Virus record (IMG/VR): IMGVR_UViG_3300032236_002285
Coordinates: 310,001-374,000 of that record
Strand: one strand, 5' to 3'
Length of the DNA: 64,000 bases
Shown: one piece after another, positions 1 to 64,000 of the stretch
How positions within the stretch are numbered: the stretch's first letter is position 1
How the letters are laid out: the number at the start of each line of letters is the position of its first letter
Program-made: the position numbers and the translations under genes
Notes under the pieces: model-generated
Told to the model about the DNA's origin: nothing
Database searches by the model: none
What the model saw: the letters and a program-made list of their open reading frames with translations, nothing else

Positions 1-441
1 AACTCTACCTTTGTCAATAAAGGGATTTAAAAAAGGCGTATGAACAAAGTATCTTTTTAATTTACCTGACTTTTTTATCCATTTTGAAGCAGATAAAATA
101 CAAACAACTTCCGGAAATTTATCAAACCAAATTTGACAATGTTCTAGATATGATGGATGATATAAATCATCACCGTCTATGTGAAATATAAATTCACCTT
201 TAGCATATAAAGAAGGATTTCTATAGAATTCTCTCTTCTCAGTTTGTATAATTCTTCTAACCCTTTTATCTTTTTTAGATATCTCTAATAAAGTTTTATC
301 AGTTTCTGGATTATCTGAAAAATCATCAGTGACAACCCATTCCCAATCTACATTTTGAGTTTTAGCACACTCATATAATCTGTAGATGTAAGATGGATCG
401 TCACCGAAGAAAGATGTTACAATAGAGAATTTAGGACTCAT
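1..441 (-). CDS. GT2 (GT-A fold) glycosyltransferase, 3' end outside window
   Basis: Not in ORF track. My translation from ATG 441 is open to position 1: MSPKFSIVTSFF...WEWVVTDDFS...GEFIFHIDGDD (DxD motif). Confidence 0.75.
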   Translation of the reverse strand, partial: MSPKFSIVTSFFGDDPSYIYRLYECAKTQNVDWEWVVTDDFSDNPETDKTLLEISKKDKRVRRIIQTEKREFYRNPSLYAKGEFIFHIDGDDLYHPSYLEHCQIWFDKFPEVVCILSASKWIKKSGKLKRYFVHTPFLNPFIDKGRV

Positions 442-444
442 TAA

Positions 445-1401
445 TTAAAAATCGTCATCTAATTTATCAAAGTCAATAGCCTTGTCTGATACTTTTTGAT
501 ATTCAGCAACTCTTTTCTCAAAGAAGTTAGTTTTACCTTGTAAAGAAATCATATCCATAAAGTCAAAAGGATTTTCAACATTATAAACCTTTTTACAACC
601 TAAAGCACTCATCCAAAAATCAGCAACATACTCAATATATTGTTCCATCAATCTAGAATTCATACCAATTAAAGATACTGGTAAAGACTCAGTGATGAAT
701 TCTCTTTCGATATCAACAGCTGAGCAAATAATTTCTTGAATTCTTTCAGCACTTACTTTGTTTTGAATATATCTATTGTGTAACAAAGTAGCAAATTGAC
801 AATGTAAGCCTTCATCTCTTGAGATTAACTCATTAGAGAAAGTTAAACCTGGCATTAAACCTCTTTTCTTTAACCAGAAGATAGAACAGAATGAACCAGA
901 GAAAAAGATACCTTCAACAGCAGCAAATGCGATTAATCTTTCAGCAAATGATTCAGAGTTAATCCACTTCAAAGCCCAATCAGCTTTCTTCATAATAGAA
1001 GGGAAGTTGTCAATTGCGTGAAACAATCTATCTTTTTCAGCTGAATCTTTGATATAAGTATCAATTAAAAGAGAGTATGTTTCAGAGTGAACATTCTCCA
1101 TCGCAATTTGAAAACCATAGAAAGATTTTGCTTCTGGGTACTGAACTTCTTTTAGGAAGTTTTCGGCTAAGTTTTCATTTACAATACCGTCAGATGCGGC
1201 AAAGAATGCTAAAACCATTTTAATAAAATGCTGTTCATCGGCATTTAATTTTTCATTCCAATCGGTTAAGTCTTGAGCTAAATCAATTTCCTCGGCAGTC
1301 CAAAAGCTCATCTCAGCCGTCTTATACATTTCCCAAATATCGTGATATTTTAAGGGAAACATTACAAATCTGTCTTTGTTTTCTTGTAGTATGTGTTCCA
1401 T
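445..1401 (-). CDS. nrdB: Ribonucleotide reductase class Ia beta (R2) subunit
   Basis: [44 protein letters not shown] and KTNFFEKRV motifs. Confidence 0.96.
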
Positions 1402-1480
1402 ATTTTTAATTTATTTGTATTTATTTATATAGGTATTTATTAATAATGTTTAGTTTCTTTTTTATTTAATCCAAACTTAC

Positions 1481-1488
1481 TATATTTG
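1481..1488 (+). promoter_or_regulatory. Bacteroidota primary-sigma -7 element (TATATTTG)
   Basis: Matches TAnnTTTG; intergenic, upstream of ATG 1536. Confidence 0.6.
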
Positions 1489-1535
1489 TACTTTATAACA
1501 TTTAAAAGTTGAATACCGCAGAAACAAATAAAAAA

Positions 1536-2063
1536 ATGAAATGGACGAATAAGCGATCGAGAATAGTCGATGCGCTTGAAAGTAACGCGCATGAGAATAA
1601 ATTGGAAAGTATGATAAGTAACTTATCACTTTTGAACTCAGATGAATTTTCAAAAGTAAAAAATCGACTACTTTTCTTGGCTTTAAAAAATGCTTCAAAA
1701 GAGTGTGCTGAATTTCTTTTAAGTAAAGAATCAAAGTTTAACTCTATTGATATATTGCGTAAGTGTGACTGGACTAAAATGGTTGAGGTATTTAATTTAT
1801 TAAAACTTCATGAAGATAAAGACGACTCAGGAAATCATAAATCACTTCAAAAAGCATATCTAATAAATCGTTTAGTTGATCCTTCAAAAGTAGATGCTAA
1901 TAAAGAAAGAGTTGATTTCTTATTCAAGTTAATATCTGATGGATTTTTTACGGCTGAACAAGTTAGAGACCAAATAGAAGAAAACTACAAAGGTAAGCCT
2001 GAAAAGAAAGGTAGTTTTATTGCCATCTACCGAGAATTGACTTTAAAAGAATTGGGTATATGA
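1536..2063 (+). CDS. Hypothetical protein with C-terminal RxxxLxxL tag (RELTLKELGI); possible ankyrin-like segment
   Basis: ORF track (TTG 1509); ATG 1536 preferred. ALKNASKECAEFLLS weakly resembles an ankyrin repeat. Confidence 0.7.
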   Translation: MKWTNKRSRIVDALESNAHENKLESMISNLSLLNSDEFSKVKNRLLFLALKNASKECAEFLLSKESKFNSIDILRKCDWTKMVEVFNLLKLHEDKDDSGNHKSLQKAYLINRLVDPSKVDANKERVDFLFKLISDGFFTAEQVRDQIEENYKGKPEKKGSFIAIYRELTLKELGI

Positions 2064-2302
2064 GAGACTTGTTTAAGATAAAAGATGAATATGCTTATCA
2101 AAGTTGGTATAGTGATGGTGTATTTGAATTAGATTATATACATAGTGATAGACATATGCCTAGTTTTGGCACTGATTGTTCTTGGACTAACTTTAAAACC
2201 AAAGAAACTATTAATATTTGGGATAGATGTATGAGAAAAATAACTGATGAAGAAGGTAAACAACTTATCAGAGAATATAATTTATCTCAATTAGGAATTT
2301 AA
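2060..2302 (+). CDS. Hypothetical protein with C-terminal tag (REYNLSQLGI)
   Basis: ORF track; ATGA overlap with the upstream gene. Confidence 0.7.
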   Translation: MRDLFKIKDEYAYQSWYSDGVFELDYIHSDRHMPSFGTDCSWTNFKTKETINIWDRCMRKITDEEGKQLIREYNLSQLGI

Positions 2303-3057
2303 TAAGCGGATTTTGTATCAGTTGATAAGTTATTTAGCTTATCAACTGCTGCATAACCCATACCAAATCTATTTACCATAGGTAACATAGAGTTAATTTG
2401 ATCAGATGTTCTAACACCACCAGAGGCTTTAATATTCATTTGCTTACCAGAATCTTTGATTGTGTCAAACATAATTTGAATCTTATTCATTTCAGCACCA
2501 ACAGCTACTTTACCGGTAGATGTTTTAATAAAATCAGCACCGGCTTCTAAACAAATATCAGTTGCTATTTTAGTTTCTTCTTCTGAAAGTAATCCAGATT
2601 CAACAATAACTTTAAGTATAACTTTTTCACCTTCTTTATTAGTATTAGAGTGACAAATATTAACCAATGAAGAAACTTCTTCAACTAAGAAATCATAATT
2701 TTCTTTCTTATTCTCAATTAACATTTTATAATTAAGAACCATATCAACCTCATCAGCACCATCAGAAATAACCTGTCTAGTTTGATCTTCTTTTTGAGTT
2801 AGTGATAAATTACCTTCTGGGAAAGAAACAACCGTACAAACTAAAACCTTTGAATGTATTAATTGTTCTTTAGCTAAGGCAACGTGTTTAGGAAGAACAC
2901 AAACTGATTTTACACCTAGCATATCAGCTTTTTTACAAAGGTTGATAATATCTGCGTCAGTTGCTGAGTCTTCTAATAAAGTATAATCAATCATGTTGTT
3001 ATACTGGAACATATTGTTCTCTTTAATAAATTGTGTGTAGTTCTTAATCTTTTTCAT
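2299..3057 (-). CDS. deoC: Deoxyribose-phosphate aldolase with N-terminal CTS-like tag
   Basis: IDYTLL, GADEVDMV, LKVIVESG, GADFIKTSTGK, IKASGGVR. Likely start MKKIKNYTQFIKE at 3057. Confidence 0.93.
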   Translation of the reverse strand: MKKIKNYTQFIKENNMFQYNNMIDYTLLEDSATDADIINLCKKADMLGVKSVCVLPKHVALAKEQLIHSKVLVCTVVSFPEGNLSLTQKEDQTRQVISDGADEVDMVLNYKMLIENKKENYDFLVEEVSSLVNICHSNTNKEGEKVILKVIVESGLLSEEETKIATDICLEAGADFIKTSTGKVAVGAEMNKIQIMFDTIKDSGKQMNIKASGGVRTSDQINSMLPMVNRFGMGYAAVDKLNNLSTDTKSAY

Positions 3058-3058
3058 A

Positions 3059-4036
3059 TTACTTTTCAAAATTTACCATTGTTTTTACAAACAACTTCAT
3101 ATCTTCAGTTGTTCTCATAATTTTAGAAACGTGAGGAAGATTCCAAGGTGAGTGACCAGAGATTTTCCACCCATCAATATACCAAGCAAACATTGGTTTA
3201 TTCAAGAATGATGTTTGTTGTAATTCGCCAAATGTACCACCACTTGTTACTTCATTGAATCCTACAAATACAGCATCACACTTGTTCACAATCAATTCAT
3301 CTTCAGGTTCAATTGTACCAGAGAAGATTCTTGATATCTCATCAAATTGTCTTGGGTCTTTAGTATCTTCATATTCACCAGATTTGAACTTACCCATTTC
3401 TTTACCAAAGTTAGGATTCTTAGTTCTATCCATTTCTTTTCTAACCGGATTAAGAACAGCTGGTCTATCATAATATTTAAGTGTGTAATTGTTACCTTCT
3501 TCAACAAATTGAGCTAAGTGTTCACCATCTACTACATAAGCAGGTTGTACTACAACATTCTGACCGTGATAAGGAATGTTAATCTTTTCCATTTCTTCAT
3601 AAGGTGAACCAGGGTTATTTACTTCAAATTCATATTCTACTTGAGCTCTCCATCCTGCGCCAACATCTTTAGCTTTATCCATACCACCGGCAAGGTATAT
3701 AGAATTTAATTCAAATGCTCTAAAGTTTTTCTTGATATCATCTAAAGTTGTTAAGTCAAAAAGGTCTAACTTACCAATCAATTCGGTATAAAATCTTTTT
3801 TTCTTGTTAACAATGTAGTTCATTATCTTTTCATCAAACCATTTAATAAGACGGTCTTTTAAGTTACTAAAGAAACCTTCATTTAGTGATTCAGTTAAAA
3901 GTGGTTGTAAATCTTTTTTAAGAGCTGGTATATCTTTTGATGAAATATTTTGAGCAATGTAATTTAGAATTGCTTCTAAATCTTTTTGTTCTTGATTATC
4001 ATACGACTCATTGAATTGTTGCCAGTTTTGGATCAT
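3059..4036 (-). CDS. Nucleoside 2-deoxyribosyltransferase-like protein with N-terminal CTS-like tag
   Basis: SIYLAGGM, KCDAVFV and TSGGTFGE motifs of the NDT/Rcl family; begins MIQNWQQFNES. Confidence 0.6.
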   Translation of the reverse strand: MIQNWQQFNESYDNQEQKDLEAILNYIAQNISSKDIPALKKDLQPLLTESLNEGFFSNLKDRLIKWFDEKIMNYIVNKKKRFYTELIGKLDLFDLTTLDDIKKNFRAFELNSIYLAGGMDKAKDVGAGWRAQVEYEFEVNNPGSPYEEMEKINIPYHGQNVVVQPAYVVDGEHLAQFVEEGNNYTLKYYDRPAVLNPVRKEMDRTKNPNFGKEMGKFKSGEYEDTKDPRQFDEISRIFSGTIEPEDELIVNKCDAVFVGFNEVTSGGTFGELQQTSFLNKPMFAWYIDGWKISGHSPWNLPHVSKIMRTTEDMKLFVKTMVNFEK

Positions 4037-4057
4037 AAAAATCTTTTATGTTTTTTT

Positions 4058-4066
4058 TATATATTA
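4058..4066 (-). promoter_or_regulatory. Putative phage late promoter TAATATATA
   Basis: Exact 9-mer about 22 nt upstream of ATG 4036; recurs at about 17 intergenic sites. Confidence 0.6.
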
Positions 4067-4078
4067 AATTTTGATTTG

Positions 4079-4086
4079 TATATTTG
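4079..4086 (+). promoter_or_regulatory. Bacteroidota -7 element (TATATTTG)
   Basis: TAnnTTTG 5 nt before ATG 4092. Confidence 0.6.
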
Positions 4087-4091
4087 TAGTT

Positions 4092-4496
4092 ATGAAGTTA
4101 TATTATAACGGTAAAGGATATCCAGTTAAATGGAAATCTTTAATCAGAAAAGACATGTGGTATAATATGGAACCTGTAAAAATTAAATTTACACTTCCAG
4201 AATCTGTATATAAAGCTATACTTTTAGATATAAAATTAGATAATGAAAATAAAACTCTAAGAGATATTTTCAGATTTAATTTACTTTTACAAAAAGGCGA
4301 AATGTCAAGAGATAGAAATAAACTTGTTGTGGAAACAAATGAGTATTGGAAGATAGATACTTACTTAGATAGAGTTTCAACAACTTCTAAATTTAGAAAT
4401 GGAGATATTACTGCTATTTTTGAAGTTTCTATTTTTGAAGAAGAAGAATTAGACAAATCTGAACTTAGAGAAGTTTTATTAAATGAACTTGTTTAA
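4092..4496 (+). CDS. Hypothetical protein with C-terminal tag (REVLLNELV)
   Basis: ORF track extension to 4071 runs through the promoter; ATG 4092 preferred. Confidence 0.7.
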   Translation: MKLYYNGKGYPVKWKSLIRKDMWYNMEPVKIKFTLPESVYKAILLDIKLDNENKTLRDIFRFNLLLQKGEMSRDRNKLVVETNEYWKIDTYLDRVSTTSKFRNGDITAIFEVSIFEEEELDKSELREVLLNELV

Positions 4497-4500
4497 AAGC

Positions 4501-4577
4501 GAAAACACCGAGGAGCGAATTCGGTGTTTTCTATAGTTACCCGTTGGGGTTATAACTATAACCGGTCCTAAGCGGTT
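4501..4577 (+). ncRNA. Candidate structured RNA containing a 23S rRNA helix-69-like sequence
   Basis: 11-bp hairpin 4501-4511/4521-4531; TATAGTTA/TAACTATA stem; AACCG/CGGTT stem; TAACTATAAC(C)GGTCCTAAG at 4553-4572. Confidence 0.45.
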
Positions 4578-4652
4578 TCAAATAATAAATTATATATTAA
4601 ACTTTTATCTCTCTAAAACATAAAACAGAAGTAAATATAAATAAAATAAGAA

Positions 4653-4967
4653 ATGATTAAACACGAAATTAAGGTTGAATTTTCAAACTCAGAAGCTCTT
4701 AAAACACTTATCAACAAGGCTTACTTCGAACAAGGACAAATGGGTAAGATAATGGGGAAAGAAAATTATATCAAAGTTGATGAATCAACAGATGATATTG
4801 CCTACACAATTTTCAAAGGATTAAACAGCACAACTGCTAAAATAACCAATGAAGAAGTCATTGATGGAACAATGCGATTTATGATTGATGAAACTCAAGG
4901 CGAGGTTAGACTTTATCCGATTTCTATTTATTGTATTCAAGAAGAAAGTAAGTATATCTTTTATTAA
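4653..4967 (+). CDS. Hypothetical protein
   Basis: ORF track; A-rich leader. Confidence 0.7.
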   Translation: MIKHEIKVEFSNSEALKTLINKAYFEQGQMGKIMGKENYIKVDESTDDIAYTIFKGLNSTTAKITNEEVIDGTMRFMIDETQGEVRLYPISIYCIQEESKYIFY

Positions 4968-5257
4968 AGATATCTTTGGATATTCCCATATCTATCTACT
5001 ATACAGGTTCTACCATCTTTTTTTCTAAGAATTATACCACTATCATGGAATCTGGCCTCAAAGCCATCATTTGATATAACTCTTCTTACGGTACCATTGA
5101 TGTCTTTTAGCTCAACCTTTCCGTCAGTTTTTGTTACTAAAAAAGTAGATGTTGCTTCATCAAATGTACCAAAGACAACATTTTCGGAAATTCTACGACC
5201 TAGATTTCCCCACTTATCACAGATATAAAGAGTTCTATTTATTATTTTATATTCCAT
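4964..5257 (-). CDS. Hypothetical beta-repeat (WG/propeller-like) protein
   Basis: Repeated D-x-x-G-N/T-x-x-R-x-I units; TAATATATA at 5264-5272. Confidence 0.6.
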   Translation of the reverse strand: MEYKIINRTLYICDKWGNLGRRISENVVFGTFDEATSTFLVTKTDGKVELKDINGTVRRVISNDGFEARFHDSGIILRKKDGRTCIVDRYGNIQRYL

Positions 5258-5278
5258 ATTTTATATATATTAAATATT

Positions 5279-5755
5279 ATGATAGTTGAATTTAATAAGT
5301 TTGTAGGTAGAGTAAAAGTTGATTCTTTAGATAAAGAAGAAGTTATTGAATTAGTTAGTGTTATAACTAAATTAAGACCTTCTTTGCCTGATTTAACTGA
5401 TGCAAATATATCAAAACTTATAGACAATATAACTTATTATTTGTCCGAAGATGGTAAATATAAAATCTCTGTTTATTTTAGAGAAAGTGATGTTTATCAA
5501 AATGAAGATGGTACTACAACTTATGGTAAATTCAAATCTTTATACAAAGTAAATATTGTTAAGTTAGAAGGTGATTTCAAAATAGGTGATATTAAAGATT
5601 ATACTTTATTAACATCAAGTATCATTCAAGAGGTTTATCCAGAGTCTAAGATTATAATTAAAGTCGATGATGAAAGAATACCAATGGGTGATTTCAAAGT
5701 ACTTAATGATGATGAGACTATTGATAATCTGAAACTTGTTATTAGAATTCTTTAA
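5279..5755 (+). CDS. Hypothetical protein
   Basis: ORF track; divergent from 5257. Confidence 0.7.
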   Translation: MIVEFNKFVGRVKVDSLDKEEVIELVSVITKLRPSLPDLTDANISKLIDNITYYLSEDGKYKISVYFRESDVYQNEDGTTTYGKFKSLYKVNIVKLEGDFKIGDIKDYTLLTSSIIQEVYPESKIIIKVDDERIPMGDFKVLNDDETIDNLKLVIRIL

Positions 5756-5759
5756 AAGT

Positions 5760-5788
5760 AAAAAACCACTTTCAAGTGGTTTTTTTTT
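5760..5788. terminator. Bidirectional intrinsic terminator
   Basis: AAAAACCACT-TTCA-AGTGGTTTTTTTT between convergent genes. Confidence 0.8.
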
Positions 5789-6236
5789 ATTGTATATTTT
5801 TAAGTTTTGCTATTTGTCTTTCAAGACTTTGAATTTTTGCCTCGTATTCGGCTTTACTAATCTTCTTAGCATCATAGAAGCCGGTAGAGAATAATTCTAA
5901 ATTATTTTTAATTGTAGCTGCTTTGATTCTAGCATGTAATTTAGAAACAGCTTTAACATTTATAATTGTTCCTATATTTCTACCATAATCATCTGTGTTA
6001 TATACTTCATAAATATCCCATTCATCAGTCATTGTTGGGTTTAATACTGATAGATGATTAACTTCCGCTATTCTTTTATCATAGTATTCTGTATTTTTTG
6101 AAGATACGACTTTAGTACACCAATCTTTGAATTTTTCACCAAGCTTTTCTAAAAATTCGTTTACATCAGATTCAACATCAATTGGATCTTTGTAAGTATC
6201 TGATTCAAATATTTTATAATTATTTAAATGTTTCAT
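5787..6236 (-). CDS. Hypothetical protein with CTS-like N-terminus (MKHLNNYKIFES)
   Basis: ORF track; downstream of the neck gene. Confidence 0.75.
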   Translation of the reverse strand: MKHLNNYKIFESDTYKDPIDVESDVNEFLEKLGEKFKDWCTKVVSSKNTEYYDKRIAEVNHLSVLNPTMTDEWDIYEVYNTDDYGRNIGTIINVKAVSKLHARIKAATIKNNLELFSTGFYDAKKISKAEYEAKIQSLERQIAKLKNIQ

Positions 6237-6246
6237 ATTTTATTTA

Positions 6247-7050
6247 TTATCTTTTAACCATGTAGAACCAACTCGATGTTGATTGTCCTTTTACTTCTTC
6301 TTCAACTTGTTGAACTTCTTCTTTTCCTTGAGTAACCAAATCAGCCGCTTGAATTTTAACACCACCTGGTAAAGTAAAGTCATAACGACCCATTAAGTTA
6401 CCTAGTTGTTGCTTAGCATATCCAACAACATACTTAAAGAAAATATCTTCTTTGAATAAATTCTCTTGAGGAATATTAGCATATGCCTCCATAATAACAT
6501 GATAATTAACTTTAGTTAAGATATGTAATCTGTGATTTAATTGATTGAATTGATATCTTAAAGTGTATTTATTCATCTGATTTAACATATCAGACATATT
6601 ATCTAATACGGTTTTATAAATACCCAATTCACCAATTGTAGTAACATATGATGATAAATAAGGCTGATTAGTAACACCTAAGTTAACTGATAAGTTAGGA
6701 GTATTAATACCTAGTTGGAATAAACTACTACCTCTAACCTCATAAAGATAAACAACGGTTTGAATCTCACAAGGAACATTTACATAACTATATTTGGTAA
6801 ATTCTTCTGAATAAAAAGCACTTTGGTCAATAAAATAATATAACTTTTGAACAGCATACTGATAATTACGATAAAACCAAGGAAGTGCTCTTGTTTCAAT
6901 AATTTGTCTGATATTAGCATCAGGTAAAGTCTTTGGCAAAGCACAAGATATAGTTAATTCGTTTTGAACTAAGTCTATCATTTCTTCAATTGTGTACCCA
7001 CCTTGATAAGGTACATAATCTGCGTTTCCATAACCGTTTATATCTGCCAT
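6247..7050 (-). CDS. T4 gp13-like neck (head completion) protein
   Basis: C-terminal KQQLGNLMGRYDFTLPGGVKIQAADLVTQGKEEVQQVEEE resembles the gp13 LPGGV motif; TAATATATA at 7072-7080. Confidence 0.7.
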   Translation of the reverse strand: MADINGYGNADYVPYQGGYTIEEMIDLVQNELTISCALPKTLPDANIRQIIETRALPWFYRNYQYAVQKLYYFIDQSAFYSEEFTKYSYVNVPCEIQTVVYLYEVRGSSLFQLGINTPNLSVNLGVTNQPYLSSYVTTIGELGIYKTVLDNMSDMLNQMNKYTLRYQFNQLNHRLHILTKVNYHVIMEAYANIPQENLFKEDIFFKYVVGYAKQQLGNLMGRYDFTLPGGVKIQAADLVTQGKEEVQQVEEEVKGQSTSSWFYMVKR

Positions 7051-7081
7051 AAAAATTATATTTCTTTTGTTTATATATTAA

Positions 7082-7113
7082 TTTGGCATTTTCACTTATT
7101 ATTCTTATCTTTG
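7082..7113 (+). promoter_or_regulatory. Bacteroidota sigma-A-type promoter TTTG-N20-TATCTTTG
   Basis: -33 TTTG at 7082-7085 and -7 TATCTTTG at 7106-7113; canonical spacing; ATG at 7118. Confidence 0.75.
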
Positions 7114-7117
7114 CATT

Positions 7118-7306
7118 ATGAAAAACAAGAAAACCACTACAATAGGAAAATTTACAAAAGAAGATATTAGAAAAGCTAATAGAATGACTGGTCGTGAAAT
7201 TGACTTGGTTAATTCAGTTGGTTGGGTTGCTGTTCATAAATCTCATAAATCTGCTAAAGATTATACAAGAAAACCTAAACATAAAAAAAGCTATTCATTT
7301 GAATAG
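7118..7306 (+). CDS. Small basic protein with ArfA-like C-terminal motif
   Basis: KANR...RE and VHKSHKSAKDYTRKPKHKK, compared with ArfA KGSYxRKxKH; ends in TAG. Confidence 0.45.
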   Translation: MKNKKTTTIGKFTKEDIRKANRMTGREIDLVNSVGWVAVHKSHKSAKDYTRKPKHKKSYSFE

Positions 7307-7474
7307 CCTTTTAATTTTTTTCTTTCTTTTCTCATTGTTTAAAGCATCTTTTCCAGAGACTCTTAACTCTTTCCAATTGCTACCATCAAATACATAAGTT
7401 TTACTTTTATTAATATCATAGTAAACTTCACCGGTTGATGGACTATGAGATTCCCAAGTATTTTGAGCTATCAT
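7295..7474 (-). CDS. Small hypothetical protein (59 aa) with C-terminal tag variant (KRKKKIKRLFK)
   Basis: Not in ORF track. My translation is MIAQNTWESHSPSTGEVYYD...FDGSNWKEL...; the ATG overlaps the dnaJ stop. Confidence 0.65.
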   Translation of the reverse strand: MIAQNTWESHSPSTGEVYYDINKSKTYVFDGSNWKELRVSGKDALNNEKRKKKIKRLFK

Positions 7475-8523
7475 ACTTCAAAATTTTTAGATTTTTTTAA
7501 CTTTTCAAGAACTAATTTTTCGTCAAGTTCAATCTTCTTAGGTATTTTTACTGATATCTTGATATATAAATCACCTAAGCCATATTGTATATCAGGAATA
7601 CCCTTACCACTAATTCTAATAACTTTACCATGTTCTGTTCCTGGCTCAATAGCCACTGCCATTTCACCATGAGGTGTTTTAACTTTAACATTTGAGCCAA
7701 TAATAGCATCTATCACAGAAATAGTTTTTTCTACAATAATATTATTATTCTCTCTCTTAAATGATAAGTCTCTTTCCTCTTCAACGATAATATGTAAATC
7801 ACCTGGTTGACCATTTCTAATGTAATTACCAAAACCTGTCATATTCATTTGCATTCCATTTGAAACACCCATTGGTATTTCAACTTCTACGGTTTGATCT
7901 TTAACAATAGTACCATCACCTTTACAATCATTACATTTTGTATGAACAACTTGACCACTACCCGCACAATCTGGACAAGTTGTTGCTTGTCTTATTTGAC
8001 CAAATGGTGTATTCTGAACTACGGTTCTTTGACCACTACCATTACAAGGAATACAATTTCTAACATCTGTACCACCCTTACCATCACAAGATGTACATTT
8101 GTCTTGTCTTTTATATTTTAATTTTTTTGTGGTGCCTTTTAATATCTCATCGATTGTTAACGTGACTTTAATTCTTAAATTAGAGCCTCTACTTTGTGGT
8201 CTTTGTCCACCATATCTTTGATTGAAAGCGTTGCCAAATATATCACCAAAGTTGCTAAAAATATCTTCCATTCCACCAAAACCACCATTATATGATGAAC
8301 CGGGACCAGATGCTGATCCAAATCTATCATAATTAGATTTTTTATCTGGTGTTGATAGAACATCATAAGCTTCAGCAGCTTCTTTGAACTTAGCTTCCGA
8401 CTCAACATCTCCATCATTTTTATCTGGGTGATATTTCATAGCCATCTTACGATAAGCTTTCTTAATTTCATCCGGTGTAGCATCCTTTTCAACACCTAAT
8501 ATGTTGTAGTAATCTTTACTCAT
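7471..8523 (-). CDS. dnaJ: DnaJ chaperone
   Basis: J-domain with HPD, G/F-rich region, four CxxCxGxG repeats, C-terminal domain. Confidence 0.97.
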   Translation of the reverse strand: MSKDYYNILGVEKDATPDEIKKAYRKMAMKYHPDKNDGDVESEAKFKEAAEAYDVLSTPDKKSNYDRFGSASGPGSSYNGGFGGMEDIFSNFGDIFGNAFNQRYGGQRPQSRGSNLRIKVTLTIDEILKGTTKKLKYKRQDKCTSCDGKGGTDVRNCIPCNGSGQRTVVQNTPFGQIRQATTCPDCAGSGQVVHTKCNDCKGDGTIVKDQTVEVEIPMGVSNGMQMNMTGFGNYIRNGQPGDLHIIVEEERDLSFKRENNNIIVEKTISVIDAIIGSNVKVKTPHGEMAVAIEPGTEHGKVIRISGKGIPDIQYGLGDLYIKISVKIPKKIELDEKLVLEKLKKSKNFEV

Positions 8524-8836
8524 ATGTTAATATTTGTCTTATTTTTGAATCTCTATATATTTGTACGGGTGTTTCGGTCAGTTTTATAGTCACCCATCTA
8601 TTGTAATTTATTCTAAACTCATTTTTATAAATTTGAGCTGACATAATTGGAAGTTCTTCTATAATTTCTTTGAAGATAGTATTAGCTTCTTCTAACTTCC
8701 AATCTTTCATCTCAGTTAGCCTTTTACAGAAATAATCCATACAAGGTGAAGCCGTATCTATAACATTCCCTAAATACTTATCTCCTTTGAATCCATCTGG
8801 TGCTGATTCGGATATTTCAACATACCAATCTATCAT
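8516..8836 (-). CDS. Hypothetical protein with C-terminal tag (RDSKIRQIL)
   Basis: ORF track; in the grpE-dnaJ operon. Confidence 0.7.
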   Translation of the reverse strand: MIDWYVEISESAPDGFKGDKYLGNVIDTASPCMDYFCKRLTEMKDWKLEEANTIFKEIIEELPIMSAQIYKNEFRINYNRWVTIKLTETPVQIYRDSKIRQILTYE

Positions 8837-9432
8837 AACAACTCATCTTTATTTTCTTCAAATATTTGGTTTATATTTTCTTCTCTTTTCCATTGTTTCA
8901 ACAAACTATCAATTGCTTGATCGTAGTCATTAATATCTCTAACTCTTTGAACTAAACCAGCTACATAATTATCAACTATTAAAGTCAATGTTTCTACCGT
9001 TCTGTCAATATGTTCGAAGTGTTCTAAGCAATTTTTTGACTTGATAAACATATCAATTAGATAATCAATAAACTCATCTACATTAAAATACATAGTAAAT
9101 AACTTGTATCTTTTATTTTCTGGTAGAACTCTACCATAGTTAGAATCTTTGAAAAGAGTTGGTGGATCAATAAAGACCTTACCAAAAACTCTTCTAATAG
9201 CAGGTAGAACCAAATCCAAAGTTTCATCTTCTTCTAAATATAAGGCGCCTTTGAATTCTTCTCTATCAAATAAGTGATATTTTTTATCAATAACATATTC
9301 TAATAAAGACTTAAATGAGTTAAGATATTTACTATCTATACCCTGACAAAGTGCGTCAATTATAGTTTTTTTGTAAACTACATCTTTATAAAGATCTAAG
9401 AAACTTTTTTTATTCTCTACCTTTTTAGACAT
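8833..9432 (-). CDS. Hypothetical protein with near-C-terminal tag (REENINQIF)
   Basis: ORF track; in the grpE-dnaJ operon. Confidence 0.7.
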   Translation of the reverse strand: MSKKVENKKSFLDLYKDVVYKKTIIDALCQGIDSKYLNSFKSLLEYVIDKKYHLFDREEFKGALYLEEDETLDLVLPAIRRVFGKVFIDPPTLFKDSNYGRVLPENKRYKLFTMYFNVDEFIDYLIDMFIKSKNCLEHFEHIDRTVETLTLIVDNYVAGLVQRVRDINDYDQAIDSLLKQWKREENINQIFEENKDELL

Positions 9433-9869
9433 TATTGACCAAGAACAATTTTTGGATGTCTAAATGGTTTACCATTTAACATATAACCCTTAGTAACAAC
9501 ATCTATAACTTCTGTTTTACCAGTAGGAACTACACTAATAACTTCGTGTAACTCATCATCATAAGTTTCAGTTTGAATAGTTTCAATACCTTGAGACTTT
9601 AAAAAGTTTTCAAGTTTTTGAGCAATCAGTTGAATACCTTGTTTAGCTGATTCATCTTTAATGTTTTTAATAGCAATTGCTACATCATTATCCATATCAA
9701 GAATAGGAGTAACCATTCCAACTTTAGTATTGAATTTAATTTCTTCTTTTTCTTTTTGAACTCTTCTTTTGTAGTTTTCAAATTCAGCATAAAGACGAAC
9801 ATACTTATCTTCAGCCTCTGCCAACTTTTCAACTAATGTTTGTTCATTTTCAATTTGATTTTCTTGCAT
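9432..9869 (-). CDS. grpE: GrpE nucleotide exchange factor
   Basis: YVRLYAEFENYKRR, LHEVIS, KGYMLNGKPFRHPKIV. Confidence 0.93.
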   Translation of the reverse strand: MQENQIENEQTLVEKLAEAEDKYVRLYAEFENYKRRVQKEKEEIKFNTKVGMVTPILDMDNDVAIAIKNIKDESAKQGIQLIAQKLENFLKSQGIETIQTETYDDELHEVISVVPTGKTEVIDVVTKGYMLNGKPFRHPKIVLGQ

Positions 9870-9873
9870 AGTA

Positions 9874-10359
9874 TTAATAGTTAAATTTTAATAGTTTTCT
9901 TACATTGTTTGAGTTATAAAATTCATAAGTTACATTTTTATCTACAATCTTATGTATTTCTAATTTTTCAACCTCAATTTTCATTAATTCAACATAATCA
10001 ACCAATTCTTTAAGACATCTTGTCCAAACAGAATTTGGTTCCCAATAATCAGGAAATTTATCAACGAATTTATCAATAGCAATATCAAATGTTTTCTTTC
10101 TAACAAGTAAGTAATCTTTTTCTTTAATGGATTTATTTGTTAAGAACTCCATTATATAAGTATTGAATTTATGAATAAGATTATCTGTTTCAATAATTTT
10201 CAATAAACCTATTACCAAAGCATCTCTTTCAGAGAGTTCCATTTCTTTGTTTTCTTTTAGTAATTTCTCTGCTTCTTTCTCTGAACCAACTATGTAATAA
10301 ACATAATGATCCCACAAACACATTCTTACAATATCTTCTGGATAGATTTTAATAGTCAT
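9874..10359 (-). CDS. Hypothetical protein
   Basis: ORF track; first gene of the operon containing grpE and dnaJ. Confidence 0.7.
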   Translation of the reverse strand: MTIKIYPEDIVRMCLWDHYVYYIVGSEKEAEKLLKENKEMELSERDALVIGLLKIIETDNLIHKFNTYIMEFLTNKSIKEKDYLLVRKKTFDIAIDKFVDKFPDYWEPNSVWTRCLKELVDYVELMKIEVEKLEIHKIVDKNVTYEFYNSNNVRKLLKFNY

Positions 10360-10378
10360 TTTAAAATAGTATTTTTTT

Positions 10379-10406
10379 ATTATAGTTTAAGTAACATACA
10401 AAGTTT
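10379..10406 (-). promoter_or_regulatory. Putative second promoter class AAACTTT-N15-TATAAT
   Basis: Same bipartite motif at 32922-32948 (-) and 45210-45236 (+); variant at 48719-48746. Confidence 0.5.
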
Positions 10407-10570
10407 TTTTAAATTAAAATTAACTATGTACTCAATAAACTCCATAGTTTTAGAAAAACTTTTAAAAAAGTTGAAAATTATTTAAAAAAACAAGAAAACT
10501 TGTATAAATAATTGAATATATAATTTCACTTTTACGATTGTAGGAGCTGAAAAAAATCAATATTTATGAA

Positions 10571-10798
10571 TTGAAAAACATTGTTAATTCAGAAGTGGAT
10601 ACACCTGATGGTAAAGCCACTCTAAAAGAAATCTATGTAACAGAATTAGGTTACATAATGGCAAAGATTTACTACCCTAAAAGAAGCGTATTTATTAATC
10701 ATCATATAGGGTCAATTAAAAATCTACTAGAATCGGAAAAGTTGAAACTAGTAACTGAATGGACAGAACATATAGTATTGAAAGAAAAGTTGATTTAA
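10571..10798 (+). CDS. Hypothetical protein (TTG start)
   Basis: ORF track; followed by the hairpin AAAAGTTGATT/AATCAACTTTT. Confidence 0.55.
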   Translation: MKNIVNSEVDTPDGKATLKEIYVTELGYIMAKIYYPKRSVFINHHIGSIKNLLESEKLKLVTEWTEHIVLKEKLI

Positions 10799-10981
10799 TA
10801 ATCAACTTTTTTTACTTTTATAAAACAATAAAGGTTTTTTAATATATAAAACCGAATTAGAAGAATAGTTCTTTTTTAAAAGAACAACTCAATTTAGTAG
10901 AAATTGAGAAAGATTAACAACAATTAGACGAGGGATCAGATTATCTGATTAATTTATTTACAAAAAATTAATTCATTTATC

Positions 10982-13789
10982 ATGAAAAAGATTAAGCTAT
11001 GCTTATTATCCTTGTTGTTAATCCTTGGATATCATCAAACTTTTGCTCAATGTGGTACATCAGATTGTTACATTAAAGGTGACTATGTTGAAGTTGGTGT
11101 TTCATCAACAGGTGCCTTTGGTGGTTGCACCGCGCCTTCTGGTTATCACAACAACGTTGGACTCAATCTTGGGTTTGTTGCTGACCCAGACAAAGATGGT
11201 TGGTTAGTAAGTGCACCGGGTAGTGCAAACTATATGGGTGACTACTTCGTTCCAGGTTCTCCTTATGAAGGCTGGGACTTACAATATAATGGTAACGTTT
11301 ATCGTTATCGAAATTGTCCATCGTTTGGAACTTGTCCAGGTTCTGCTTGTGCTAATACTGGTATTGTAACAACTGCAACAGATCAAACTACAACTTGGCA
11401 GGGAACAAACGGACCTTTATCTATCACACAAAAAACTGTTGTTAAAAAGGATAAATTGTATTTCGTTGTTTATATAGACATAGTAAATACTAGCGCCACT
11501 TTAGTTAATGGTGTTTATTACTTCAGAGGTCTTGACCCTGACAATGACCAACCTTGGTCAACATTAGCATCTTGTACTTTATGTGGATTCTCTACAGATA
11601 ACCGTGTAGTATTTCAACCAAGTTCAATTTCAAAAAACTGTCTTGTTACTGCAAATGGTCGTGGATACCCAGTTCAAGCTTACTTGGGTTTAGGAACTAA
11701 AGATTGTCGTGCTAAATCTTGTATTTTCAGTTCTTGGCCGTTCACTGGAACACCTAGCCAAGTATATACAGGTACAGGTTCTGCTGCTGCCGGTTCTGGT
11801 TGGTGGTATTCAGTTGGCTCTTATACACCTAATCAGGATATTGCGATTGGTATGGTTTTTAATTTAGGTAACTTAGCACCTGGTCAAAAAACATCATTAG
11901 CATTTACTTATATCCTAAAACAAGCTGACTTAGATTCCGCACTAAGTGAAACAGCTCCTAAGTTTGAATCTGCTGGTGCTGCTTACTCACCTTATACTAC
12001 TTTCCGTGTTTGTCCAGGTAAAACAGTTCCTTTGAAAATCTTAAACGGCGGTCAGTATAACTGGATTTGGACTCCGGGTACTTATATGACTGCTTCTGGT
12101 TCATCAACTACAATCCCAGTGGGAGGTACTATTCCTTCAATCACTGGTTCTTTAACATACCCATATGGTGCTGTTTACGGAGATTCTGCTGTAGTTACTG
12201 TTTGGGGACCAAAAACATATATCGCAACCGGTATTTCAAACTGTGATACTCAGTACTTAACTTTCTATGTTGATACTATTAGTTTTGCGGTTCCTCCATC
12301 TGTCACAACACCTATTAGATATTGTGAAGGTGATAAACCATCTATCTTGACAGCTAGTGGTGTAGCTGGTGGTATATTAAAATGGTATACAACACCAATC
12401 GGTGGTATATCAAGTCCTACGGCACCTACACCAACGACTACTTGGCCGGTTGGTAAAGTAGGTAGCTTTGATACAACAAGTTACTATGTTAGTCAGATGA
12501 ATGCTGCTGGATGTGAAACTCCAAGATCTCGTATTGATGTAATTGTTACTAAAAAGCCTACACCTCCAACTACTACAAATTTAGTATATTGTTTAGGTGA
12601 TACAACAAAATTACTAACTGCTGTTGGTTCTAATTTGAAATGGTATGATGCTTTAACAGCTGGAACTAAATATAGTACAACTCCTCTACCATCAAATTCA
12701 AAAGTTGGTATAACAAGTTATTATGTTTCTCAAAGTGTCAATGGTTGTGAAAGTGATCGTTCTAAATTAGATGTTGAGATTAGTAATGTTGTTGCTAGTT
12801 TTACAAAATCAAAGGATTCACTTTGTGGTGATGAATTACTTACCTTAATTAATAATTCTACAAGTAGTTCACCTGGAAGTTATGTTTCTCTGTGGACTTT
12901 AGGTGATGGTGTGAAAAGCACGGATAGTAATGTTAATCATAGTTACCTGGATATTAGAGGTACATATACTATTAAATTACTTGTTAAAAATGTTAATGGT
13001 TGTGTAGATAGTACATCACAAATAGTAAATGTATTTAAGAAACCTATATTAACATTATCTGCTAGTGATTCAATGATTTGTCAAGGTGAGGCAGTTGATT
13101 TTATAGGAACAGCCACTCCTGGTTATAGTTCATTGACTTGGGACTTTGGTGATGGTGATCCAGCTTATAACACTTTAAAAGTACGTCACGCTTTCACTAA
13201 ATCAGGATTCTTTAACATTATACTAAATGGTACTTATCCTGCTTGTCCTGGTGTTGGTTCGGGTGTTAATGTTAATGTGATTGAAGTACCTCATGTAAAT
13301 ATTGGTAGAGATACGGTAATATGTCCTGGTAATTTGGCACTTGAGTTAAAAAATCTAAATACATCAATATTACCATATTCATATATGTGGAATACAGGTG
13401 ATACAACACCAACAATATTAGTTCGTGCGGACGGTGAATATTCGTTGAGAGTTAGTTATTGGAAATGTTCAGCATCTGATAATATTACTATTAGTAAAGG
13501 TTGTTACTTAGATATACCAAATGCTTTTACACCGGGTTCTGGTAGTGATTATACAAATTATTTTATACCAAGAGATTTATTATCTAAATCAATTTTAACT
13601 TTTAGAATGAAGATATTTGATCGTTGGGGTCAATTAATATTTGAGAGTGATAAAGTAAATGGTAGAGGATGGGATGGTACATATAAAGGACAATATATGC
13701 CTTATGGTGTTTATGTTTATGTTATAAACGTATCATTTACAAATGGTGTTAGTGAGAATTATAGTGGTAACGTTACTCTTATAAGATAA
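10982..13789 (+). CDS. Secreted adhesin-like protein with PKD/Ig-like domains and a T9SS type-B (gliding motility-associated) C-terminal domain
   Basis: Sec signal peptide; Ig-like KWYT...YYVSQ repeats; PKD motifs (WTLGDG, WDFGDG); CTD IPNAFTP...KIFDRWGQLIF...GWDGTYKG...GVYVY...GNVTLIR. Confidence 0.9.
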   Translation: MKKIKLCLLSLLLILGYHQTFAQCGTSDCYIKGDYVEVGVSSTGAFGGCTAPSGYHNNVGLNLGFVADPDKDGWLVSAPGSANYMGDYFVPGSPYEGWDLQYNGNVYRYRNCPSFGTCPGSACANTGIVTTATDQTTTWQGTNGPLSITQKTVVKKDKLYFVVYIDIVNTSATLVNGVYYFRGLDPDNDQPWSTLASCTLCGFSTDNRVVFQPSSISKNCLVTANGRGYPVQAYLGLGTKDCRAKSCIFSSWPFTGTPSQVYTGTGSAAAGSGWWYSVGSYTPNQDIAIGMVFNLGNLAPGQKTSLAFTYILKQADLDSALSETAPKFESAGAAYSPYTTFRVCPGKTVPLKILNGGQYNWIWTPGTYMTASGSSTTIPVGGTIPSITGSLTYPYGAVYGDSAVVTVWGPKTYIATGISNCDTQYLTFYVDTISFAVPPSVTTPIRYCEGDKPSILTASGVAGGILKWYTTPIGGISSPTAPTPTTTWPVGKVGSFDTTSYYVSQMNAAGCETPRSRIDVIVTKKPTPPTTTNLVYCLGDTTKLLTAVGSNLKWYDALTAGTKYSTTPLPSNSKVGITSYYVSQSVNGCESDRSKLDVEISNVVASFTKSKDSLCGDELLTLINNSTSSSPGSYVSLWTLGDGVKSTDSNVNHSYLDIRGTYTIKLLVKNVNGCVDSTSQIVNVFKKPILTLSASDSMICQGEAVDFIGTATPGYSSLTWDFGDGDPAYNTLKVRHAFTKSGFFNIILNGTYPACPGVGSGVNVNVIEVPHVNIGRDTVICPGNLALELKNLNTSILPYSYMWNTGDTTPTILVRADGEYSLRVSYWKCSASDNITISKGCYLDIPNAFTPGSGSDYTNYFIPRDLLSKSILTFRMKIFDRWGQLIFESDKVNGRGWDGTYKGQYMPYGVYVYVINVSFTNGVSENYSGNVTLIR

Positions 13790-13807
13790 TATCAACAATA
13801 AAGTGAA

Positions 13808-13842
13808 AGAATAGTTGGCTTAGGTCAACTTTTCTTTTTTTT
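13808..13842 (+). terminator. Intrinsic terminator
   Basis: AGTTGGC-TTAG-GTCAACT followed by a T-tract. Confidence 0.6.
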
Positions 13843-13870
13843 AAATAAAATTTTTATATATATTTGTAAA

Positions 13871-14509
13871 ATGTCTAAATACAACAGAACATATCATTTA
13901 CCTTGGTCACCTGGTTCTACCAACGATGATAGAATATCAAACGGAGTTGAAACTCTGTTAGGTGTTGATATTGTTATTACTGAAAAGTTAGACGGTGAAA
14001 ATTGTGGTATGACTAAAGATGGTGTTTATGCTAGAAGTCATGCGGCTTTTACTACATCACCTTGGTCTAGAGAAGTAAGACAGTTACACAACTTAATTAA
14101 GAACGATATAGACGAAGATGTGTTCATCTTTGGTGAGAATATGGAAGGAATACATTCTATTGAATATACGAATCTTAAATCGTATTTCTATATGTTTGGT
14201 GTGAGAGATAACAATATCTGGATTCCTTGGGAAGGTGTTGAAGAGTATTCTTACTTATTAGATATTCCAACTGTGCCTGTTTTATTTAAGGGTGTAGTGA
14301 ATACTGAAAAAGAATTGAAAGACCTTGTGAATAGTTTAGTTAGTAAACCATCACAATTAGGTGGACAAATAGAAGGTGTAGTTGTTAGAAATGCTAGTTT
14401 ATTTCATAATGACGACTTTGCTGATAATGTGATGAAGTGGGTTCGTAAGGGTCACGTTCAAACAGATGAACACTGGACTCGTAACTGGAGACGTGCTAAA
14501 ATTAATTAA
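13871..14509 (+). CDS. ATP-dependent RNA/DNA ligase family protein
   Basis: Motif I TEKLDGEN, FGEN, EGVVVR, KWVR; TATATTTG at 13859-13866. Confidence 0.8.
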   Translation: MSKYNRTYHLPWSPGSTNDDRISNGVETLLGVDIVITEKLDGENCGMTKDGVYARSHAAFTTSPWSREVRQLHNLIKNDIDEDVFIFGENMEGIHSIEYTNLKSYFYMFGVRDNNIWIPWEGVEEYSYLLDIPTVPVLFKGVVNTEKELKDLVNSLVSKPSQLGGQIEGVVVRNASLFHNDDFADNVMKWVRKGHVQTDEHWTRNWRRAKIN

Positions 14510-14535
14510 AAAAGACCCAATTGGGTCTTTTTTTA
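14508..14535. terminator. Bidirectional intrinsic terminator
   Basis: AAAAAGACCC-AATT-GGGTCTTTTTT. Confidence 0.85.
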
Positions 14536-15699
14536 TTTTACTTTCTTGAATACAACTAAAATTTGTTTTAATTTTATTTCAGTTACTTTATTTCTTTCTT
14601 TCATATCATCCGCTCTTTCAGGATATCTTTCTAAGTCAACATTAAGTGACCAAGATTTAGTACAATTATCTAAATCAGATAAAAGAGTTTCTATATCAGA
14701 ACCAGTTAAAACCAACTTATCATTGGAAGCATAATTCATACTTAACTTTTCAACATTAAGAGTTTTATAATATCTATTCCAAAGAGGTTTATCAGTATCA
14801 TCATCATATCTGTTTGAGTATTCTTTAGCTGCTGGAATTATTTCAGTTCCAAATCTACCGGCACTACCATTATAGAATAAAGGTCCTTCAACTCTATAAT
14901 TTATTACATAATTAAAATTAAGTTTTTCACTTTTCAAATAATCTTTAATTCTTTCTGAGACATCAGTTAGTAAGGAATTGACATCACTTGAATATAAAAG
15001 ATTTCTACTTTCACCAACTCTTATATCTAAACTAAGATAATTTTGCTCTTTACTGAAATAAGGTTTCACATCAACTGGTAATTCATCTTCCATTTCTAAA
15101 CAGATATCATCTACATATTGTTCAACCTCTTTTACTTTTTCTAATTCATCATATCTTGCTGCGATTAGAATCATTGGAAAGTTAGCAGGATCTTTTAGTT
15201 TATCTGGATACAACTTACCTTTAGAGTTCTTAGACATAATAAAATCATCTTCTGGATAAATATCAGAATCACTCAATCTATAACCTTTATAAGTATCACC
15301 TTTAGATATTTCATCTTTAGAAATAAAAATAACATCTCTGCCAATTTTACCGTGTTCTCCACCACCAGTTGATTTATAATCTTTAGCTAAGTAAAGATTC
15401 CAATCTCTTAAAAACATTGCCCATTTTAAAGAGTTAGGTGGTAATTTATCTATAGTTACTTTTTCTAATTCATGTTTCATTATTTGTGTATCACCTGTGT
15501 AGAATGGTGAATCTTTAAGACCTTTAGTAGCTCTTTTTAATTCACTCCATTTAATATTCAACATTGGATAGATACCAAGAAGTTTTTTACCAAGAAATCC
15601 TAAAAGAGCATTTGGTATAAACATAAGAGATCTTTTCTCAGAAGGACTTAGTTCTTCGTTTACTTTATTGAAATTGTTATATGATTGTAAGTGTTTCAT
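14533..15699 (-). CDS. Hypothetical protein with CTS-like N-terminus (MKHLQSYNNFNKVNEE)
   Basis: ORF track; late operon. Confidence 0.75.
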   Translation of the reverse strand: MKHLQSYNNFNKVNEELSPSEKRSLMFIPNALLGFLGKKLLGIYPMLNIKWSELKRATKGLKDSPFYTGDTQIMKHELEKVTIDKLPPNSLKWAMFLRDWNLYLAKDYKSTGGGEHGKIGRDVIFISKDEISKGDTYKGYRLSDSDIYPEDDFIMSKNSKGKLYPDKLKDPANFPMILIAARYDELEKVKEVEQYVDDICLEMEDELPVDVKPYFSKEQNYLSLDIRVGESRNLLYSSDVNSLLTDVSERIKDYLKSEKLNFNYVINYRVEGPLFYNGSAGRFGTEIIPAAKEYSNRYDDDTDKPLWNRYYKTLNVEKLSMNYASNDKLVLTGSDIETLLSDLDNCTKSWSLNVDLERYPERADDMKERNKVTEIKLKQILVVFKKVK

Positions 15700-15703
15700 T
15701 ATA

Positions 15704-16168
15704 TTAATCTATTTTTCTGAATGCAAATGTAACAGAGTCAACCATTTGATTATCTGGTAAAGCATCTACTGAATTATAATATAAATACTTAGGAATTCTC
15801 ATAGTAAAAATATATTCTATTTCAAGACCTAATTCACCCTTAGCATATGATTCAGCAAATTTTAAATCTTCTTTAATATCAGATAAATTAAACTCTTTTA
15901 ATGTAGGTCCAAAAAATCTTGTATTGTCTTGAGCCAAAACTCTTTTTTCAATCTTAACATCTACTGTTTTTATAGATTGAGAAGTGCCTGGTTCTTCTTG
16001 CATATAATGAATATCAATTACATTTGATTTAGAAAAATCTAATTTTAGTGTATTTGATTCTTTAACACTAACTTTAAATCCTTGGTCTTTTAGTTCTTGA
16101 AATATATCCAAGAATATACTAAAATCCTGAGATTCAAATATTTTATATGATTTCAGGTGTTTCATCAA
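15704..16168 (-). CDS. Hypothetical protein with CTS-like N-terminus (MKHLKSYKIFES)
   Basis: ORF track; late operon. Confidence 0.75.
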   Translation of the reverse strand: MMKHLKSYKIFESQDFSIFLDIFQELKDQGFKVSVKESNTLKLDFSKSNVIDIHYMQEEPGTSQSIKTVDVKIEKRVLAQDNTRFFGPTLKEFNLSDIKEDLKFAESYAKGELGLEIEYIFTMRIPKYLYYNSVDALPDNQMVDSVTFAFRKID

Positions 16169-16748
16169 AGTCTTTAAATCTTTTTATCTTAAAAATAGAA
16201 CTGATATTTTTAAGTTTGCCTTTTATCTCATTTAACATTAATCTTTGAATTCTGTTTAATCTTCTGTGTTTTTCCAAAGCATCAACAATTTTTGATGTTT
16301 CCTCAAAGTATTTATTTCTAAATTTTTCAGAAGCGGTAAAAGCATCTGATATGTTTTGTAATCTATCTGCTAGTTTTATAGTTAAAGCACCTTCACTCAT
16401 ATTAACCATTTTAGACATTAAGTATTCGGCTTTTCCACCATATTTTTCAATTTCATCTTTGTTGGATGTTAATTCAACTACAATATCAGCAACTCTTTTA
16501 CCAAATTTACTTTTAATTAATTCATATCCTTCTTCAAAATTATCAAAACAATCTTCTATTGTATCATGTAAAAGACTAGCACAAAGCAAATCTTCTTCTG
16601 TTGTATATTGTTTTACAATACCGTTTACTTTTTGAACGTGTGCTTCAAAATAAGGCTTACCTATGAACTTTCTTATTTGTCCACTATGTAATTCTTCAGC
16701 TAATGTCCAAGCTTCTCTTTCTTTTTGTGTTAATGGTCTATTTGGCAT
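16143..16748 (-). CDS. HD-domain (p)ppGpp hydrolase-like protein (Mesh1/small alarmone hydrolase family)
   Basis: LHSGQIRK..GKPYFEAH, LLHDTIED, IKLADRLQN; TAATATATA at 16753-16761. Confidence 0.8.
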   Translation of the reverse strand: MPNRPLTQKEREAWTLAEELHSGQIRKFIGKPYFEAHVQKVNGIVKQYTTEEDLLCASLLHDTIEDCFDNFEEGYELIKSKFGKRVADIVVELTSNKDEIEKYGGKAEYLMSKMVNMSEGALTIKLADRLQNISDAFTASEKFRNKYFEETSKIVDALEKHRRLNRIQRLMLNEIKGKLKNISSIFKIKRFKDFDETPEII

Positions 16749-16881
16749 ATTGTATATATTAAATAAATTTTGTATTTTTGTAGTATTATAAAATAAATTA
16801 GTTTTATAATCGTCTATTTACAAGATAGTATAAAAAATTCAATTATACAAATTATTATTGACTTATTTTAATATATAAATT

Positions 16882-18225
16882 ATGAAGCTATTTAGATATA
16901 AAGAATTTTTAAGAGAATCATTGGAGTCAAAAAACTACAATATTCCCACATATGAACAAGCACTTGAACTTTGCTCAGGTGAAGAATCCCCATTTTATGA
17001 ATCTAAGATGGTTGTTGATGGGTTTAATGTATCTGTATTTAACTACCGTCTTGCTCAATATAAAGACTTTGCTAATCCTATTCCAGAAAAACCAGAGTTG
17101 AAAGGCTACGAAATGAGAGGTTTGACTTTTGTTTTTAATGAAGATGGTTCTTTATTCAATAGATATGTACTACTTGAAAAGTTCTTTAACTTAAATCAAG
17201 TACCAGAATCTTTATATTCAGTTGTTAAGAACTATAAAATTAAATTTGTGAATAACAAAGAAGATGGTTCTATTGCTTCATTTATTAAACTACCAAACGG
17301 TAAAATCGTTGGTAAATCTAAAATGGGGTTTGATAATGACCAAGCTGAAGGTATTAATCGTATTTATAAAACTAATAATCAAATCAAAAGTCTTGTTAAA
17401 TGGGCTTTAGATAATGATATTGTGCCTATATTTGAATATGTAGCACCAAACAACCGTATTGTATTAAGATACCCAGGTGAAGAATTAATCTTATTGAGAT
17501 TAAGAGATAATAAAACAGGTAAACATATTGATATTAGAGATCACTTAGATAAGGTTGGTGATATTAGAATTGCGCCATTTGAAGATGAAGTAAAAGACTT
17601 GGATCAATTAATTGAGTTGACAGCTACTCAAGTAGATAAAGAAGGTTCAATTGTTACTTGCGAAGATGAAATGGGTAGAGACTTTTTCTTTAAGTTAAAG
17701 ACTCCTTGGTATTGTGAACGTCATGGTTTACTTACTGAAGATCTTTATAGAGAGCATGTTATTATTGGTTATATCTTAGATGATAAGATAGACGATATCT
17801 TAGGTCAAGTACCAGAAGATGAAAAAGAAGCACATGAAAGAATTAATAAGATTATTTCTATTGTTAAGAAAACCATATCTGACAAAGTGTCAGAAATTGA
17901 AAAAGCTTACGAACAATTTGTCAAGTCTGGTATGACTAAAAAAGAATATGCTCTAAAGCATAGAGTTGGTAACCCAAACTTTGCCTTTGTGATGAATATG
18001 GTTAAGGCTGATGATTTAAGGAAGATGTCTAAGGAAGAAATCCTTGACATTTATGATATTATGGAAGACTATGAAAAATCATTACAAAGATGTGAACCAT
18101 ATGAAATGGCTAAAGAATGGTTAAGAGATATGACTAAGAGATTACACATTGCTAGAGAATGGTTACAAACAAAAGATAAAACTTTGTTTTTCCAAGATCC
18201 AGAAGAAAATGATGATGATAACTAA
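16882..18225 (+). CDS. T4 Rnl1-like RNA ligase with CTS-like N-terminus
   Basis: RGLTF, LEKFFNLNQ, KEDGS (motif I), FEYVAPNNRIV, EG, KLKT; starts MKLFRYKEFLRES; TAATATATA at 16869-16877. Confidence 0.85.
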   Translation: MKLFRYKEFLRESLESKNYNIPTYEQALELCSGEESPFYESKMVVDGFNVSVFNYRLAQYKDFANPIPEKPELKGYEMRGLTFVFNEDGSLFNRYVLLEKFFNLNQVPESLYSVVKNYKIKFVNNKEDGSIASFIKLPNGKIVGKSKMGFDNDQAEGINRIYKTNNQIKSLVKWALDNDIVPIFEYVAPNNRIVLRYPGEELILLRLRDNKTGKHIDIRDHLDKVGDIRIAPFEDEVKDLDQLIELTATQVDKEGSIVTCEDEMGRDFFFKLKTPWYCERHGLLTEDLYREHVIIGYILDDKIDDILGQVPEDEKEAHERINKIISIVKKTISDKVSEIEKAYEQFVKSGMTKKEYALKHRVGNPNFAFVMNMVKADDLRKMSKEEILDIYDIMEDYEKSLQRCEPYEMAKEWLRDMTKRLHIAREWLQTKDKTLFFQDPEENDDDN

Positions 18226-18470
18226 TGAGAATTTTAAAATTTAATGAATTGAAAGTAAACGATCCAAAACACAGATGTAAAATATGTGGTGAGCCTCTAT
18301 ATAGAACAGATGGTGGTGGTCACTCAGTTATATTACAATGTTCTTCAGATGCTGCTAAATTTTGGAACTTTGAAAGAGGTTCTAAAGATCAAAGTATTTC
18401 ACATAAACATTTTATGGATTCTACAATGAGTATACCAGTTGAAGAATGGAATGAATTAGAAAAGATATGA
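18225..18470 (+). CDS. Small Cys-containing protein (possible zinc ribbon)
   Basis: CKIC...C; N-terminus MRILKFNE. Confidence 0.6.
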   Translation: MRILKFNELKVNDPKHRCKICGEPLYRTDGGGHSVILQCSSDAAKFWNFERGSKDQSISHKHFMDSTMSIPVEEWNELEKI

Positions 18471-18619
18471 AACTAAAGAAATTTAAAGATTTTAAGAAAA
18501 GAAAAAAGACCGTAATTAAAAAAATTACGGATGCGCCATATGATTGGAGACCTACATTCGATCAAAATAGTCCTGCTCCAGGATATCAAATTAATATAGT
18601 ACAAACTAAACTTTCTTAA
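18467..18619 (+). CDS. Small basic hypothetical protein (50 aa)
   Basis: Not in ORF track. MKLKKFKDFKKRKK...; ATGA overlap with the upstream stop. Confidence 0.55.
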   Translation: MKLKKFKDFKKRKKTVIKKITDAPYDWRPTFDQNSPAPGYQINIVQTKLS

Positions 18620-18690
18620 ACTTATACCATACAAGTAATACAAGAAAATTAACAAAGAAAATTTCTGAATTTTTATCAGATTAAAAAACT

Positions 18691-18707
18691 TTGGCACGAT
18701 TTTTGAT
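18691..18707 (+). promoter_or_regulatory. Sigma-54-like -24/-12 element upstream of dnaK
   Basis: TTGGCACGATTTTTGAT versus consensus YTGGCACGRNNNTTGCW (one mismatch). Confidence 0.45.
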
Positions 18708-18735
18708 TTATCATTAATAAAAATAAAAATAAAGT

Positions 18736-20619
18736 ATGGCAAAAGACGTAATTATTGGAATTGACTTAGGAACTACAAACTCATGTGTAGCTGTAGTTGA
18801 AGGTGGTGAACCAATCGTAATCACCAACTCCGAAGGAAAAAGAACAACTCCTTCAGTTGTCGGATTTACCGACAAAGATAGAAAAATTGGAGACCCTGCG
18901 AAAAGACAGGCTGTTACCAATCCAAAAAATACCGTTTATTCAATTAAAAGATTTATTGGTAAAGACTATTCAGTTTGTACTGATGAAGTAACAAGAGTTC
19001 CTTATCAAGTTGTAAAAGCAGGTAAAAATGTACCAGCTGTTCAAATTGGTGATAGAACTTACACTCCTCAAGAAATCTCTGCTATGATTCTTCAAAAAAT
19101 GAAGAAAACCGCTGAAGACTTCTTAGGATATGAAGTAAAAAGAGCTGTTATCACGGTTCCTGCTTATTTCGGTGACGCTGAAAGAACTGCAACAATCGAA
19201 GCTGGTGAAATTGCTGGTTTGAAAGTTGAGCGTATCATTAATGAACCAACTGCTGCTGCCTTGGCTTATGGCTTGGACAAAAAGAATACAGATTCTAAAA
19301 TCTTAGTGTTCGACTGCGGTGGTGGTACTCATGACGTATCAGTTCTAGAAATTGGTGATGGTGTATTTGAAGTAAAATCTACTGACGGTGATACTCACTT
19401 AGGTGGTGACGACTTTGATAACGCTATTATCTCTTGGATGGTTGATGAATTCAAATCTGAAAACTCAATTGATCTTTCTAAAGATCCTATGGCTCTTCAG
19501 CGTTTGAAAGATGCTGCTGAGAAAGCAAAGATTGAATTATCTTCTACTACTCAGTCAGAAATTAATCTTCCTTATATCACTGCTCAAGATGGTGTTCCTT
19601 TACACTTTGTTAAACAACTTACAAGAGCTAAGTTTGATCAAATGACTTCAAGTCTTGTTGATAGAGCTATAGCTTGTGCTAAGTCTGCTTTGAAAAGTGC
19701 TGGATTAAAACCATCTGACATTGATGAAGTTATTCTTGTTGGTGGTTCTACAAGAATTCCTTCTATTCAAGAAGCATTGGAAAAATACACTGGTAAAAAG
19801 CCAAATAAATCAGTTAACCCTGATGAAGTGGTTGCTTTAGGTGCCGCTATTCAAGGTGCTGTATTAACTGGTGGTATTACCGACGTTCTTCTTCTTGATG
19901 TAACTCCACTATCACTTGGTATTGAGACAATGGGTAGTGTAATGACGAGATTGATTGAAGCTAACACTACAATCCCTACTCGTAAAACTGAAACATTCTC
20001 TACTGCTTCTGACAATCAACCATCTGTAGAAATTCACGTTCTACAAGGTGAGAGACCAATGGCTAAGGATAACCGTTCTCTTGGTAAATTCCATCTTGAT
20101 GGTATTATGCCAGCACCGAGAGGTATTCCTCAAGTAGAGGTAACATTAGATATTGATGCTAATGGTGTACTTTCAGTATCTGCTAAAGACAAAGCATCTG
20201 GTAAGGAAAACAAAATCCGTATCGAAGGTGGTTCTCAATTGTCTAAAGAAGAAATTGAAAGAATGAAAGCTGAGGCTGAAGCAAATGCTGAATCAGATCG
20301 TCTTGAGAGAGAAAAGGTTGAAAAGTTAAATATGGCTGATAACCTTATCTTTCAAACAGAGAAACAAATTAAAGAGTACTCTGAAAAATTAACTGAAGAT
20401 GATAAGTCAAATCTTAATGCTGATTTAGAAACTTTGAAAAAAGCACACTCTGAAAAAGACATTACAGCTATTGATGATGCCTCTCAAAAATTGAATTCAA
20501 CTTGGCAAACAATCTCAACAAGATTGTATCAAGAAGCTCAATCAGAACCACAAACTTCAAACACTAACACTGGTAATGGCGGTGATGTTGAAGATACTTC
20601 CTATGAAGAAGTTAAGTAA
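18736..20619 (+). CDS. dnaK: DnaK (Hsp70) chaperone
   Basis: [53 protein letters not shown]. Confidence 0.98.
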
Positions 20620-20631
20620 TGTCTACTTTTA

Positions 20632-20720
20632 GGTCGTAAGTCAGGGAAAGGAACGGATCGGAAACCTCTTAGAAATAAGGTAAGAAACAAAGAAAATATC
20701 CTGATGTTTTGACCCCGTTC
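20632..20720 (+). ncRNA. Candidate pseudoknotted structured RNA between dnaK and its terminator
   Basis: GGTC/GACC and GTCAGG/CCTGAT helices; GAACGG (20651-56) with CCGTTC (20715-20) pseudoknot; GAAA-capped hairpin. Confidence 0.45.
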
Positions 20721-20740
20721 AAGTTAAAGACAGAAAAACT

Positions 20741-20772
20741 AAAAACCCAGTCAAATGACTGGGTTTTTTTAT
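20741..20772. terminator. Bidirectional intrinsic terminator
   Basis: AAAAACCCAGTCA-AA-TGACTGGGTTTTTTT. Confidence 0.85.
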
Positions 20773-20773
20773 T

Positions 20774-22006
20774 TTAATTTTCTTCATATCCACCATCGGT
20801 ATCTTTTAGATATCTATCATATCCTATACTAGGATCATTACTAATTCTATAATTATCTAAATTAAGATAACACATTGTATCACAATAAGGATAATATTCA
20901 AAATCAGCAGAATCTAAATCAACTTTTATAGTAGCTTCTTTTATAGTTGAACCATCTGTAATTGATTCTTCTGGTTCCATTGATTGTCTTTTTTTATACC
21001 ACCAACCATTCTTTTCAGCAAATTGCTTGAATAGTTCAACATCAGCATCTTGTGATGTATAAATTCTATCCATGAATTTAATCGGTTGACCATCAGCCTT
21101 AGCATCCCAAAGGATTGCTCTACCTTTAATCAAAAAATCTGTATATTTACCGTCAGTAATTGTACCACCATCACCATAAAGAATAACTAATGACACTTGA
21201 CTATTTTGTGTATAAATATCAAAATAATCAGAATCAACTGAGGCCATACAAGAGTTATTTAGTGAACCACCACCATCAACATATTTTTCTGAATCATACC
21301 AATAAGCAATTTTACTACCTTTAACTATATCAAATTGTTTAAGTGCATCTTTTGCAAAGTCATAAGTTGCTTTATAAGTATTAGTAAATTGTTCTAATTC
21401 GGTATCTGTTATTGGTATTTTAGCCGCTGTTAAAATAGCTCTTGCTACTCTACCGATTTTAATATTATTTCTTGATGTTGACCAAATTCTTTGATCCTCA
21501 GCATCAGTTGGTTCCATAGCTTCCTTATTAATAACACCTATTTTCTCACCATTATATTCTTTGAACATAACAAATATTTTACCAGATGTTCTACTAACCG
21601 TTTCCGATAGAATAACGCCTATTTCACCAACAGAAGGTGACCAGCAATTATATTTTTTCTTATCATAACCAAGTGCACTGAATATACTATCATTTCTATC
21701 ACTACTTGTAAGGTATCTACCACCATCAATTATTTTCCAGGTTTCTGGTCTATCTTTAATAATATCTTGAACTTTTCTATCAGGAGTAAAGCTAACAGCA
21801 TCTTTAGCATCAGTAATATCAATATAGTTTTGAGCAATACCATCAACATCTTTTGAATAAAGACTTAGTAATTGACTTGCTATTTTATTAGCTTTCATTT
21901 TACTTAGCAAGTTTATAAACTTTTTAGAGTAAATAACCTTGGACTCAAGTAAAATATCATAAATTGCTTTTTCTGAAATAAAATCTCCGTATTTAAGAAC
22001 ACTCAT
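20774..22006 (-). CDS. Hypothetical phage protein with CTS-like N-terminus (MSVLKYGDFISE)
   Basis: LNNSCM, GRAILW, FMDRIY and YPYCDT motifs; TAATATATA at 22029-22037. Confidence 0.75.
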   Translation of the reverse strand: MSVLKYGDFISEKAIYDILLESKVIYSKKFINLLSKMKANKIASQLLSLYSKDVDGIAQNYIDITDAKDAVSFTPDRKVQDIIKDRPETWKIIDGGRYLTSSDRNDSIFSALGYDKKKYNCWSPSVGEIGVILSETVSRTSGKIFVMFKEYNGEKIGVINKEAMEPTDAEDQRIWSTSRNNIKIGRVARAILTAAKIPITDTELEQFTNTYKATYDFAKDALKQFDIVKGSKIAYWYDSEKYVDGGGSLNNSCMASVDSDYFDIYTQNSQVSLVILYGDGGTITDGKYTDFLIKGRAILWDAKADGQPIKFMDRIYTSQDADVELFKQFAEKNGWWYKKRQSMEPEESITDGSTIKEATIKVDLDSADFEYYPYCDTMCYLNLDNYRISNDPSIGYDRYLKDTDGGYEEN

Positions 22007-22114
22007 AATAAAAATATTTTTGTTAGAATATATATTAATTTTAAAAATTTCAATATTTGATTTTTAATGATTTTAATACAATAATATATAAATTATAAAA
22101 ATAACCCCAAAAAA

Positions 22115-22354
22115 ATGAAAGATAAAGTAGCTGATATAATCAGAATTTTAGGTATGGGCTTTAATGAGCTTGTCTTTGACTTTGAAGTTGATGGTGTAGA
22201 CTTCAATTCAATTGAGTGGGATCCTGAACAAGATAAAGTATTTCTTCATATCTTTGATGATGAAAATGAAATGGACCATCATTGTGATTTTGAGGGCATG
22301 GACATTGATAAACAAATCAAAGTTTATAAAATACTATCTGTTTTTTTAAATTAA
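22115..22354 (+). CDS. Small acidic hypothetical protein
   Basis: ORF track; TAATATATA at 22082-22090. Confidence 0.65.
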   Translation: MKDKVADIIRILGMGFNELVFDFEVDGVDFNSIEWDPEQDKVFLHIFDDENEMDHHCDFEGMDIDKQIKVYKILSVFLN

Positions 22355-23331
22355 AGACTATTTAACATTTGAATCATTTCTTTCTGTGGAAAGATATCAA
22401 AAACATCTTTTCTTACATGAGAATGACTTCTTATGCCACCATTTGAAATGTACAAAGAATTATAGTTAAACCAATTCTCATTATAAATTTTACCTTCAAT
22501 TGTAATAGCATTTTTATTGATTAGATAAATAATTAAGCTTCTAGCACTATCTAACTGAGCATCTGTATATCTTTCAAAATAATCATAACCTCTAAAAGTT
22601 CTATCTAATTTAACGACATCTTTTTCGTTAACTAATTTATTAACTGAGTTATAGAATCTACCATCAACACCTAATGTTAATGGACCATAATTACAAAATT
22701 CAATACCTATTGATTTAGAGTTAAGATCTAAAGATTGATTATTAGTAATCCCTAAATGGTATGCCCAGTATTTATCATCAAATGTGTTTAATACTTTACC
22801 ATCCCAGATTGTTTCATCAGTTGAAGATGATTTTCTACCAATAATATAAGAAACTCCAACTTTTAATGGCTTAACTCCACCATTTTGGTCTAATACCAAA
22901 TTACCACCTAAATCTTTCTCAAATTCTTTATCCCATCCATTAACACTCCAATCAGGACGAGAACCACCACCAGTATTGTGTAGCCAAATAGTTTCTTTTT
23001 TAGTAATTTCTTGGTAGTATGAGTCAGGTGATAAAGGATAATTATAAATAGTCAACCCGTTTTGATTTGAATAAGATATATCATATGGTATTTCATTTTG
23101 AGAAACTATAGGTTTACCATAATTCATTAAATTATTCCAAGTAAGAGAACCAACAACACCATCAGATTTAGTGCCGATAGCTCTTTGGAAATTAGTAACT
23201 GAAACTAAAAGATTTTGACCAAAATAACCATCAATTCTTTCATTAAAGAATCCGTTTTCTTTTAGCATTGTCTGTAATAAAGTAACATCTTCACCAGACA
23301 TTTTTAATGTTAATATTCTTTTTAGTTTCAT
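22351..23331 (-). CDS. Endolysin-like: peptidoglycan-binding domain plus N-acetylmuramoyl-L-alanine amidase
   Basis: PG_binding_1 (GEDVTLLQ...DGYFG...NFQR...DGVVG); Amidase_2 motifs LHNT, WAYHLG, SIGIEFCN, SHSHV; late promoter at 23336-23344. Confidence 0.8.
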   Translation of the reverse strand: MKLKRILTLKMSGEDVTLLQTMLKENGFFNERIDGYFGQNLLVSVTNFQRAIGTKSDGVVGSLTWNNLMNYGKPIVSQNEIPYDISYSNQNGLTIYNYPLSPDSYYQEITKKETIWLHNTGGGSRPDWSVNGWDKEFEKDLGGNLVLDQNGGVKPLKVGVSYIIGRKSSSTDETIWDGKVLNTFDDKYWAYHLGITNNQSLDLNSKSIGIEFCNYGPLTLGVDGRFYNSVNKLVNEKDVVKLDRTFRGYDYFERYTDAQLDSARSLIIYLINKNAITIEGKIYNENWFNYNSLYISNGGIRSHSHVRKDVFDIFPQKEMIQMLNSL

Positions 23332-23345
23332 AACTTATATATTAA

Positions 23346-23852
23346 TTATTGCTTATATCTTTGTGCGTTTTGTTGCTCTAAAAATGCTTTTAAATCTTCA
23401 TATCTAACCGATCCAGGATTCATCTTAACCAAATCAGCATTTCCGGTTGTTTTAGTCTCAACTTTCTTTTCAGCACTTGCTTTTACTCTTTCTTCATGTT
23501 CATCTTCAACTTTCTTCAGAATATGACCTAAGTAAAAATCTATGCCTTTTTCTTTTATTAGTTCAAAATCAACATTGATTATAAACTCTTCATGTTCTGG
23601 TCCAACATAAACAGCAATTAAAGGCTCCTTAATGAAAACATCAACATAAAATTTTATATCACCTACATTTCCTTGAGCATAGATAGTTGTCCTATATTGA
23701 GTATTATAATAATAAGCAAATTTATCTCTATCGTTAAATTCTCTATTTCCGTTTTTATCAACGGTTGATGCTAAACCCAGATTAGTTTTGAAGTATCTAC
23801 ATCTTTTAACTTCTTGCATCACAACAGAATTAGTTACCACATTATATGCCAT
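23346..23852 (-). CDS. Hypothetical protein
   Basis: ORF track. Confidence 0.7.
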   Translation of the reverse strand: MAYNVVTNSVVMQEVKRCRYFKTNLGLASTVDKNGNREFNDRDKFAYYYNTQYRTTIYAQGNVGDIKFYVDVFIKEPLIAVYVGPEHEEFIINVDFELIKEKGIDFYLGHILKKVEDEHEERVKASAEKKVETKTTGNADLVKMNPGSVRYEDLKAFLEQQNAQRYKQ

Positions 23853-23914
23853 AGTAACTTATTTATTAAATAGTAGAAGTTTCCTTATTTTAATAAATAA
23901 TGTATATTTGCAAA

Positions 23915-24100
23915 ATGAAAATATTGGACTTAAATAAAATAAACTATGATGTTTATAGATTTATATCAGATAATCAAAATAAATTACCAGTTTGTATAGT
24001 TTCAGAAAGTATAGATTCTTTGAAAAAATCAATAATGATTTTAGAAGAACATGATTTTAAGTTTAGATTGGACGGGTTAAAAATAATTGTATTTGAATAG
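23915..24100 (+). CDS. Small hypothetical protein
   Basis: TATATTTG at 23903-23910, then ATG 23915; ends in TAG. Confidence 0.6.
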   Translation: MKILDLNKINYDVYRFISDNQNKLPVCIVSESIDSLKKSIMILEEHDFKFRLDGLKIIVFE

Positions 24101-24664
24101 TTATTCAGTTTCGATTTCAAATTCCTCTTCTTCACCAAATTTATCATCCATTTCAATTTTTAAATCAACTAGAAACTCTTCATCAATCTTTTTAATTTCA
24201 ACATTCTTTGTTATCTGACCAATAACTTCAAATGTATCAAGGTCGTATTTTTTGAATTTAATGTAACACTTCTCAATATCTTCATATGAGAAGTCTTTAT
24301 TAGGATCTTTTGGTAAAGCTTCTTTAATATCAATAGCTATGAAAAGATTATAAGTAGCCTCATCATCAGAAAATTTAACGGTTAGATTATCATACATTTT
24401 TGAGTATTTAGATATCTCAGAACTTTCAAGTCTAACGCCTAAATCTTTTAACGACATCTTAGATTTATCCTTAGCTTCAGCCTTAGCTCTTTTAATAGAT
24501 TTTTCAGTTTTACCTTCTTCTGATGGTTCTTCTGACTCATTTTCTTGAAATTCAAACATCTTATCAATCTTTCTTTTGATTTGCTTTAAAGCAAGCTCAA
24601 CATAAGACTCCGGAGTGTCATTCATTTCTTCGTTAATAAAATCCGCATATTTTCTAATTTTCAT
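24101..24664 (-). CDS. Acidic hypothetical protein with CTS-like N-terminus (MKIRKYADFINEE)
   Basis: ORF track; TAATATATA at 24669-24677. Confidence 0.75.
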   Translation of the reverse strand: MKIRKYADFINEEMNDTPESYVELALKQIKRKIDKMFEFQENESEEPSEEGKTEKSIKRAKAEAKDKSKMSLKDLGVRLESSEISKYSKMYDNLTVKFSDDEATYNLFIAIDIKEALPKDPNKDFSYEDIEKCYIKFKKYDLDTFEVIGQITKNVEIKKIDEEFLVDLKIEMDDKFGEEEEFEIETE

Positions 24665-24688
24665 AATGTATATATTAAAAATAATTCC

Positions 24689-25480
24689 TTATTTATTAGT
24701 TTGCCAATAGTTTTTACCTGGCATTTCTAATTTATTTTTTTTAATACACCAAGTTACTTGCCTTGGTGTTACATTCAGCTCTTTGGCTATTTTTGGAACT
24801 GACATCTTCCAGATTAATGGTTTAATTAGTTCTAATAATTCACTATCATCCTTGAAATAACCATCTTTTCTTTTTTCTTTTGTTTTAAGAAAAACATTTT
24901 TGTAAAAATCCTCTAGATCGGATTTCAGATATTCTTCTCTTTTCTCATCGAAGTTTATAAAGCAATGTTTGCCTATTAGATATAGAGCAACCTTATCATA
25001 CATCTCAGCCGCTTCAATTTCACTATTTGTAAATTTAATTTTTGATATTAAATTATTATCAAATCTACACATCCAAGATTTCTTGCTTTCTTTCCAATAA
25101 ACACCTTTATACTTTGAAGATTTTTTGTTATCTGGTTTATAATCAGTTCCTATTCTAAATGTAGATAAGTGTTTTTTTAATTCATCGTCTACAAATTTAT
25201 TATCACCACAACCTCTTATATTATATCCATTTGGTCTATAGGTGTTATACTTTTCAGCATATTTAATTTCTAATTTATTTAATTCATCTATATCCTTAAT
25301 ATTATCTTCTATTATTTCAAAATCAAAATTTTCTATACCATATTTATTAACAGCATTTTTAAGAATTAAATTATGTGTATATTTTACCCAGTCACCTCTA
25401 TACCTCTTATTAAAACTCACAACAGATTGACCTATATAAGATTTCCCATTTATTTTATTAAAAATTCTATAAATTATCAT
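24689..25480 (-). mobile_element. Free-standing GIY-YIG homing endonuclease with AP2-like DNA-binding domain
   Basis: IYRIFNKINGKSYIGQS; SSKYKGVYW...EAAEMYD. Confidence 0.8.
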
Positions 25481-25512
25481 ATACTATATATTATTTTTAG
25501 TATATTTGTATC

Positions 25513-26439
25513 ATGGGTAATATAGGATATTGTTGTATTAATATCTCGTTGAACGAGAGTAAGAGTAAGAAAGACCAAGTAACGGTCAATAGAGGAATGA
25601 CCAAAAAAACATTTGAGACTAAAGGTCTTGAATATGTATCTGAGTTAGCAATACAGAATATTAATGATTTTGAAAAAATACTTCAATGGAATTTTAGAAA
25701 CAATATTCTTGTTTATAGAATGTCAAGTGATATGTTTCCATGTATTGGCTTCTATAAATTAGAAGATTTGCCAAACTTTAAGATTATATCTAATAAGTTA
25801 AAATTAATAGGTGATTACTCAAAATCTAAAGGAATGAGACTTTCCTTCCACCCAACTCACTTCTGTATTCCAGCTAGTGAAAACCCAGTTGTTGTAAAAA
25901 ACGCTATTGATGAATTGAATAAACATGCCCAAATAATGGATTTAATGGGACTAGAACAGACACATTACTATCCAATCAATATACATGTCAACACAACTAA
26001 ACCAACAAGAGAGGAAGCGGCTGAGAGATTTTGCCTTCAATTTTATAATCTAAGTGAATCTTGTCAAAAAAGATTAGTAGTTGAAAATGATGATGGTCCA
26101 AATCAATATTCAACTAAAATTTTATATGATTTGATTTATAAAAAAATAGGAATTCCTATTACACATGATTTTCATCATCATAACTACGGACCTCAGGATA
26201 TCTCACAGGAAGAAGCAATTAGACTTGCCTGTTCTACCTGGGGTGATATAACACCAATGACTCATATGAGTTCACCAAAAACATTAGAAGATAATTCAGG
26301 AAAACAAACAGCCCATGCAGATTATATTTATGAAGAAATTAAAACGTTCGGTCTTGACTTTGATACAGAAATTGAGGCGAAAGCAAAAGACCTCGCAGTT
26401 ATTAGATACAGAAATCAGTTTAAAGTTCTCAAAGGGTGA
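25513..26439 (+). CDS. uvsE: UV damage endonuclease (UVDE)
   Basis: GYCCIN, YRMSSDMFP, RLSFHP, LVVENDD, DFHHH, H.S, HADY, EAKAKD; TATATTTG at 25501-25508. Confidence 0.9.
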   Translation: MGNIGYCCINISLNESKSKKDQVTVNRGMTKKTFETKGLEYVSELAIQNINDFEKILQWNFRNNILVYRMSSDMFPCIGFYKLEDLPNFKIISNKLKLIGDYSKSKGMRLSFHPTHFCIPASENPVVVKNAIDELNKHAQIMDLMGLEQTHYYPINIHVNTTKPTREEAAERFCLQFYNLSESCQKRLVVENDDGPNQYSTKILYDLIYKKIGIPITHDFHHHNYGPQDISQEEAIRLACSTWGDITPMTHMSSPKTLEDNSGKQTAHADYIYEEIKTFGLDFDTEIEAKAKDLAVIRYRNQFKVLKG

Positions 26440-26674
26440 TCGTGTTGTTATAATGTCACGAGCTTATGAGGATCTTAAATATCGAACTGGTGAAATAGTT
26501 GCTGGTGGGAAATCAACGCCTGACTTAAATATCTATAGAGTTGCTTTAGATTTATATCCAAGTGGATATCAAATACAACAGCATCTAATTCCTATTGTAT
26601 TTGCAGAAGAGGAATTAGCATTTGAAGATAACTCTAAAGAAAGGGATTGGAAACTTAAAAAAGTATTAAATTGA
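26315..26674 (+). CDS. Hypothetical SH3/KOW-like protein with C-terminal tag (RDWKLKKVLN); true start uncertain
   Basis: FSKGDRV..GEIV..Y.V pattern; the 5' part overlaps uvsE. Confidence 0.55.
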   Translation: MQIIFMKKLKRSVLTLIQKLRRKQKTSQLLDTEISLKFSKGDRVVIMSRAYEDLKYRTGEIVAGGKSTPDLNIYRVALDLYPSGYQIQQHLIPIVFAEEELAFEDNSKERDWKLKKVLN

Positions 26675-27003
26675 TAAAGAAACTATTATCTATATTCAAG
26701 AAAGATAAGGTAGAAAATACTTTTGGTTTTATCAAATTTGAAAGAGGTGATGAAGTTAAGGTAACTATTTACTCAGAAGTGCCAGAATTTTGGTACATCG
26801 GTAAAATATTAGATATCAATGCTAGATATGCTGTTCCTTCAATCCAAGAAAGCTGGCGAGTTGAATACTATGTTTCTTTTAAGAACAATAATGGTAATGT
26901 ATTGAAATATTGGTTTCTAGAATCTGAGTTAAAAAAATACTCTTTACAAGAAGAAAGAAATTCAGTTATTGATATGATATTAAAAGAAAAAGAGAGTCAA
27001 TGA
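26671..27003 (+). CDS. Hypothetical SH3/KOW-like protein with near-C-terminal tag (RNSVIDMIL)
   Basis: FERGDEV...GKI...YYV...ESEL pattern; TTG start. Confidence 0.65.
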   Translation: MIKKLLSIFKKDKVENTFGFIKFERGDEVKVTIYSEVPEFWYIGKILDINARYAVPSIQESWRVEYYVSFKNNNGNVLKYWFLESELKKYSLQEERNSVIDMILKEKESQ

Positions 27004-27015
27004 CTCTCTTTTTTT
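26985..27015. terminator. Bidirectional intrinsic terminator
   Basis: AAAAAGAGAGTCA-A-TGACTCTCTTTTTT. Confidence 0.75.
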
Positions 27016-27019
27016 AATA

Positions 27020-27487
27020 CTATACTTTTTGTTTTTTGGCATTTTCCTTTTCTTTTTCAAGTTCTTCTGGGTGAAGTAAGCCTCTTCCATAAGTTTTAAA
27101 TCTCTCTGAGTATCTTGTTTTAACTCTTTCAGATATTGGTATTGGTGAACCTTCTTCATCAAGTTTTACAAATACCATTTTTGTGGAGCATACTAAATCT
27201 TGTTTTCCAGTATGTACATTGTGCTTTCTTGCTTCTAAATCTATTGTTACTGAAGTATTACCAAATTTATTTACTTTAGCATAGATTTTAATAAGATTTC
27301 CAACTTTAACTGGACTTTTGAAAACTACTTCTTCAATTTTCATTGTGACCATCTTAGCTGAGTCACAAACCTGACAGGCATACGCTGCTGCCGCTTCATC
27401 TAAGAATGACATCATTGATCCACCAAATAAATTCCCGTGGACTCCTAAGTCTAATGCCATACAGATTTTTGTTGTTACTAATTCCAT
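27020..27487 (-). CDS. Acyl-CoA thioesterase (hotdog fold, YciA-like)
   Basis: HGNLFGGSMMSFLDEAAA, VVFKSPVKVG, KFGNTS. Confidence 0.88.
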   Translation of the reverse strand: MELVTTKICMALDLGVHGNLFGGSMMSFLDEAAAAYACQVCDSAKMVTMKIEEVVFKSPVKVGNLIKIYAKVNKFGNTSVTIDLEARKHNVHTGKQDLVCSTKMVFVKLDEEGSPIPISERVKTRYSERFKTYGRGLLHPEELEKEKENAKKQKV

Positions 27488-27488
27488 A

Positions 27489-27992
27489 TTATTTTAATAT
27501 TTCTTCTAATTTATTATCTCTTTCTTCATATTTTTCTGTTATATCAGCATATCTAACCCTATATGATGAACTTAAAGCAACTAAGTCAACATATTTAATA
27601 ATAGAAAACATAACAAATGTTCTCCATCTGCTTTTTTCAAAAAAATCATTGATTAATTCATCTGACTCAAATTCTTTTGTTATACAATTGTAGCTCCTTG
27701 AAACTATTTCATTATTCTCTACTTTCATTATATTAAAAGAAGGTAATGAAGTAACATAAGAAATTTTACTCCAATGTCTATCTAAAAATTGACCTAACCA
27801 AATTGATGGGTCAATAGTTGCTATTTGAACATTATTGTTGTCATTCCCCATTCGGAAGCAATTATCAATAAGTATTTTTATACCTTCAAGATTATTTTCA
27901 CCAACAGGATAAACCTGTATTGATTTAGCATCAATATTAGGTGATATATTAGCTGATGATTTAATATTTTGTAAAAGTTCTTTGAATATCAT
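27489..27992 (-). CDS. Hypothetical protein with C-terminal tag (RDNKLEEILK)
   Basis: ORF track. Confidence 0.7.
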   Translation of the reverse strand: MIFKELLQNIKSSANISPNIDAKSIQVYPVGENNLEGIKILIDNCFRMGNDNNNVQIATIDPSIWLGQFLDRHWSKISYVTSLPSFNIMKVENNEIVSRSYNCITKEFESDELINDFFEKSRWRTFVMFSIIKYVDLVALSSSYRVRYADITEKYEERDNKLEEILK

Positions 27993-27994
27993 AT

Positions 27995-28720
27995 CTATTT
28001 TATGTAATAATATAATTTAAGTTTATCACCCCAAGAAACTTCTACATTAAATTCTTCCTTCATTATTTTACAATCTCTAATATCTCTGGATGATATAAAA
28101 TGACAATTCTTAGGTAGTGACTCATAAATATCTAATACCAATTTATCATCAAAACTAACATCGTTCATAAAAACAATTGTTGCTATAGATGTGTCAAAAT
28201 CTTTAATATCTTTATTAATAAAGAAAACTGAATTATTTTCCGGAAGAATTTGTTGCTTTATATACTTAGCATAGTTATTTCTATGAGTAAGTATTTCAAC
28301 ACCAACTAATGTTTTTATATTAGACATTATAGCGGTGTGTAAAACTAACTTACCACAACCAGAACCAATATCAACAAAAACGTCTTTTTCTTTTGGTTTT
28401 TTATACTTATTGATTTTACTAATTATAGTATCAACACCGGTTCTTAAAATCTCACCATAAACAAAATTATTATCATAATCACCTTTATAAGTAAAATGTT
28501 TATTAATACGGCTGTCTCTTTTAGTGATATTTTCTAGTTTGAACTTTTCTTCTGATGAATATTCATCCCAAGTACCAAGTAATTCACAAATAGCCTTGAT
28601 GCTAAATAAGTTATTCTTATAAAGCTGATCTAATTTAGAATTATCTAATAATGCTTTAAGTTCTTTATTCACCAAATAATCTTTTAATTTTTTCTTTTCT
28701 AATACTTTTTCGCAAATCAT
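27995..28720 (-). CDS. Class I SAM-dependent methyltransferase, DOT1-like
   Basis: VYGEI, VFVDIGSGCGKLV, VGVEI, FMND; ATG 28720 preferred; ends in TAG. Confidence 0.7.
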   Translation of the reverse strand: MICEKVLEKKKLKDYLVNKELKALLDNSKLDQLYKNNLFSIKAICELLGTWDEYSSEEKFKLENITKRDSRINKHFTYKGDYDNNFVYGEILRTGVDTIISKINKYKKPKEKDVFVDIGSGCGKLVLHTAIMSNIKTLVGVEILTHRNNYAKYIKQQILPENNSVFFINKDIKDFDTSIATIVFMNDVSFDDKLVLDIYESLPKNCHFISSRDIRDCKIMKEEFNVEVSWGDKLKLYYYIK

Positions 28721-28827
28721 TAATAATATTAGCAACAGCTGATGAGATAACCATATAGTTGCCACTTCCTCTTGTAGATGCTTTATGAATCTTTTCAGAA
28801 GCCATTAATAACTTATCCATTAGTTCC

Positions 28828-29610
28828 TTACTCATGTGTTATTCTAATATCTGTTTTAACACTCCAGTCTTTTGGTAGGTGCTTACAATCATTATGTTCT
28901 AAAAAGTGTGATCTCCACATTTCTATAAATGTTTGTATATTATCTATCCTAGATATAACAACCTCCCCGTGTGTTTTTCTAAGAAAAGTAGTTTTAGTTT
29001 CAGATATACTTTTAAGACGAACCATTGTCAGTCTTTTGATACCAAAATACTTTTTGATTTCATTTTTAAGTGATTTAATTCTTTTCTTTGGTATATTTGA
29101 AGTATCACCAATAAGAGCCCTGGCTATCTTTATCCACTTGATCATATCACCTTTAACTTCTACTTCTCCGTTGATTGGTGCGTTATATATAGTAGCTAAT
29201 TTTTCTTTTAACTCATCAGCTTTTCTTTCATAAGCATCATGACAATCAGCACATAAAGAAAGAACATCGTGAAAGTTATGTGATTTTAGTTCTGTTGGAA
29301 AATATCTACGGTAGCAATAAGGCACAACATGGTGTCTGGTAAGATATTCTTCATTACCACAGGTTACACACTTGTTACCCATTTCAGATAAACCAAATGA
29401 TTTATTATGATTACCAAGTCCTTTTGGTTCAAAATTTAATTTGACGATTAATGGTGACTCAGAAACTACGGTACCTAAATTCCTGTTAAGATACCAATTA
29501 GCTTTTTTCTCATCACATCTAAACATCAAAATCCCACCCGGAGATAGGACTTGACAATTTCCATAAATCTTACGGTCTTTATCTACACCATATGATTTGT
29601 ATATAGACAT
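28828..29610 (-). CDS. HNH-like nuclease resembling the EXD2 C-terminal domain
   Basis: NCQVLSPGG..MFRC..KKANWYL; CVTCG...RHHVVPYCYR...HDVL.LC..CH. Confidence 0.7.
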   Translation of the reverse strand: MSIYKSYGVDKDRKIYGNCQVLSPGGILMFRCDEKKANWYLNRNLGTVVSESPLIVKLNFEPKGLGNHNKSFGLSEMGNKCVTCGNEEYLTRHHVVPYCYRRYFPTELKSHNFHDVLSLCADCHDAYERKADELKEKLATIYNAPINGEVEVKGDMIKWIKIARALIGDTSNIPKKRIKSLKNEIKKYFGIKRLTMVRLKSISETKTTFLRKTHGEVVISRIDNIQTFIEMWRSHFLEHNDCKHLPKDWSVKTDIRITHE

Positions 29611-29613
29611 TTA

Positions 29614-30162
29614 CTAAACTATTTTATCTATTTGATTCAATTCTAAATCAACTATTGTTTTTCTACCAAAAATCATAACACCAACCTTTACTCTTTGTTC
29701 ATTAACACTTTCAATTGTTCCATTGAAGTTAGTGAATGGTCCATCAATGATTTTAATTTCTTGACCAGCGACAAAATTAGTTTCTGCGATTTCAATAGTG
29801 TCTTTACTAACACCTATCATTCTTTGAACTTCTAAGTCAGATACTTGTTGAACTTGACCACTTTTTGAAGAAAGTAAACCAATTGCGCCATCACAAGCTT
29901 TAACAAAATGTGTTAATTCACCAACAGATGACGTTTCTACAAAAATGTAACCAGGATACATAATTTTTTCTCTGATAACCTTTTTACCACTTTTAACACT
30001 AACGGTTTTCTCCATTGGAACTATAACCTGACCAATTTTACCAGTCAAGGTTCCTTTTAATGATTCTTTAGTTAACTTCTCAGAAACTGATCTTTCACGA
30101 TTGGCTTGAGCTCTTACTATGTACCATTTCATAGTTTTTTGATTTTCCATAATTGTATTCAT
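29614..30162 (-). CDS. nusG: Transcription termination/antitermination factor NusG
   Basis: KWYIV, YPGYIFV, C-terminal KOW IIDGPFTNFNG...KVGVMIFGRKT; ends TAG TAA. Confidence 0.92.
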   Translation of the reverse strand: MNTIMENQKTMKWYIVRAQANRERSVSEKLTKESLKGTLTGKIGQVIVPMEKTVSVKSGKKVIREKIMYPGYIFVETSSVGELTHFVKACDGAIGLLSSKSGQVQQVSDLEVQRMIGVSKDTIEIAETNFVAGQEIKIIDGPFTNFNGTIESVNEQRVKVGVMIFGRKTIVDLELNQIDKIV

Positions 30163-30171
30163 ATTTATTTT

Positions 30172-30567
30172 TTAATTTCCTTTTTCTATTTGTTTGTAAT
30201 ATTTTAGCTCTTCTTTAACAAAATCTAAATGATTATCAATTAGGTAATCTAAATCAAGATTTTTAATTTTAAGCTTTTGTAAGATAAGTTTGTAATCTTT
30301 TTCACTAATATCCGACTTTCCGGATTTCTCTGACTTTGACCAAAACCAACTAGGGTATGGTTTTCTTAACATAAAATAATACCAAGTATCAAATGCTGAT
30401 ACTTTATCTATATTTTTAAGATTCAAAAGTTGAGCTTGCTCTGGATATTTTTTGGCAAAATATCGGTTAAAGATAAAAAAGAACTTCTCTTTATCCTCAT
30501 CCGATATTGTGGACCATTTATCTTTGTTTGTAAATAAAGCATTTGCTACATCTGTTATCTCAGCCAT
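30172..30567 (-). CDS. Hypothetical protein, possibly a T4 gp62-like clamp-loader small subunit
   Basis: F..NR.F, WY..L.RK..W.SK pattern and size; adjacent to RNase H. Confidence 0.35.
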   Translation of the reverse strand: MAEITDVANALFTNKDKWSTISDEDKEKFFFIFNRYFAKKYPEQAQLLNLKNIDKVSAFDTWYYFMLRKPYPSWFWSKSEKSGKSDISEKDYKLILQKLKIKNLDLDYLIDNHLDFVKEELKYYKQIEKGN

Positions 30568-31538
30568 TATTTCCCAATATATTTACTTTCCATTTTATTA
30601 ATAATCTCATCAGGTAAGTTATGTAATCTTAAATCAATTAATCTCATGTTGCCTTTAATATTCTCAACGATAGATTCAATTTGAGTTTTACTTAACTTCT
30701 TTTTTTCACAGATTAAATCGGCTATGTTCTCATATAAGTCTGGGTCGGCTAAGTTTACTTCACCAAACTCTAAAAGATAATCGTCATAAATTGTTTTTGC
30801 GCCTTTTTCACCTATTCCTCTTTTCTTACCATTTTTAGTAACTGACCACACAGAGCCAATATTATCTGAAGTATCACCTGATATTATTTTAACCATTAAT
30901 GCTTCAACTGGATCAATCTCATTAATCTCATATTTGTTAAGAAATCTATCTAATAAAAGAATGAAGTCATTATTATCATTTAGATTAAAGATATCATCAT
31001 TTGGTAGTTTTGAAACTTTATTCAAAAATACCTGATAGTTTCTTGGTATAAATAATTTCTCTTTATTATACATCTCATTAGTCATTATGTTAATAAAAAG
31101 AGGATCTAAACCGTAATTCACAATCTGTTTAATATCGTGGTCGTTTGAAACTATAATTGTTGATCTACCTTCTCTGTTAGCTTTATTAACTAAAAAAGAA
31201 ATCCAATCATCACCTTCAACATGAGGTGCTTCTAATATTTTTATTAGACCTTTCATTGAATCCTTAAATTCACCGTAAGCGTTATAAACAAACTGCCAGT
31301 CAATATCAGAGTCTTTTTTACGAGTAGCTTTGTATGAAGTTGTTAATTGTTTTCTCCAAGATTTTTCCTTGGAATCGGATACAAGATAAACATTAGCAAA
31401 TGGATACCATTTTCTATAATTATTTACCGTATTCTCTAGTGACTTATGTAGTGCACCGAACAATAAATTGTTCTTGTGTAATGTAAAAGTATTTTTGCTT
31501 AAAATATAGTTGCCATCGATCACCAAGTCGCAAATCAT
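30567..31538 (-). CDS. rnh: T4 RNase H / 5'-3' flap exonuclease
   Basis: IDGN, SWRK...YKATR, EGDDWI, SNDHD.KQ, GDTSDNI. Confidence 0.85.
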   Translation of the reverse strand: MICDLVIDGNYILSKNTFTLHKNNLLFGALHKSLENTVNNYRKWYPFANVYLVSDSKEKSWRKQLTTSYKATRKKDSDIDWQFVYNAYGEFKDSMKGLIKILEAPHVEGDDWISFLVNKANREGRSTIIVSNDHDIKQIVNYGLDPLFINIMTNEMYNKEKLFIPRNYQVFLNKVSKLPNDDIFNLNDNNDFILLLDRFLNKYEINEIDPVEALMVKIISGDTSDNIGSVWSVTKNGKKRGIGEKGAKTIYDDYLLEFGEVNLADPDLYENIADLICEKKKLSKTQIESIVENIKGNMRLIDLRLHNLPDEIINKMESKYIGK

Positions 31539-31580
31539 ATTATTTAATTATTTTAATATATATACTAAAAAATACTAATT

Positions 31581-32495
31581 ATGTTGTTAAGTTCTCATGT
31601 CAAAGTTGAAATGAATAGGGGTAACTTAGGTTATTATAATAGAGTAATGAATAGTAAATTTAAAATTGGTGATGAAATTGATGTTCCAATTAAATTAATT
31701 TCAAAAAGTAGTCAAGTTTTAGTTGATGTTTCTTGTGATATATGTAATTCTGAGTCAAAAACAACATATAGAAACTACAATGATTGTTTAAATTATGATT
31801 TTTATTCTTGTAATAAATGTAAGCATATAAAACGCAAAATTACTAATAAATCAAAACATGGAATGGATAATTACCAAAATGTTGATAAAATAAAGAGTAC
31901 AAAATTAGCAAAGTATGGTGATGAAAATTTTACAGGTAGAGAAAAATCAAAAATAACATGTTTGAAGAAATATGGAGAAGACAATGTATCAAAATTAGAT
32001 TTTGTTAAAGATAAAAAAAAGGTAACAAATAATAAAAATTGGGGAGTTGATAATGTTTTTCAATCTGATGAGATAAAAAAAATATCAAAAAGTTCAATGA
32101 TGAATAGATTTGGAGTTGAACATCCTAATCAAAATGTTGAAATTTTCAATAGAGCTCAAACAACTGGTTTTAAAATAAAAAAGTATAAAAATGGTTTTTA
32201 TAGAGGAACATACGAGTTAGACTTTATAAACTACTGTGATAGTAAAAATATAGATGTCATTAATGGTCCATCTATAAAATATGAATTTAATGGCAAAATA
32301 AAAATTTATCACTCAGATTTTTTTATAAAAAGTAAAAATCTAATATGTGAAGTGAAATCGTCATATACATATAATTTTGACAAAGATCTAAATGATGCTA
32401 AAAAATTAGGATCTATAAAAAATGGATATAATTTTATCTTCATAATAGATAAAGATTATAGTGAGTTTGATAAAATAATTTCTAATTCTATTTAA
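31581..32495 (+). mobile_element. Homing-endonuclease-like protein (zinc ribbon, KYG-x-xN repeats, C-terminal PD-(D/E)xK domain)
   Basis: CDIC..CNKC; KYGDEN/KYGEDN/WGVDN/FGVEH repeats; YHSDF..EVKS; inserted antisense within a minus-strand cluster. Confidence 0.65.
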
Positions 32496-32916
32496 GAATA
32501 TCTTTTATTTTTCTATCTCTTTCTAAAATCTTGAACTTTACTTCTAAGTAGTCTTCTATCTCATTTGGTAAAGGAACTTTATTCTTTTTTAATTCATCAT
32601 AAAAAGGTTTACCTAAAATATTAAGTGTGGCTATTGCTATAGCAATATCTGAACTACCATAACCCTCAACTTCAACATCTTCACCTAAAACATGATAAGT
32701 TGTTTTCTGAATAGTATAGTTAGCGGTGCTACCACCATAAACTAAATACTGACCGTTTCCTACTGAAGTTGTGATGTTTGAATTTGTACCAGATATAGTT
32801 AAAGTACCAGATGAGCCAGTTACATATAATGACCCGGTAATTGAAGGTGTTCCAAAGATTGGATTACCTATTGTGCTTGTATGAACTATTTGTCCGCCTA
32901 TGTTTACAAAACCCAT
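32488..32916 (-). CDS. Hypothetical protein with G/T/S-rich N-terminus and C-terminal tag (RDRKIKDILK)
   Basis: ORF track; AAACTTT-N14-TATAAT upstream; ends in TAG. Confidence 0.7.
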   Translation of the reverse strand: MGFVNIGGQIVHTSTIGNPIFGTPSITGSLYVTGSSGTLTISGTNSNITTSVGNGQYLVYGGSTANYTIQKTTYHVLGEDVEVEGYGSSDIAIAIATLNILGKPFYDELKKNKVPLPNEIEDYLEVKFKILERDRKIKDILK

Positions 32917-32946
32917 ATAGGATTATATGAGTATTGTAATAAAAGT

Positions 32947-33492
32947 TTATAATATCTTACTAATTTGAATATGACGATAAAGTCTTTGAAAATCTTCTCT
33001 TACTTCTTCTGAATATTCATAGCTATATTTATTTGCGTAGAAGTCAAATTGTGTTCTCTGTACCATTTTATGTACTTCTTCATAGTTGGATTTGACTTTA
33101 TCAAAACAATCTTCTTTAGTGGTCCACTTAACCATATTATCAATTAAATCAAAGTCTATTTTTCTAAACCCGTTAAAGAAAAAAGATTGAGCATAACTAA
33201 ATAAATAGTGCTTAATCACTTTATCATGATATTCATCCTCATTAACTCCTTTAGGATTAGATAATTCTGGTGTTGTAAAGTAAAACTCAACATCTATCTC
33301 AATTAAGTGCTTAACTAACTTTATTATAGCATTTGGAACTTTATTATCTAAGAAAACATAAACAACATCATTTTCAACAAAGCATATTGGAATATGTTCA
33401 TATTTTTTAAACATAAGAAATTTACCCTTAACCACCCAAGTAGGGTTGTGTAAAGGTCTAAATTTATCAGGTATTAATCTATTTAAGTCCAT
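32947..33492 (-). CDS. Hypothetical protein with C-terminal tag variant (RHIQISKIL)
   Basis: ORF track. Confidence 0.7.
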   Translation of the reverse strand: MDLNRLIPDKFRPLHNPTWVVKGKFLMFKKYEHIPICFVENDVVYVFLDNKVPNAIIKLVKHLIEIDVEFYFTTPELSNPKGVNEDEYHDKVIKHYLFSYAQSFFFNGFRKIDFDLIDNMVKWTTKEDCFDKVKSNYEEVHKMVQRTQFDFYANKYSYEYSEEVREDFQRLYRHIQISKIL

Positions 33493-33808
33493 TTTCTTTT
33501 AATATCTTCAAAAATAATCTTTTATCACCTTCTCTTGTTTCATCACGTCTACCATCTCTCCAATGACATTTACCTTTATTTGGTGAATACTTAACCTTAT
33601 ATCTAGAATCCCATTTTGTTGTTGTGTGTGTTTTAGACCTAAAATTTATCTCTGAGCCAATAAATGATGATACTGATATCTTTTTAGATATAAAACTATT
33701 AGCATCTTCAAACCCTCTCCACCACCTATTGGCATAAGCAAAACGAGTCATTCTACGAATAACTATTCGTTCCTCCATATATCTACGCCATGCTCTATCT
33801 CGGATCAT
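33479..33808 (-). CDS. Basic hypothetical protein
   Basis: ORF track; TATCTTTG on the minus strand at 33813-33820; ends in TAG. Confidence 0.65.
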   Translation of the reverse strand: MIRDRAWRRYMEERIVIRRMTRFAYANRWWRGFEDANSFISKKISVSSFIGSEINFRSKTHTTTKWDSRYKVKYSPNKGKCHWRDGRRDETREGDKRLFLKILKENGLK

Positions 33809-33831
33809 TAGGCAAAGATATGAATTAAATA

Positions 33832-35676
33832 TTACTTTAACAACTCAGTCTTTCTTAAATCAGAACTCTTACCAAACCAGATATCTAAAGAGTTAGCAGA
33901 CATATCATCTTTTGAGATTAAAGTCATTTTAGGACTATTGATAATATCTTGATATTCATCATCAACAAGTGCGGCTAAACCTTTCTTATATTTAATCTCG
34001 TAGTTCTTTAAGTCATTCTTAGCGGCCCAATCATTGTATTCTGTTTGAGAATAGAAAAGAACTTTCTTTTTAGTTTTAGCTTTTGGTACAGCAACTACAA
34101 TAGGAGTTTCAACTTTGTAAATCATTCGTCTTTCAAACATATCAGGCCAGTACTTGTAAAAGAAGTTTAAAAGTAAACCAGCGATTGAATTACCATCAAC
34201 ATCAGCATCTACATAAAAAAGAATACGACCATATCTTAAATCTTTTAATTCAATTCTTTGACCTAATTTTAGACCAATAGCTGCCATTAAATTTACCACT
34301 TCATCATTTTGAACCAATTTTTGATTAGTCATTTCAGATACATTCACAAATTTACCTTTAAGCGCAAAAGCACCCATAGTTTCTGGGACACGATATTTTC
34401 TAAAAGCCGATATAGCAGAATCACCTTCAAATAAACCAATAGAGTACTTCCATCTATCTCTACCTTTAGCATCAATAAGTTTTTCTACTTTTATTTTATC
34501 AAGTTTCTTATTAAGATCTCTTTGTAATTTAGATTCTTCGGCACTTTTCTTTTGTTGAATCCAATCTAAAATAGAGTTAACAATTTCAGATTTAATAATT
34601 GATTGAATTAACTTAGTGGAAACTTCAAATGTAGAACCAAAATCTTTAACCTCTGTAATTAACTTTTCTTTAGTTTGTGAAGAAAAAGATGGATTAATTA
34701 TAGTTGAGTCTAAGAATAAAAACATGTGGTTTTTTAATTCAGATGGTTTAACATCTACTTTATGTTTCTTCATAAAGAATTCTCTTAACTGCGCAATGAT
34801 TTGATTCATTACATAATCAACGTGAGTACCACCATCATAAGTATCAGTAGAGTTAGCAAATGAAACCTGTTGAAATCCATTTTCAGAAAGACCGATGGCT
34901 AAAGACCAAGTTTTATCTTTCTTAGATTCATAGAAGTAGTCTTTAGTATAGTATTTAATATAGTCTTCAAATGATTTGAAATTAATTAATTTACCGTTGA
35001 AATAAACTTTAAGATTAGTATTACAAGCCGCAATATCATAAACTCTTTTCTCAATCATCTTAAAGTGGTCATCATCAATACCAGTTAAGGCAAACTTTTC
35101 AAAATCAACTAAGTAATTAATTTCAGTAAAGCCTTTTGTGGATTTTTTAACCTTAGCAGGAGTTCTTTTTCTCATATTATTAGAGAAAGTTTGAGTAAAG
35201 TGATTAGCACCATCACAAGTAGTTACCGTAAATTCTTTTGAATAGATATTAGTAAGTGTAGAACCTACGCCATTTGTACCAGCGCCGGTTCTTTGTTCAT
35301 CATCGTTAAAGTTAGAACCTGCTTTAAGATTTGAGAATATCATCTCAGGAATCCATTCTTTGTGTTGTGTGTGTTTAACTACAGGAATTCCACCATTATC
35401 CCAGATGGTTATGTAATTTGTGGCTCTATCAACATCTACTTTAACAATGTTTAATTTAGAACCTTTTCTTTTGCTTTCATCAACAGAGTTGGTAACAATC
35501 TCATCAAAAATTTTAAGCAATCCTGGGTTATAGGTTACTTCTTTTTGAGTCATCTTATCTTCTTCAACAATCCATTTAGTAGCTTTATGAGGTTTAATTG
35601 AACCGATATACATACCAGGTCTTAATATAACGTGGTCTATATCATCTAACTTTTTAAACTTTTTATCTACTGACAT
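33832..35676 (-). CDS. Type IIA DNA topoisomerase ATPase/TOPRIM subunit (T4 gp39+gp60-like, GyrB/ParE family)
   Basis: HVILRPGMYIGS, DEIVTNSVDE, GTNGVGS, EGDSA, LKGK, DADVDG, YKKGL. Confidence 0.95.
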   Translation of the reverse strand: MSVDKKFKKLDDIDHVILRPGMYIGSIKPHKATKWIVEEDKMTQKEVTYNPGLLKIFDEIVTNSVDESKRKGSKLNIVKVDVDRATNYITIWDNGGIPVVKHTQHKEWIPEMIFSNLKAGSNFNDDEQRTGAGTNGVGSTLTNIYSKEFTVTTCDGANHFTQTFSNNMRKRTPAKVKKSTKGFTEINYLVDFEKFALTGIDDDHFKMIEKRVYDIAACNTNLKVYFNGKLINFKSFEDYIKYYTKDYFYESKKDKTWSLAIGLSENGFQQVSFANSTDTYDGGTHVDYVMNQIIAQLREFFMKKHKVDVKPSELKNHMFLFLDSTIINPSFSSQTKEKLITEVKDFGSTFEVSTKLIQSIIKSEIVNSILDWIQQKKSAEESKLQRDLNKKLDKIKVEKLIDAKGRDRWKYSIGLFEGDSAISAFRKYRVPETMGAFALKGKFVNVSEMTNQKLVQNDEVVNLMAAIGLKLGQRIELKDLRYGRILFYVDADVDGNSIAGLLLNFFYKYWPDMFERRMIYKVETPIVVAVPKAKTKKKVLFYSQTEYNDWAAKNDLKNYEIKYKKGLAALVDDEYQDIINSPKMTLISKDDMSANSLDIWFGKSSDLRKTELLK

Positions 35677-35846
35677 TCTTTATTTCAAATTTTAATTATA
35701 TATGGTAAAGTTTTGTCTTTGTTTAGATATTTGTTTTAAGTGATATTTTTGCTAAATTTACTTAACATAAAAATAATATACAATAATAATTTGAAAAAAT
35801 AAACATTTTGAGTAAAATACAATTTAATATACTTATACATACATTA

Positions 35847-36788
35847 ATGAAAATTTTATACGGAATACAACTTAATGGAAATGGTCACATAACAAGATCA
35901 TTGGAGTTGATAAGCAAACTAAGACAATATGGCTACTCAGTTGATGTAATTACATCTGGTGGTAACTCAAGTTTGACTCTACCAATAGAAGTTATTAAAA
36001 GCTTCCAAGGCTTCTCTATGTATTTTAGTAAGAATGGTAAAATAGACTGGTTAAAAACTACACTCTCATCAAATATATTTAAAATTATAAGAGATATCAA
36101 TTTTGATTGCCGTGGTTATGACTTAGTTATATCCGATTTTGAACCTATCAGTGCTTACTCAGCTAAAAAATACGGTGTTAAATCAATTGGTATATCAAAT
36201 CAATGCTCATTAATGAATAATAAGTCAATAAAATACTTTTTCTCATGGCAATTTATTAAATACTTTGCTCCTTGTGATTCTTATATACCTTTAGATTACA
36301 AAGGCTATTTTCAACCTATAATATCTCAAGATTTATTAAATAGTAAGAAGTCTGAAGAAGAATTTTATTTAGTCTATTTAGCCGCTTATAGTTTAGAATA
36401 TATTATGTGTGAACTTGAACAATCTGATAAAAAATTCAAAGTTTATAGTAATGAGATTATAAAAGATGGTGTTATAAATAATATAGAGTTTAAAAAACCT
36501 GATAGAAAAAACTTTCAATCTGATTTGCTTAATTGCTCAGGTGTAATAACAGCTTCTGGATTCTCAACAACATCTGAAGCACTTGTGCTAGGTAAAAAAC
36601 TTTGGTCAATTCCAGTTAGAGGTCAGTTTGAACAAATTTGCAATGCTAATAAATTAAATGAGTTAGGTGTTTATACAAAAAAGCTAACATATGATAATCT
36701 AGATAATTGGCTAAATAACTATAAAAAAATAGAATATCACTGGATTAATCCAATAAAAAATATAATTCATAAAATAAATGAAAATTAG
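35847..36788 (+). CDS. GT-B glycosyltransferase (MJ1255/GT28-like)
   Basis: KILYGIQLNGNGHITRS, VISDFEP, ASGFST.SEA..LGK, GQFEQ..NA; ATG 35847; ends in TAG. Confidence 0.85.
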   Translation: MKILYGIQLNGNGHITRSLELISKLRQYGYSVDVITSGGNSSLTLPIEVIKSFQGFSMYFSKNGKIDWLKTTLSSNIFKIIRDINFDCRGYDLVISDFEPISAYSAKKYGVKSIGISNQCSLMNNKSIKYFFSWQFIKYFAPCDSYIPLDYKGYFQPIISQDLLNSKKSEEEFYLVYLAAYSLEYIMCELEQSDKKFKVYSNEIIKDGVINNIEFKKPDRKNFQSDLLNCSGVITASGFSTTSEALVLGKKLWSIPVRGQFEQICNANKLNELGVYTKKLTYDNLDNWLNNYKKIEYHWINPIKNIIHKINEN

Positions 36789-37509
36789 AACATTATTTAT
36801 ATCAGATATTCACTTGGGTAACCATAAGTCACAAGCTGATAAATTACTTGAAGTGTTAAAAAGTTATGATTATGAAAATTTAATTATAGTTGGTGATTTC
36901 ATTGACTTAACATCACTAAAGAAAAAATTCTATTGGAATTCTGACCACTCTACCGTTATTCAAAAGGTTTTAAGATCTTCAAGAAAAGGTGTTAAAGTTA
37001 CTTACATCTTAGGTAATCATGACTTTTATTTAAGAGGTCTTATAAAAGATGAAAATATAAATATTGGTGATATTGAGCTTTGTGATGAAATGTACTATCA
37101 AACATTAAAAGGTGAAAAAATATACATTTGTCACGGTGATCAGTTTGATGGTTTTGTTAGATTACATCCTTTCTTATATGTTTTAGGTGATTGGGCTTAT
37201 GAATTTAGCTTTAAGATTAATAAAGCTTATAACTGGTTTAGAAGAATATTTGGACTTGAATATTGGTCTTTATCACAATATCTAAAATCCAAGGTTAAAA
37301 ATGCACTAACTTATATAAATGATTTTAAGCTATTATCTCTTAAAAAATTAGATGAGGTTAAATGTGATTCAATTATGATTGGTCATATTCATACACCAGC
37401 AATTGAAAAAGTAGGTAATAAAAATTATTACAACACTGGAGATTTTTGTGAAACCTGTTCGTTTTTATATGAAGACTTAGAAGGTAGTATCAATCTTATG
37501 ATTGCTTGA
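36778..37509 (+). CDS. LpxH-like UDP-2,3-diacylglucosamine diphosphatase (calcineurin-like metallophosphoesterase)
   Basis: ISDIHLG, GDFID, GNHD, HGD.FD, GHIH.P, NTGDF. Confidence 0.8.
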   Translation: MKIRTLFISDIHLGNHKSQADKLLEVLKSYDYENLIIVGDFIDLTSLKKKFYWNSDHSTVIQKVLRSSRKGVKVTYILGNHDFYLRGLIKDENINIGDIELCDEMYYQTLKGEKIYICHGDQFDGFVRLHPFLYVLGDWAYEFSFKINKAYNWFRRIFGLEYWSLSQYLKSKVKNALTYINDFKLLSLKKLDEVKCDSIMIGHIHTPAIEKVGNKNYYNTGDFCETCSFLYEDLEGSINLMIA

Positions 37510-37983
37510 TTTTCTAGCATTGTTGTGATGCCAGAATGATGGGACTTTTACATAATAACCCTTGGGTAAGGTGGAATTGGACCATGGTCCGCATCCTCCT
37601 GGTTCATTTACTATAAACCCAAAATACCATTTATATAAGCGGTCATTATAATCTATATTGGCTTTATCACCATCGGTTGAATAAAAGCTATTATTATTAA
37701 CTTTAAACATTTGCATATCTAAGAAAGGATTATTATACTCTTGTGATAAAAACCTTGAAACTCTTCTAATAGCTTCAATAACATTTGAGTCTCTCTTAAA
37801 TTCTCTATTAGAATAAATTAAAATCTCATAAAAACAAATACCATCTTTATTATCATAAATAACATCAGTTTTTAACCCCAAGTCATTTATCTCAACAAGG
37901 ATATCCTCAATATCTCTTTTTATACTTTGCGGGTCAGCACTTTCAACAATTAAAAACTCGTTGTATTTCTTTAACCTTTGCAT
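37477..37983 (-). CDS. Hypothetical protein with CTS-like N-terminus (MQRLKKYNEFLIVES)
   Basis: ORF track; ATG 37983 preferred. Confidence 0.7.
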   Translation of the reverse strand: MQRLKKYNEFLIVESADPQSIKRDIEDILVEINDLGLKTDVIYDNKDGICFYEILIYSNREFKRDSNVIEAIRRVSRFLSQEYNNPFLDMQMFKVNNNSFYSTDGDKANIDYNDRLYKWYFGFIVNEPGGCGPWSNSTLPKGYYVKVPSFWHHNNARKSSNHKIDTTF

Positions 37984-38021
37984 TTTTTTCAACAAAACTA
38001 CATTTTTAGTATATATAAAAT

Positions 38022-39365
38022 ATGATGGCTGAAAAAACTATATCTGATTTCTTATCGAATGAGTATAAGGAATTCGCAATGTATGTAATTGAAGGAAGAG
38101 CTATACCTTCAGTTATTGATGGCTTTAAGCCAACTCAAAGAAAAATAATTCATGTTTCTAACGATATTTGGAAGAGCGGTGGTGAAAAAACACTTAAAGT
38201 ATTCCAACTAGCTGGTAAAGTAGCATCTGATGCTTTTTATCATCACGGTAATGCTTCATTAGAAAATGCTATTATCACCATGGCTCAAAGGTTTAAGAAT
38301 AATGCCGCTCTTTTAGAAGAAGATGGTCAGTTTGGATCTTTAAGATCACCACAGGCGGGTGCACCTCGTTATATTGGAACTAAGTTATCTGAAAACTTTA
38401 GATTGATTTATAAAGATTTTGAACTTCTTGAATATAAAGAAGAAGAAGGTGAGTCAATTGAACCAAAGTTTTTCTTACCTATTGTACCAGCTGTTTTATT
38501 AAATGGTTCATCTGGTATTGCTGTAGGATTTGCTTCTAATATCTTAAACAGAGATATTAAATCCATTATTGATGCTTGTGTTAAAGTTTTATCAGGTAAA
38601 AATCCTGGTGAGGTTAAACCATCACTGAATGAGTTCACCGGTGATTTTATACAAGACACAGAAAATAATAAAAGATGGGTAATTAGAGGTAAGTTTGTAA
38701 GAGTGAATACTTCTACGGTTAAAATTAGCGAGTTACCACCTTCGATGACTTATGAAAAATACGAAGAAATATTAGATAAATTAGTTGATGATAAGCTAAT
38801 TACAAGTTATGATGATAATTGCAAAGATAATATTGATTATACAATTAAATTTACAAGATCTGATTTAGAAAAATTAGATGATGAGAAGTTAGTTAAATTA
38901 TTAAAATTAGAAGAATCATCTACTGAAATATTCTCAACCTTAGATGAGAATGGTAAGTTAAAAATATTTGATAATACAAGTGATATCATTAAGTATTTTG
39001 TTGAATTTAGATTAACATATTATCATAAAAGAAAGCAGTTCTTATTAGATAAAATGAATAGAGAGTTAAAAATACTTTCTAATCGTGGTCGATTCATCAA
39101 AGCTATTATTGATGGTAAATTAAAAGTAAATAATGTTGCTAAAGTTATTATCATTGAAGGCATTGAATCAATGGGATTAGATAAGATTGATGACTCATAT
39201 GACTACTTATTGAGAATGCCTATCTACTCTTTAACAAAAGAGATGTATGAAAAGATTAAAGAAGATTTTACTACTAAGAAAGAAGAGATTAAAGTCTTAG
39301 AGGCGACAGATCCTAAAGATATGTACCTATTGGATTTAACTGAATTAAAAAAGAAGTTTAAATGA
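38022..39365 (+). CDS. Type IIA DNA topoisomerase breakage-reunion subunit (T4 gp52-like, GyrA/ParC family)
   Basis: RAIP..DGFKP.QRK, YHHG, GQFG, catalytic PRY, LLNG..GIAVG. Confidence 0.95.
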   Translation: MMAEKTISDFLSNEYKEFAMYVIEGRAIPSVIDGFKPTQRKIIHVSNDIWKSGGEKTLKVFQLAGKVASDAFYHHGNASLENAIITMAQRFKNNAALLEEDGQFGSLRSPQAGAPRYIGTKLSENFRLIYKDFELLEYKEEEGESIEPKFFLPIVPAVLLNGSSGIAVGFASNILNRDIKSIIDACVKVLSGKNPGEVKPSLNEFTGDFIQDTENNKRWVIRGKFVRVNTSTVKISELPPSMTYEKYEEILDKLVDDKLITSYDDNCKDNIDYTIKFTRSDLEKLDDEKLVKLLKLEESSTEIFSTLDENGKLKIFDNTSDIIKYFVEFRLTYYHKRKQFLLDKMNRELKILSNRGRFIKAIIDGKLKVNNVAKVIIIEGIESMGLDKIDDSYDYLLRMPIYSLTKEMYEKIKEDFTTKKEEIKVLEATDPKDMYLLDLTELKKKFK

Positions 39366-39514
39366 AACCACACAGAACTTGGTTTAAAATAATATTTAAT
39401 CCTATTTTAAGAAAGTTTGGATGGTCTATTGTTAGTGTATTTGATGCTGATGAATTAAAAGGATATCAATTAAGAAGATATCCAGAAAATTGTGAAGTTT
39501 TAAAAATTAAATAA
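39362..39514 (+). CDS. Small hypothetical protein (50 aa)
   Basis: Not in ORF track. MKPHRTWFKIIFNPILRKFGWSIVS...; overlaps both neighbours as expected for translational coupling. Confidence 0.6.
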   Translation: MKPHRTWFKIIFNPILRKFGWSIVSVFDADELKGYQLRRYPENCEVLKIK

Positions 39515-39867
39515 TGAATCAAAGGTCAATTAATCTTTCGCCTTGGAAAGAAATATCCATATCAACTGAAATACAACATCATACAATGATTGAAATGGCT
39601 ACAATTATTGTTGGTAATGACGATGACTATTATATAATACAAGATGATATTGAAAAGATACTAGATGTTAGTTCAATGCCTAATTACATAAAAGAAGATT
39701 GGATTAGATATAACAAGAAAGAACTTAATCAAAATATTTTAGATAAACATATCAAAGTCTATATTGATATATCTGATATGCAATATCCACCAGATGAAGA
39801 AATTGAAAAGATAATTTCAACATTGAAATCAATAAAAAGACAATTAATTATTAAAAAGATAATTTAA
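39514..39867 (+). CDS. Hypothetical protein with C-terminal tag (RQLIIKKII)
   Basis: ORF track. Confidence 0.65.
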   Translation: MNQRSINLSPWKEISISTEIQHHTMIEMATIIVGNDDDYYIIQDDIEKILDVSSMPNYIKEDWIRYNKKELNQNILDKHIKVYIDISDMQYPPDEEIEKIISTLKSIKRQLIIKKII

Positions 39868-39886
39868 TTCCTTATCTTTGTATTTA

Positions 39887-40063
39887 ATGAAACACTTAAA
39901 ACCAATAAAAGATAGAAAGGATCCATTGGAAGACTTTATACCAATAGGTAAAAAGGATTGTCAAGGTATGTGTGATCGTGAAGTTATAATGACTAAAGAT
40001 GGTCCGGTTATTGTGTGTCATGGATGTAATAGAATTGTAATGGATAATCGAAATAAAAAATGA
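39887..40063 (+). CDS. Small Cys-containing hypothetical protein
   Basis: C..MC...CHGC; TATCTTTG at 39873-39880. Confidence 0.6.
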   Translation: MKHLKPIKDRKDPLEDFIPIGKKDCQGMCDREVIMTKDGPVIVCHGCNRIVMDNRNKK

Positions 40064-40623
40064 TAAGTTTAACACCAATAGTAAAGCAATTACTCAGAAT
40101 TAATGTTATAGTATTTATTATAACATATTTTTTACATGAAATGAATATTCCAGTTGTTGAGAATTTTGTATTATTCCCAATGCAGTCTGAAAATTTTCAT
40201 ATCTATCAACTTGTAAGTTATATGTTTTTACATAGCTCGGTTTTACATATTGTTTTCAATATGTTGGGTTTAGTAACATTTGGTCCTGAAATTGAAGAAA
40301 GATTTGGTAGTAAGAAATTTCTTAATATTTATTTACTAATGGGTGTAATATCTGGTCTGTCACATGTATTATTTATTAATAACCCTGTTTTAGGTGCATC
40401 CGGTGCCATTTGGGGTATTATGATGATATATGCCTTATATAATCCTAATCACGTTTTTAATCTTTATTTCATCATACCAGTAAAAGCTAAATATATCATA
40501 AGTGTATTCTTCACTATAGAATTATACTTAGCAATCATTGGTAGTAATGATGGTGTTAGTCACATAGCACATGTAGGTGGAGCCTTAACAGGTTTATTAG
40601 TTTACATTTTTAATAGAAAATAA
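40060..40623 (+). CDS. Rhomboid family intramembrane serine protease
   Basis: YMFLH...HIVFNM, catalytic GASG, AHVGG; multiple transmembrane segments. Confidence 0.92.
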   Translation: MISLTPIVKQLLRINVIVFIITYFLHEMNIPVVENFVLFPMQSENFHIYQLVSYMFLHSSVLHIVFNMLGLVTFGPEIEERFGSKKFLNIYLLMGVISGLSHVLFINNPVLGASGAIWGIMMIYALYNPNHVFNLYFIIPVKAKYIISVFFTIELYLAIIGSNDGVSHIAHVGGALTGLLVYIFNRK

Positions 40624-40624
40624 T

Positions 40625-40987
40625 ATGAATAAGCAAAGAATAGCAGATATGGTTGATAGAAATATCATAACAAGCCTTGGTGAAGGACATGCTATACAAT
40701 ATATCAAAGAAGAACTTGGTCAGAAAATGAATAAGTATGTTGAAAACATCAGACAATATGATAAGAGTGTTGATGTTTTAAAATTGCTTTTATCTGATCC
40801 AGAAACTATAACACCAACCAGAACAAGGTACCAGATAATGTATATCAATCAGTGTAAACAAAGAGTAAAGGATTTAGATTGGGTTGCTAAAAACAAATCA
40901 AAATTTCCAAAACTTAGTCGTTCTCAAGTATTTAAAATGATTAAATTAAAGGAAAAACTTTCAGAAGAAAACGCACTTCCATTCTAA
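40625..40987 (+). CDS. Hypothetical protein
   Basis: ORF track. Confidence 0.6.
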   Translation: MNKQRIADMVDRNIITSLGEGHAIQYIKEELGQKMNKYVENIRQYDKSVDVLKLLLSDPETITPTRTRYQIMYINQCKQRVKDLDWVAKNKSKFPKLSRSQVFKMIKLKEKLSEENALPF

Positions 40988-41027
40988 TTTATTTGGTGAT
41001 TTGCAGATATATGCGTATATTTGTGAT

Positions 41028-41261
41028 ATGAAAATCACTACAGAAAATAAAGCAATCCTTTGGTCAATCCTTGAAAAATACGATGGTATTTCAGAATATA
41101 AAAACCTTTGTGATTCTATCTCAAGAATTATACAAGATAAATTAAATAGTGATGATTTACTCACTATCTATAACAATCTATTAGAAATTGATATGATTGA
41201 TAAGAAAAAAATTGATGCTACCATAGGTGCTGATATTGATGCTTGTTTGTTCTCTATTTAA
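41028..41261 (+). CDS. Hypothetical protein
   Basis: TTTG(40992)-N20-TATATTTG(41016) promoter, then ATG 41028. Confidence 0.65.
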   Translation: MKITTENKAILWSILEKYDGISEYKNLCDSISRIIQDKLNSDDLLTIYNNLLEIDMIDKKKIDATIGADIDACLFSI

Positions 41262-41342
41262 AAACCATGCAACATCATGATGCCTAATCTCTAATAATAA
41301 CACTCAAAAAATTTCAAAATTCGATACTGGATTTTTTACAGA

Positions 41343-41375
41343 AAAAGAAAACCTCTCAATTTGAGAGGTTTTCTA
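41343..41375. terminator. Bidirectional intrinsic terminator
   Basis: AGAAAACCTCTCA-ATT-TGAGAGGTTTTCT. Confidence 0.75.
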
Positions 41376-42107
41376 TATTTTAATCCAATTTCTAAATTTC
41401 ATTATAGATTCTTGTAATGACTCTACAAAGTTAAATTCTTTTAAGAAGTCCGAAAAGTCTTCTTTATAGCCTTTTTTACTTTCATCATACTTATCTTTAG
41501 TCCACTGCCAGTTAAATGTTAAAACATCTGGAGTTTTAAAACCAAAGAAAGAAAGTACTTGTTTTTCTAACTTAACAGCTTCTTCACCGTTCCAGTTATG
41601 TCCAATAGCAATGATACCTGCTTCTTTATCCTTTATAAGATTAGACTCACCTAAAGTAGTATGTCTGTTTTCTAACCAAGTTAATCTTTCAATGATTTGA
41701 GTATAAACAGCATTCATTTTACCCCAACGAATAGAACCAAAGAAAATAACTATATCTGCTTCAAAAATAGCATTAGCTACTTTATACATTTCATCTGATG
41801 GATTATTTACAGCCGCCCAACATCTGATATCACCAGTTGGATTCTTTTTATCATCTTTAAGTTTAGCTTCTTTTAAACCACAACCATTACCTTTCTTATT
41901 TGATACATTGCCTTCACAAGAAAAGATTTTAAGTTTAGAAACATCTATGATTTGACAATCATCTAATCTTTTACATAATTCATCAGCAACAATAGAAGAT
42001 TTAGGAAGTTCTTTTTCACCTTCCCATCTATTTGATGTTGTTAAGAAAACAATCTTCTTATCCTTTTGTTTCTTTAAGTAATTATAAAGTTTCTTTAAGT
42101 CGTCCAT
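41373..42107 (-). CDS. Flavodoxin-like / NADPH-dependent FMN reductase (iron-sulfur flavoprotein-like)
   Basis: TTSNR..KSS, CEGNVS...C..C, ADIVIFFGSIRWG, RLTW.EN; TAATATATA at 42116-42124. Confidence 0.75.
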   Translation of the reverse strand: MDDLKKLYNYLKKQKDKKIVFLTTSNRWEGEKELPKSSIVADELCKRLDDCQIIDVSKLKIFSCEGNVSNKKGNGCGLKEAKLKDDKKNPTGDIRCWAAVNNPSDEMYKVANAIFEADIVIFFGSIRWGKMNAVYTQIIERLTWLENRHTTLGESNLIKDKEAGIIAIGHNWNGEEAVKLEKQVLSFFGFKTPDVLTFNWQWTKDKYDESKKGYKEDFSDFLKEFNFVESLQESIMKFRNWIKI

Positions 42108-42141
42108 TATGAAAGTATATATTAAATTTTATATATAGGAT

Positions 42142-42711
42142 ATGAGATATTTAAAATATTTTGAATCTAAAGAAAATCCAGAAGAGTTAATGTTGAAGTA
42201 TGCTGATGATATCGTCAGAGTTTATGTTACTTATGATAGGGAGTTTAGTGGTGATGATTTAAGTTATAGATTATCAGAAGTAGTTTGGAACACCTCTGTA
42301 GGTGATGAATATGGTGAAACAGGTGTTTTAACTGAAGATATGATGCGTCAAGTGATTGAAGATCACAAAGGTGCTTGGAGAGCTATTGACAAACTACTTG
42401 AAGTTTATTATGATTGTAAACCATTTGTTGACTCATTAAACAAAGATTTAGAAAAAGACATTCAAGAAATATTTTTAGATTACTCTGATATCGGTCAGGT
42501 TGAAGTTTCTAAAACTTCTAAGTTTAACGATGATAGATATGCTGTTAATATAAAAATGAAAGATATATTCTTTCAAATTAATTTTGAAGAAGTATTTGGT
42601 AGAATAAAAGAATTAGGATTTGAAAGTTATCACGTCGATGGTGTTAAAAACGGTTCTACTGAATATATGAAAATTGAATTTTGGAAACCACTACCAAAAG
42701 AAGAAGAATAA
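42142..42711 (+). CDS. Hypothetical protein with CTS-like N-terminus (MRYLKYFES)
   Basis: ORF track; TTATATATA upstream. Confidence 0.75.
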   Translation: MRYLKYFESKENPEELMLKYADDIVRVYVTYDREFSGDDLSYRLSEVVWNTSVGDEYGETGVLTEDMMRQVIEDHKGAWRAIDKLLEVYYDCKPFVDSLNKDLEKDIQEIFLDYSDIGQVEVSKTSKFNDDRYAVNIKMKDIFFQINFEEVFGRIKELGFESYHVDGVKNGSTEYMKIEFWKPLPKEEE

Positions 42712-42742
42712 AAAAAACCCACTCTAAAGTGGGTTTAATTTT
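42711..42742. terminator. Bidirectional intrinsic terminator
   Basis: AAAAAAACCCACT-CTAA-AGTGGGTTT. Confidence 0.75.
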
Positions 42743-43716
42743 TAGTCAAATAAGTTATTATCAACTCTTTCTCTTAATTTATGAATAGCTCTAGTTAATT
42801 CACCAGCTACTTGAATAACAACAGGGTGATTAAATCCTGATAAGGTATTAGCTATACCATCAATATTTCTAACCTCTGCCTCTATTCCTTTTAACTCAGC
42901 CTCCAAATCATCATATATTTTACTTTTATTAGCTTCTGTAATTTCGTTCATTTTAGATTCCAATTTAGATTCCAAATCTTTAACTTTTTTGAAGCCTGCT
43001 TCTAATTCTTTTTCTCTTTTAGAAAGATCAGCTAAATCAGAATCAATTTTACTTTGAAGTTCAGCATATTTTGTATCATACTCTTTTGCAGACATAAGAG
43101 CAGTTCTATCAAGATTTCTTTCTCTTTCGTTTAGCTCTTGAGATTTCTCTTGAATGTCTAATTCTTTTTCGGTTATAGTTCTGTTTTTAGATCTAATTTC
43201 ATCATCTTTCTTTTCTAAAGTTTTAAGATCTAGTTTGTACTCATCTTCTCTTTTTTCAACTCTTTTAAGTCTGATTTCAATTTCGTCTTCTCTATCTTTA
43301 ATTCTTCTTTCTCTTGAATCCAAATCTGATTCTTTTCTATCTAAATCTCTTTTAAAAGTGTTTAATTCAGCTTCTCTTTTTTCAACATCTTTCATTAAAG
43401 CAGGATCCATAGAAGGACCTGATTGTTGTTGAATTGAAGACATAATCATATCTTCAAAGAAAGGAATAAGTTTTTTACCTAACTGAGCAGGTTGAGGCAT
43501 TTTCTCAGCTCTCATAAATGAAAGTAATTCAACTTTCCAATCAATTGGGTCAAAAAGTTGAGGATTCGCTTCTACAATTTCTTTATCTATTGGGATTGAC
43601 TCACCCTTTAACTTGTAGATATACTCTTCAATTATAGTACCTGTCTTAATAAGAAAAATCTTCTTATCAGGCGATGTGTATTGATAATCTGATAAAAGTT
43701 TGTGTTTAATTTTCAT
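42742..43716 (-). CDS. Long coiled-coil protein
   Basis: About 170 aa of E/K/R/L heptad-like sequence after a globular N-terminus. Confidence 0.75.
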   Translation of the reverse strand: MKIKHKLLSDYQYTSPDKKIFLIKTGTIIEEYIYKLKGESIPIDKEIVEANPQLFDPIDWKVELLSFMRAEKMPQPAQLGKKLIPFFEDMIMSSIQQQSGPSMDPALMKDVEKREAELNTFKRDLDRKESDLDSRERRIKDREDEIEIRLKRVEKREDEYKLDLKTLEKKDDEIRSKNRTITEKELDIQEKSQELNERERNLDRTALMSAKEYDTKYAELQSKIDSDLADLSKREKELEAGFKKVKDLESKLESKMNEITEANKSKIYDDLEAELKGIEAEVRNIDGIANTLSGFNHPVVIQVAGELTRAIHKLRERVDNNLFD

Positions 43717-44419
43717 AAACTATATATTGTTTTTTAATATCTCTATTTATTTTACTACAAAGTGGCTGAAAGTTTGTATAATGATATAATTTTTTTATTT
43801 CATCTTTGTTTTTTGCTGATGATATAGGTATTTTGTGATCTAAATCCCAACCATAATTAAATTCACCATTATATAATCCATAATTATCCCAGTTCATCCA
43901 ATTCTCAAAATTTGACTCTAAATATGTTATGAAGAACTTATATGTACAACCTAAAATATTAATCATCTTATCATCTTTTTTATCATTTATTGACTTTAGA
44001 TGTTTTTTTAAGTTTACTTTTATATTGTGTTTTATTCTGAAGTTAGTATCTTCTTTCAATCTTTGATTATATCTTTTGTTTCTTTTCTCAAAAAGGCACT
44101 TTTTGCATGTTCTATAGTTCGTGTAATACTCATTAACATCTTTTGTAGTTTTACAAACTCTACATTCTTTTTCAGTAACAACTGGTATTTTATTTCTGAT
44201 AGAACATTTTCTACATCTAGTATTAGGAACCTGTGTTGAATAAATAATTGTTTCATATTCACAATTGCAGTCAATACAAGTACTTTTAACTATTTTTTTA
44301 TTTTTTTCTTTCCATTTTTTGTTATTCTCAACACCACAAGACCTACAAGTTCTTTTCCATTTTACAAATAAAGAAATATCTTTTTCGTTATTACACACTT
44401 TACATATTTTTGTTTCCAT
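43706..44419 (-). mobile_element. HNH-type homing-endonuclease-like protein with N-terminal zinc ribbons
   Basis: Several CxxC pairs; WDLDHKIP...HYTNFQPL; ATG 44419 follows TAATATATA at 44424-44432. Confidence 0.7.
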
Positions 44420-44487
44420 ATAGTATATATTAAAAAATAATTCTACTATTTCAAAGAAATCTGGTTTATTTTCAGTATATTTGTGAG

Positions 44488-44988
44488 ATGATATCACTCA
44501 ATAAAGAATATAATCAAATTGTGAATCTTGTAAAGTTCAATGTGAATTTCAGTAAGTTTATTCATAATAATGAACTTTTGAGTCATGATCCTTCTTATAT
44601 TCTTGAAAAGTATAATCACTGGATTGGCTTTGAACCAAGGGTTGAGTATAAAATGTACACACCAGATGATATGATTACTTTTTTTCTGAAATATGGTAAA
44701 AGGTGGGCAACATATGATATGTATTGTAAAGTTGAACCAAGTATTTCTAAAAGAAAAAGTGGAGTTAAGAATATTTTGATGTATCTTTACTCAACTCAAA
44801 GTATGAACCTTATAACAATGGTTGATAAGTTTGAAGAATATATCGGTCCAATTAGTATGATATCAGATACTTCAAATAAACCGGGGCTACATCCTAAAAC
44901 AGAAGAGTTTGCTTTGAAGGTATTAGAAGAAAATAAAGACAATGTAAAAGTTGTTTTACGAGATATGAAAATTAGTAACTTAATATAA
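44488..44988 (+). CDS. Hypothetical protein with C-terminal tag (RDMKISNLI)
   Basis: ORF track; TATATTTG at 44476-44483. Confidence 0.7.
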   Translation: MISLNKEYNQIVNLVKFNVNFSKFIHNNELLSHDPSYILEKYNHWIGFEPRVEYKMYTPDDMITFFLKYGKRWATYDMYCKVEPSISKRKSGVKNILMYLYSTQSMNLITMVDKFEEYIGPISMISDTSNKPGLHPKTEEFALKVLEENKDNVKVVLRDMKISNLI

Positions 44989-45200
44989 ATTAAAGGACCT
45001 ATCGCTGGTGGTAACACTGGAGGAAGTTCGCGACTACAGAACCTAACACGGGAGAATAAGTAAAGAAATTGAAAGTTCGTTTGCACCGAGGAAGTAGCAA
45101 CACATACAGACCTAGAGTGTCGGTTCCTCTATGATGGTCGGGTTGTGGCATAGATAAATGATGGGATAAAACAGGATCGCGGCTACACTTGATTTATATT
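44982..45200 (+). ncRNA. rnpB: Minimal RNase P RNA (type-A-like catalytic domain, strongly reduced S-domain, no P18/P19)
   Basis: P1 44982-95/45188-200; P2 CCTATC/GATGGG; P3 with GTAA loop; P4 AGT(T)CGCGA/TCGCGGCT with bulged U; P5 CTAC/GTAG; P6 GAACC/GGTTC; P15-P17 with GGU; AGATAAATG and ACAG..TCGCGGCTA conserved regions. Confidence 0.85.
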
Positions 45201-45243
45201 ATTTTACTAAAACTTTTAAGCATATTTGATACTATAATTGAAC

Positions 45244-45813
45244 ATGGATAAAATTTGGATCGTTTATAACAAGGGAAGTTATAAAAAGAAATACAGGATA
45301 TTCAAAACTGAAGCCGATATGGCTAAGAATATCAGTGATAGTGACAGGTACACTATATTAGAATATGAGTTGAAGTCCTCAACCGTAGCATCTGACTACA
45401 TGAAATCTAAAGAAAGAGATACTCAACTTAGAACTATCTTAGGTGAGTTATCAGAACATGAAACTAATGGTCTTAAACTAATAGAGCTTTATGATGCTTT
45501 AGTTCCTGTTAATCCTAATGATAGATACAATCGTAAACAAAATCAGATAAACCATCTTAAAAAAATAGTATCTGATAAAAAAGCATTTGCTAACTATTTG
45601 GTTAACAACAAAAAACAATTCTTTCAAGTTTCTGATAGTTTAGAATGGGTATTGTCAATACTTAAATGTCATAACTTCCAAGATTATATTTATGATTCTG
45701 CAAGGTGGGATTCTGTTAAAAGGACTTATGTTAAAGTAGACAACGCATCTGATGCACTAAAGGAAAATTTCAAATTAGCAAAAGCCGAATTAAAAAAGAT
45801 TAAAAAGAAATAA
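45244..45813 (+). CDS. Hypothetical protein with an internal copy of the tag (RDTQLRTIL)
   Basis: ORF track; AAACTTT-N14-TATAAT at 45210-45236. Confidence 0.7.
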   Translation: MDKIWIVYNKGSYKKKYRIFKTEADMAKNISDSDRYTILEYELKSSTVASDYMKSKERDTQLRTILGELSEHETNGLKLIELYDALVPVNPNDRYNRKQNQINHLKKIVSDKKAFANYLVNNKKQFFQVSDSLEWVLSILKCHNFQDYIYDSARWDSVKRTYVKVDNASDALKENFKLAKAELKKIKKK

Positions 45814-45904
45814 TTAAAAATAAACTCAAAGATTACACAGGTGATAAAACCAACTACAAAAACTCGTAGATTTGTATAAAATTAAAAACTAAAAATAGAT
45901 AAAA

Positions 45905-46390
45905 ATGAAATCAATTAAATTTCTGATGTTGGCTCTTGTAGCAACAATGTTAATGACTTCTTGTAGTGAAAACTATTCTAATGGTGAGCGAATTGGTCTT
46001 GTGACTAAGTTCTCTGAGAAAGGTTTCTGGTATAAATCTTGGGAAGGTGATTTAACTATCACTCAAACCGGTATGAACCAAGCCAACTCTGACTTTATGT
46101 TCTCGTTAGATAACGATCGTAAAGACGAAGAAGGTTATGCTAAATGTAAAGCCACTTTGGATAGTGCTGCTCAGTTTGGCTGGAAAGTTAAGGTGGTCTA
46201 TCACCAAACATTATGCAAGAACTGGTTTAGTAACCGCGGTGAAACCGATTACTTTGTAAATCGTGTTGAAGTTCTTGACCGAAATCCTCTTAAATCAGTA
46301 TTCGGTACTGGTGGATCACCTACTACAAGTGGTAAAGTTATTGATACAATTTATGTTGTAATTGTACCAAAAGAAAAAGTTATCAAGTAA
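45905..46390 (+). CDS. Predicted lipoprotein (OB-fold-like, NYSxGxRxG...KSWEG family)
   Basis: Signal peptidase II lipobox MLMTS-C; TAGATTTG at 45867-45874. Confidence 0.7.
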   Translation: MKSIKFLMLALVATMLMTSCSENYSNGERIGLVTKFSEKGFWYKSWEGDLTITQTGMNQANSDFMFSLDNDRKDEEGYAKCKATLDSAAQFGWKVKVVYHQTLCKNWFSNRGETDYFVNRVEVLDRNPLKSVFGTGGSPTTSGKVIDTIYVVIVPKEKVIK

Positions 46391-46391
46391 G

Positions 46392-46604
46392 ATGGCTATA
46401 AGAAAAGGAGATAAGTTTTTGTGTACCAAAGATGTGAATAACTACTTTGGTATGCCTCTTTTTAAGAAAGGCGAAGTATATGAAGTGCTTTGCGTTGACA
46501 ACGAACAAGTAAAAACATATGTTACTTTAAATCATATTCTTTATGATAATGAGTATGCAGAACATGAATTAAAATGGATATTAGAAAATTTTAAGCAATT
46601 ATGA
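46392..46604 (+). CDS. Small hypothetical protein
   Basis: ATG 46392; FLCTKD...FKKGEVYEV pattern. Confidence 0.6.
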   Translation: MAIRKGDKFLCTKDVNNYFGMPLFKKGEVYEVLCVDNEQVKTYVTLNHILYDNEYAEHELKWILENFKQL

Positions 46605-47050
46605 TAAACGAAAAAGTTAAAATGATTATAGAAAATCTAACACTATCAACTAAGAATGGTGAGTTAGATTGGATTAATAAAGGTTCTGCTGATAAGAGAA
46701 ACTTCCATCGTGAATATTATGCTATTGCTGAAGATGGTACCAGATACGAAACTGAGGTTAAGTACACACTAAGTAATGGTGCTTGGCAATTAGAATCATC
46801 ACCTTCTATTTTTGTTAGAAATGAGAAGCTACCAAATGGTGTTTATTATATTTATGGTGGTAACAATGATATAAAAGATATTATTGGTGAATTCCGAAAA
46901 GTAATTATGGATAAGTATTGTCAAGATATGAAACCATCTGAGAAAATAGTTGAAGATGCTTTAGAAAATATCGCTAAAGGTATTAGTTTATCTACTTATC
47001 GTGATAATAAATTAAACAAGATTCTTGGCGTTTTTGGATTAGGTAAATAA
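46601..47050 (+). CDS. Hypothetical protein with tag (RDNKLNKIL)
   Basis: ORF track. Confidence 0.7.
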   Translation: MINEKVKMIIENLTLSTKNGELDWINKGSADKRNFHREYYAIAEDGTRYETEVKYTLSNGAWQLESSPSIFVRNEKLPNGVYYIYGGNNDIKDIIGEFRKVIMDKYCQDMKPSEKIVEDALENIAKGISLSTYRDNKLNKILGVFGLGK

Positions 47051-47472
47051 TGGACTACAAACAAATATTAGAAGATGTTTTAAAACTTGATGAAAGTATA
47101 ACTATCATAAGAGGGTTTTCTGATATTATAACAATACCAGATCCTAATCAAAAACTTGGATTCTTTCCACAAGAAAAAATATTCAAAGATTTTAATAAAG
47201 ATAGTTTCTGGGTTGTTATGGGCAGAGGAAGTGAAGATTTGATAATAGAATCAATGTCTGAATTTTCTTGTAATGTTGATAAAGAAGGTGAGTATGAGTT
47301 CAAGGCAGTTCTTAGATGGTCACCAAGTGAGTATGATGATTATGGTCGTCTAACAATGAGAAGTTACTTAGAAGTTGAATACATTGAATTTAAGTTTATA
47401 CAAACCTTTTTAGAAAGAGAAAGAGAATCTAAATTAGATACATTACTTGACCTTGATAATTTATTTTTATGA
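47050..47472 (+). CDS. Hypothetical protein with tag (RESKLDTLL)
   Basis: ORF track. Confidence 0.7.
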   Translation: MDYKQILEDVLKLDESITIIRGFSDIITIPDPNQKLGFFPQEKIFKDFNKDSFWVVMGRGSEDLIIESMSEFSCNVDKEGEYEFKAVLRWSPSEYDDYGRLTMRSYLEVEYIEFKFIQTFLERERESKLDTLLDLDNLFL

Positions 47473-47503
47473 GATTAAACATAAGTGAATTAAGAATAAA
47501 ATA

Positions 47504-47863
47504 ATGGCAAAAAATACAAACGCAAAAGATGAGTTTTTGAGACATATCTCTAATAGAGAAGTTCTTTGTGCCCAAATTCAAAAAGGTGATGATTATGATG
47601 AAGAACAATCTGTATTTAATCTAACCACTGGTTGGACTAAAGAAGATTGGGATTCATTTCTATCTAACCTTGATTTTGAGTATGACTCTGGTTATGGTGG
47701 TCAAAACTTATTTGGTACTATCTGGTATGTAGATGGTACTTGGTCTGAGCGCGCCGAGTATGACGGCAGTGAATGGTATGCCCATAGGTCATGCCCAAAT
47801 ATTACACAAGAATTAAATAGAGTTGATAAAGTTCGTGATAAAAAGTTAAATCAAATATTATGA
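47504..47863 (+). CDS. Hypothetical phage protein (YDSGYGGQ...GTIW...YDGSEW family) with tag (RDKKLNQIL)
   Basis: ORF track. Confidence 0.75.
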   Translation: MAKNTNAKDEFLRHISNREVLCAQIQKGDDYDEEQSVFNLTTGWTKEDWDSFLSNLDFEYDSGYGGQNLFGTIWYVDGTWSERAEYDGSEWYAHRSCPNITQELNRVDKVRDKKLNQIL

Positions 47864-48135
47864 GTAAGGAAAGAGATAAAGTACTAGTCAAAGAAACTGG
47901 TGAGATAAAAGATGTTGAAAGTCAATATGAAGTAAAGTATATTACTATGACCTTCAATTTTGATTTAACTGATGATCAAAATGATAAAATTCAACAAATG
48001 ACACTTGTTCATGATTCTGAACCTCAAGAAGAAGGTAAGCATTACACTCTTTCTGATGGTAAAGTATATCATGAAAAAGATGTAGTTGTTGGTGTGGATA
48101 ATATCCGTGAAGAAAAGTTAAAAAAGATTATATGA
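47860..48135 (+). CDS. Hypothetical protein with tag (REEKLKKII)
   Basis: ORF track. Confidence 0.7.
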   Translation: MSKERDKVLVKETGEIKDVESQYEVKYITMTFNFDLTDDQNDKIQQMTLVHDSEPQEEGKHYTLSDGKVYHEKDVVVGVDNIREEKLKKII

Positions 48136-48719
48136 GTACAAAATTATACAACGGAATAAAATTCAAATCTAATAACATTAAATATGTATTAGACCAATTA
48201 ATGTCTATTAAGAAAAGGGCAAATGAGATTGCTCTTGATCTTTTAGATGATGAAAGTCTAGCTCTATTTATATCAGCTAATAATCTTTTAGATAAAAATA
48301 AGTGGGAAATTTCAAGAGAAATGCTTGATGCACTAGAATCATCTAACTATAACAAATGGAATTTTAAACCAAGATTACACTTCTCGGTTGTTGTTTACCC
48401 AACAACAGAAGGTGATATCTATGGATATTACTTTGACTCAGATAAACAAGAGTTCAATGATTTATTAAAACCATTTTATACTGATTTTCACTATCAAAAT
48501 CAAACAGATTCACCAACCGATGTGACTGAAGAAGAGTGGAATTTTCGTAGAGAAAAGTGGGATGAATTGCTACCAGGTGATAAATTCGCAGATAGTGGCT
48601 TACAATATAATATTGTAACTGGTGATAGTTTAGATATCTGGGACTTACAAGATAAGATTGCTTTAGTTTTAGAAAAGATAAAAAGACAATCAAAAATAGA
48701 TCAAGTTTTAGATAAATAA
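48132..48719 (+). CDS. Hypothetical phage protein (MSTKLYNG...YQNQTD family) with tag (RQSKIDQVL)
   Basis: ORF track. Confidence 0.7.
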   Translation: MSTKLYNGIKFKSNNIKYVLDQLMSIKKRANEIALDLLDDESLALFISANNLLDKNKWEISREMLDALESSNYNKWNFKPRLHFSVVVYPTTEGDIYGYYFDSDKQEFNDLLKPFYTDFHYQNQTDSPTDVTEEEWNFRREKWDELLPGDKFADSGLQYNIVTGDSLDIWDLQDKIALVLEKIKRQSKIDQVLDK

Positions 48720-48750
48720 AACTTATTAATTTTTATAGAATATAACGTCT

Positions 48751-49575
48751 ATGGAAATTAATGCTATTCATCAAGGTGATTCTTTAGAGTTACTGAAACA
48801 ACTACCAGACAACTCTGTTGACTTGGTAATAACATCTCCACCATATTCAACATTAAAAGTTTATATAGATAATGGTGGAATCTTAGCCAAAGATTATGTC
48901 AATTGGTTTATCCCCTACTGTAAAGAAATAGAAAGAGTTCTTAAACCAACTGGATCCTTCATCTTAAATATCAATGATAAAGTTGAGAATGGCTTTAGAC
49001 ATCCTTATGTCTTTGATTTAATATCAGAATTACATAAACAAACAGGATTAAAAATGTTTGAGAGATTGTTCTGGAACAAATTAAAAAGTCTTCCTAATAG
49101 AGCCAGATTTGGTGATAGAGTAGAATACTTATTTTGGTTTGCTAAAGAAAAAGGATTCAAGTTTAATCTTGATGAAATGAGAACTGAGTATTCTGAGAAG
49201 TCTATTAAAAGAATGACTAAACCTCTAAAGAAAAGATTTGCCAGAACAGAAGGTGATGATAATTTAGAGTATAAAGATTGGGCTCCAAATCCAAAAGGTG
49301 CTTTACCAACTACTCTAGTAAATATCTCATCTGAATCAAAAAGAATTGCTGATAATCACGTTGCTGTTTTCCCGGTTGAACTTATTGAGTACTTTATTAA
49401 AGGTGCTACAGATAAAGGTGATTTAGTATTAGATATTTTTATGGGTACTGGTACAACTGCTGTTGCTTCTAAGAATCTTGGTAGAAATTGGATAGGATTT
49501 GAATTACAACAAGATTACATTGATGTGGCTAATAAAAGATTAGGTGAGTATGCAGAAGCGCAAGATTCTAAGTAA
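48751..49575 (+). CDS. DNA methyltransferase, beta class (N4-cytosine/N6-adenine)
   Basis: TSPPY catalytic motif before H.AVFP and DIFMGTGTT (SAM binding). Confidence 0.92.
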   Translation: MEINAIHQGDSLELLKQLPDNSVDLVITSPPYSTLKVYIDNGGILAKDYVNWFIPYCKEIERVLKPTGSFILNINDKVENGFRHPYVFDLISELHKQTGLKMFERLFWNKLKSLPNRARFGDRVEYLFWFAKEKGFKFNLDEMRTEYSEKSIKRMTKPLKKRFARTEGDDNLEYKDWAPNPKGALPTTLVNISSESKRIADNHVAVFPVELIEYFIKGATDKGDLVLDIFMGTGTTAVASKNLGRNWIGFELQQDYIDVANKRLGEYAEAQDSK

Positions 49576-49783
49576 AGTGGGAATTATATTCGGTATACTA
49601 GCATTTCTAATGTTGTTTGTTATACCATTTTTTATTAAATCTAATGATAAAATACTTGCTGGTGTTTACTTTGTTTTATTTTTAACCTGTACTGGTGTTG
49701 CTAATATAACAATGGAAAAATCAAATAAACCTATAACTCTTGAAGAAGAAAGAGAAGAAAAAATCAGGCAAATTATTAAGTGA
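49550..49783 (+). CDS. Small two-transmembrane protein with tag (REEKIRQIIK)
   Basis: Two hydrophobic segments; ATG 49550. Confidence 0.65.
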   Translation: MQKRKILSKVGIIFGILAFLMLFVIPFFIKSNDKILAGVYFVLFLTCTGVANITMEKSNKPITLEEEREEKIRQIIK

Positions 49784-50073
49784 AAGTTTATTGTAAAAGA
49801 ACCTATTTTGAGAAAAACACATATTTCTTTCCAGTAAATGGAAAAGAATATGGTCAAGATTATGTTAAGTGGGCTTGGGGTAAACTATATGAATGTAGAG
49901 AACCTGATGGTTATGAAAGAGGTGGTCATACAGAAATGTTTCCAGGAATTTATTTGTACATAGAATCTGAAGTTAAAAATACTTGGTACCCGATAAAAGA
50001 AAAGGAATTTAAAAGACACTTTGAAACTTTAGAAGAAAATCGTGATAGAAAATTAGAGCAAATTTTAAAATGA
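49780..50073 (+). CDS. Hypothetical protein with tag (RDRKLEQILK)
   Basis: ORF track. Confidence 0.7.
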   Translation: MKVYCKRTYFEKNTYFFPVNGKEYGQDYVKWAWGKLYECREPDGYERGGHTEMFPGIYLYIESEVKNTWYPIKEKEFKRHFETLEENRDRKLEQILK

Positions 50074-50825
50074 AATATTTATCAGATACAGAAATCCTTA
50101 ATTGGAATAAAAGATTAGAAAAAAGTGACTATAGTGTTTACGCTCTTTCTAATACTAGATCAGGCAATCCTGATATTGTCTTTAGACAAAAAATTAACAC
50201 TGGTTTTAATGCTATGGGTCAACAATTTGTTGAAACCTTAGATCCGTTCATTCGTTATGACTTTACATTTTCAATATCTTCTAATAGAAAAGAAACATTC
50301 TTTGATTTATTTAATAAATTATCAAAAGTAACTTTTGGTACTAAGTCTTGTTACATTGATGATAGGAGCAACTCTTATGATAGAAAGTTATCAGATATTA
50401 AATTTAATGATGATGTTATTGAAAGTAAAGAAGAAAATACTCATATGGTTTATGAAAAAGAGTATGTTAGATTCACATATCACTTTGCGGGTAAATTAGG
50501 TTCTATAATGGCTTATATTTCATATTTAGAAGATGCTATTAACTATTTGTCGGAAATGTGGGGATATAATGAAGATGGTACAGAAGTTTGTTTATTGAAA
50601 TATCCAATTGGTACAATCGTTTCTAAAAATTCTGATAAATCAACTGATTATCTAGTATTAGATTATAGATATACAAAAACAAATGGTAAATACTATATTG
50701 ATTTTATTGCTAGTGAAATGATGAATACTAAGGGTTCGGTTATAACTTACGGTGAGGTTTATACATTCACAGAGGCTGATTTGTGTTATAGTCGCAATTC
50801 AAGAATTGACGATATTTTAAATTAA
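50070..50825 (+). CDS. Hypothetical protein with tag (RNSRIDDILN)
   Basis: ORF track. Confidence 0.7.
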   Translation: MKYLSDTEILNWNKRLEKSDYSVYALSNTRSGNPDIVFRQKINTGFNAMGQQFVETLDPFIRYDFTFSISSNRKETFFDLFNKLSKVTFGTKSCYIDDRSNSYDRKLSDIKFNDDVIESKEENTHMVYEKEYVRFTYHFAGKLGSIMAYISYLEDAINYLSEMWGYNEDGTEVCLLKYPIGTIVSKNSDKSTDYLVLDYRYTKTNGKYYIDFIASEMMNTKGSVITYGEVYTFTEADLCYSRNSRIDDILN

Positions 50826-50828
50826 ATA

Positions 50829-50859
50829 TTTGCTATTTGAAAAAGTTTTACTATCTTTG
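50829..50859 (+). promoter_or_regulatory. Bacteroidota promoter TTTG-N19-TATCTTTG driving the tRNA
   Basis: Canonical spacing; 10 nt upstream of the tRNA 5' end. Confidence 0.7.
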
Positions 50860-50869
50860 TAAAACAATT

Positions 50870-50949
50870 GCGGGTAGAGTCTAATGCGGCGTGGATGTCG
50901 CGGGCGCCTCTAAAACGTCTGGCATCGGGTTCAAATCCTGCTATCCGCA
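50870..50949 (+). tRNA. Atypical tRNA with CUA anticodon (amber-suppressor type); no encoded CCA
   Basis: Acceptor GCGGGTA(G)/(C)TATCCGC; anticodon loop CTCTAAA on GGGCG/CGTCT stem; T-loop TTCAAAT; discriminator A followed by CTA; non-canonical D region. Confidence 0.75.
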
Positions 50950-50952
50950 CTA

Positions 50953-51396
50953 ATGATAATTAAACGAGACGATGATTTTATGGTTGGCTTATACTGGTTT
51001 TGGGATAAGTATGTTCATTATAAAACTAAAAGTAAGCGAGGTTTGCCAGAAAGATTTGAGTCTCAGTTTAATAAAATGTTAGCAATCTTAGAAGTAAAAT
51101 ATCCACATATGTCAGGCAGATGGAATGGTCAAACCAAAGCAGAGTTTGAAAAGAATTATAAAAGAGTTAAAGACATCGTTGATAAATCAACCGGTGATGA
51201 AGATAAAGCGGTCGCTTTAGCACAAACACAAGCCAACCGAATTACAGATGAATTTAAAGCCATTAATAGAGCAATGGCTGCTAAATCTATGAATCAAGAA
51301 CACATTTTTGAAGTATTCTTTCAAAGAGCTTATGAGTTAGGTTCTGTTAGTAAACAAGAGTATCGTGAATACAAATTAGAAAAGTTAGGTATTTAA
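50953..51396 (+). CDS. Hypothetical protein with tag (REYKLEKLGI)
   Basis: ORF track. Confidence 0.7.
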   Translation: MIIKRDDDFMVGLYWFWDKYVHYKTKSKRGLPERFESQFNKMLAILEVKYPHMSGRWNGQTKAEFEKNYKRVKDIVDKSTGDEDKAVALAQTQANRITDEFKAINRAMAAKSMNQEHIFEVFFQRAYELGSVSKQEYREYKLEKLGI

Positions 51397-51695
51397 TGAT
51401 AGTTAAAACTAAATTTCTTTGTAAGAGTGGTAGTAGAACTGGTTCTGGTATTGCTGGTGATGTTTGGATAGATAAGTTCATAGAAGATAAGTGGTATGAT
51501 GGTGAGTATCAAACTTGGTCATTTGAAGATGGTTACAGAATCAATGGTGGTTGGAGAAGATACTGGGCAATAAATGAGCAAGGTAAAAAAGAAGAAATCT
51601 CAAGAGCTTTGTTTAGAATAATATTTGAAACTGATATTCAACAATTAAGAGATAAAAAAATAGAAGATATAATAAATGAAAACGTTAATAGTTAA
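51396..51695 (+). CDS. Hypothetical protein with tag (RDKKIEDII)
   Basis: ORF track. Confidence 0.7.
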   Translation: MIVKTKFLCKSGSRTGSGIAGDVWIDKFIEDKWYDGEYQTWSFEDGYRINGGWRRYWAINEQGKKEEISRALFRIIFETDIQQLRDKKIEDIINENVNS

Positions 51696-52212
51696 TTTTT
51701 ACGGTGGTCCTGGTTCTGGTAAATCTACGGCAGCAGCAAGGAATTTTTCAGAATTAAAAGACCTTGGATATAATGTTGAATTAGCAACAGAGTATGCTAA
51801 AGATTTAACATGGCAGGAATCTTTCAATGTATTAAGAAACCAGATTTACATTTTTGGCAAACAACAACATAGAATTTGGAGATTGGATGGTAAAGTACAA
51901 ATCATCTTAACTGACTCACCTTTATTACTTAGCACGGTCTATGCCGCTGACGAAACAACCGAACTATTCAAATCAATGGTAATTGAAGAATATCGTAAAA
52001 GACCTACAATTAATATCTTCTTAAATAGAACTAAGCCATATAATCCAGCAGGTAGAAGCCAATCAGAAGAAGCCGCAATTGAATTGGATAAAAAAATCAG
52101 AGAGAAAGTTCTTGAGATTGATAAGTTTCACTTAACCGTGAATGGGGAAAAAGAATCAACACAAACAATAACTGAATTCATTATAAACGAATATAATAAA
52201 TTAAACAAATAA
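51676..52212 (+). CDS. P-loop NTPase/kinase (NadR/AAA_28-like)
   Basis: Walker A GGPGSGKST, EYAKD, TDSPL, GRSQ. Confidence 0.8.
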   Translation: MKTLIVNFYGGPGSGKSTAAARNFSELKDLGYNVELATEYAKDLTWQESFNVLRNQIYIFGKQQHRIWRLDGKVQIILTDSPLLLSTVYAADETTELFKSMVIEEYRKRPTINIFLNRTKPYNPAGRSQSEEAAIELDKKIREKVLEIDKFHLTVNGEKESTQTITEFIINEYNKLNK

Positions 52213-52213
52213 T

Positions 52214-52615
52214 ATGTACGATTACGAAAATACACAGCCTAAGAATATCAATGTTTCAAAAGATTTTGTTGATATTTATACAAATTTCAACGTGGTTACT
52301 CAAGTTGAGAAGATGAAAAAATTATCTAAGAAAGAATTGTATTTATTACTAACCGTTTGCTTAGACAAGTTTTCAGATGAGGACCCAGTTGTTAAATACA
52401 ATTTACTTCCTTTCAAAGATGAATGTATGGCTATCTTTGATATTCAAGATGATAAAGAAACAACTGATGTTGATCTTATTAGTCTTATAGAAGAGTCTGG
52501 TGATAAGTATATTGAAACTGATAATATTGTTTATAATGAAGATCAGAAGCTTCCTGAACCTTTAACAAAAGAGCAAGTTCGTGATGCTAAAATAAATATC
52601 ATCAACGAAGACTAA
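52214..52615 (+). CDS. Hypothetical acidic protein with tag (RDAKINII)
   Basis: ORF track. Confidence 0.7.
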   Translation: MYDYENTQPKNINVSKDFVDIYTNFNVVTQVEKMKKLSKKELYLLLTVCLDKFSDEDPVVKYNLLPFKDECMAIFDIQDDKETTDVDLISLIEESGDKYIETDNIVYNEDQKLPEPLTKEQVRDAKINIINED

Positions 52616-52654
52616 TTTTAAAATATTTTTACTATATTTGTAATCTAAATAAAT

Positions 52655-54400
52655 ATGATGGATCAAGAAATAATCAATGAACAAGAGGTAAAACAACCAG
52701 TGATTGGTGAGTTCAAACCGAAGCGTGCTTTTCTAAACTTTGTATCGGCTGTAAACGGAGCAAGAGTTCGTTTCATCCGTGATGTCGCATTTGTGAAAGG
52801 TGAGAAGCTTTCCGGTACCTTAGAAGGTATCGTTTTCAAAATCACTATCTGTGATGAAGGTACAATTAACTTTGAAGAAGTTGATACAAATGTAACTGAT
52901 GCGGCTCAACGTCAAAGACTTATTGATGATATTGATACAACTGATGTAACTGGCTATGCTCAAAAGTATGTAGTTGCTGGTATTCAGTTCGCTGATGTTA
53001 ATGGTGACATCTGTTATCTTGAAGTTGAAGAAAAGAAACCAATTGATAAGTTGAAATCATTATTTGATGAAGAAGAAAAACCTTCTTTGTCTAATAAGGG
53101 TATGAGTTTTCTTGATGATTTGTTAAGTGGTTCTGACGAAGTTGAACCATTGGTACTTTCTGAACAAGATGCTGAAATTTTTGTAGAAGCAATTGAAAAT
53201 CCAGCAGAGCCAAATGAGAATTTGAAGAGTGCGGCTACTTCATATATGGAAGAACAATTCCGTAAGATGAATGAAGATAAAGTAAACGAATTAAAAAATC
53301 GTGTTGAAGACTCTGAAAAAGAAGTAGTTAAGTTAAAAAGAGAAATTTCAATCTCTGAAAGTAAGTTAAAAAAACAAACAGAAGATTTGAAAGTTCTTAA
53401 CTCACGTCTTGAGAGTTTAACACCAGGTGATGAACCAAATGGTTATGTTTTCTATGTTTCAGAAGAACAAAAAAATGATGTTGGTTTAGACGAATCAACC
53501 AAACACGTTGCTGATAAAATTGCTGACCTTTTAGGTCTTAAAAAAGAAGTTCTTTTTGAACAATTGACTGGTGGTTTTTACCGTATTAAGATTGCTAAGA
53601 AAGATGATATTACTAATCAAGATTTCAAATTAGAAAAAGAAATCTATGATAAGATTGCTACTATTGATGTAACAGGTAAAATGACCGTTGTTGATGGTGA
53701 ATTTGAATATCGTGGTGATATGACTTGGCATCAATTAGTTGGTAAGATGTTGCGTAAAGGTTTTGAACAAGATCCAGAATTTGACAAGTTATGTCAATCT
53801 AATTCTTATGAATCTCATGAAGAAGAAAAAACAGGTTCCTTAACAGAATCAATTCAAGAAGTTAATAAAGATATGTTGGAAAAGATTGAAGAGTTGAAAA
53901 AAGAAACAAAAAATACTTCACTTGAAATCAAGTCACAAACCGTAAGAACCTACAATGAGGAAACTACATTAGTAGTTATGGGTACAATTGACCACAATGA
54001 GAATCGTGATGTTGAGATTACTGATGATTACACCTCATTTGGAGTTTATGTTGGTGATAAAAGAATAAAAGGTTATTATGAATCTGATGGGTTTATCTCA
54101 ATTATGACTCTACCAGAATTCAAAAAGTGGCAAGCTAATTTTCCAGATGCTATGACTGATGGTGGTGCGGTGGATTCATTCTTATTACCTAACTTCAAGG
54201 GAACTATTGGTGTAACTGCTATGGTTGATGATGAATTCACTTCTGATTTTGATTTGGGTGATTATATTCAACATCAATTAGAAGATGCTGATGTGTTTTT
54301 AACACTTCCAGAAGGAACTGAGATTATGAAGATGGACGACTACCACAAAGTTCCAGTAGCCGCAATGAGAGATATTAAAATTGATAAAATTATTAAGTAA
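52655..54400 (+). CDS. Large acidic hypothetical protein with coiled coil and tag (RDIKIDKIIK)
   Basis: ORF track; TATATTTG at 52633-52640. Confidence 0.75.
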   Translation: MMDQEIINEQEVKQPVIGEFKPKRAFLNFVSAVNGARVRFIRDVAFVKGEKLSGTLEGIVFKITICDEGTINFEEVDTNVTDAAQRQRLIDDIDTTDVTGYAQKYVVAGIQFADVNGDICYLEVEEKKPIDKLKSLFDEEEKPSLSNKGMSFLDDLLSGSDEVEPLVLSEQDAEIFVEAIENPAEPNENLKSAATSYMEEQFRKMNEDKVNELKNRVEDSEKEVVKLKREISISESKLKKQTEDLKVLNSRLESLTPGDEPNGYVFYVSEEQKNDVGLDESTKHVADKIADLLGLKKEVLFEQLTGGFYRIKIAKKDDITNQDFKLEKEIYDKIATIDVTGKMTVVDGEFEYRGDMTWHQLVGKMLRKGFEQDPEFDKLCQSNSYESHEEEKTGSLTESIQEVNKDMLEKIEELKKETKNTSLEIKSQTVRTYNEETTLVVMGTIDHNENRDVEITDDYTSFGVYVGDKRIKGYYESDGFISIMTLPEFKKWQANFPDAMTDGGAVDSFLLPNFKGTIGVTAMVDDEFTSDFDLGDYIQHQLEDADVFLTLPEGTEIMKMDDYHKVPVAAMRDIKIDKIIK

Positions 54401-54882
54401 TGACTAGTATTAAGAAATTGAAGTATAAGTATTTCCGCCTTATTATAAAATGGCGTAGATGGAGAACATCTATTAATGATAAGATGGTTGCTGAAAGGTC
54501 AAAACTTACAGCATATGAAGAGAAAGCTCTTAGGCTTTGGAAGATACTCTTAAAAGATGAAGATACTAAAATGTCTTATAATACTTTTGGTGTTCGTCAA
54601 ATTGAGAAGAAGAATATCTTTATGAAGCTTCAACCAGGTGGAAACAATGATTGTATAATGACATTGATAGATATTACCACAGAACGCAGAAGTTTATATG
54701 AGATACATATTCCTCAAAGTCATGCTGATGTGATAATTGACTATTTTGATTATGAGTTAGAGAAGAGGATGAAAAAGGCTGAGATAAATAAGCGCATCAT
54801 TATTGAAACTGATATTGATAACCTTCTAGAACAAGAAGAAAAAATGGTATTAGAAAAAATTGCCAAAAAAATAAATACATAA
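54400..54882 (+). CDS. Hypothetical protein
   Basis: ORF track. Confidence 0.65.
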   Translation: MTSIKKLKYKYFRLIIKWRRWRTSINDKMVAERSKLTAYEEKALRLWKILLKDEDTKMSYNTFGVRQIEKKNIFMKLQPGGNNDCIMTLIDITTERRSLYEIHIPQSHADVIIDYFDYELEKRMKKAEINKRIIIETDIDNLLEQEEKMVLEKIAKKINT

Positions 54883-54934
54883 TATTTGTGAGATTAGAAA
54901 TAATTTCATATCTTTGTAAAAAGAACATATAAAA

Positions 54935-56518
54935 ATGATATTAAAGAACATACACGAAAAGCTATTATCAGGTATCCAAACAATGTTAATTGATACCAAG
55001 ATTAACTTGCCTTACTACGGTGAGTTTAACCTTCATATCAACTTTGTTGAGCAAGACTCTGTTGGTACTTGTGGTGTTAACGTAACATCAAAAGGAATGA
55101 ACTTCTTCTATTCACCTAAATTTTTAGAAGATATGTCTCAAAAAGAAGTGAACTTTATCACTCTCCACGAGGACTTCCACTTGCTTTTCAATCACCCTAA
55201 GCGTACCGTAACTGGTCAATATGACCACAAACTTTCTAATATCGCTCAAGACATGATTATCAATCACGTTATTTGGGAAGATATTCCACACGCTTTCGTT
55301 GAAATTCCTAAGAGCAAAGATGGTAAAAACATGGCTTTGTTCGTTCCAAAAGAATATACTGGTAAACTTATCTTTGAAGAGTTATATGAGTGGTTGAAAG
55401 AAGAAAAAGAAAAGTGGCAGAAAGAACAAAAGAAAAACCAACAATGTAAATCTTGTAACGGTACTGGTAAGAAAGATCAAGGTCAAGGTCAAAAACAAGA
55501 CCAAAAAGGTCAAGGTCAACAACAACCAGGTGATGGTCAAGGTGAAGGTGAGAAACAAGAAGGTCAAGGCAAAGGTCAACAACCAGGTGATGGTCAAGGT
55601 GAAGGTCAAGACTCTCAAGACCAAGGTGGACAAGGTGAAGGTCAGGGTCAAGGACAACAAGGTCAAGGACAAGGTGGTGGTCATTCTCATGGAGAAGGTG
55701 AACCTTGCCCAGATTGTGGTGGAACTGGTAACGAAGGTGGTAAAGACTCAAGTGGTAAACCTTCTTACGGTCCTTATGGTAAGAACCCATCTAAAGATGG
55801 TGAATCATTAGACACTTGGTCTAAAGAGCAAATCTTCCAAGATATGGAAAATGGCACTGGTGAGTATTTAGACAAACACATTGGTGATGATGTTCCAGAA
55901 GAAATGCGTGATGCTATGGTTAAAGATGTGATGGAACGTTTAGCTGCTCGTGGTTTATCTGCTGGTAATGTTGAACAAACATTAAACAAACTTCGTAAGA
56001 AGCGTAAAGATTATCTTCGTGAAATCAAACGCGCTGTATCAAATATGATTTTCGGTACCGTGAAACAAAAAACAATTGTTAAACCTAACCGTCGTCAAAT
56101 CGCTGGCTTGAAAGGTAACCGTAAAGTAAAAACCAAAATCAATTGTATCTTAGATACATCTGGTTCAATGGGTGGTACTTTTGAAAGAGTTCTTTCTTAT
56201 GTATATCGTAATGATATTGAAATCAATTTGATTGAAGCTGATACCGAAGTTAAGTGGATTGAAAACATCAAGAACAAACGTAAATTGGAAACAATGAAGA
56301 TTAAAGGTCTTGGTGGTACTATCTTACAACCTGCTATTGACTTAGTAGCTGACCAATTCAATGAATTTAACACCGTAGTCCTAACAGACGGTTATTGCGA
56401 CTCACTCGATTTGTCAAAAATCAAAGGTCGTGTTCTTCTTATCTCGATTGGTGTAAAAGTGCCAATCTCAAGAAGCAACGGTAAAATTAAACATATCGTT
56501 GTTGAGAAAGAAAACTAA
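54935..56518 (+). CDS. Putative metallopeptidase (HExxH) plus VWA domain protein (DUF2201-like) with G/Q-rich linker
   Basis: LHEDFH, NIAQDMIIN; MIDAS DTSGSM, GLGGT, LTDG; promoter TTTG(54885)-N20-TATCTTTG(54909). Confidence 0.85.
   Translation: MILKNIHEKLLSGIQTMLIDTKINLPYYGEFNLHINFVEQDSVGTCGVNVTSKGMNFFYSPKFLEDMSQKEVNFITLHEDFHLLFNHPKRTVTGQYDHKLSNIAQDMIINHVIWEDIPHAFVEIPKSKDGKNMALFVPKEYTGKLIFEELYEWLKEEKEKWQKEQKKNQQCKSCNGTGKKDQGQGQKQDQKGQGQQQPGDGQGEGEKQEGQGKGQQPGDGQGEGQDSQDQGGQGEGQGQGQQGQGQGGGHSHGEGEPCPDCGGTGNEGGKDSSGKPSYGPYGKNPSKDGESLDTWSKEQIFQDMENGTGEYLDKHIGDDVPEEMRDAMVKDVMERLAARGLSAGNVEQTLNKLRKKRKDYLREIKRAVSNMIFGTVKQKTIVKPNRRQIAGLKGNRKVKTKINCILDTSGSMGGTFERVLSYVYRNDIEINLIEADTEVKWIENIKNKRKLETMKIKGLGGTILQPAIDLVADQFNEFNTVVLTDGYCDSLDLSKIKGRVLLISIGVKVPISRSNGKIKHIVVEKEN
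55445..55729 (+). repeat. Low-complexity G/Q/D/E repeat (QQPGDGQGEG) bracketed by two CxxCxGxG motifs
   Basis: GGTCAAGG-rich tandem units; CKSCNGTG and CPDCGGTG. Confidence 0.8.
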
Positions 56519-56545
56519 TAAAAAGTCCCTTTTGGGACTTTTTTG
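56519..56545 (+). terminator. Intrinsic terminator
   Basis: AAAAAGTCCC-TTTT-GGGACTTTTTT. Confidence 0.8.
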
Positions 56546-56614
56546 TTTTAAATACTTTCCTTATCTTTGTTAAATGTCGGAAGTATTCCGAGATATAAAG
56601 TTAGAATCAATAGT

Positions 56615-57181
56615 ATGAAAGTAATATTTTTAGATAATGATGGTGTAGTTTGCCTTTCCTCTGAGTGGGGTGGTCGCAAAAACAAAAAGCTAAAGTACTT
56701 GAAAGAATTTCCAGGTACTGCTGAAGAATCTATGCCTGCTTGGATAAAAATGGATAACTTTAATGACAAAGCTGTTAAGGTTCTTAATTCAATCTTAGAA
56801 CAAACTGATGCTGAGATCGTTGTTAGTTCTGATTGGAAGTTATATTGTACTTTAGAAGAACTTCAAGAAATGTTCTTAAAATATGATGTTATTAAAGCAC
56901 CAATTGATGTAACTCCAAACAAGGAACTTGCTATGCCTAAACAATGGTATGATAAAGGAGAATTAGCCGAATTTAGAGTAGGTGAAATTAATATGTGGTT
57001 AAAAGAACACCCAGAAGTAACTCAGTGGGTTGCTGTTGATGATTTGCCTTTAGGTGAATTATATGGACCAATCTCTGGTAACTTTCTTGGTGGCTTAAAG
57101 AACTTTGTCTTAACACCAAAGAGTTCTGAGGGTATTAAACAAAGTGGTATTAAAGAAAAAATATTAAAATTTTTATTGTGA
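56615..57181 (+). CDS. HAD-superfamily phosphatase (Swiss-army-knife RNA repair type)
   Basis: KVIFLDNDGV, IVVSSDW, WVAVDD; TATCTTTG at 56562-56569; ATG 56615 preferred. Confidence 0.8.
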   Translation: MKVIFLDNDGVVCLSSEWGGRKNKKLKYLKEFPGTAEESMPAWIKMDNFNDKAVKVLNSILEQTDAEIVVSSDWKLYCTLEELQEMFLKYDVIKAPIDVTPNKELAMPKQWYDKGELAEFRVGEINMWLKEHPEVTQWVAVDDLPLGELYGPISGNFLGGLKNFVLTPKSSEGIKQSGIKEKILKFLL

Positions 57182-57645
57182 TATATCGTTTAGATTTTAC
57201 CAATCTTTATGAGTGGAATAATTGTAATTCTGCTAACTCTAAGTTACTTGAAATGGTTCATAACTTAGTGCCGGATTCTTTATTACTATATCGATATAGG
57301 GTTAGGAAATCTATTGTTAATAAATATGGCGTTAATGATCCTGAGAAAATTAACTTTGATTTGATTAATCATAGATCAATTATTGTTTACCATTTAGATA
57401 TCTATAGAGAGAAACCTACTTTGATAAATGATTTAATTAAATTCTGCTTAAAAACAGATAGAGATTTGTTTATACCAACTCAACAAAATATATACTATGG
57501 TTCTGACGATAACTACAAAAAGAAACATGAATATAAACGTGATATAGCACTTGAGTTAGATGCTTATGATTATCAATACTATGATATGAATTTGGATAGC
57601 TCTTTAGTACAATTAAAAAGGGAGTTAGTTCTTAACTCCCTTTAA
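57178..57645 (+). CDS. Hypothetical protein with tag variant (KRELVLNSL)
   Basis: ORF track; GTG start overlaps the upstream stop. Confidence 0.65.
   Translation: MIYRLDFTNLYEWNNCNSANSKLLEMVHNLVPDSLLLYRYRVRKSIVNKYGVNDPEKINFDLINHRSIIVYHLDIYREKPTLINDLIKFCLKTDRDLFIPTQQNIYYGSDDNYKKKHEYKRDIALELDAYDYQYYDMNLDSSLVQLKRELVLNSL
57617..57643. terminator. Hairpin/terminator overlapping the end of the 57178 gene
   Basis: AAAGGGAGTTA-GTTCT-TAACTCCCTTT. Confidence 0.6.
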
Positions 57646-57649
57646 TTTA

Positions 57650-57997
57650 TTATTTTTTAATATTACCATATCTTTCTAATGGCTCACCAAAATTAATATC
57701 TGTTATACGACTTGGAAAATTCATATTTTTAATCTTTTCAAGTTCATAACCCAGTGACATCTTTGACATCTTTGAAATATCCATACCATTGAATTTAATA
57801 TTATCTAGAAATTGCTCAGCCATCTGTTCTCTAATATCAGCTTTGTGTATTCTACTGGCAACCTCTTCTATATTATTTAGGTCTGTTGTAGATACACAAT
57901 CAGTTACTTCTATTTTACCACTCTCTGGGTTATATACATGTTTCTTGTAAGTTACTGTTTTACTTGAACTCTCATTAAACTTATTTAAGTGCTTCAT
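57650..57997 (-). CDS. Hypothetical protein with CTS-like N-terminus (MKHLNKFNES)
   Basis: ORF track. Confidence 0.7.
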   Translation of the reverse strand: MKHLNKFNESSSKTVTYKKHVYNPESGKIEVTDCVSTTDLNNIEEVASRIHKADIREQMAEQFLDNIKFNGMDISKMSKMSLGYELEKIKNMNFPSRITDINFGEPLERYGNIKK

Positions 57998-58006
57998 TAT
58001 TACTTA

Positions 58007-59056
58007 TTAATTTTTATTTATAATTGATTCGTTTTGATAGTTGTGATTTAAAGTAATTCTTAAAAAAGTTCTTCTTTTACCTTTACTGATTAACAATGTT
58101 TCGTGAGGTGTATTACTTGACATAAAGTATAATTGATTCTTTTCAAAAATAACTTTTCTATCGTCAGTTAATTGTTCTTCCATTTTTTCAAATGAACCTT
58201 CTGACATAATTTCACCGTGAAAATCACCTGTCCAAGCTTGACATCCAACTTCAGTTGATACTGTTAAAATACCACCTTTTGAAGATGAAACATATTCAGA
58301 AACAGGGATAGTAATATCATAAGGTAAAACCCAGTCCATTTTGACGTGAGAGTTATCTGGTTGTGCTTCAAATTGTGACTCTCTAACTAAAGAGTAAACA
58401 TCATTATCACCTTTTACTAAAGAGTATTTAGGATAAGAAACTGATTCGTAAGAAGCACCACCCCAACTTGGTCTTGGTTCAGCACCACCCCAAGATGATT
58501 TGATATCTTCAACATTTTCTGAATCATAAGTAGCTCCACCCCAAGATGGCCTTGGTTCAGCACCACCCCAAGAAGATTTTGATGGTTCTTGATAAGAAGC
58601 ACCACCCCAAGATGAAGAATTATCATCATAACTAGCACCACCCCAAGAAGCTTTCTCTGTAATAGCTGATGAGAAATAAGGATCAACACAGAAGTTACCA
58701 TCAATATGAACACCTTCTCTTCTCAAGAACTCATCAGTTGTAAAGAATTTAGTATCTATTGTAACATAGTGAGTGTTAGCACCTTCTTGTAAAGGAATAT
58801 ATTTTAGAACTTCATTGAAAGATTCTTCCCATTGTTTGAACCCTTCTGGTAAAGAAACCCAAGAACCATTGTTTTCAAATGGCATAACACTTAATTTGAA
58901 ATCACCGGTATTTGGGTCTGGTAGAATAACCTCACCTAAGTTTTTAACACTTGTTCTGTGATAGTTAACATTCTCAATAAGCATTTTTTTAGATTTACTT
59001 TCAGGTTTTGATAGTAAACTTTCTTTGAATTTTAATAAGTTTTTTAGATACTTCAT
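58007..59056 (-). CDS. 2OG-Fe(II) dioxygenase-like protein with internal SWGGA repeats and CTS-like N-terminus
   Basis: GVHID (HxD), PHE, RRTFLRI; six SWGGA units; starts MKYLKNLLKFKES. Confidence 0.6.
   Translation of the reverse strand: MKYLKNLLKFKESLLSKPESKSKKMLIENVNYHRTSVKNLGEVILPDPNTGDFKLSVMPFENNGSWVSLPEGFKQWEESFNEVLKYIPLQEGANTHYVTIDTKFFTTDEFLRREGVHIDGNFCVDPYFSSAITEKASWGGASYDDNSSSWGGASYQEPSKSSWGGAEPRPSWGGATYDSENVEDIKSSWGGAEPRPSWGGASYESVSYPKYSLVKGDNDVYSLVRESQFEAQPDNSHVKMDWVLPYDITIPVSEYVSSSKGGILTVSTEVGCQAWTGDFHGEIMSEGSFEKMEEQLTDDRKVIFEKNQLYFMSSNTPHETLLISKGKRRTFLRITLNHNYQNESIINKN
58445..58655 (-). repeat. Six SWGGA-coding repeats, including a duplicated KSSWGGAEPRPSWGGA unit
   Basis: Repeated (A/G)CACCACCCCAA on the plus strand. 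Confidence 0.85.
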
Positions 59057-59059
59057 AAA

Positions 59060-59314
59060 TTACATTTCTATTTTTTCAACGTCATTTAAATCGACATTGT
59101 ATTCTTTTCCGTTAATCTCAACGGTGATTAAACCATCTTGATCAATATCAACTGGAGTCATACCTTCTTCAGGTTTATTTTCAGGAAAATCATGAACAAT
59201 TGTAGCATAAATAAGACCTCTATTTTTTATACAGTTTATAATATCCTCTTGTGTTATAAGAGTTCCTTCTTCATTGTTCTTCTTAAAATCCTCAAAAAGT
59301 TTCATCCATTTCAT
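59060..59314 (-). CDS. Hypothetical protein with CTS-like N-terminus (MKWMKLFEDF)
   Basis: ATG 59314 follows TAATATATA at 59320-59328. Confidence 0.7.
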   Translation of the reverse strand: MKWMKLFEDFKKNNEEGTLITQEDIINCIKNRGLIYATIVHDFPENKPEEGMTPVDIDQDGLITVEINGKEYNVDLNDVEKIEM

Positions 59315-59319
59315 GAGTT

Positions 59320-59341
59320 TATATATTAAATTTAATATATA
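59320..59341. promoter_or_regulatory. Back-to-back divergent TAATATATA late promoters
   Basis: Minus-strand copy at 59320-59328 and plus-strand copy at 59333-59341. Confidence 0.65.
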
Positions 59342-59362
59342 CATAAAAATATTTCTCAATAA

Positions 59363-62300
59363 ATGGCATTACAATGGCAAGGAGGCTGGGTTGGCTCTGG
59401 GGCACCTGGTACAAGTTTAGTAACATATTATACGGGCGATGTTGTATTATATGAAAATATATCATATGTCGTTCAAAAAAATGTAATATCGGTTCCTATA
59501 GGATCACCGCCACCTCCAAATGATATGTCTAATTGGGATGTACTTGTTGCCGGTGGTACTTCAGGATCTTCTGGTACATCAGGTGTTGGTGGTGGAAGCG
59601 GTACTTCTGGTTCAGACGGATCTTCAGGATCAAGTGGTACTTCAGGATCAAGTGGTATTAATGGTGTTTCAGGCTCTGCTGGATCTTCCGGTACATCAGG
59701 TGTTAATGGTAGTTCTGGATCTGCTGGATCAAGTGGTACATCTGGATATGGAATTCCAACAGGTGGTACATCTGGTCAGGTTTTGGCTAAAATAGACGGT
59801 ACTAATTATAATACACAATGGATTAATCAAACAGGTGGTGTTGGTTCTGGTACATCTGGTACTTCAGGAGTTAATGGTGGTGGATACCTAAAGATGACAC
59901 AACTATTGGATAATGTACAAGCTACATCAAGATCCGGTTCAACCATAGTAACTGAATGGACGACATCATATACATCAGTTGCTGGTAGTACATTAATGTT
60001 TAATCTTAGCTTCACTGCATATGTTCCTTCAAGTGGAGCCACAAAACAATTCGATCTCTTAGTAGATAGTAGTGTAGTAGCATCTACAACATTTTTCTTT
60101 AATCAAACAAATGTTCACACAACAATACCTTGTTTATTTAATGTTGAAAGTTTATCAGCAGGTACTCATACCATTCAAATAAGAATTCCAGCTGGTGTGG
60201 TTGTAGATACTGGTGATTATGCAAAAATGACAGTTATAGAAACAATGAGTGATGGTGTTACTGGCACATCTGGTTCAAGTGGTACATCAGGTACTACATT
60301 GAATTTTGCTGCTAGTTATATGAGAGGTTCTCGCTCAACTCAACAAGCAACAGGTTTAACCGCTGGTAGTAGAGTTGTATTCACACAAACAGATAACTCA
60401 ACTGGATCTGATATATCATTAAATACAAGTACTGGTCAAATTACACTTTCTTCTGGTAAAACATATAGAATTTTAGGACAAGTTCCTAATATAACTAGCA
60501 CTGGAGGAAATTTGGCACTTTGTTGGTACAATGAAACTGCCGGTGCTTATATAGGTAGTCTATCATCAATATACTCACCTACTAATGGTGCTGGTTATGC
60601 GGCTTTTGGTGGTCTATCAGAAGTATTATTAACCACATCTACATCTACGATAATATCATATAGAATAACAAACAACAATTCAGTAACAGGGTTAGGTGGA
60701 AACACTGACTTCACAACCACAGGATCTTATCCATGGTTTGATATTGAAGTTATATCTGGATATTCTCCATTGGTTAATGGTACTTCAGGTTCTGCTGGCA
60801 CTTCTGGCTCCTCTGGTTCAAGTGGTACTAGTGGATCATCAGGTGTTAATGGTAGCTCAGGTCAAACTGGGTCAAATGGTTCGTCAGGTACTTCAGGATC
60901 AAGTGGATCATCTGGGTCGAGTGGATCATCTGGGTCGAGTGGATCATCAGGATCAAGTGGTACTTCTGGTACAAGTCCAACTGGAGTTGCTGTATCTGTA
61001 GTATATCCATCATTGTTACTTGCCTCAAATAGTGCTGACCAAAGTGGTGTAGGAAATGGAACAGCTGTAGCTTTCCAAACAACAAACGCTTCTAATGGTT
61101 CTTTAATTACAAAAACATCAAATACTCAAGTAACTCTAACTGGTGGTAAAACATACAAATTGGAAGCAATCATTAGAAGATTCGTATCAAACTCAACATG
61201 GGGTACTTTTAAATGGTATGATGTTACAAACAGTGCTTATGTTGGTATTGAAGGGTTTGGTGAAGTTACTACAAGTAGTCAACCAGTAGCATCTACAGCT
61301 ATTGCTACTTATATTGTGACACCACCAATAAATACAACATATGAATTAAGACAAACAACCGCAAATAGTATTACTGTTAGTGGGGGGTATGCTAGTTATG
61401 AGATTATACAATTAGATCCAACTATAATGGTTAATAATGGAACTTCTGGATCATCGGGTACTTCGGGTTCTTCTGGATCAAGTGGTTCATCTGGTACTTC
61501 AGGTTCATCAGGTGTTACTGGAAACTCATCACTTTTAATTAGAAAACATAGTGCTACACAGAGCATTCCAACATCAAGTGACACAGTGGTTCTATTTGAT
61601 ACTTTAAAATCAAGTTCTGGAAGTCAAACTCTTACTTATAGTAATGGTACATTCTCCAATACCTCATCAACAACAAGAACGTATATTGTTGAAGCTACTA
61701 TATCATTTGCTCTAAATTCGACAGGTACTAGAGCGGTCTATATTGGTTTAAATTCGGCTAGTACTGCCTTACCAGAAAACAGATATGCAGAAACATTAAT
61801 TCAAACTGCAACTTCAGATGGTACTGGTATAAATGTTTGTGGAAGCATACAATTAGCACCTAGTGAATATTTTAAGATTTACACATGGCAATCAAGTGGG
61901 GGTAATTTAACTATTGGTAATTCAGTGGGTTTTAATGGTTGTCAAGTAACAATTCAAGAAACAGCAGGTTCTGGTACTTCTGGATCATCAGGAACATCTG
62001 GATCAAGTGGCTCATCAGGCTCTTCTGGATTAAATGGCACTTCAGGTTCAAGTGGCACTTCAGGTTCAAGCGGAACATCTGGATCAAGTGGTTCATCCGG
62101 AACAAGCTACAATGGAACATCAAACTATTTATATGCTACAAGAACTGTAACACAAACAATCGCTTCAGGTACTTGGTCTAATAGAGATATTATATTTAAT
62201 ACTAAAAATACTGGTAGTGGTATAACTTATGCGACTGCTAGTGGTATTGCTTCTTTAACAGGTGGTAGAGTTTATAAAATAAATGCTGGTGTTTCTTGGA

Positions 62301-63286
62301 ATATATTTGCTAGTAATTATGTATTACAAATTGGATTATATGATAGTTCTAATAACTTATTAAGTCCGGTATTTGAAAGTTTACCACCAACATCAACCAG
62401 TAACAATGTATCTGAACAGATGCTTGATTTTATATATGCTCCTGTAAGTAATACTGATGTTAAAATTAGAACAACTGGTAATACTACAGCTTTGAGTGGT
62501 GAAAATGTTAGAGGTGATGTTGCTACTTTCTTCTCTATTGTTGAAGTTGGTAATAACTCAGGTACAAGTGGTTTACTTTCATTAACTGGTGCGACAAATA
62601 ATGGTTTAATTACATTAAATGGTTCAGCTCCTAATGGTACAGTTGAATCTAATCTAACATTTGATGGTACAACTTTAACAGTTACAGGTACGGTGAGTAC
62701 TACAAATAACGCTACTTTTGGTGGTCAAATAACAATTGGTAAAACAACTGCTGCACTTAATGAAGGAGGTCAGATTGATTTAGCAACTGCACCAAGTGGT
62801 GGTTTAACTGGTAGTACTGTTACTTTAGATATTTATGCTGATAAATTTAGAATATTTGAAGCTGGTGGTAATAATAGAGGTGTTAGTATTGACCTTAGTA
62901 AGGCTCCTAATACTGTTGGTGGTGAATTGATGTGGAAAACTGGTGGTTATGTGAATGCGGGTTCGTATGTAACTTTAGATAACTTAAAAGCAACAGTAAC
63001 AACATCGGGTAATCGTGGGTTAAGTTTGGCTACTGTAGCAGGAACAGTTAGTAGTACAATAAGTGGTTCATATGCACTCTATGCTGGTGGTATCAGTGGT
63101 ACATCTAATGCTTTAACAATAACAACAACAGCAAGTAGTTCATTATTTAGTTGGAACTTTACTGGTCAAGGTGACACAGCAACATATATTATTAATGATA
63201 CGACAAATAGTAGAGTATATCGTATAATATTAATGATAGGTGGTAGTTATAATAATAACTTGATTACAATTGAAAGATTAGTTTAA
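59363..63286 (+). CDS. Tail-fibre/virion-surface-like protein with Gly-Ser-Thr repeat linkers and beta-sandwich domains
   Basis: N-terminal CBM5/12-like motif (W...Y.TGDVV.Y...W); several GSSGTS blocks between C1q/BclA-like domains; late promoter upstream. Confidence 0.7.
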   Translation: MALQWQGGWVGSGAPGTSLVTYYTGDVVLYENISYVVQKNVISVPIGSPPPPNDMSNWDVLVAGGTSGSSGTSGVGGGSGTSGSDGSSGSSGTSGSSGINGVSGSAGSSGTSGVNGSSGSAGSSGTSGYGIPTGGTSGQVLAKIDGTNYNTQWINQTGGVGSGTSGTSGVNGGGYLKMTQLLDNVQATSRSGSTIVTEWTTSYTSVAGSTLMFNLSFTAYVPSSGATKQFDLLVDSSVVASTTFFFNQTNVHTTIPCLFNVESLSAGTHTIQIRIPAGVVVDTGDYAKMTVIETMSDGVTGTSGSSGTSGTTLNFAASYMRGSRSTQQATGLTAGSRVVFTQTDNSTGSDISLNTSTGQITLSSGKTYRILGQVPNITSTGGNLALCWYNETAGAYIGSLSSIYSPTNGAGYAAFGGLSEVLLTTSTSTIISYRITNNNSVTGLGGNTDFTTTGSYPWFDIEVISGYSPLVNGTSGSAGTSGSSGSSGTSGSSGVNGSSGQTGSNGSSGTSGSSGSSGSSGSSGSSGSSGSSGTSGTSPTGVAVSVVYPSLLLASNSADQSGVGNGTAVAFQTTNASNGSLITKTSNTQVTLTGGKTYKLEAIIRRFVSNSTWGTFKWYDVTNSAYVGIEGFGEVTTSSQPVASTAIATYIVTPPINTTYELRQTTANSITVSGGYASYEIIQLDPTIMVNNGTSGSSGTSGSSGSSGSSGTSGSSGVTGNSSLLIRKHSATQSIPTSSDTVVLFDTLKSSSGSQTLTYSNGTFSNTSSTTRTYIVEATISFALNSTGTRAVYIGLNSASTALPENRYAETLIQTATSDGTGINVCGSIQLAPSEYFKIYTWQSSGGNLTIGNSVGFNGCQVTIQETAGSGTSGSSGTSGSSGSSGSSGLNGTSGSSGTSGSSGTSGSSGSSGTSYNGTSNYLYATRTVTQTIASGTWSNRDIIFNTKNTGSGITYATASGIASLTGGRVYKINAGVSWNIFASNYVLQIGLYDSSNNLLSPVFESLPPTSTSNNVSEQMLDFIYAPVSNTDVKIRTTGNTTALSGENVRGDVATFFSIVEVGNNSGTSGLLSLTGATNNGLITLNGSAPNGTVESNLTFDGTTLTVTGTVSTTNNATFGGQITIGKTTAALNEGGQIDLATAPSGGLTGSTVTLDIYADKFRIFEAGGNNRGVSIDLSKAPNTVGGELMWKTGGYVNAGSYVTLDNLKATVTTSGNRGLSLATVAGTVSSTISGSYALYAGGISGTSNALTITTTASSSLFSWNFTGQGDTATYIINDTTNSRVYRIILMIGGSYNNNLITIERLV

Positions 63287-63323
63287 CATTTTTAATATAT
63301 AAGAAAGAAATAATATTTACAAT

Positions 63324-64000
63324 ATGAAATACTTAAAAAGATTTAACGAAGAACTTAAACCAAGTACATATATGTCTGCTGCTAAAAAGCTAACAGCAAT
63401 TGGTCATACAGGTAGAGCCAATGCTCTAAAAGATTGGGCGAATGAAACTGAAAAAAGAGAAGAGATGTCTAAGTGGAAGGATCGTTTACAAGACTATGGT
63501 CTTTTTGGTTCTTATAAGATGAATATTGTTAATCCAGAAACTGAAGAAAAATTTACAGGTGATTTTTACTTAGATATTAATTTTGATGAAATGGCATTTG
63601 AGGATAGCTTTGAATATGAGAAAGAAAATAATCCAGATAATATTAAAGGTGTTTCTATTTTATTTTTTATTGGTTTAATTCCAACATCTGAAGAAACACT
63701 TAGAAAATGTATGGAGATTATGCCTTGTGCAGAGTTTGGTAATGGTATGTTCTGGGGTATGAGTTGTGGTTTAGACTTACAAATTCTAAACGATAGATTA
63801 ACATTTACTAAATTCAGTTTAGATGATTATGATGATAACCTATCAGGTAATGTTTCTTTTGCTGATAGAGCTTCTGCTGGTAAATTCAAAACTTTATTAA
63901 AGAATATATTTAGTAATCCAGAATTAAACTATCCAAGTGGATATACAGATGTTGAATATATGTACCAAAAATTAGAACAAGTAGTTTGTATTAGACAATC
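63324..64000 (+). CDS. Hypothetical protein with CTS-like N-terminus (MKYLKRFNEE), runs off the window
   Basis: Not in ORF track. Open from ATG 63324 to the window end; TAATATATA at 63293-63301. Confidence 0.75.
   Translation, partial: MKYLKRFNEELKPSTYMSAAKKLTAIGHTGRANALKDWANETEKREEMSKWKDRLQDYGLFGSYKMNIVNPETEEKFTGDFYLDINFDEMAFEDSFEYEKENNPDNIKGVSILFFIGLIPTSEETLRKCMEIMPCAEFGNGMFWGMSCGLDLQILNDRLTFTKFSLDDYDDNLSGNVSFADRASAGKFKTLLKNIFSNPELNYPSGYTDVEYMYQKLEQVVCIRQ

What the first reader, a model, noticed from the sequence alone, without database searches (positions are those of the whole stretch)
1536..57645. About 27 unrelated proteins share a terminal amphipathic tag R-[DENQ]-x-K-[LI]-x-x-[ILV]-[LI]: candidate undescribed protein-addressing system
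Seen in sequence: proteins with otherwise unrelated sequences end in the same roughly 9-residue motif. Instances: RELTLKELGI (1536), REYNLSQLGI (2060), REVLLNELV (4092), RKKKIKRLF (7295), RDSKIRQIL (8516), REENINQIF (8833), RDWKLKKVL (26315), RNSVIDMIL (26671), RDNKLEEIL (27489), RDRKIKDIL (32488), RHIQISKIL (32947), RQLIIKKII (39514), RDMKISNLI (44488), RDNKLNKIL (46601), RESKLDTLL (47050), RDKKLNQIL (47504), REEKLKKII (47860), RQSKIDQVL (48132), REEKIRQII (49550), RDRKLEQIL (49780), RNSRIDDIL (50070), REYKLEKLG (50953), RDKKIEDII (51396), RDAKINII (52214), RDIKIDKII (52655), RELVLNSL (57178), plus one internal copy RDTQLRTIL (45244). The codons differ between copies, so this is protein-level conservation and not a DNA repeat. 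It occurs on soluble proteins, a two-TM protein and a 581-aa protein. It is absent from the recognisable enzymes and from the CTS-tagged proteins, and most carriers lie downstream of host-type or AAACTTT-class promoters. Inference: a modular docking helix, appended to diverse early proteins, that recruits them to one receptor. Candidates are a phage compartment or scaffold, a chaperone or AAA+ machine, a protease (degron) or a host complex, by analogy with encapsulin cargo peptides or T4 clamp-binding C-termini.
Basis: partly seen in the sequence, partly recalled or inferred. Interest (0 to 1): 0.9.

Follow-up and report, generated by a model that had tools for sequence, protein, structure and literature searches.

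The report
Shared C-terminal docking tag, huge phage
About a quarter of the small, otherwise unrelated proteins of this roughly 480-kb Bacteroidota phage end in the same 9-10-residue amphipathic helix; the motif is real, acts at protein level, can be moved between proteins, is confined to one phage clade and is not described in the papers searched, but its binding partner is still unknown.

Summary
The window is part of a 481-kb metagenomic huge phage related to LR745206 and LR756502.

- **Enrichment in the window:** the pattern R-[DENQ]-x-[KR]-[LI]-x-x-[ILV]-[LIF] occurs 14 times, always within 16 residues of a stop codon. Shuffled proteins give 0.18. With looser variants, including an ...L-G-I-COOH form, about 26 of 91 ORFs carry it.
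- **Enrichment in a complete relative:** LR745206 has 86-162 tagged ORFs out of 942, against 0.2-3 expected.
- **Controls are near zero:** 1,327 Bacteroidota proteins and 780 genes from AT-rich viral contigs outside the clade.
- **Protein-level signal:** synonymous codons vary as codon usage predicts.
- **Carriers:** they share no similarity outside the tag and have no Pfam domain (0 of 69 tested).
- **Conservation:** orthologues keep the tag while the flanking sequence diverges.
- **Structure:** the conserved positions lie on one face of a helix. AlphaFold2 places the tag in a terminal helix.
- **Portability:** two helicases of the clade carry the tag inside 13-14-residue insertions that related phages lack.
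- **Lineage variants:** a sister lineage uses R-K-x-x-I-x-x-L-[FIL]. The 735-kb phage uses an unrelated DPYGEExW tag.

Best reading: a portable docking helix for one shared partner. My leading candidate, unproven, is the phage's own proteostasis machinery (ClpC without its N-domain plus ClpP, or DnaK/DnaJ/GrpE). Sliding-clamp binding and DNA-level explanations are rejected.

The parts
2031..2060 (+). Tag RELTLKELGI-COOH (L-G-I variant) on the 175-aa ORF 1536-2063
   Evidence: the LGI-COOH variant recurs 23 times in LR745206
2270..2299 (+). Tag REYNLSQLGI-COOH on the 80-aa ORF 2060-2302. The next gene downstream is convergent.
4467..4493 (+). Weak tag REVLLNELV-COOH on the 134-aa ORF 4092-4496
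   Evidence: orthologue in L032 ends ...LRNILLNELV
7301..7327 (-). Weak, K-rich tag RKKKIKRLF+K on the 59-aa ORF 7295-7474, immediately downstream of dnaJ
8528..8554 (-). Tag RDSKIRQIL+TYE on the 106-aa ORF 8516-8836 (protein 'Y', between grpE and dnaJ)
   Evidence: orthologues end in RESKIRQIL, REIKLTKIL, RDSKIKQLL
8860..8886 (-). Tag REENINQIF+8 aa on the 199-aa ORF 8833-9432 (protein 'X', between grpE and dnaJ)
   Evidence: orthologues end in RDIKLSRHL, RDMKIKRMI
26642..26668 (+). Tag RDWKLKKVL+N on ORF 26315-26674
26956..26982 (+). Tag RNSVIDMIL+6 aa on ORF 26671-27003
27495..27521 (-). Tag RDNKLEEIL+K on the 167-aa ORF 27489-27992
32494..32520 (-). Tag RDRKIKDIL+K on the 142-aa ORF 32488-32916
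32950..32976 (-). Weak tag RHIQISKIL-COOH on the 181-aa ORF 32947-33492
39838..39864 (+). Weak tag RQLIIKKII-COOH on the 117-aa ORF 39514-39867
44959..44985 (+). Tag RDMKISNLI-COOH on the 166-aa ORF 44488-44988
   Evidence: all 6 orthologues are tagged
45415..45441 (+). Internal tag-like copy RDTQLRTIL in the 189-aa ORF 45244-45813; significance uncertain
47000..47026 (+). Tag RDNKLNKIL+7 aa on the 149-aa ORF 46601-47050
47422..47448 (+). Tag RESKLDTLL+7 aa on the 140-aa ORF 47050-47472
47834..47860 (+). Tag RDKKLNQIL-COOH on the 119-aa ORF 47504-47863
48106..48132 (+). Tag REEKLKKII-COOH on the 91-aa ORF 47860-48135
48684..48710 (+). Tag RQSKIDQVL+DK on the 195-aa ORF 48132-48719
49751..49777 (+). 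Tag REEKIRQII+K on the 77-aa ORF 49550-49783, which has two hydrophobic segments
50041..50067 (+). Tag RDRKLEQIL+K on ORF 49780/49936-50073
50793..50819 (+). Tag RNSRIDDIL+N on the 251-aa ORF 50070-50825. In the AlphaFold2 model the body is confident and the tag is a low-confidence terminal helix.
51364..51393 (+). Tag REYKLEKLGI-COOH on the 147-aa ORF 50953-51396
   Evidence: 17 of 19 family members match the loose pattern
51648..51674 (+). Tag RDKKIEDII+6 aa on the 99-aa ORF 51396-51695. The AlphaFold2 model is a beta domain followed by a C-terminal helix (residues 81-98) that contains the tag.
52580..52603 (+). Eight-residue variant RDAKINII+NED on the 133-aa ORF 52214-52615
54368..54394 (+). 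Tag RDIKIDKII+K on the 581-aa ORF 52655-54400. In some relatives the family member is shorter (387-436 aa) and untagged, and in L005, L006 and L023 a separate tagged ~128-aa gene follows it.
57619..57642 (+). Degenerate tag RELVLNSL-COOH on ORF 57253-57645. Orthologues carry a clear tag (RDIKLRNLF, RDLKLKKLL).
7471..10359 (-). Conserved phage chaperone operon: 161-aa ORF, GrpE (9432-9869), tagged X, tagged Y, DnaJ (7471-8523). Context for the tag and a candidate partner.
18736..20619 (+). Phage DnaK/Hsp70. The residues lining its substrate cleft are identical to those of E. coli DnaK. Candidate partner.

Best explanation
The motif is a lineage-specific short linear motif. Its consensus is (hydrophobic)-x-x-R-[D/E/N/Q]-x-[K/R]-[I/L]-x-x-[I/L/V]-[L/I], then usually one polar residue and the stop codon. 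A sub-variant ends ...L-G-I-COOH.

It forms a short amphipathic alpha-helix in which R1, K4, L5, I8 and L9 lie on one face. The helix sits exposed at the C-terminus, and occasionally in a loop or near the N-terminus, of proteins with unrelated folds. It works as a portable docking peptide: many different proteins bind one shared partner through it. These are about 29% of the ORFs in the window and 9-17% of the whole proteome of a close relative. Nearly all are small clade-specific proteins with no Pfam domain, plus two helicases.

Shown: the motif is real, is conserved at protein level, lies on one helical face, is portable and is confined to one clade.

Inferred: there is a single partner. 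It is probably phage-encoded, because sister lineages use a switched tag (R-K type) or a different one (DPYGEExW).

Leading candidate partner (my estimate about 0.3, not shown): the phage's own proteostasis machinery, above all its ClpC-type unfoldase. This ClpC lacks the usual N-terminal adaptor-binding domain but keeps the loop that docks ClpP. On this reading the tag tethers proteins to the protease, either for timed turnover or as adaptors.
For: Enrichment and specificity:
- Window: 14 strict hits against 0.18 expected, all terminal.
- LR745206: 86 strict and 162 loose terminal carriers among 942 ORFs, against 0.22 and 3.1 expected.
- Controls: 1 strict and 3 loose terminal hits in 1,327 Bacteroidota proteins; 0 in 780 genes of AT-rich viral contigs outside the clade; 0 in 50 kb of Tenacibaculum phage PTm1.

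Protein level: codon identity is 0.60 against 0.54 expected, and Arg codons mirror genome usage. There is no link to translational coupling: 12 of 26 carriers and 26 of 65 non-carriers are followed within 10 nt by a same-strand gene.

Unrelated carriers: no BLASTP similarity between them. Two AlphaFold2 models have different architectures, and neither has a significant PDB match.

Selection on the tag:
- Gene families are bimodal: nearly all members match the tag pattern or none do. Three families that match only partly carry the 8-residue or otherwise relaxed variants, or shorter untagged members.
- Within tagged families the tag is conserved while the flanks diverge.
- 39 families carry the strict tag. 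The tail after it is 1 residue in 41% of families and 0-3 residues in 77%.

Helix and exposure: conservation follows an i, i+4, i+7, i+8 pattern. The tag is a terminal helix with pLDDT below 50 on an otherwise confident 251-aa fold, and part of helix 81-98 in the 99-aa carrier.

Portability: the UvsW-like and XPD/DinG-like helicases of LR745206 and LR756502 carry the tag inside 13-14-residue insertions. LR756504 and LR756501 lack both insertions, and PTm1 lacks the UvsW one.

Lineage switch: LR756504 has 8 terminal R-K-type tags against 0.09 expected and no D-type tag. One orthologous pair differs in tag type.

Proteostasis candidate:
- The phage has ClpC (798 bits to B. subtilis ClpC residues 145-803, with the VGF loop and UVR motif present and the N-domain absent), two ClpP genes and PrkA. 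The window phage's own ClpC copy lies about 23 kb upstream of the window.
- DnaK, DnaJ and GrpE are in the window.
- Tagged small proteins sit beside each of these genes: a 115-131-aa tagged ORF directly upstream of clpC in three phages, a 210-aa ORF ending ...RDYKIQKIME after clpP, and X and Y between grpE and dnaJ.
Against: - No binding partner has been demonstrated, and no multimer prediction was available.
- Guilt by association with the clp and dnaK operons is weak when 17-29% of genes are tagged and tagged genes cluster (P(next gene is a carrier | carrier) = 0.30 against 0.17 overall).
- Clp-type ATPases and ClpP also occur in related and unrelated jumbo phages that lack the tag: LR756501, LR756508, Lak and Rak2-like phages. 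The phyletic pattern therefore does not single out ClpC.
- One-face helical conservation with an invariant Arg argues for docking in a groove, not for threading into an unfoldase pore as with ssrA-type degrons.
- A destruction signal on about 160 proteins would compete for one protease.
- A host-encoded partner cannot be excluded, because the lineages with different tags may infect different hosts.
Confidence: 0.6

Rival explanations
1. Localisation or recruitment signal. The tag brings proteins to a phage DNA-metabolism hub or to a phage-made compartment, working like a nuclear localisation signal, not as a route to degradation.
For: - The tag tolerates different positions: 13 of the 99 strict copies in LR745206 are internal or N-proximal.
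- It has been inserted into surface regions of two DNA helicases.
- It is present on 9-17% of the proteome and absent from the metabolic enzymes in the window.
Against: - Other DNA enzymes lack it: topoisomerase II subunits, 5'-3' exonuclease, UvdE, NusG and the PolB half.
- No compartment protein was identified in the sequences examined.
- Carriers include a protein with two hydrophobic segments.
Confidence: 0.2
2. Client or 'chaperone-addiction' tag for the phage-encoded Hsp70 system (DnaK/DnaJ/GrpE). The tag makes the clade-specific small proteins dependent on, or deliverable to, the phage chaperone.
For: - A complete DnaK, DnaJ and GrpE set is in the window.
- The grpE-X-Y-dnaJ operon, with both X and Y tagged, is conserved across relatives.
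- The tag contains basic and aliphatic residues and is at least partly unpacked.
- From my own knowledge, not tested here: the C-terminal ChAD extensions of toxin-antitoxin-chaperone systems are a precedent.
Against: - The residues lining the DnaK substrate cleft are identical to those of E. coli DnaK, so there is no sign of specialisation.
- From my own knowledge: DnaK binds extended peptides and disfavours acidic residues. The tag shows helical periodicity, has D/E at position 2 in 73% of families and often an acidic residue at positions 6-7.
- DnaK is shared by the wider group of related huge phages including Lak, but the tag is not.
Confidence: 0.1
3. Virion-packaging or ejection signal. 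The tag docks proteins to the prohead core or portal so that an arsenal of small proteins is injected with the DNA. This would be a C-terminal counterpart of the T4 capsid targeting sequence.
For: - Many small accessory proteins of unknown function share a short amphipathic peptide.
- From my own knowledge: the T4 capsid targeting sequence and encapsulin cargo peptides work in this way, and phage P1 packages a helicase-containing protein.
Against: - About 160 different cargo proteins is far more than any known case.
- The tag shows no protease-cleavage signature.
- Carriers include a protein with two hydrophobic segments and proteins encoded inside chaperone and protease operons.
- No virion proteomics exist.
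Confidence: 0.07
4. Self-association element or relic of common descent. The carriers descend from one expanded family, or the helix mediates homo- or hetero-oligomerisation among the carriers themselves, with no separate receptor.
For: Tagged genes cluster: P(next gene is a carrier | carrier) is 0.30 against 0.17 overall. From my own knowledge: large viruses often expand gene families.
Against: - There is no detectable similarity outside the tag.
- The two models have clearly different architectures.
- The tag has been inserted into pre-existing helicases.
- A helix of 9-12 residues is too short to self-associate stably.
Confidence: 0.05
5. Sliding-clamp-binding motif resembling a PIP box ([DENQ]-x-x-[LI]-x-x-[ILV]-[LI]).
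For: The spacing matches Q-x-x-[LIM]-x-x-[FY]-[FY] (from my own knowledge), the motif is mostly C-terminal, and it occurs on two helicases.
Against: - The C-terminal half of PolB in LR745206 ends ...VMDIFGGFK, a T4-like aromatic clamp tail and not the tag.
- The 5'-3' exonuclease and the topoisomerase subunits have no tag.
- Aromatic residues are rare in the tag: F occupies position 9 in 9% of families.
- None of 69 carriers tested has a recognisable replication domain.
Confidence: 0.02
6. Nucleic-acid-level signal (ribosome-binding site, translational coupling, terminator or repeat) that merely reads as a peptide.
For: Many carrier stop codons overlap the next start codon. Synonymous-codon identity is slightly raised at positions 8-9.
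Against: - Arg is encoded by both AGA/AGG and CGN codons.
- Overall codon identity is about what codon usage predicts.
- The tag also occurs before convergent genes and before long gaps, and carriers are no more often followed by a coupled gene than non-carriers.
- All 13 hits of the back-translated DNA pattern in the window are tags in the reading frame of their carrier genes.
Confidence: 0.01

Closest known systems
C-terminal degrons and protease tethers of bacterial AAA+ proteases (ssrA tag, MuA-type C-motif 2, the SspB C-terminal peptide that binds the ClpX N-domain, MecA-ClpC)
   Same: A short peptide at or near the C-terminus of otherwise unrelated proteins addresses them to one machine. 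The phage encodes a ClpC-type unfoldase with a ClpP-docking loop, and two ClpP genes.
   Different: - The sequence is unrelated to any of these.
- Conservation is helical and one-faced with an invariant Arg, not an extended nonpolar end.
- The tail after the tag varies from 0 to 10 residues, and internal copies exist.
- The phage ClpC lacks the N-domain that known adaptors use.
- No degradation has been shown.
Chaperone-addiction (ChAD) C-terminal extensions of toxin-antitoxin-chaperone systems
   Same: A transferable C-terminal segment on unrelated proteins is recognised by a dedicated chaperone. Here the phage encodes its own chaperones.
   Different: ChAD binds a SecB-like chaperone. No SecB-like gene was seen in the part of the genome I examined. 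The tag is on about 160 proteins, not on one antitoxin. No sequence similarity is known.
T4 capsid targeting sequence and encapsulin cargo-loading peptides
   Same: A short terminal peptide is shared by unrelated cargo proteins and docks them to one assembly.
   Different: The T4 sequence is N-terminal and is cleaved at L/I-x-E. Encapsulin peptides are extended and rich in Gly, Ser and Leu. Nothing here shows that the carriers are in the virion.
PIP-box and T4 gp43-type sliding-clamp-binding tails
   Same: Mostly C-terminal, with the same h-x-x-h-h spacing and a polar residue three positions before.
   Different: The tag is aliphatic, not aromatic. The clade's polymerase carries a separate T4-like aromatic tail. 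The tag is absent from the replication enzymes apart from the two helicase insertions.
Poxvirus ankyrin/PRANC (F-box-like) proteins; MIM helix binding to the Vps4 MIT domain
   Same: Many diverse viral proteins share a small C-terminal docking element for one degradation or remodelling machine. In the MIM case a C-terminal amphipathic helix binds the N-domain of an AAA+ enzyme.
   Different: Those are eukaryotic systems with different sequences and folds. The resemblance is an analogy of logic only.
C-terminal helix of the primary sigma factor (from memory: E. coli ...RSEVLRSFLDD, B. subtilis ...RSKRLKDFLE), which docks on the RNA polymerase beta-flap and on T4 MotA
   Same: Same spacing: R1, [K/R or V]4, L5, F8, L9, an acidic residue at 10, then the stop.
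   Different: This is recalled from memory and was not tested. No Bacteroidota sigma sequence could be retrieved. Position 2 is not acidic in sigma. One RNA polymerase site is an unlikely target for about 160 proteins.

Membership tests
PIP-box / phage clamp-binding tail | Present on the replicative polymerase and the flap endonuclease of the same genome | tested here: not met
   The PolB C-terminal half of LR745206 ends ...VMDIFGGFK (aromatic, T4-like), not the tag. The window's 5'-3' exonuclease (30567-31538) has no tag.
PIP-box / phage clamp-binding tail | Two aromatic residues at the last two motif positions | tested here: not met
   Position 8 is I, L or V in 100% of families. Position 9 is L 77%, I 14%, F 9%.
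ssrA-type C-terminal degron | Fixed distance to the free carboxylate, with a nonpolar end (e.g. LAA-COOH) | tested here: not met
   The tail after the tag is 0-10 residues, most often a single polar residue (K, D or N). 13 of 99 strict copies are internal.
ssrA-type C-terminal degron | Tag-dependent degradation by a Clp or other AAA+ protease | not testable with these tools
   This needs a biochemical assay. The phage does encode ClpC and ClpP.
Hsp70 (DnaK) client motif | Core of 4-5 consecutive hydrophobic residues bound in extended form, flanked by basic residues, with acidic residues disfavoured (from my own knowledge of DnaK specificity) | tested here: not met
   The hydrophobic residues are at positions 5, 8 and 9 only. 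D/E occupies position 2 in 73% of families and is frequent at positions 6-7. Conservation has helical periodicity.
Hsp70 (DnaK) client motif | A specialised Hsp70 with an altered substrate cleft, as in dedicated Hsp70s | tested here: not met
   The cleft residues equivalent to E. coli I401, T403, M404, F426, S427, A429, Q433, V436 and I438 are all identical.
T4 capsid targeting sequence | N-terminal position followed by a prohead-protease site (L/I-x-E) | tested here: not met
   The tag is C-terminal in 86 of 99 strict copies, and no conserved E follows it.
Type IX secretion C-terminal domain (Bacteroidota) | A C-terminal beta-sandwich domain of about 80 residues, detectable by Pfam, on proteins with a signal peptide | tested here: not met
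   The tag is 9-10 residues and helical. No carrier has a Pfam hit above the curated cutoff. A true CHU_C domain is present on a different window protein, 10982-13789. Only one carrier has strongly hydrophobic segments.
Membrane-targeting amphipathic helix (MinD/FtsA type) | Four or more large hydrophobic residues with a net basic charge and no conserved acidic residue | tested here: not met
   There are only three aliphatic positions, and position 2 is conserved as D, E or N.
Generic short linear docking motif (what I file it under) | Short, conserved across orthologues while the flanks diverge, present on unrelated folds, located in an exposed or poorly packed segment, and transferable | tested here: met
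Generic short linear docking motif (what I file it under) | A defined binding partner | not testable with these tools
   No multimer prediction or binding assay was available.

The most novel reading that the evidence does not exclude
Huge phages of this group run a private proteome-addressing code. Each lineage has its own short tag: R-D-x-K-L-x-x-I-L here, R-K-x-K-I-x-x-L-L in LR756504 and DPYGEExW in the 735-kb phage. The tag routes a tenth to a sixth of the proteome, almost all of it small clade-specific proteins of unknown function, to a phage-encoded proteostasis machine (ClpC without its N-domain plus ClpP, possibly together with DnaK/DnaJ/GrpE). The result would be either programmed turnover of takeover proteins or a large family of adaptors that deliver host targets to a viral protease.
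Probability: 0.2. Interest if true: 0.9.

Novelty: new variant of a known kind. Interest (0 to 1): 0.78.

Why it matters
Most genes of huge phages have no known function. A single tag that marks 86-162 of the 942 ORFs of one genome gives a handle on that unknown fraction. It defines a functional class and predicts a common partner that can be fished out with one synthetic peptide. It also offers a portable tag for experiments.

If the partner is the phage's own ClpC-ClpP or Hsp70 system, this would be, as far as I know, the first case of a virus of bacteria running its own substrate-addressing system for protein quality control or timed turnover. It would also give a function to the Clp and Hsp70 genes that are widespread in jumbo phages and, as far as I know, unexplained.

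Sister lineages use different tags. That suggests tag and receptor evolve together, and that terminal tagging may be a general and overlooked feature of very large phage genomes.

Tried and rejected
1. **DNA repeat, ribosome-binding site or coupling artefact: rejected.** Codon analysis and neighbour analysis both argue against it.
2. **Hidden paralogy: not found.** All-against-all BLASTP after trimming the tag gave nothing between carriers at E<0.1.
3. **Known domains in carriers: none.** Pfam on 26 window carriers and on the 43 largest LR745206 carriers gave no hit above the curated cutoffs.
4. **Fold assignment: no result.** Foldseek against the PDB for two confident models gave no significant match.
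5. **Promoter class or 'early' genes: no association.** The Bacteroidota -7 motif TAnnTTTG is not significantly associated with carriers.
6. **Specialised DnaK: not seen.** The substrate cleft is canonical.
7. **Sliding clamp: rejected**.
8. **DUF2201 metallopeptidase/VWA protein as co-occurring receptor: uninformative.** Homologues also occur in LR756504 and LR756501.
9. **ClpC or ClpP phyletic correlation: uninformative.** Both occur widely in jumbo phages that lack the tag. Within the ClpC tree the tag is sharply confined to contigs with at least about 67% identity, but this only restates the clade.
10. **Sigma-factor tail mimicry: could not be tested.** No rpoD gene was found in the fetched bacterial loci.
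11. **A cultured relative carrying the tag: not found.** Tenacibaculum phage PTm1 has none in 50 kb, and no cultured phage has homologues of a conserved carrier.
12. **Literature: nothing found.** Five full-text searches found no description of either motif. The 'moraphage' paper PMC12619734 reports DnaK and DnaJ in Bacteroidota jumbo phages but no such motif.

Full report
**What the window is.** The window has about 30% G+C and no tRNA genes. An exact-protein look-up places it on a 481,145-bp JGI metagenome contig, held as a 476-kb IMG/VR genome, at about 310-374 kb. The only related GenBank phages are the uncultured 634-kb LR745206 and 642-kb LR756502. LR745206 is syntenic with the window over the tag-rich region. 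The closest cellular relatives of the phage DnaK are all Bacteroidota, at 65-73% identity. One window protein carries a type IX secretion CHU_C domain. The host is therefore very probably a member of the Bacteroidota.

Recognisable window genes include:
- ribonucleotide reductase small subunit, DeoC, two RNA ligases and an HD-domain protein;
- an amidase, UvdE, a thioesterase and a DOT1-like methyltransferase;
- HNH, NusG, a 5'-3' exonuclease and both topoisomerase II subunits;
- a glycosyltransferase, a rhomboid protease, an N6/N4 methyltransferase and a DUF2201 metallopeptidase/VWA protein;
- a complete DnaK, DnaJ and GrpE set.

**Checking the observation.** The coordinates given are the gene starts; the motifs lie 0-10 residues before the stop codons.
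- The strict pattern R[DENQ].[KR][LI]..[ILV][LIF] matches 14 times in 89 called proteins. Every match is in the last 16 residues. Shuffling each protein 500 times gives 0.18 matches, with a maximum of 2.
- A looser pattern gives 22 terminal matches against 0.22 expected.
- A degenerate back-translation of the motif gives 13 matches in the window against 1.0 expected, 10 against 0.83 in a 41-kb piece of LR745206, and 5 against 0.61 in LR756502.
- With the ...L-G-I-COOH and eight-residue variants included, about 26 of 91 ORFs carry the tag.
For three there is supporting sequence in relatives. Several orthologues of RELVLNSL carry a clearer tag. One orthologue of REVLLNELV keeps a similar ending. 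The gene in the same position after dnaJ in L033 ends like RKKKIKRLF, although homology was not detected.

**It is a protein-level signal.**
- The invariant Arg is encoded by AGA, AGG, CGT, CGA and CGC.
- In the 86 strict terminal tags of LR745206, Arg codon use mirrors the genome. The fraction of identical codons at identical residues is 0.60 against 0.54 expected from codon usage, with a small excess only at the last two positions.
- Carriers are no more often followed by an overlapping or adjacent same-strand gene than non-carriers (12 of 26 against 26 of 65). The tag also precedes convergent genes and long gaps.

**The carriers are unrelated and uncharacterised.**
- After the tag is trimmed, no pair of carriers gives a BLASTP hit below E=0.1.
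- None of 26 window carriers and none of the 43 largest LR745206 carriers has a Pfam hit above the curated cutoffs. Most of the larger non-carriers tested do.
- A 251-aa carrier has 240 metagenomic homologues. All of the 120 best listed are unnamed or 'hypothetical protein' and are at least 73% identical.
- Two AlphaFold2 models differ in architecture: an alpha/beta fold of 251 residues (pLDDT 85) and a small beta-rich domain of 99 residues (pLDDT 82.5). Neither has a significant PDB match.

**Scale and limits.**
- I stitched the complete LR745206 genome (634,780 bp, 942 ORFs by my simple caller). It has 99 strict matches, 86 of them terminal, against 1.8 and 0.22 in shuffles. 162 ORFs have a loose terminal match against 3.1 expected.
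- The tag is on 24-31% of proteins shorter than 160 residues and on 1-3% of those longer than 250.
- Controls are near zero. 1,327 proteins from 80 Bacteroidota loci give 1 strict and 3 loose terminal matches. Viral loci holding a DnaJ only distantly related to the window's (35% identity or less), many of them AT-rich, give almost none. 50 kb of the cultured Tenacibaculum jumbo phage PTm1 gives none.
- Among 80 viral contigs fetched with the phage ClpC, tags occur where ClpC is at least about 67% identical (50 loose terminal in 1,006 genes). They are absent from the 780 genes on contigs with ClpC at 64% identity or less.

The tag is thus a sharply bounded trait of one clade.

**Anatomy.** Across 39 gene families carrying the strict tag:

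| Position | Residues (% of families) |
|---|---|
| 1 | R 100% |
| 2 | D 38%, E 35%, N 18%, Q 9% |
| 4 | K 85%, R 15% |
| 5 | I 50%, L 50% |
| 8 | I 64%, L 26%, V 10% |
| 9 | L 77%, I 14%, F 9% |
| 10 | polar |

- Positions 1 to 9 were partly fixed by the search pattern, so only the proportions within each allowed set are informative.
- The stop codon follows after one residue in 41% of families and after 0-3 residues in 77%.
- Hydrophobic residues are also enriched at positions -4 and -1.
- Positions 1, 5, 8 and 9 are i, i+4, i+7 and i+8, which is one face of an alpha-helix.
- In the 251-aa model the last 7 residues have pLDDT below 50 on an otherwise confident fold, and the tag forms a short helix at 243-250. 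In the 99-aa model the tag lies in the C-terminal helix 81-98.

**Selection and portability.**
- Gene families are bimodal: nearly all members match the tag pattern or none do. Three families that match only partly carry the 8-residue or otherwise relaxed variants, or shorter untagged members. Within tagged families the tag is conserved while neighbouring residues change.
- In the family of the 581-aa protein, several relatives have a shorter, untagged member (387-436 aa). In L005, L006 and L023 a separate tagged gene of about 128 aa follows it. I did not test whether that small gene is homologous to the C-terminal part of the 581-aa protein.
- Thirteen strict copies in LR745206 are not terminal. 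Two of these lie in helicases, one UvsW-like and one XPD/DinG-like.
- Alignment with orthologues shows that each helicase copy sits in a 13-14-residue insertion found only in the tag-bearing genomes LR745206 and LR756502. LR756504 and LR756501 lack both insertions, and PTm1 lacks the UvsW one.

A free C-terminus is therefore not required, and the element can be grafted into existing proteins.

**Lineage-specific versions.**
- LR756504 (636 kb) has no D/E-type tags in 84 kb examined. It has 8 terminal R-K-x-x-[IL]-x-x-[ILV]-[LIFY] tags against 0.09 expected.
- One orthologous pair shows ...RKAIINDLI in LR756504 against ...RDDQLIKLL in LR745206.
- The 735-kb LR756501 has essentially no tag of either type (a single strict terminal match in 110 genes). 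It carries a different recurrent motif, D-P-Y-G-E-E-x-W: 10 copies in 68 kb, half of them at C-termini.
- The sampled regions of LR756508 and Lak-A1 show no enrichment of the tag: none in LR756508 and one loose terminal match in Lak-A1.

**What it is not.**
- **Not a clamp-binding tail.** The C-terminal half of PolB in LR745206 ends ...VMDIFGGFK, a T4-like aromatic tail. The 5'-3' exonuclease and topoisomerase subunits are untagged.
- **Not a type IX secretion domain, a T4-type capsid targeting sequence or a membrane-targeting helix.** See the membership tests.
- **Not tied to the Bacteroidota -7 promoter motif**.

**Who might read the tag.** No tool here could test binding, so this part is inference. 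Close relatives, and the window's own phage about 23 kb upstream of the window, encode a ClpC orthologue.
- It scores 798 bits to B. subtilis ClpC residues 145-803.
- It retains the UVR-type middle domain and the VGF loop that docks ClpP.
- It lacks the N-terminal domain that known adaptors bind. An acidic segment of about 40 residues stands in its place.

LR745206 also encodes two ClpP proteins and PrkA. Tagged small proteins sit next to each proteostasis gene:
- a 115-131-aa protein ending R-[ED]-x-I-[IL]-x-x-[IVL]-L directly upstream of clpC in three phages;
- a 210-aa protein ending ...RDYKIQKIME directly after clpP;
- two tagged proteins between grpE and dnaJ, in an operon conserved down to 51% DnaJ identity.

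With 17-29% of genes tagged and tagged genes clustering, this association is suggestive at best. Clp ATPases and ClpP also occur in jumbo phages without the tag.

The substrate cleft of the phage DnaK is identical to that of E. coli DnaK. The tag's helical periodicity and its conserved acidic residue do not fit the DnaK binding rules as I know them.

My ranking is:

| Reading | Estimate |
|---|---|
| Docking helix for one shared partner | 0.6 |
| ...with ClpC-ClpP as that partner | about 0.3 |
| Localisation or recruitment signal | 0.2 |
| Hsp70 client tag | 0.1 |
| Virion packaging signal | 0.07 |
| Self-association or relic of common descent | 0.05 |
| Sliding-clamp binding | 0.02 |
| DNA-level signal | 0.01 |

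One lead comes from memory only. The C-terminal helix of primary sigma factors has the same spacing and is a known docking peptide. I could not retrieve a Bacteroidota sigma sequence to test this.

**Novelty.** Five full-text searches found no description of this motif or of DPYGEExW. A 2025 paper on Bacteroidota jumbo phages notes DnaK and DnaJ but no such motif. The general idea, a shared terminal peptide that addresses unrelated proteins to one machine, is well known. This sequence, its scale, its restriction to clade-specific proteins of unknown function and its lineage-specific switching appear to be undescribed.

Noticed in passing
L030 (LR756501 158322-199611, reverse complement) and L025 (LR756501 1-27420), e.g. 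L030 1585-1752, 1749-1982, 2822-3073, 36124-37710: The 735-kb phage carries a different recurrent short motif, D-P-Y-G-E-E-x-W-[DSNE]. There are 10 copies in about 68 kb on different proteins. Five lie within 3 residues of the stop codon; the others are near N-termini or internal. It is absent from the window and from the other loci held when it was searched (L001-L030).
   Followed up: partly
L026 and L029 (LR756504), e.g. L026 6341-6562, 24871-25248; L029 13624-13944, 27382-28077: A sister lineage uses an R-K-x-x-I-x-x-[LI]-[FLI] version of the tag: 8 terminal copies against 0.09 expected, and no D/E-type tag. One orthologous pair differs only in tag type.
   Followed up: yes
window 7471-10359 (-) and 18736-20619 (+): The phage encodes a complete Hsp70 system: GrpE 9432-9869, a full type-I DnaJ 7471-8523 and DnaK 18736-20619. 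The operon order 161-aa ORF, grpE, X, Y, dnaJ is conserved in relatives.
   Followed up: yes
L167 9977-12109 (window phage, about 23 kb upstream of the window); LR745206 423224-425329, 123556-124221, 75119-75859, 480112-482034: The phage encodes a ClpC without its N-domain (VGF ClpP-docking loop and UVR middle domain kept, acidic N-terminal segment). The relative LR745206 also has two ClpP paralogues and a PrkA-type kinase.
   Followed up: partly
LR745206 130568-131992 (-) and 83154-83393 (+): The family-B DNA polymerase appears to be split: a 474-aa C-terminal half contains YGDTDS. Separately, a 79-aa ORF contains the polymerase SLYPS motif followed by a tag-like ...RRKKKIQKVF tail.
   Followed up: no
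window 10982-13789 (+): A 935-aa phage protein has PKD and Ig-like repeats and a CHU_C type IX secretion signal domain. This is a host-type secretion signal on a phage gene.
   Followed up: no
window 59363-63286 (+): A 1,307-aa protein contains collagen triple-helix repeats. It is probably a fibre or other virion-surface protein.
   Followed up: no
window 27995-28720 (-), 29614-30162 (-), 40060-40623 (+): Three unusual phage genes: a DOT1-like methyltransferase, a NusG homologue (NGN plus KOW domains) and a rhomboid intramembrane protease.
   Followed up: no
window 54935-56518 (+): The DUF2201 metallopeptidase/VWA gene is the only stretch of window 44000-58000 that matches GenBank phages at DNA level (about 80% identity, to LR745206 and LR756502). 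Protein homologues reach the 735-kb phage.
   Followed up: partly
window 26315-26674 (+) against 25513-26439 (+): The tagged ORF, counted from its first ATG, overlaps the 3' end of uvdE by 125 nt in another frame. Its true start is probably further downstream.
   Followed up: no
window 6247-7050 (-): A 267-aa protein without a Pfam hit is as conserved among relatives (75-84% identity) as DnaK. It weakly matches the C-terminal part of a PHROG annotated as a head-tail adaptor.
   Followed up: partly

What the first reader, a model, noticed from the sequence alone, without database searches (positions are those of the whole stretch)
2299..64000. Late proteins carry a T4 capsid-targeting-sequence-like N-terminal tag (MKxLxx[YF]xxFxE[SE])
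Seen in sequence: MKKIKNYTQFIKE (deoC), MIQNWQQFNES (3059), MKHLNNYKIFES (5787), MKHLQSYNNFNKVNEE (14533), MKHLKSYKIFES (15704), MKLFRYKEFLRES (Rnl1-like), MSVLKYGDFISE (20774), MKIRKYADFINEE (24101), MQRLKKYNEFLIVES (37477), MRYLKYFES (42142), MKHLNKFNES (57650), MKYLKNLLKFKES (58007), MKWMKLFEDF (59060) and MKYLKRFNEE (63324). The short ORFs at 18225 and 18467 carry weaker versions. Each gene is directly behind, or in an operon behind, a TAATATATA or TTATATATA site. Known: T4 internal proteins are packaged through a 10-residue N-terminal CTS (MKTYQEFIAE type) that the prohead protease gp21 removes after Glu. Inference: at least 14 proteins in this window alone are capsid cargo injected with the DNA. 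They form a second address class that is mutually exclusive with the C-terminal tag.
Basis: partly seen in the sequence, partly recalled or inferred. Interest (0 to 1): 0.75.

Follow-up and report, generated by a model that had tools for sequence, protein, structure and literature searches.

The report
Capsid-loading tag on huge-phage proteins
About one in eight proteins of this 476-kb phage starts with the same 10-15-residue label, which closely resembles the signal phage T4 uses to load proteins into its head, so these giant phages may inject a large ready-made protein toolkit with their DNA; packaging itself is not yet shown.

Summary
The window lies in a 476-kb phage of the Mahaphage group. 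A profile built from the tags finds 82 of 620 genes at 10 bits or more, against 4 of 1859 internal Met sites. Synonymous codon use shows selection on the peptide, not the RNA. With the tag removed, the 82 proteins fall into 77 unrelated families, including DeoC, Rnl1, a CCA-adding enzyme, an Acb1-like phosphoesterase and NUDIX.

The same profile picks ipIII, ipII and ipI, and nothing else, in 100 kb of T4. The tag carries the aromatic pair and the hydrophobic-x-Glu that were mapped in T4 as targeting and processing residues. The phage has a T4-type portal, capsid protein and prohead protease fused to a repeat scaffold; matching Glu sites occur in the capsid propeptide and the scaffold. T[AT]ATATATA behaves as the late promoter, and 75 of 82 tagged genes lie in late units.

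Related huge phages have the tag on 5-19% of genes; Lak and the cultured PTm1 do not. Packaging and cleavage remain inferred. Best reading: a greatly expanded T4-type capsid-targeting system (confidence about 0.6).

The parts
2299..3057 (-). DeoC-like aldolase with tag MKKIKNYTQFIKE|N (tag codons 3016-3057)
   Evidence: Pfam DeoC starts at residue 27. HMM 20.5 bits. 90 of the 120 best homologues carry a tag, followed by a linker of variable length. In the AF2 model the tag lies outside the barrel at low pLDDT.
3059..4036 (-). 325-aa protein of unknown function, tag MIQNWQQFNE|S
   Evidence: 15.3 bits; late promoter 21 nt upstream.
5787..6236 (-). 149-aa protein of unknown function, tag MKHLNNYKIFE|S
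   Evidence: 24.2 bits; second gene of the unit headed by the promoter at 7072-7080.
14533..15699 (-). 388-aa protein of unknown function, tag MKHLQSYNNFNKVNE|E
   Evidence: 21.3 bits; in the unit headed by the promoter at 16753-16761.
15704..16165 (-). 153-aa protein of unknown function, tag MKHLKSYKIFE|S (consensus form)
   Evidence: 26.1 bits.
16882..18225 (+). Rnl1-type RNA ligase with tag MKLFRYKEFLRE|S
   Evidence: Pfam RNA_lig_T4_1. Residue 24 aligns with residue 5 of T4 RnlA, so the tag is a 19-residue add-on. Promoter 4 nt upstream.
20774..22006 (-). 410-aa protein, weak variant MSVLKYGDFISE|K
   Evidence: Only 4.9 bits, but it matches Y..F[I].E as in the T4 CTS. It is a paralogue of tagged genes g197 and g314. 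Promoter 22 nt upstream.
24101..24664 (-). 187-aa protein, tag MKIRKYADFINE|E
   Evidence: 16.3 bits; promoter 4 nt upstream.
37477..37983 (-). 168-aa protein, tag MQRLKKYNEFLIVE|S
   Evidence: 21.6 bits; promoter 26 nt upstream.
42142..42711 (+). 189-aa protein, short tag MRYLKYFE|S
   Evidence: 15.3 bits; promoter 4 nt upstream.
57650..57997 (-). 115-aa protein, tag MKHLNKFNE|S
   Evidence: 18.1 bits; third gene of the unit headed by the promoter at 59320-59328.
58007..59056 (-). 349-aa protein, tag MKYLKNLLKFKE|S
   Evidence: 11.1 bits; matches phrog_8970, function unknown.
59060..59314 (-). 84-aa protein, weak variant MKWMKLFE|DF
   Evidence: 8.3 bits; promoter 5 nt upstream.
63324..64000 (+). 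254-aa protein (runs past the window end), tag MKYLKRFNE|E; one of a paralogue group whose other member sits just upstream of the portal gene
   Evidence: 19.9 bits. Paralogues g450 and g447. g54, next to the portal, has the same N-terminal 25 residues.
16869..16877 (+). Late-promoter-like site T[AT]ATATATA. Further sites heading tagged units: + strand 42129-42137 and 63293-63301; - strand 4058-4066, 7072-7080, 16753-16761, 22029-22037, 24669-24677, 38010-38018, 59320-59328.
   Evidence: Site coordinates. Genome-wide there are 192 sites, 151 of them within 60 nt upstream of a start. The site stands before structural and lysis genes and not before replication genes.

Best explanation
The tag is a capsid-targeting propeptide of the T4 internal-protein type, used here on a very large scale.

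Proposed mechanism:
1. Tagged proteins are made late, together with the head proteins.
2. The basic, amphipathic N-terminal part (M-K-x-[LI]-K-x-[YF]-x-x-F) docks them onto the assembling prohead core. The probable receptor is the acidic 13-residue repeats (Y-S-E-Y-[IL]-A-E-N-L-D-K-N-I, about 14 copies) of the scaffold, which is fused to the prohead protease.
3. Once the shell closes, the Glu-specific prohead protease cuts after the invariant Glu (hydrophobic-x-E | S/E/N).
4. The 10-15-residue tag is lost and the mature protein stays in the head with the DNA.
5. It enters the next host cell with the DNA.

Shown here: the tag's existence, its N-terminal position, its portability, protein-level selection, its likeness to the T4 IP CTS, late-promoter linkage, the T4-type head module, and matching Glu sites in the capsid protein and scaffold.

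Inferred: docking on the scaffold repeats, cleavage, packaging and injection.
For: 1. Specific and N-terminal. 82 of 620 genes against 4 of 1859 internal Met sites; almost no internal profile hits in whole proteins.

2. Protein-level selection. Synonymous codon shares inside the tag equal the genome's, for example AAA 0.78 vs 0.77 and Ser AGT 0.21 vs 0.22.

3. Portable.
- There are 77 BLAST families among the 82 tag-less bodies.
- The tag precedes the known domain starts of DeoC, Rnl1, CCA/polyA-polymerase head, an AAA_33 kinase, GluRS, NUDIX and an Acb1-like 2H phosphoesterase.
- Rnl1 has 19 extra residues compared with T4 RnlA.
- DeoC orthologues carry interchangeable tag variants plus a linker of variable length.
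- The tag lies outside the DeoC barrel at low pLDDT.

4. Likeness to the T4 CTS.
- The profile scores MKTYQEFIAE at 12.8 bits.
- In 100 kb of T4 only ipIII (11.6), ipII (10.9) and ipI (9.8) exceed 8 bits.
- T4 mutagenesis mapped targeting to residues 4 and 7 (Tyr, Phe) and processing to residues 8 and 10 (Ile, Glu) (PMC9026906). These are the Y..F[IL].E of the tags.

5. T4-type head. Portal PF07230 at 4.7e-59 and capsid protein PF07068 at 4.5e-27. The protease gives only a weak Peptidase_S77 match, but His73, Ser128/129 and His86 are invariant, and it is fused to a scaffold.

6. Glu sites of the same type elsewhere in the head.
- Capsid propeptide ..SINE|NAYVNAS, conserved in relatives.
- Invariant LNE|S at the end of the protease domain.
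- The scaffold has 7 NE[SN] where 0.33 are expected (p = 2e-7, the most enriched protein in the proteome) and 21 [LIVFM].E[SN] where 2.3 are expected.

7. Glu, not Asp. The first acidic residue at positions 7-16 is Glu in 72 of 81 tags here and 91 of 96 in LR756502, although the proteome's E:D ratio is about 1. In T4, Asp at that position blocks processing.

8. Late timing.
- T[AT]ATATATA precedes the sheath, head-completion, portal, protease, capsid, neck and amidase genes.
- It precedes none of the polymerase, clamp-loader, RNR, gyrase, SSB, ligase or helicase genes.
- 75 of 82 tagged genes lie in such units against 198 of 538 untagged genes (p = 5e-22).

9. The tag state is stable. Of 184 reciprocal-best orthologue pairs with LR756502, 17 are tagged in both and 159 in neither; the other 8 are borderline scores.

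10. Clade-specific, and co-occurs with the repeat scaffold.
- Tagged genes: LR756502 97/507, LR756504 5/112, LR756501 11/101, LR756500 9/97.
- All four have the Y..Y[IV]AE repeats.
- PTm1, with a different scaffold repeat, has 1/310.
- Lak-A1 has 0/91; no protease-scaffold homologue was found in its sampled 100 kb, so it says nothing about the scaffold.

11. Shared 7-residue motif. Y..[FY][LIV].E occurs 11 times in the scaffold (0.17 expected), in 14 of 82 tags and in 2 of 521 untagged N-termini.

12. Precedent. T-even phages carry many unrelated Ip proteins that share only the N-terminal leader and act as injected anti-defence proteins (PMC12373910).
Against: - No virion proteome exists for this clade, so packaging, cleavage and injection are untested.
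- 80-100 or more different cargo proteins (13-19% of genes) is far beyond any phage studied. For DeoC and GluRS there is no obvious reason to be in a capsid.
- The complex prediction of tag, protease domain and scaffold repeats gave no answer.
- The tag profile does not hit the scaffold repeats, so the docking idea rests on a 7-residue pattern and on charge complementarity.
- Some tags (such as MKHLKTYESF..) do not place a hydrophobic residue at P3.
- The protease's Pfam match is below the curated cut-off.
- The late promoter also drives 198 untagged genes.
- My gene calls are heuristic. Some database DeoC homologues are annotated without the tag, starting at the internal Met of the core; these are probably short gene calls.
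Confidence: 0.6

Rival explanations
1. The tag is a docking peptide for some other late-phase assembly or hub, not the capsid interior. Examples would be a phage-made compartment, an enzyme cluster, or a tail or neck accessory structure. All tagged proteins would bind one abundant receptor other than the prohead core.
For: The tag is portable and conserved. Metabolic and translation enzymes carry it: DeoC, GluRS and a CCA-adding enzyme. A second, C-terminal address class exists, which hints at more elaborate sorting. The complex prediction did not support scaffold or protease binding (this is no evidence either way).
Against: This does not explain the specific likeness to the T4 IP CTS. It does not explain the Glu-not-Asp rule with a hydrophobic P3 and Ser at P1', which mirrors sites in the capsid protein and scaffold. 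It does not explain co-occurrence with the repeat scaffold. No candidate receptor was found.
Confidence: 0.17
2. The tag recruits a chaperone or acts as a short regulatory propeptide. It could be a binding site for the phage's own Hsp70 system (DnaK, DnaJ and GrpE-like genes lie in the window), or a timer cut by a protease in the cytoplasm.
For: The tag is a hydrophobic/aromatic core flanked by Lys or Arg: mean 2.3 basic residues in the first 8 against 1.2 in untagged proteins. That loosely resembles Hsp70 client motifs (my own knowledge). Hsp70-, J-domain- and GrpE-like ORFs are read in the window (by eye only).
Against: The invariant Glu next to the core is atypical for Hsp70 sites. The only Glu-type protease identified is fused to the scaffold, so it should act inside proheads. 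This reading does not explain the match to T4 internal proteins.
Confidence: 0.08
3. The shared N-terminus is a by-product of gene birth. A promoter-plus-first-codons cassette would be copied by recombination in front of new genes, or all tagged genes would descend from one family, with no address function.
For: Half of the tagged genes have the late promoter 4-30 nt upstream. Tagged genes form arrays, as in LR756502 at 10-90 kb. T-even ip loci are recombination hot spots.
Against: 34 tagged genes are internal to operons, with no promoter beside them. The bodies are unrelated, and known enzymes have the tag as an add-on. Orthologues 56-77% identical keep the pattern while tag class and linker vary, which indicates purifying selection on the pattern itself. 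The tag state is stable between genomes.
Confidence: 0.06
4. The conservation is in the mRNA: a 5' coding-region signal for translating leaderless or short-leader late transcripts.
For: Many late promoters end 4-8 nt before the ATG, which implies leaderless or nearly leaderless mRNAs.
Against: Synonymous codon use in the tag equals the genome's, including both Ser codon families and both Leu families. 47 untagged genes have the same 2-9 nt spacing. Only 25 of the 82 tagged genes have that short spacing. PTm1 has a similar Bacteroidetes host and is AT-rich (not measured here) yet lacks the tag.
Confidence: 0.03

Closest known systems
[quoted passage not shown]
   Same: - N-terminal, 10-15 residues.
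- Aromatic pair three residues apart, followed by hydrophobic-x-Glu.
- Found on unrelated, non-core, fast-evolving proteins.
- Late expression.
- A phage with gp20-type portal, gp23-type capsid protein and gp21-type protease.
- The profile built here recognises the three T4 IPs and nothing else in 100 kb of T4.
   Different: - Usually 1-3 extra basic residues at the start (MKH-LKxY..).
- Three interchangeable length classes.
- P1' is mostly Ser.
- 80-100 or more carriers per genome, against 3 in T4 and about 10 across the T-evens.
- Carriers include sizeable enzymes.
- The protease is fused to a repeat scaffold.
- Bacteroidetes-type hosts.
- Packaging has not been demonstrated.
Propeptides of head and ejection proteins of giant phages phiKZ, 201phi2-1 and SPN3US (PMC5694885, PMC10052503)
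   Same: Giant phages load dozens of proteins into the head. A gp21-like protease cuts after Glu at a short motif. The propeptides are thought to direct incorporation.
   Different: Those propeptides are mostly 80-130 residues long and are not a shared short consensus. The cleavage motif there is A/S/G-x-E. The SPN3US gp53/54 N-terminus scores 0.2 bits with the profile here. Only 8-19 proteins are processed there.
Encapsulin cargo-loading peptides
   Same: A short portable peptide addresses diverse enzymes to the interior of an HK97-fold shell.
   Different: Those peptides are usually C-terminal, are not removed by a protease, bind the shell rather than a scaffold, and show no sequence likeness. 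This comparison rests on my own knowledge and was not tested here.

Membership tests
T4 IP-type capsid targeting sequence | Located at the extreme N-terminus, 10-19 residues | tested here: met
   82 gene starts against 4 of 1859 internal Met sites. 72 of the 82 tags have their first Glu (searching from position 6) at positions 8-12.
T4 IP-type capsid targeting sequence | Sequence likeness to MKTYQEFIAE, with aromatic residues at the positions mapped for targeting (4 and 7) | tested here: met
   The profile scores the T4 CTS at 12.8 bits, aligning Y and F. ipIII, ipII and ipI are the only T4 hits above 8 bits. The mapping of residues comes from PMC9026906.
T4 IP-type capsid targeting sequence | Processing determinants: a hydrophobic residue two positions before a Glu (Asp not tolerated) | tested here: met
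   Glu in 163 of 177 tags, against a proteome E:D ratio of about 1. P3 is F, Y, L, I or V in 63 of 81 tags. This holds at sequence level only.
T4 IP-type capsid targeting sequence | Portable: attached to unrelated proteins | tested here: met
   77 families among 82 bodies. The tag is an add-on relative to T4 RnlA and to the DeoC core.
T4 IP-type capsid targeting sequence | The phage has a T4-type prohead: gp20 portal, gp23 capsid protein, gp21-type protease, scaffold core | tested here: met
   PF07230 and PF07068 are strong. PF03420 is weak (20-23 bits, cut-off 27), but His, Ser and His are invariant and the domain is fused to a scaffold.
T4 IP-type capsid targeting sequence | Carriers are made late, together with the head proteins | tested here: met
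   By promoter inference only: 75 of 82 lie in units headed by the site that precedes the structural genes. No transcript data.
T4 IP-type capsid targeting sequence | The tag directs the protein into the prohead | not testable with these tools
   The complex prediction gave no answer. Virion proteomics or a reporter assay is needed.
T4 IP-type capsid targeting sequence | The tag is removed by the prohead protease after the Glu | not testable with these tools
   Only analogous sites in the capsid protein, the protease C-end and the scaffold.
phiKZ/SPN3US-type long head-protein propeptides | Propeptides of about 80-130 residues cut at A/S/G-x-E | tested here: not met
   The tags are 9-16 residues, with a hydrophobic or Asn-containing motif before the Glu. 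The SPN3US N-terminus does not match the profile.

The most novel reading that the evidence does not exclude
Phages of the Mahaphage clade would load roughly 80-150 different proteins into the head by one short N-terminal address. Each tag would dock on one of about 14 tandem 13-residue repeats of a protease-scaffold fusion and be clipped off after Glu. The phage would then arrive in the cell with a pre-made first-strike proteome: a tRNA repair set (Rnl1, a kinase, a CCA-adding enzyme), an Acb1-like anti-CBASS phosphoesterase, NUDIX, ankyrin proteins and dozens of unknowns. A separate C-terminal tag would mark a set of small non-late proteins for a different fate.
Probability: 0.4. Interest if true: 0.85.

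Novelty: new variant of a known kind. Interest (0 to 1): 0.7.

Why it matters
If the tag does what its T4 counterpart does, three things follow.

1. One sequence rule would predict the injected proteome of a whole clade of uncultured huge phages. These phages are common: 1531 homologues of the protease domain were found in the metagenome protein database.

2. It would give a reason for part of their gene load: a large, fast-evolving arsenal delivered before any phage gene is expressed. That arsenal would include enzymes that repair tRNA and destroy defence signals.

3. It would offer a natural, modular packaging tag for a second phage lineage. It would also point to a concrete receptor candidate, the scaffold repeats, for a targeting step whose partner in T4, as far as I know, has not been identified.

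The tag also corrects start-codon calls, because many database homologues are annotated without it.

Tried and rejected
1. Complex prediction of tag, protease domain and scaffold repeats. The result was 'no answer' and is not used as evidence.

2. PHROGs on ten tagged proteins: only families of unknown function.

3. Pfam on about 50 tagged proteins: most have no family.

4. Tag profile against whole proteins: no hit in the scaffold repeats. The repeat-tag likeness is therefore limited to the pattern Y..[FY][LIV].E.

5. RNA-level explanation: rejected by the codon test.

6. Paralogy: rejected by all-against-all BLAST of the tag-less bodies.

7. General AT-richness or a Bacteroidetes start-context effect: rejected by PTm1 (1/310), Lak-A1 (0/91) and T4 (only the IPs).

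8. Literature search for the tag in huge phages: no paper links huge phages with capsid targeting.

9. Only 350 of the 642 kb of LR756502, and 100-kb samples of the other relatives, were read. Gene calls are my own heuristic, not a standard gene finder.


Full report
CONTEXT. The window is bases 310001-374000 of a single 476,236-bp virus record with 30% G+C. Its capsid protein is 69% identical to those of the 634- and 642-kb uncultured phages LR745206 and LR756502, 52-54% to the 636- and 735-kb genomes, and 29% to the Lak phages and to the cultured Tenacibaculum phage PTm1. The 634-735-kb genomes are the Mahaphage clade of Al-Shayeb et al., predicted to infect Bacteroidetes (PMC7162821). I called 620 genes with a simple codon-bias caller.

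THE OBSERVATION.
- All 14 quoted N-termini are present.
- Genome-wide, a strict regular expression matches 44 of 616 gene starts against 13 of 2273 internal Met sites. At the first ATG alone it matches 41, against a mean of 2.8 (maximum 8) in shuffles.
- A 16-position profile built from 40 clear cases finds 82 genes at 10 bits or more, against 4 of 1859 internal Met peptides.
- In the window, 12 genes pass. 59060 (8.3 bits) and 20774 (4.9 bits) are weaker variants. 18467 lacks the Glu.
- The consensus is M-[KR]-x-[LI]-K-x-[YF]-x-x-F-(0-3 residues)-E-[SEN]. There are three length classes: MKHLKSYKIFES, MKYLKRFNES and MIKKYxDFIKES.

PEPTIDE OR NUCLEIC ACID. Synonymous codon shares inside the tag match the rest of the genome for Lys, Phe, Tyr, Glu, Ser (both codon families) and Leu. 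Selection therefore acts on the peptide. Many late promoters end only 4-8 nt before the ATG, but only 25 of the 82 tagged genes have that spacing, and 47 untagged genes have a similar 2-9 nt spacing. A leaderless-mRNA signal is not the explanation.

A PORTABLE LABEL.
- With the first 18 residues removed, the 82 proteins fall into 77 BLAST families.
- Pfam places the tag in front of known domains: DeoC (domain from residue 27), T4-type RNA ligase 1, a CCA/polyA-polymerase head domain (from 38), an AAA_33/zeta-type kinase, GluRS (weak tag; domain from 52), NUDIX, an Acb1-like 2H phosphoesterase (30.9 bits, cut-off 27), an OmpA-like domain and ankyrin repeats. Most others have no family.
- The ligase aligns with T4 RnlA from its residue 24 to RnlA residue 5, so it carries a 19-residue add-on.
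- Of the 120 best database homologues of the DeoC protein (56-100% identical), 90 score 10 bits or more. Most of the others begin exactly at an internal Met of the core and look like short gene calls.
- Across these orthologues the three tag classes replace one another, and the linker to the conserved core (IDYTLLE) varies from 6 to about 30 residues.
- An AlphaFold2 model gives the barrel pLDDT 96-99, but residues 1-10 only 56, with a short helix at residues 7-13.

LIKENESS TO THE T4 CTS.
- The T4 sequence MKTYQEFIAE is removed after packaging, and any protein fused to it is packaged (PMC8442874).
- Amber-suppressor work mapped targeting mainly to residues 4 and 7, and processing to residues 8 and 10. 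Asp at position 10 blocks processing (PMC9026906).
- The profile built only from this phage scores that 10-mer at 12.8 bits, aligning Tyr4 and Phe7 with the tag's aromatic pair.
- Among 142 genes in 100 kb of T4, only ipIII (11.6), ipII (10.9) and ipI (9.8) exceed 8 bits. Alt, gp24, gp67, gp68 and RnlA do not.
- The first acidic residue at tag positions 7-16 is Glu in 72 of 81 cases here and 91 of 96 in LR756502, although Glu and Asp are equally common in the proteome. P3 is F, Y, L, I or V in 63 of 81, and P1' is most often Ser.

THE HEAD MACHINERY.
- At genome 54-64 kb lie a T4-type portal (PF07230, 4.7e-59), a 720-aa protein, and a gp23-type capsid protein (PF07068, 4.5e-27).
- The first 170 residues of the 720-aa protein match the T4 prohead protease family weakly. 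His73, His86 and Ser128/129 are invariant across six phages.
- The rest of that protein is a scaffold with about 14 tandem 13-residue repeats, YSEY[IL]AENLDKNI. PTm1 annotates its counterpart as 'prohead core scaffolding protein and protease'.
- The capsid propeptide has ..SINE|NAYVNASNVAG. The site is conserved as QINE|N in LR756502 and TINE|N in PTm1, just before the block that corresponds by eye to T4's YNATNIAG.
- The protease domain ends in an invariant LNES.
- The scaffold holds 7 NE[SN] against 0.33 expected (p = 2e-7, the top protein in the proteome) and 21 [LIVFM].E[SN] against 2.3 expected.
- The tags therefore end in the kind of site that this head's own substrates display.
- The 7-residue pattern Y..[FY][LIV].E, which T4's YQEFIAE also fits, occurs 11 times in the scaffold (0.17 expected), in 14 of 82 tags and in 2 of 521 untagged N-termini.
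- This, together with opposite net charge, is the basis for proposing the repeats as the docking site. It is an inference: the profile itself does not hit the repeats, and the complex prediction gave no answer.

TIMING.
- T[AT]ATATATA occurs 192 times, 151 of them within 60 nt upstream of a start. There are two spacing classes, 4-8 nt and 17-30 nt.
- Using homology to annotated PTm1 genes, the site precedes the tail sheath, head completion, portal, protease-scaffold, capsid, two neck genes and the amidase.
- It precedes none of DNA polymerase, clamp loader, RNR, thymidylate synthase, helicase, ligase, SSB or gyrase.
- 75 of 82 tagged genes lie in units headed by this site, against 198 of 538 untagged genes (odds ratio 18, p = 5e-22).
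- None of the 35 genes shared with PTm1 is tagged. The tag marks accessory proteins, not shell, tail or replication proteins, as in T4.

DISTRIBUTION.
- LR756502 (first 350 kb): 97 of 507 genes, against 3 of 1593 internal Met sites, with long arrays of small tagged genes.
- 100-kb samples: LR756504 5/112, LR756501 11/101, LR756500 9/97, Lak-A1 0/91. PTm1 has 1/310.
- All tag-bearing genomes have the Y..Y[IV]AE..DK.I scaffold repeats. PTm1 has a different repeat. No protease-scaffold homologue was found in the Lak-A1 sample.
- Of 184 reciprocal-best pairs with LR756502, 17 are tagged in both, 159 in neither, and 8 are borderline.
- The exact class-A pattern occurs on 19 further IMG/VR contigs. 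In the DNA fetched around them, 46 of 174 genes are tagged.

INTERPRETATION. The best-supported reading is a T4-type capsid-targeting propeptide used on an unprecedented scale. T-even phages already show the principle: many unrelated Ip proteins share only the leader, are injected, and inhibit defence nucleases (PMC12373910). Giant phages such as SPN3US pack about 50 head proteins (PMC5694885). The identifiable carriers here fit a role at the very start of infection: a tRNA repair set, an Acb1-like enzyme, NUDIX and ankyrin proteins. DeoC and GluRS are harder to explain.

Packaging, cleavage and injection are not shown. The sheer number of carriers is the main reason for caution. No paper in the searchable library links huge phages with capsid targeting.

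THE C-TERMINAL CLASS. About 41 mostly small proteins end in ..R[DE]xK[LI]xx[LI]GI or ..ILK. Only one also has the N-terminal tag. With a slightly different pattern that picks 42 genes, none is directly behind a late promoter and 35 lie outside late units. The two labels therefore mark different temporal classes. The function of the C-terminal label is unknown.

Noticed in passing
genome-wide, e.g. window 1509-2063 (+), 2060-2302 (+), 27489-27992 (-), 32488-32916 (-), 47504-47863 (+), 49780-50073 (+), 50953-51396 (+); dense at genome 435-475 kb: A second, C-terminal label. About 41 mostly small proteins end ..R[DE]xK[LI]xx[LI]GI or ..ILK. They are almost never N-tagged (1 of 41). None of the 42 genes picked by a slightly different pattern sits directly behind the late promoter. 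Function unknown.
   Followed up: partly
window 16869-16877, 42129-42137, 24669-24677 (-), 16753-16761 (-), 59320-59328 (-) and others: The late-promoter-like site T[AT]ATATATA often ends only 4-8 nt before the ATG, which implies leaderless or nearly leaderless late mRNAs. A second class has 17-30 nt spacing.
   Followed up: partly
genome 59876-62038 (+), locus L005:2876-5038: Prohead protease fused to a scaffold with about 14 tandem 13-residue repeats (YSEY[IL]AENLDKNI) and an acidic His/Glu-rich stretch. The repeat is conserved in four related huge phages and replaced by another repeat in PTm1.
   Followed up: yes
window 16882-18225; genome 378728-379897, 395767-397008, 262867-264486, 305731-306276, 278693-279298: The tagged proteins with a recognisable domain include a possible tRNA repair and translation set (Rnl1-type ligase, CCA/polyA-polymerase head domain, AAA_33/zeta-type kinase, GluRS). 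They also include an Acb1-like 2H phosphoesterase and a NUDIX hydrolase, which look like counter-defence functions.
   Followed up: partly
window 7471-8523 (-), 9432-9869 (-), 18736-20619 (+): ORFs whose N-termini read like DnaJ (J-domain), GrpE and DnaK/Hsp70: a phage-encoded Hsp70 system. They are untagged and have no late promoter. Read by eye only; not run against a family library.
   Followed up: no
window 10982-13789 (+): A 935-aa protein with a typical N-terminal signal peptide (MKKIKLCLLSLLLILG..), so probably exported. Untagged.
   Followed up: no
genome 53888-54361 (next to the portal); window 63324-64000; genome 374440-375261, 376675-377454: A small group of tagged proteins shares MK[YH]L[KR][KR]F[NE]EEL..STY[MT][SK]AA.K. 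g445, g447 and g450 are linked by BLAST; g54, which sits directly upstream of the portal gene, is linked only by its N-terminus. Candidates for abundant internal head proteins.
   Followed up: partly
genome 63890-64576 (+), just after the capsid gene: A 228-aa protein with an NFACT-R RNA-binding domain (PF05670, 6e-17) inside the head gene cluster, behind a late promoter.
   Followed up: no
protein database hits P0161, P0179, P0183-P0198 and others: Many public gene calls for DeoC homologues from related phages start at the internal Met of the core and so omit the tag. Automatic annotation probably hides this tag in databases.
   Followed up: partly
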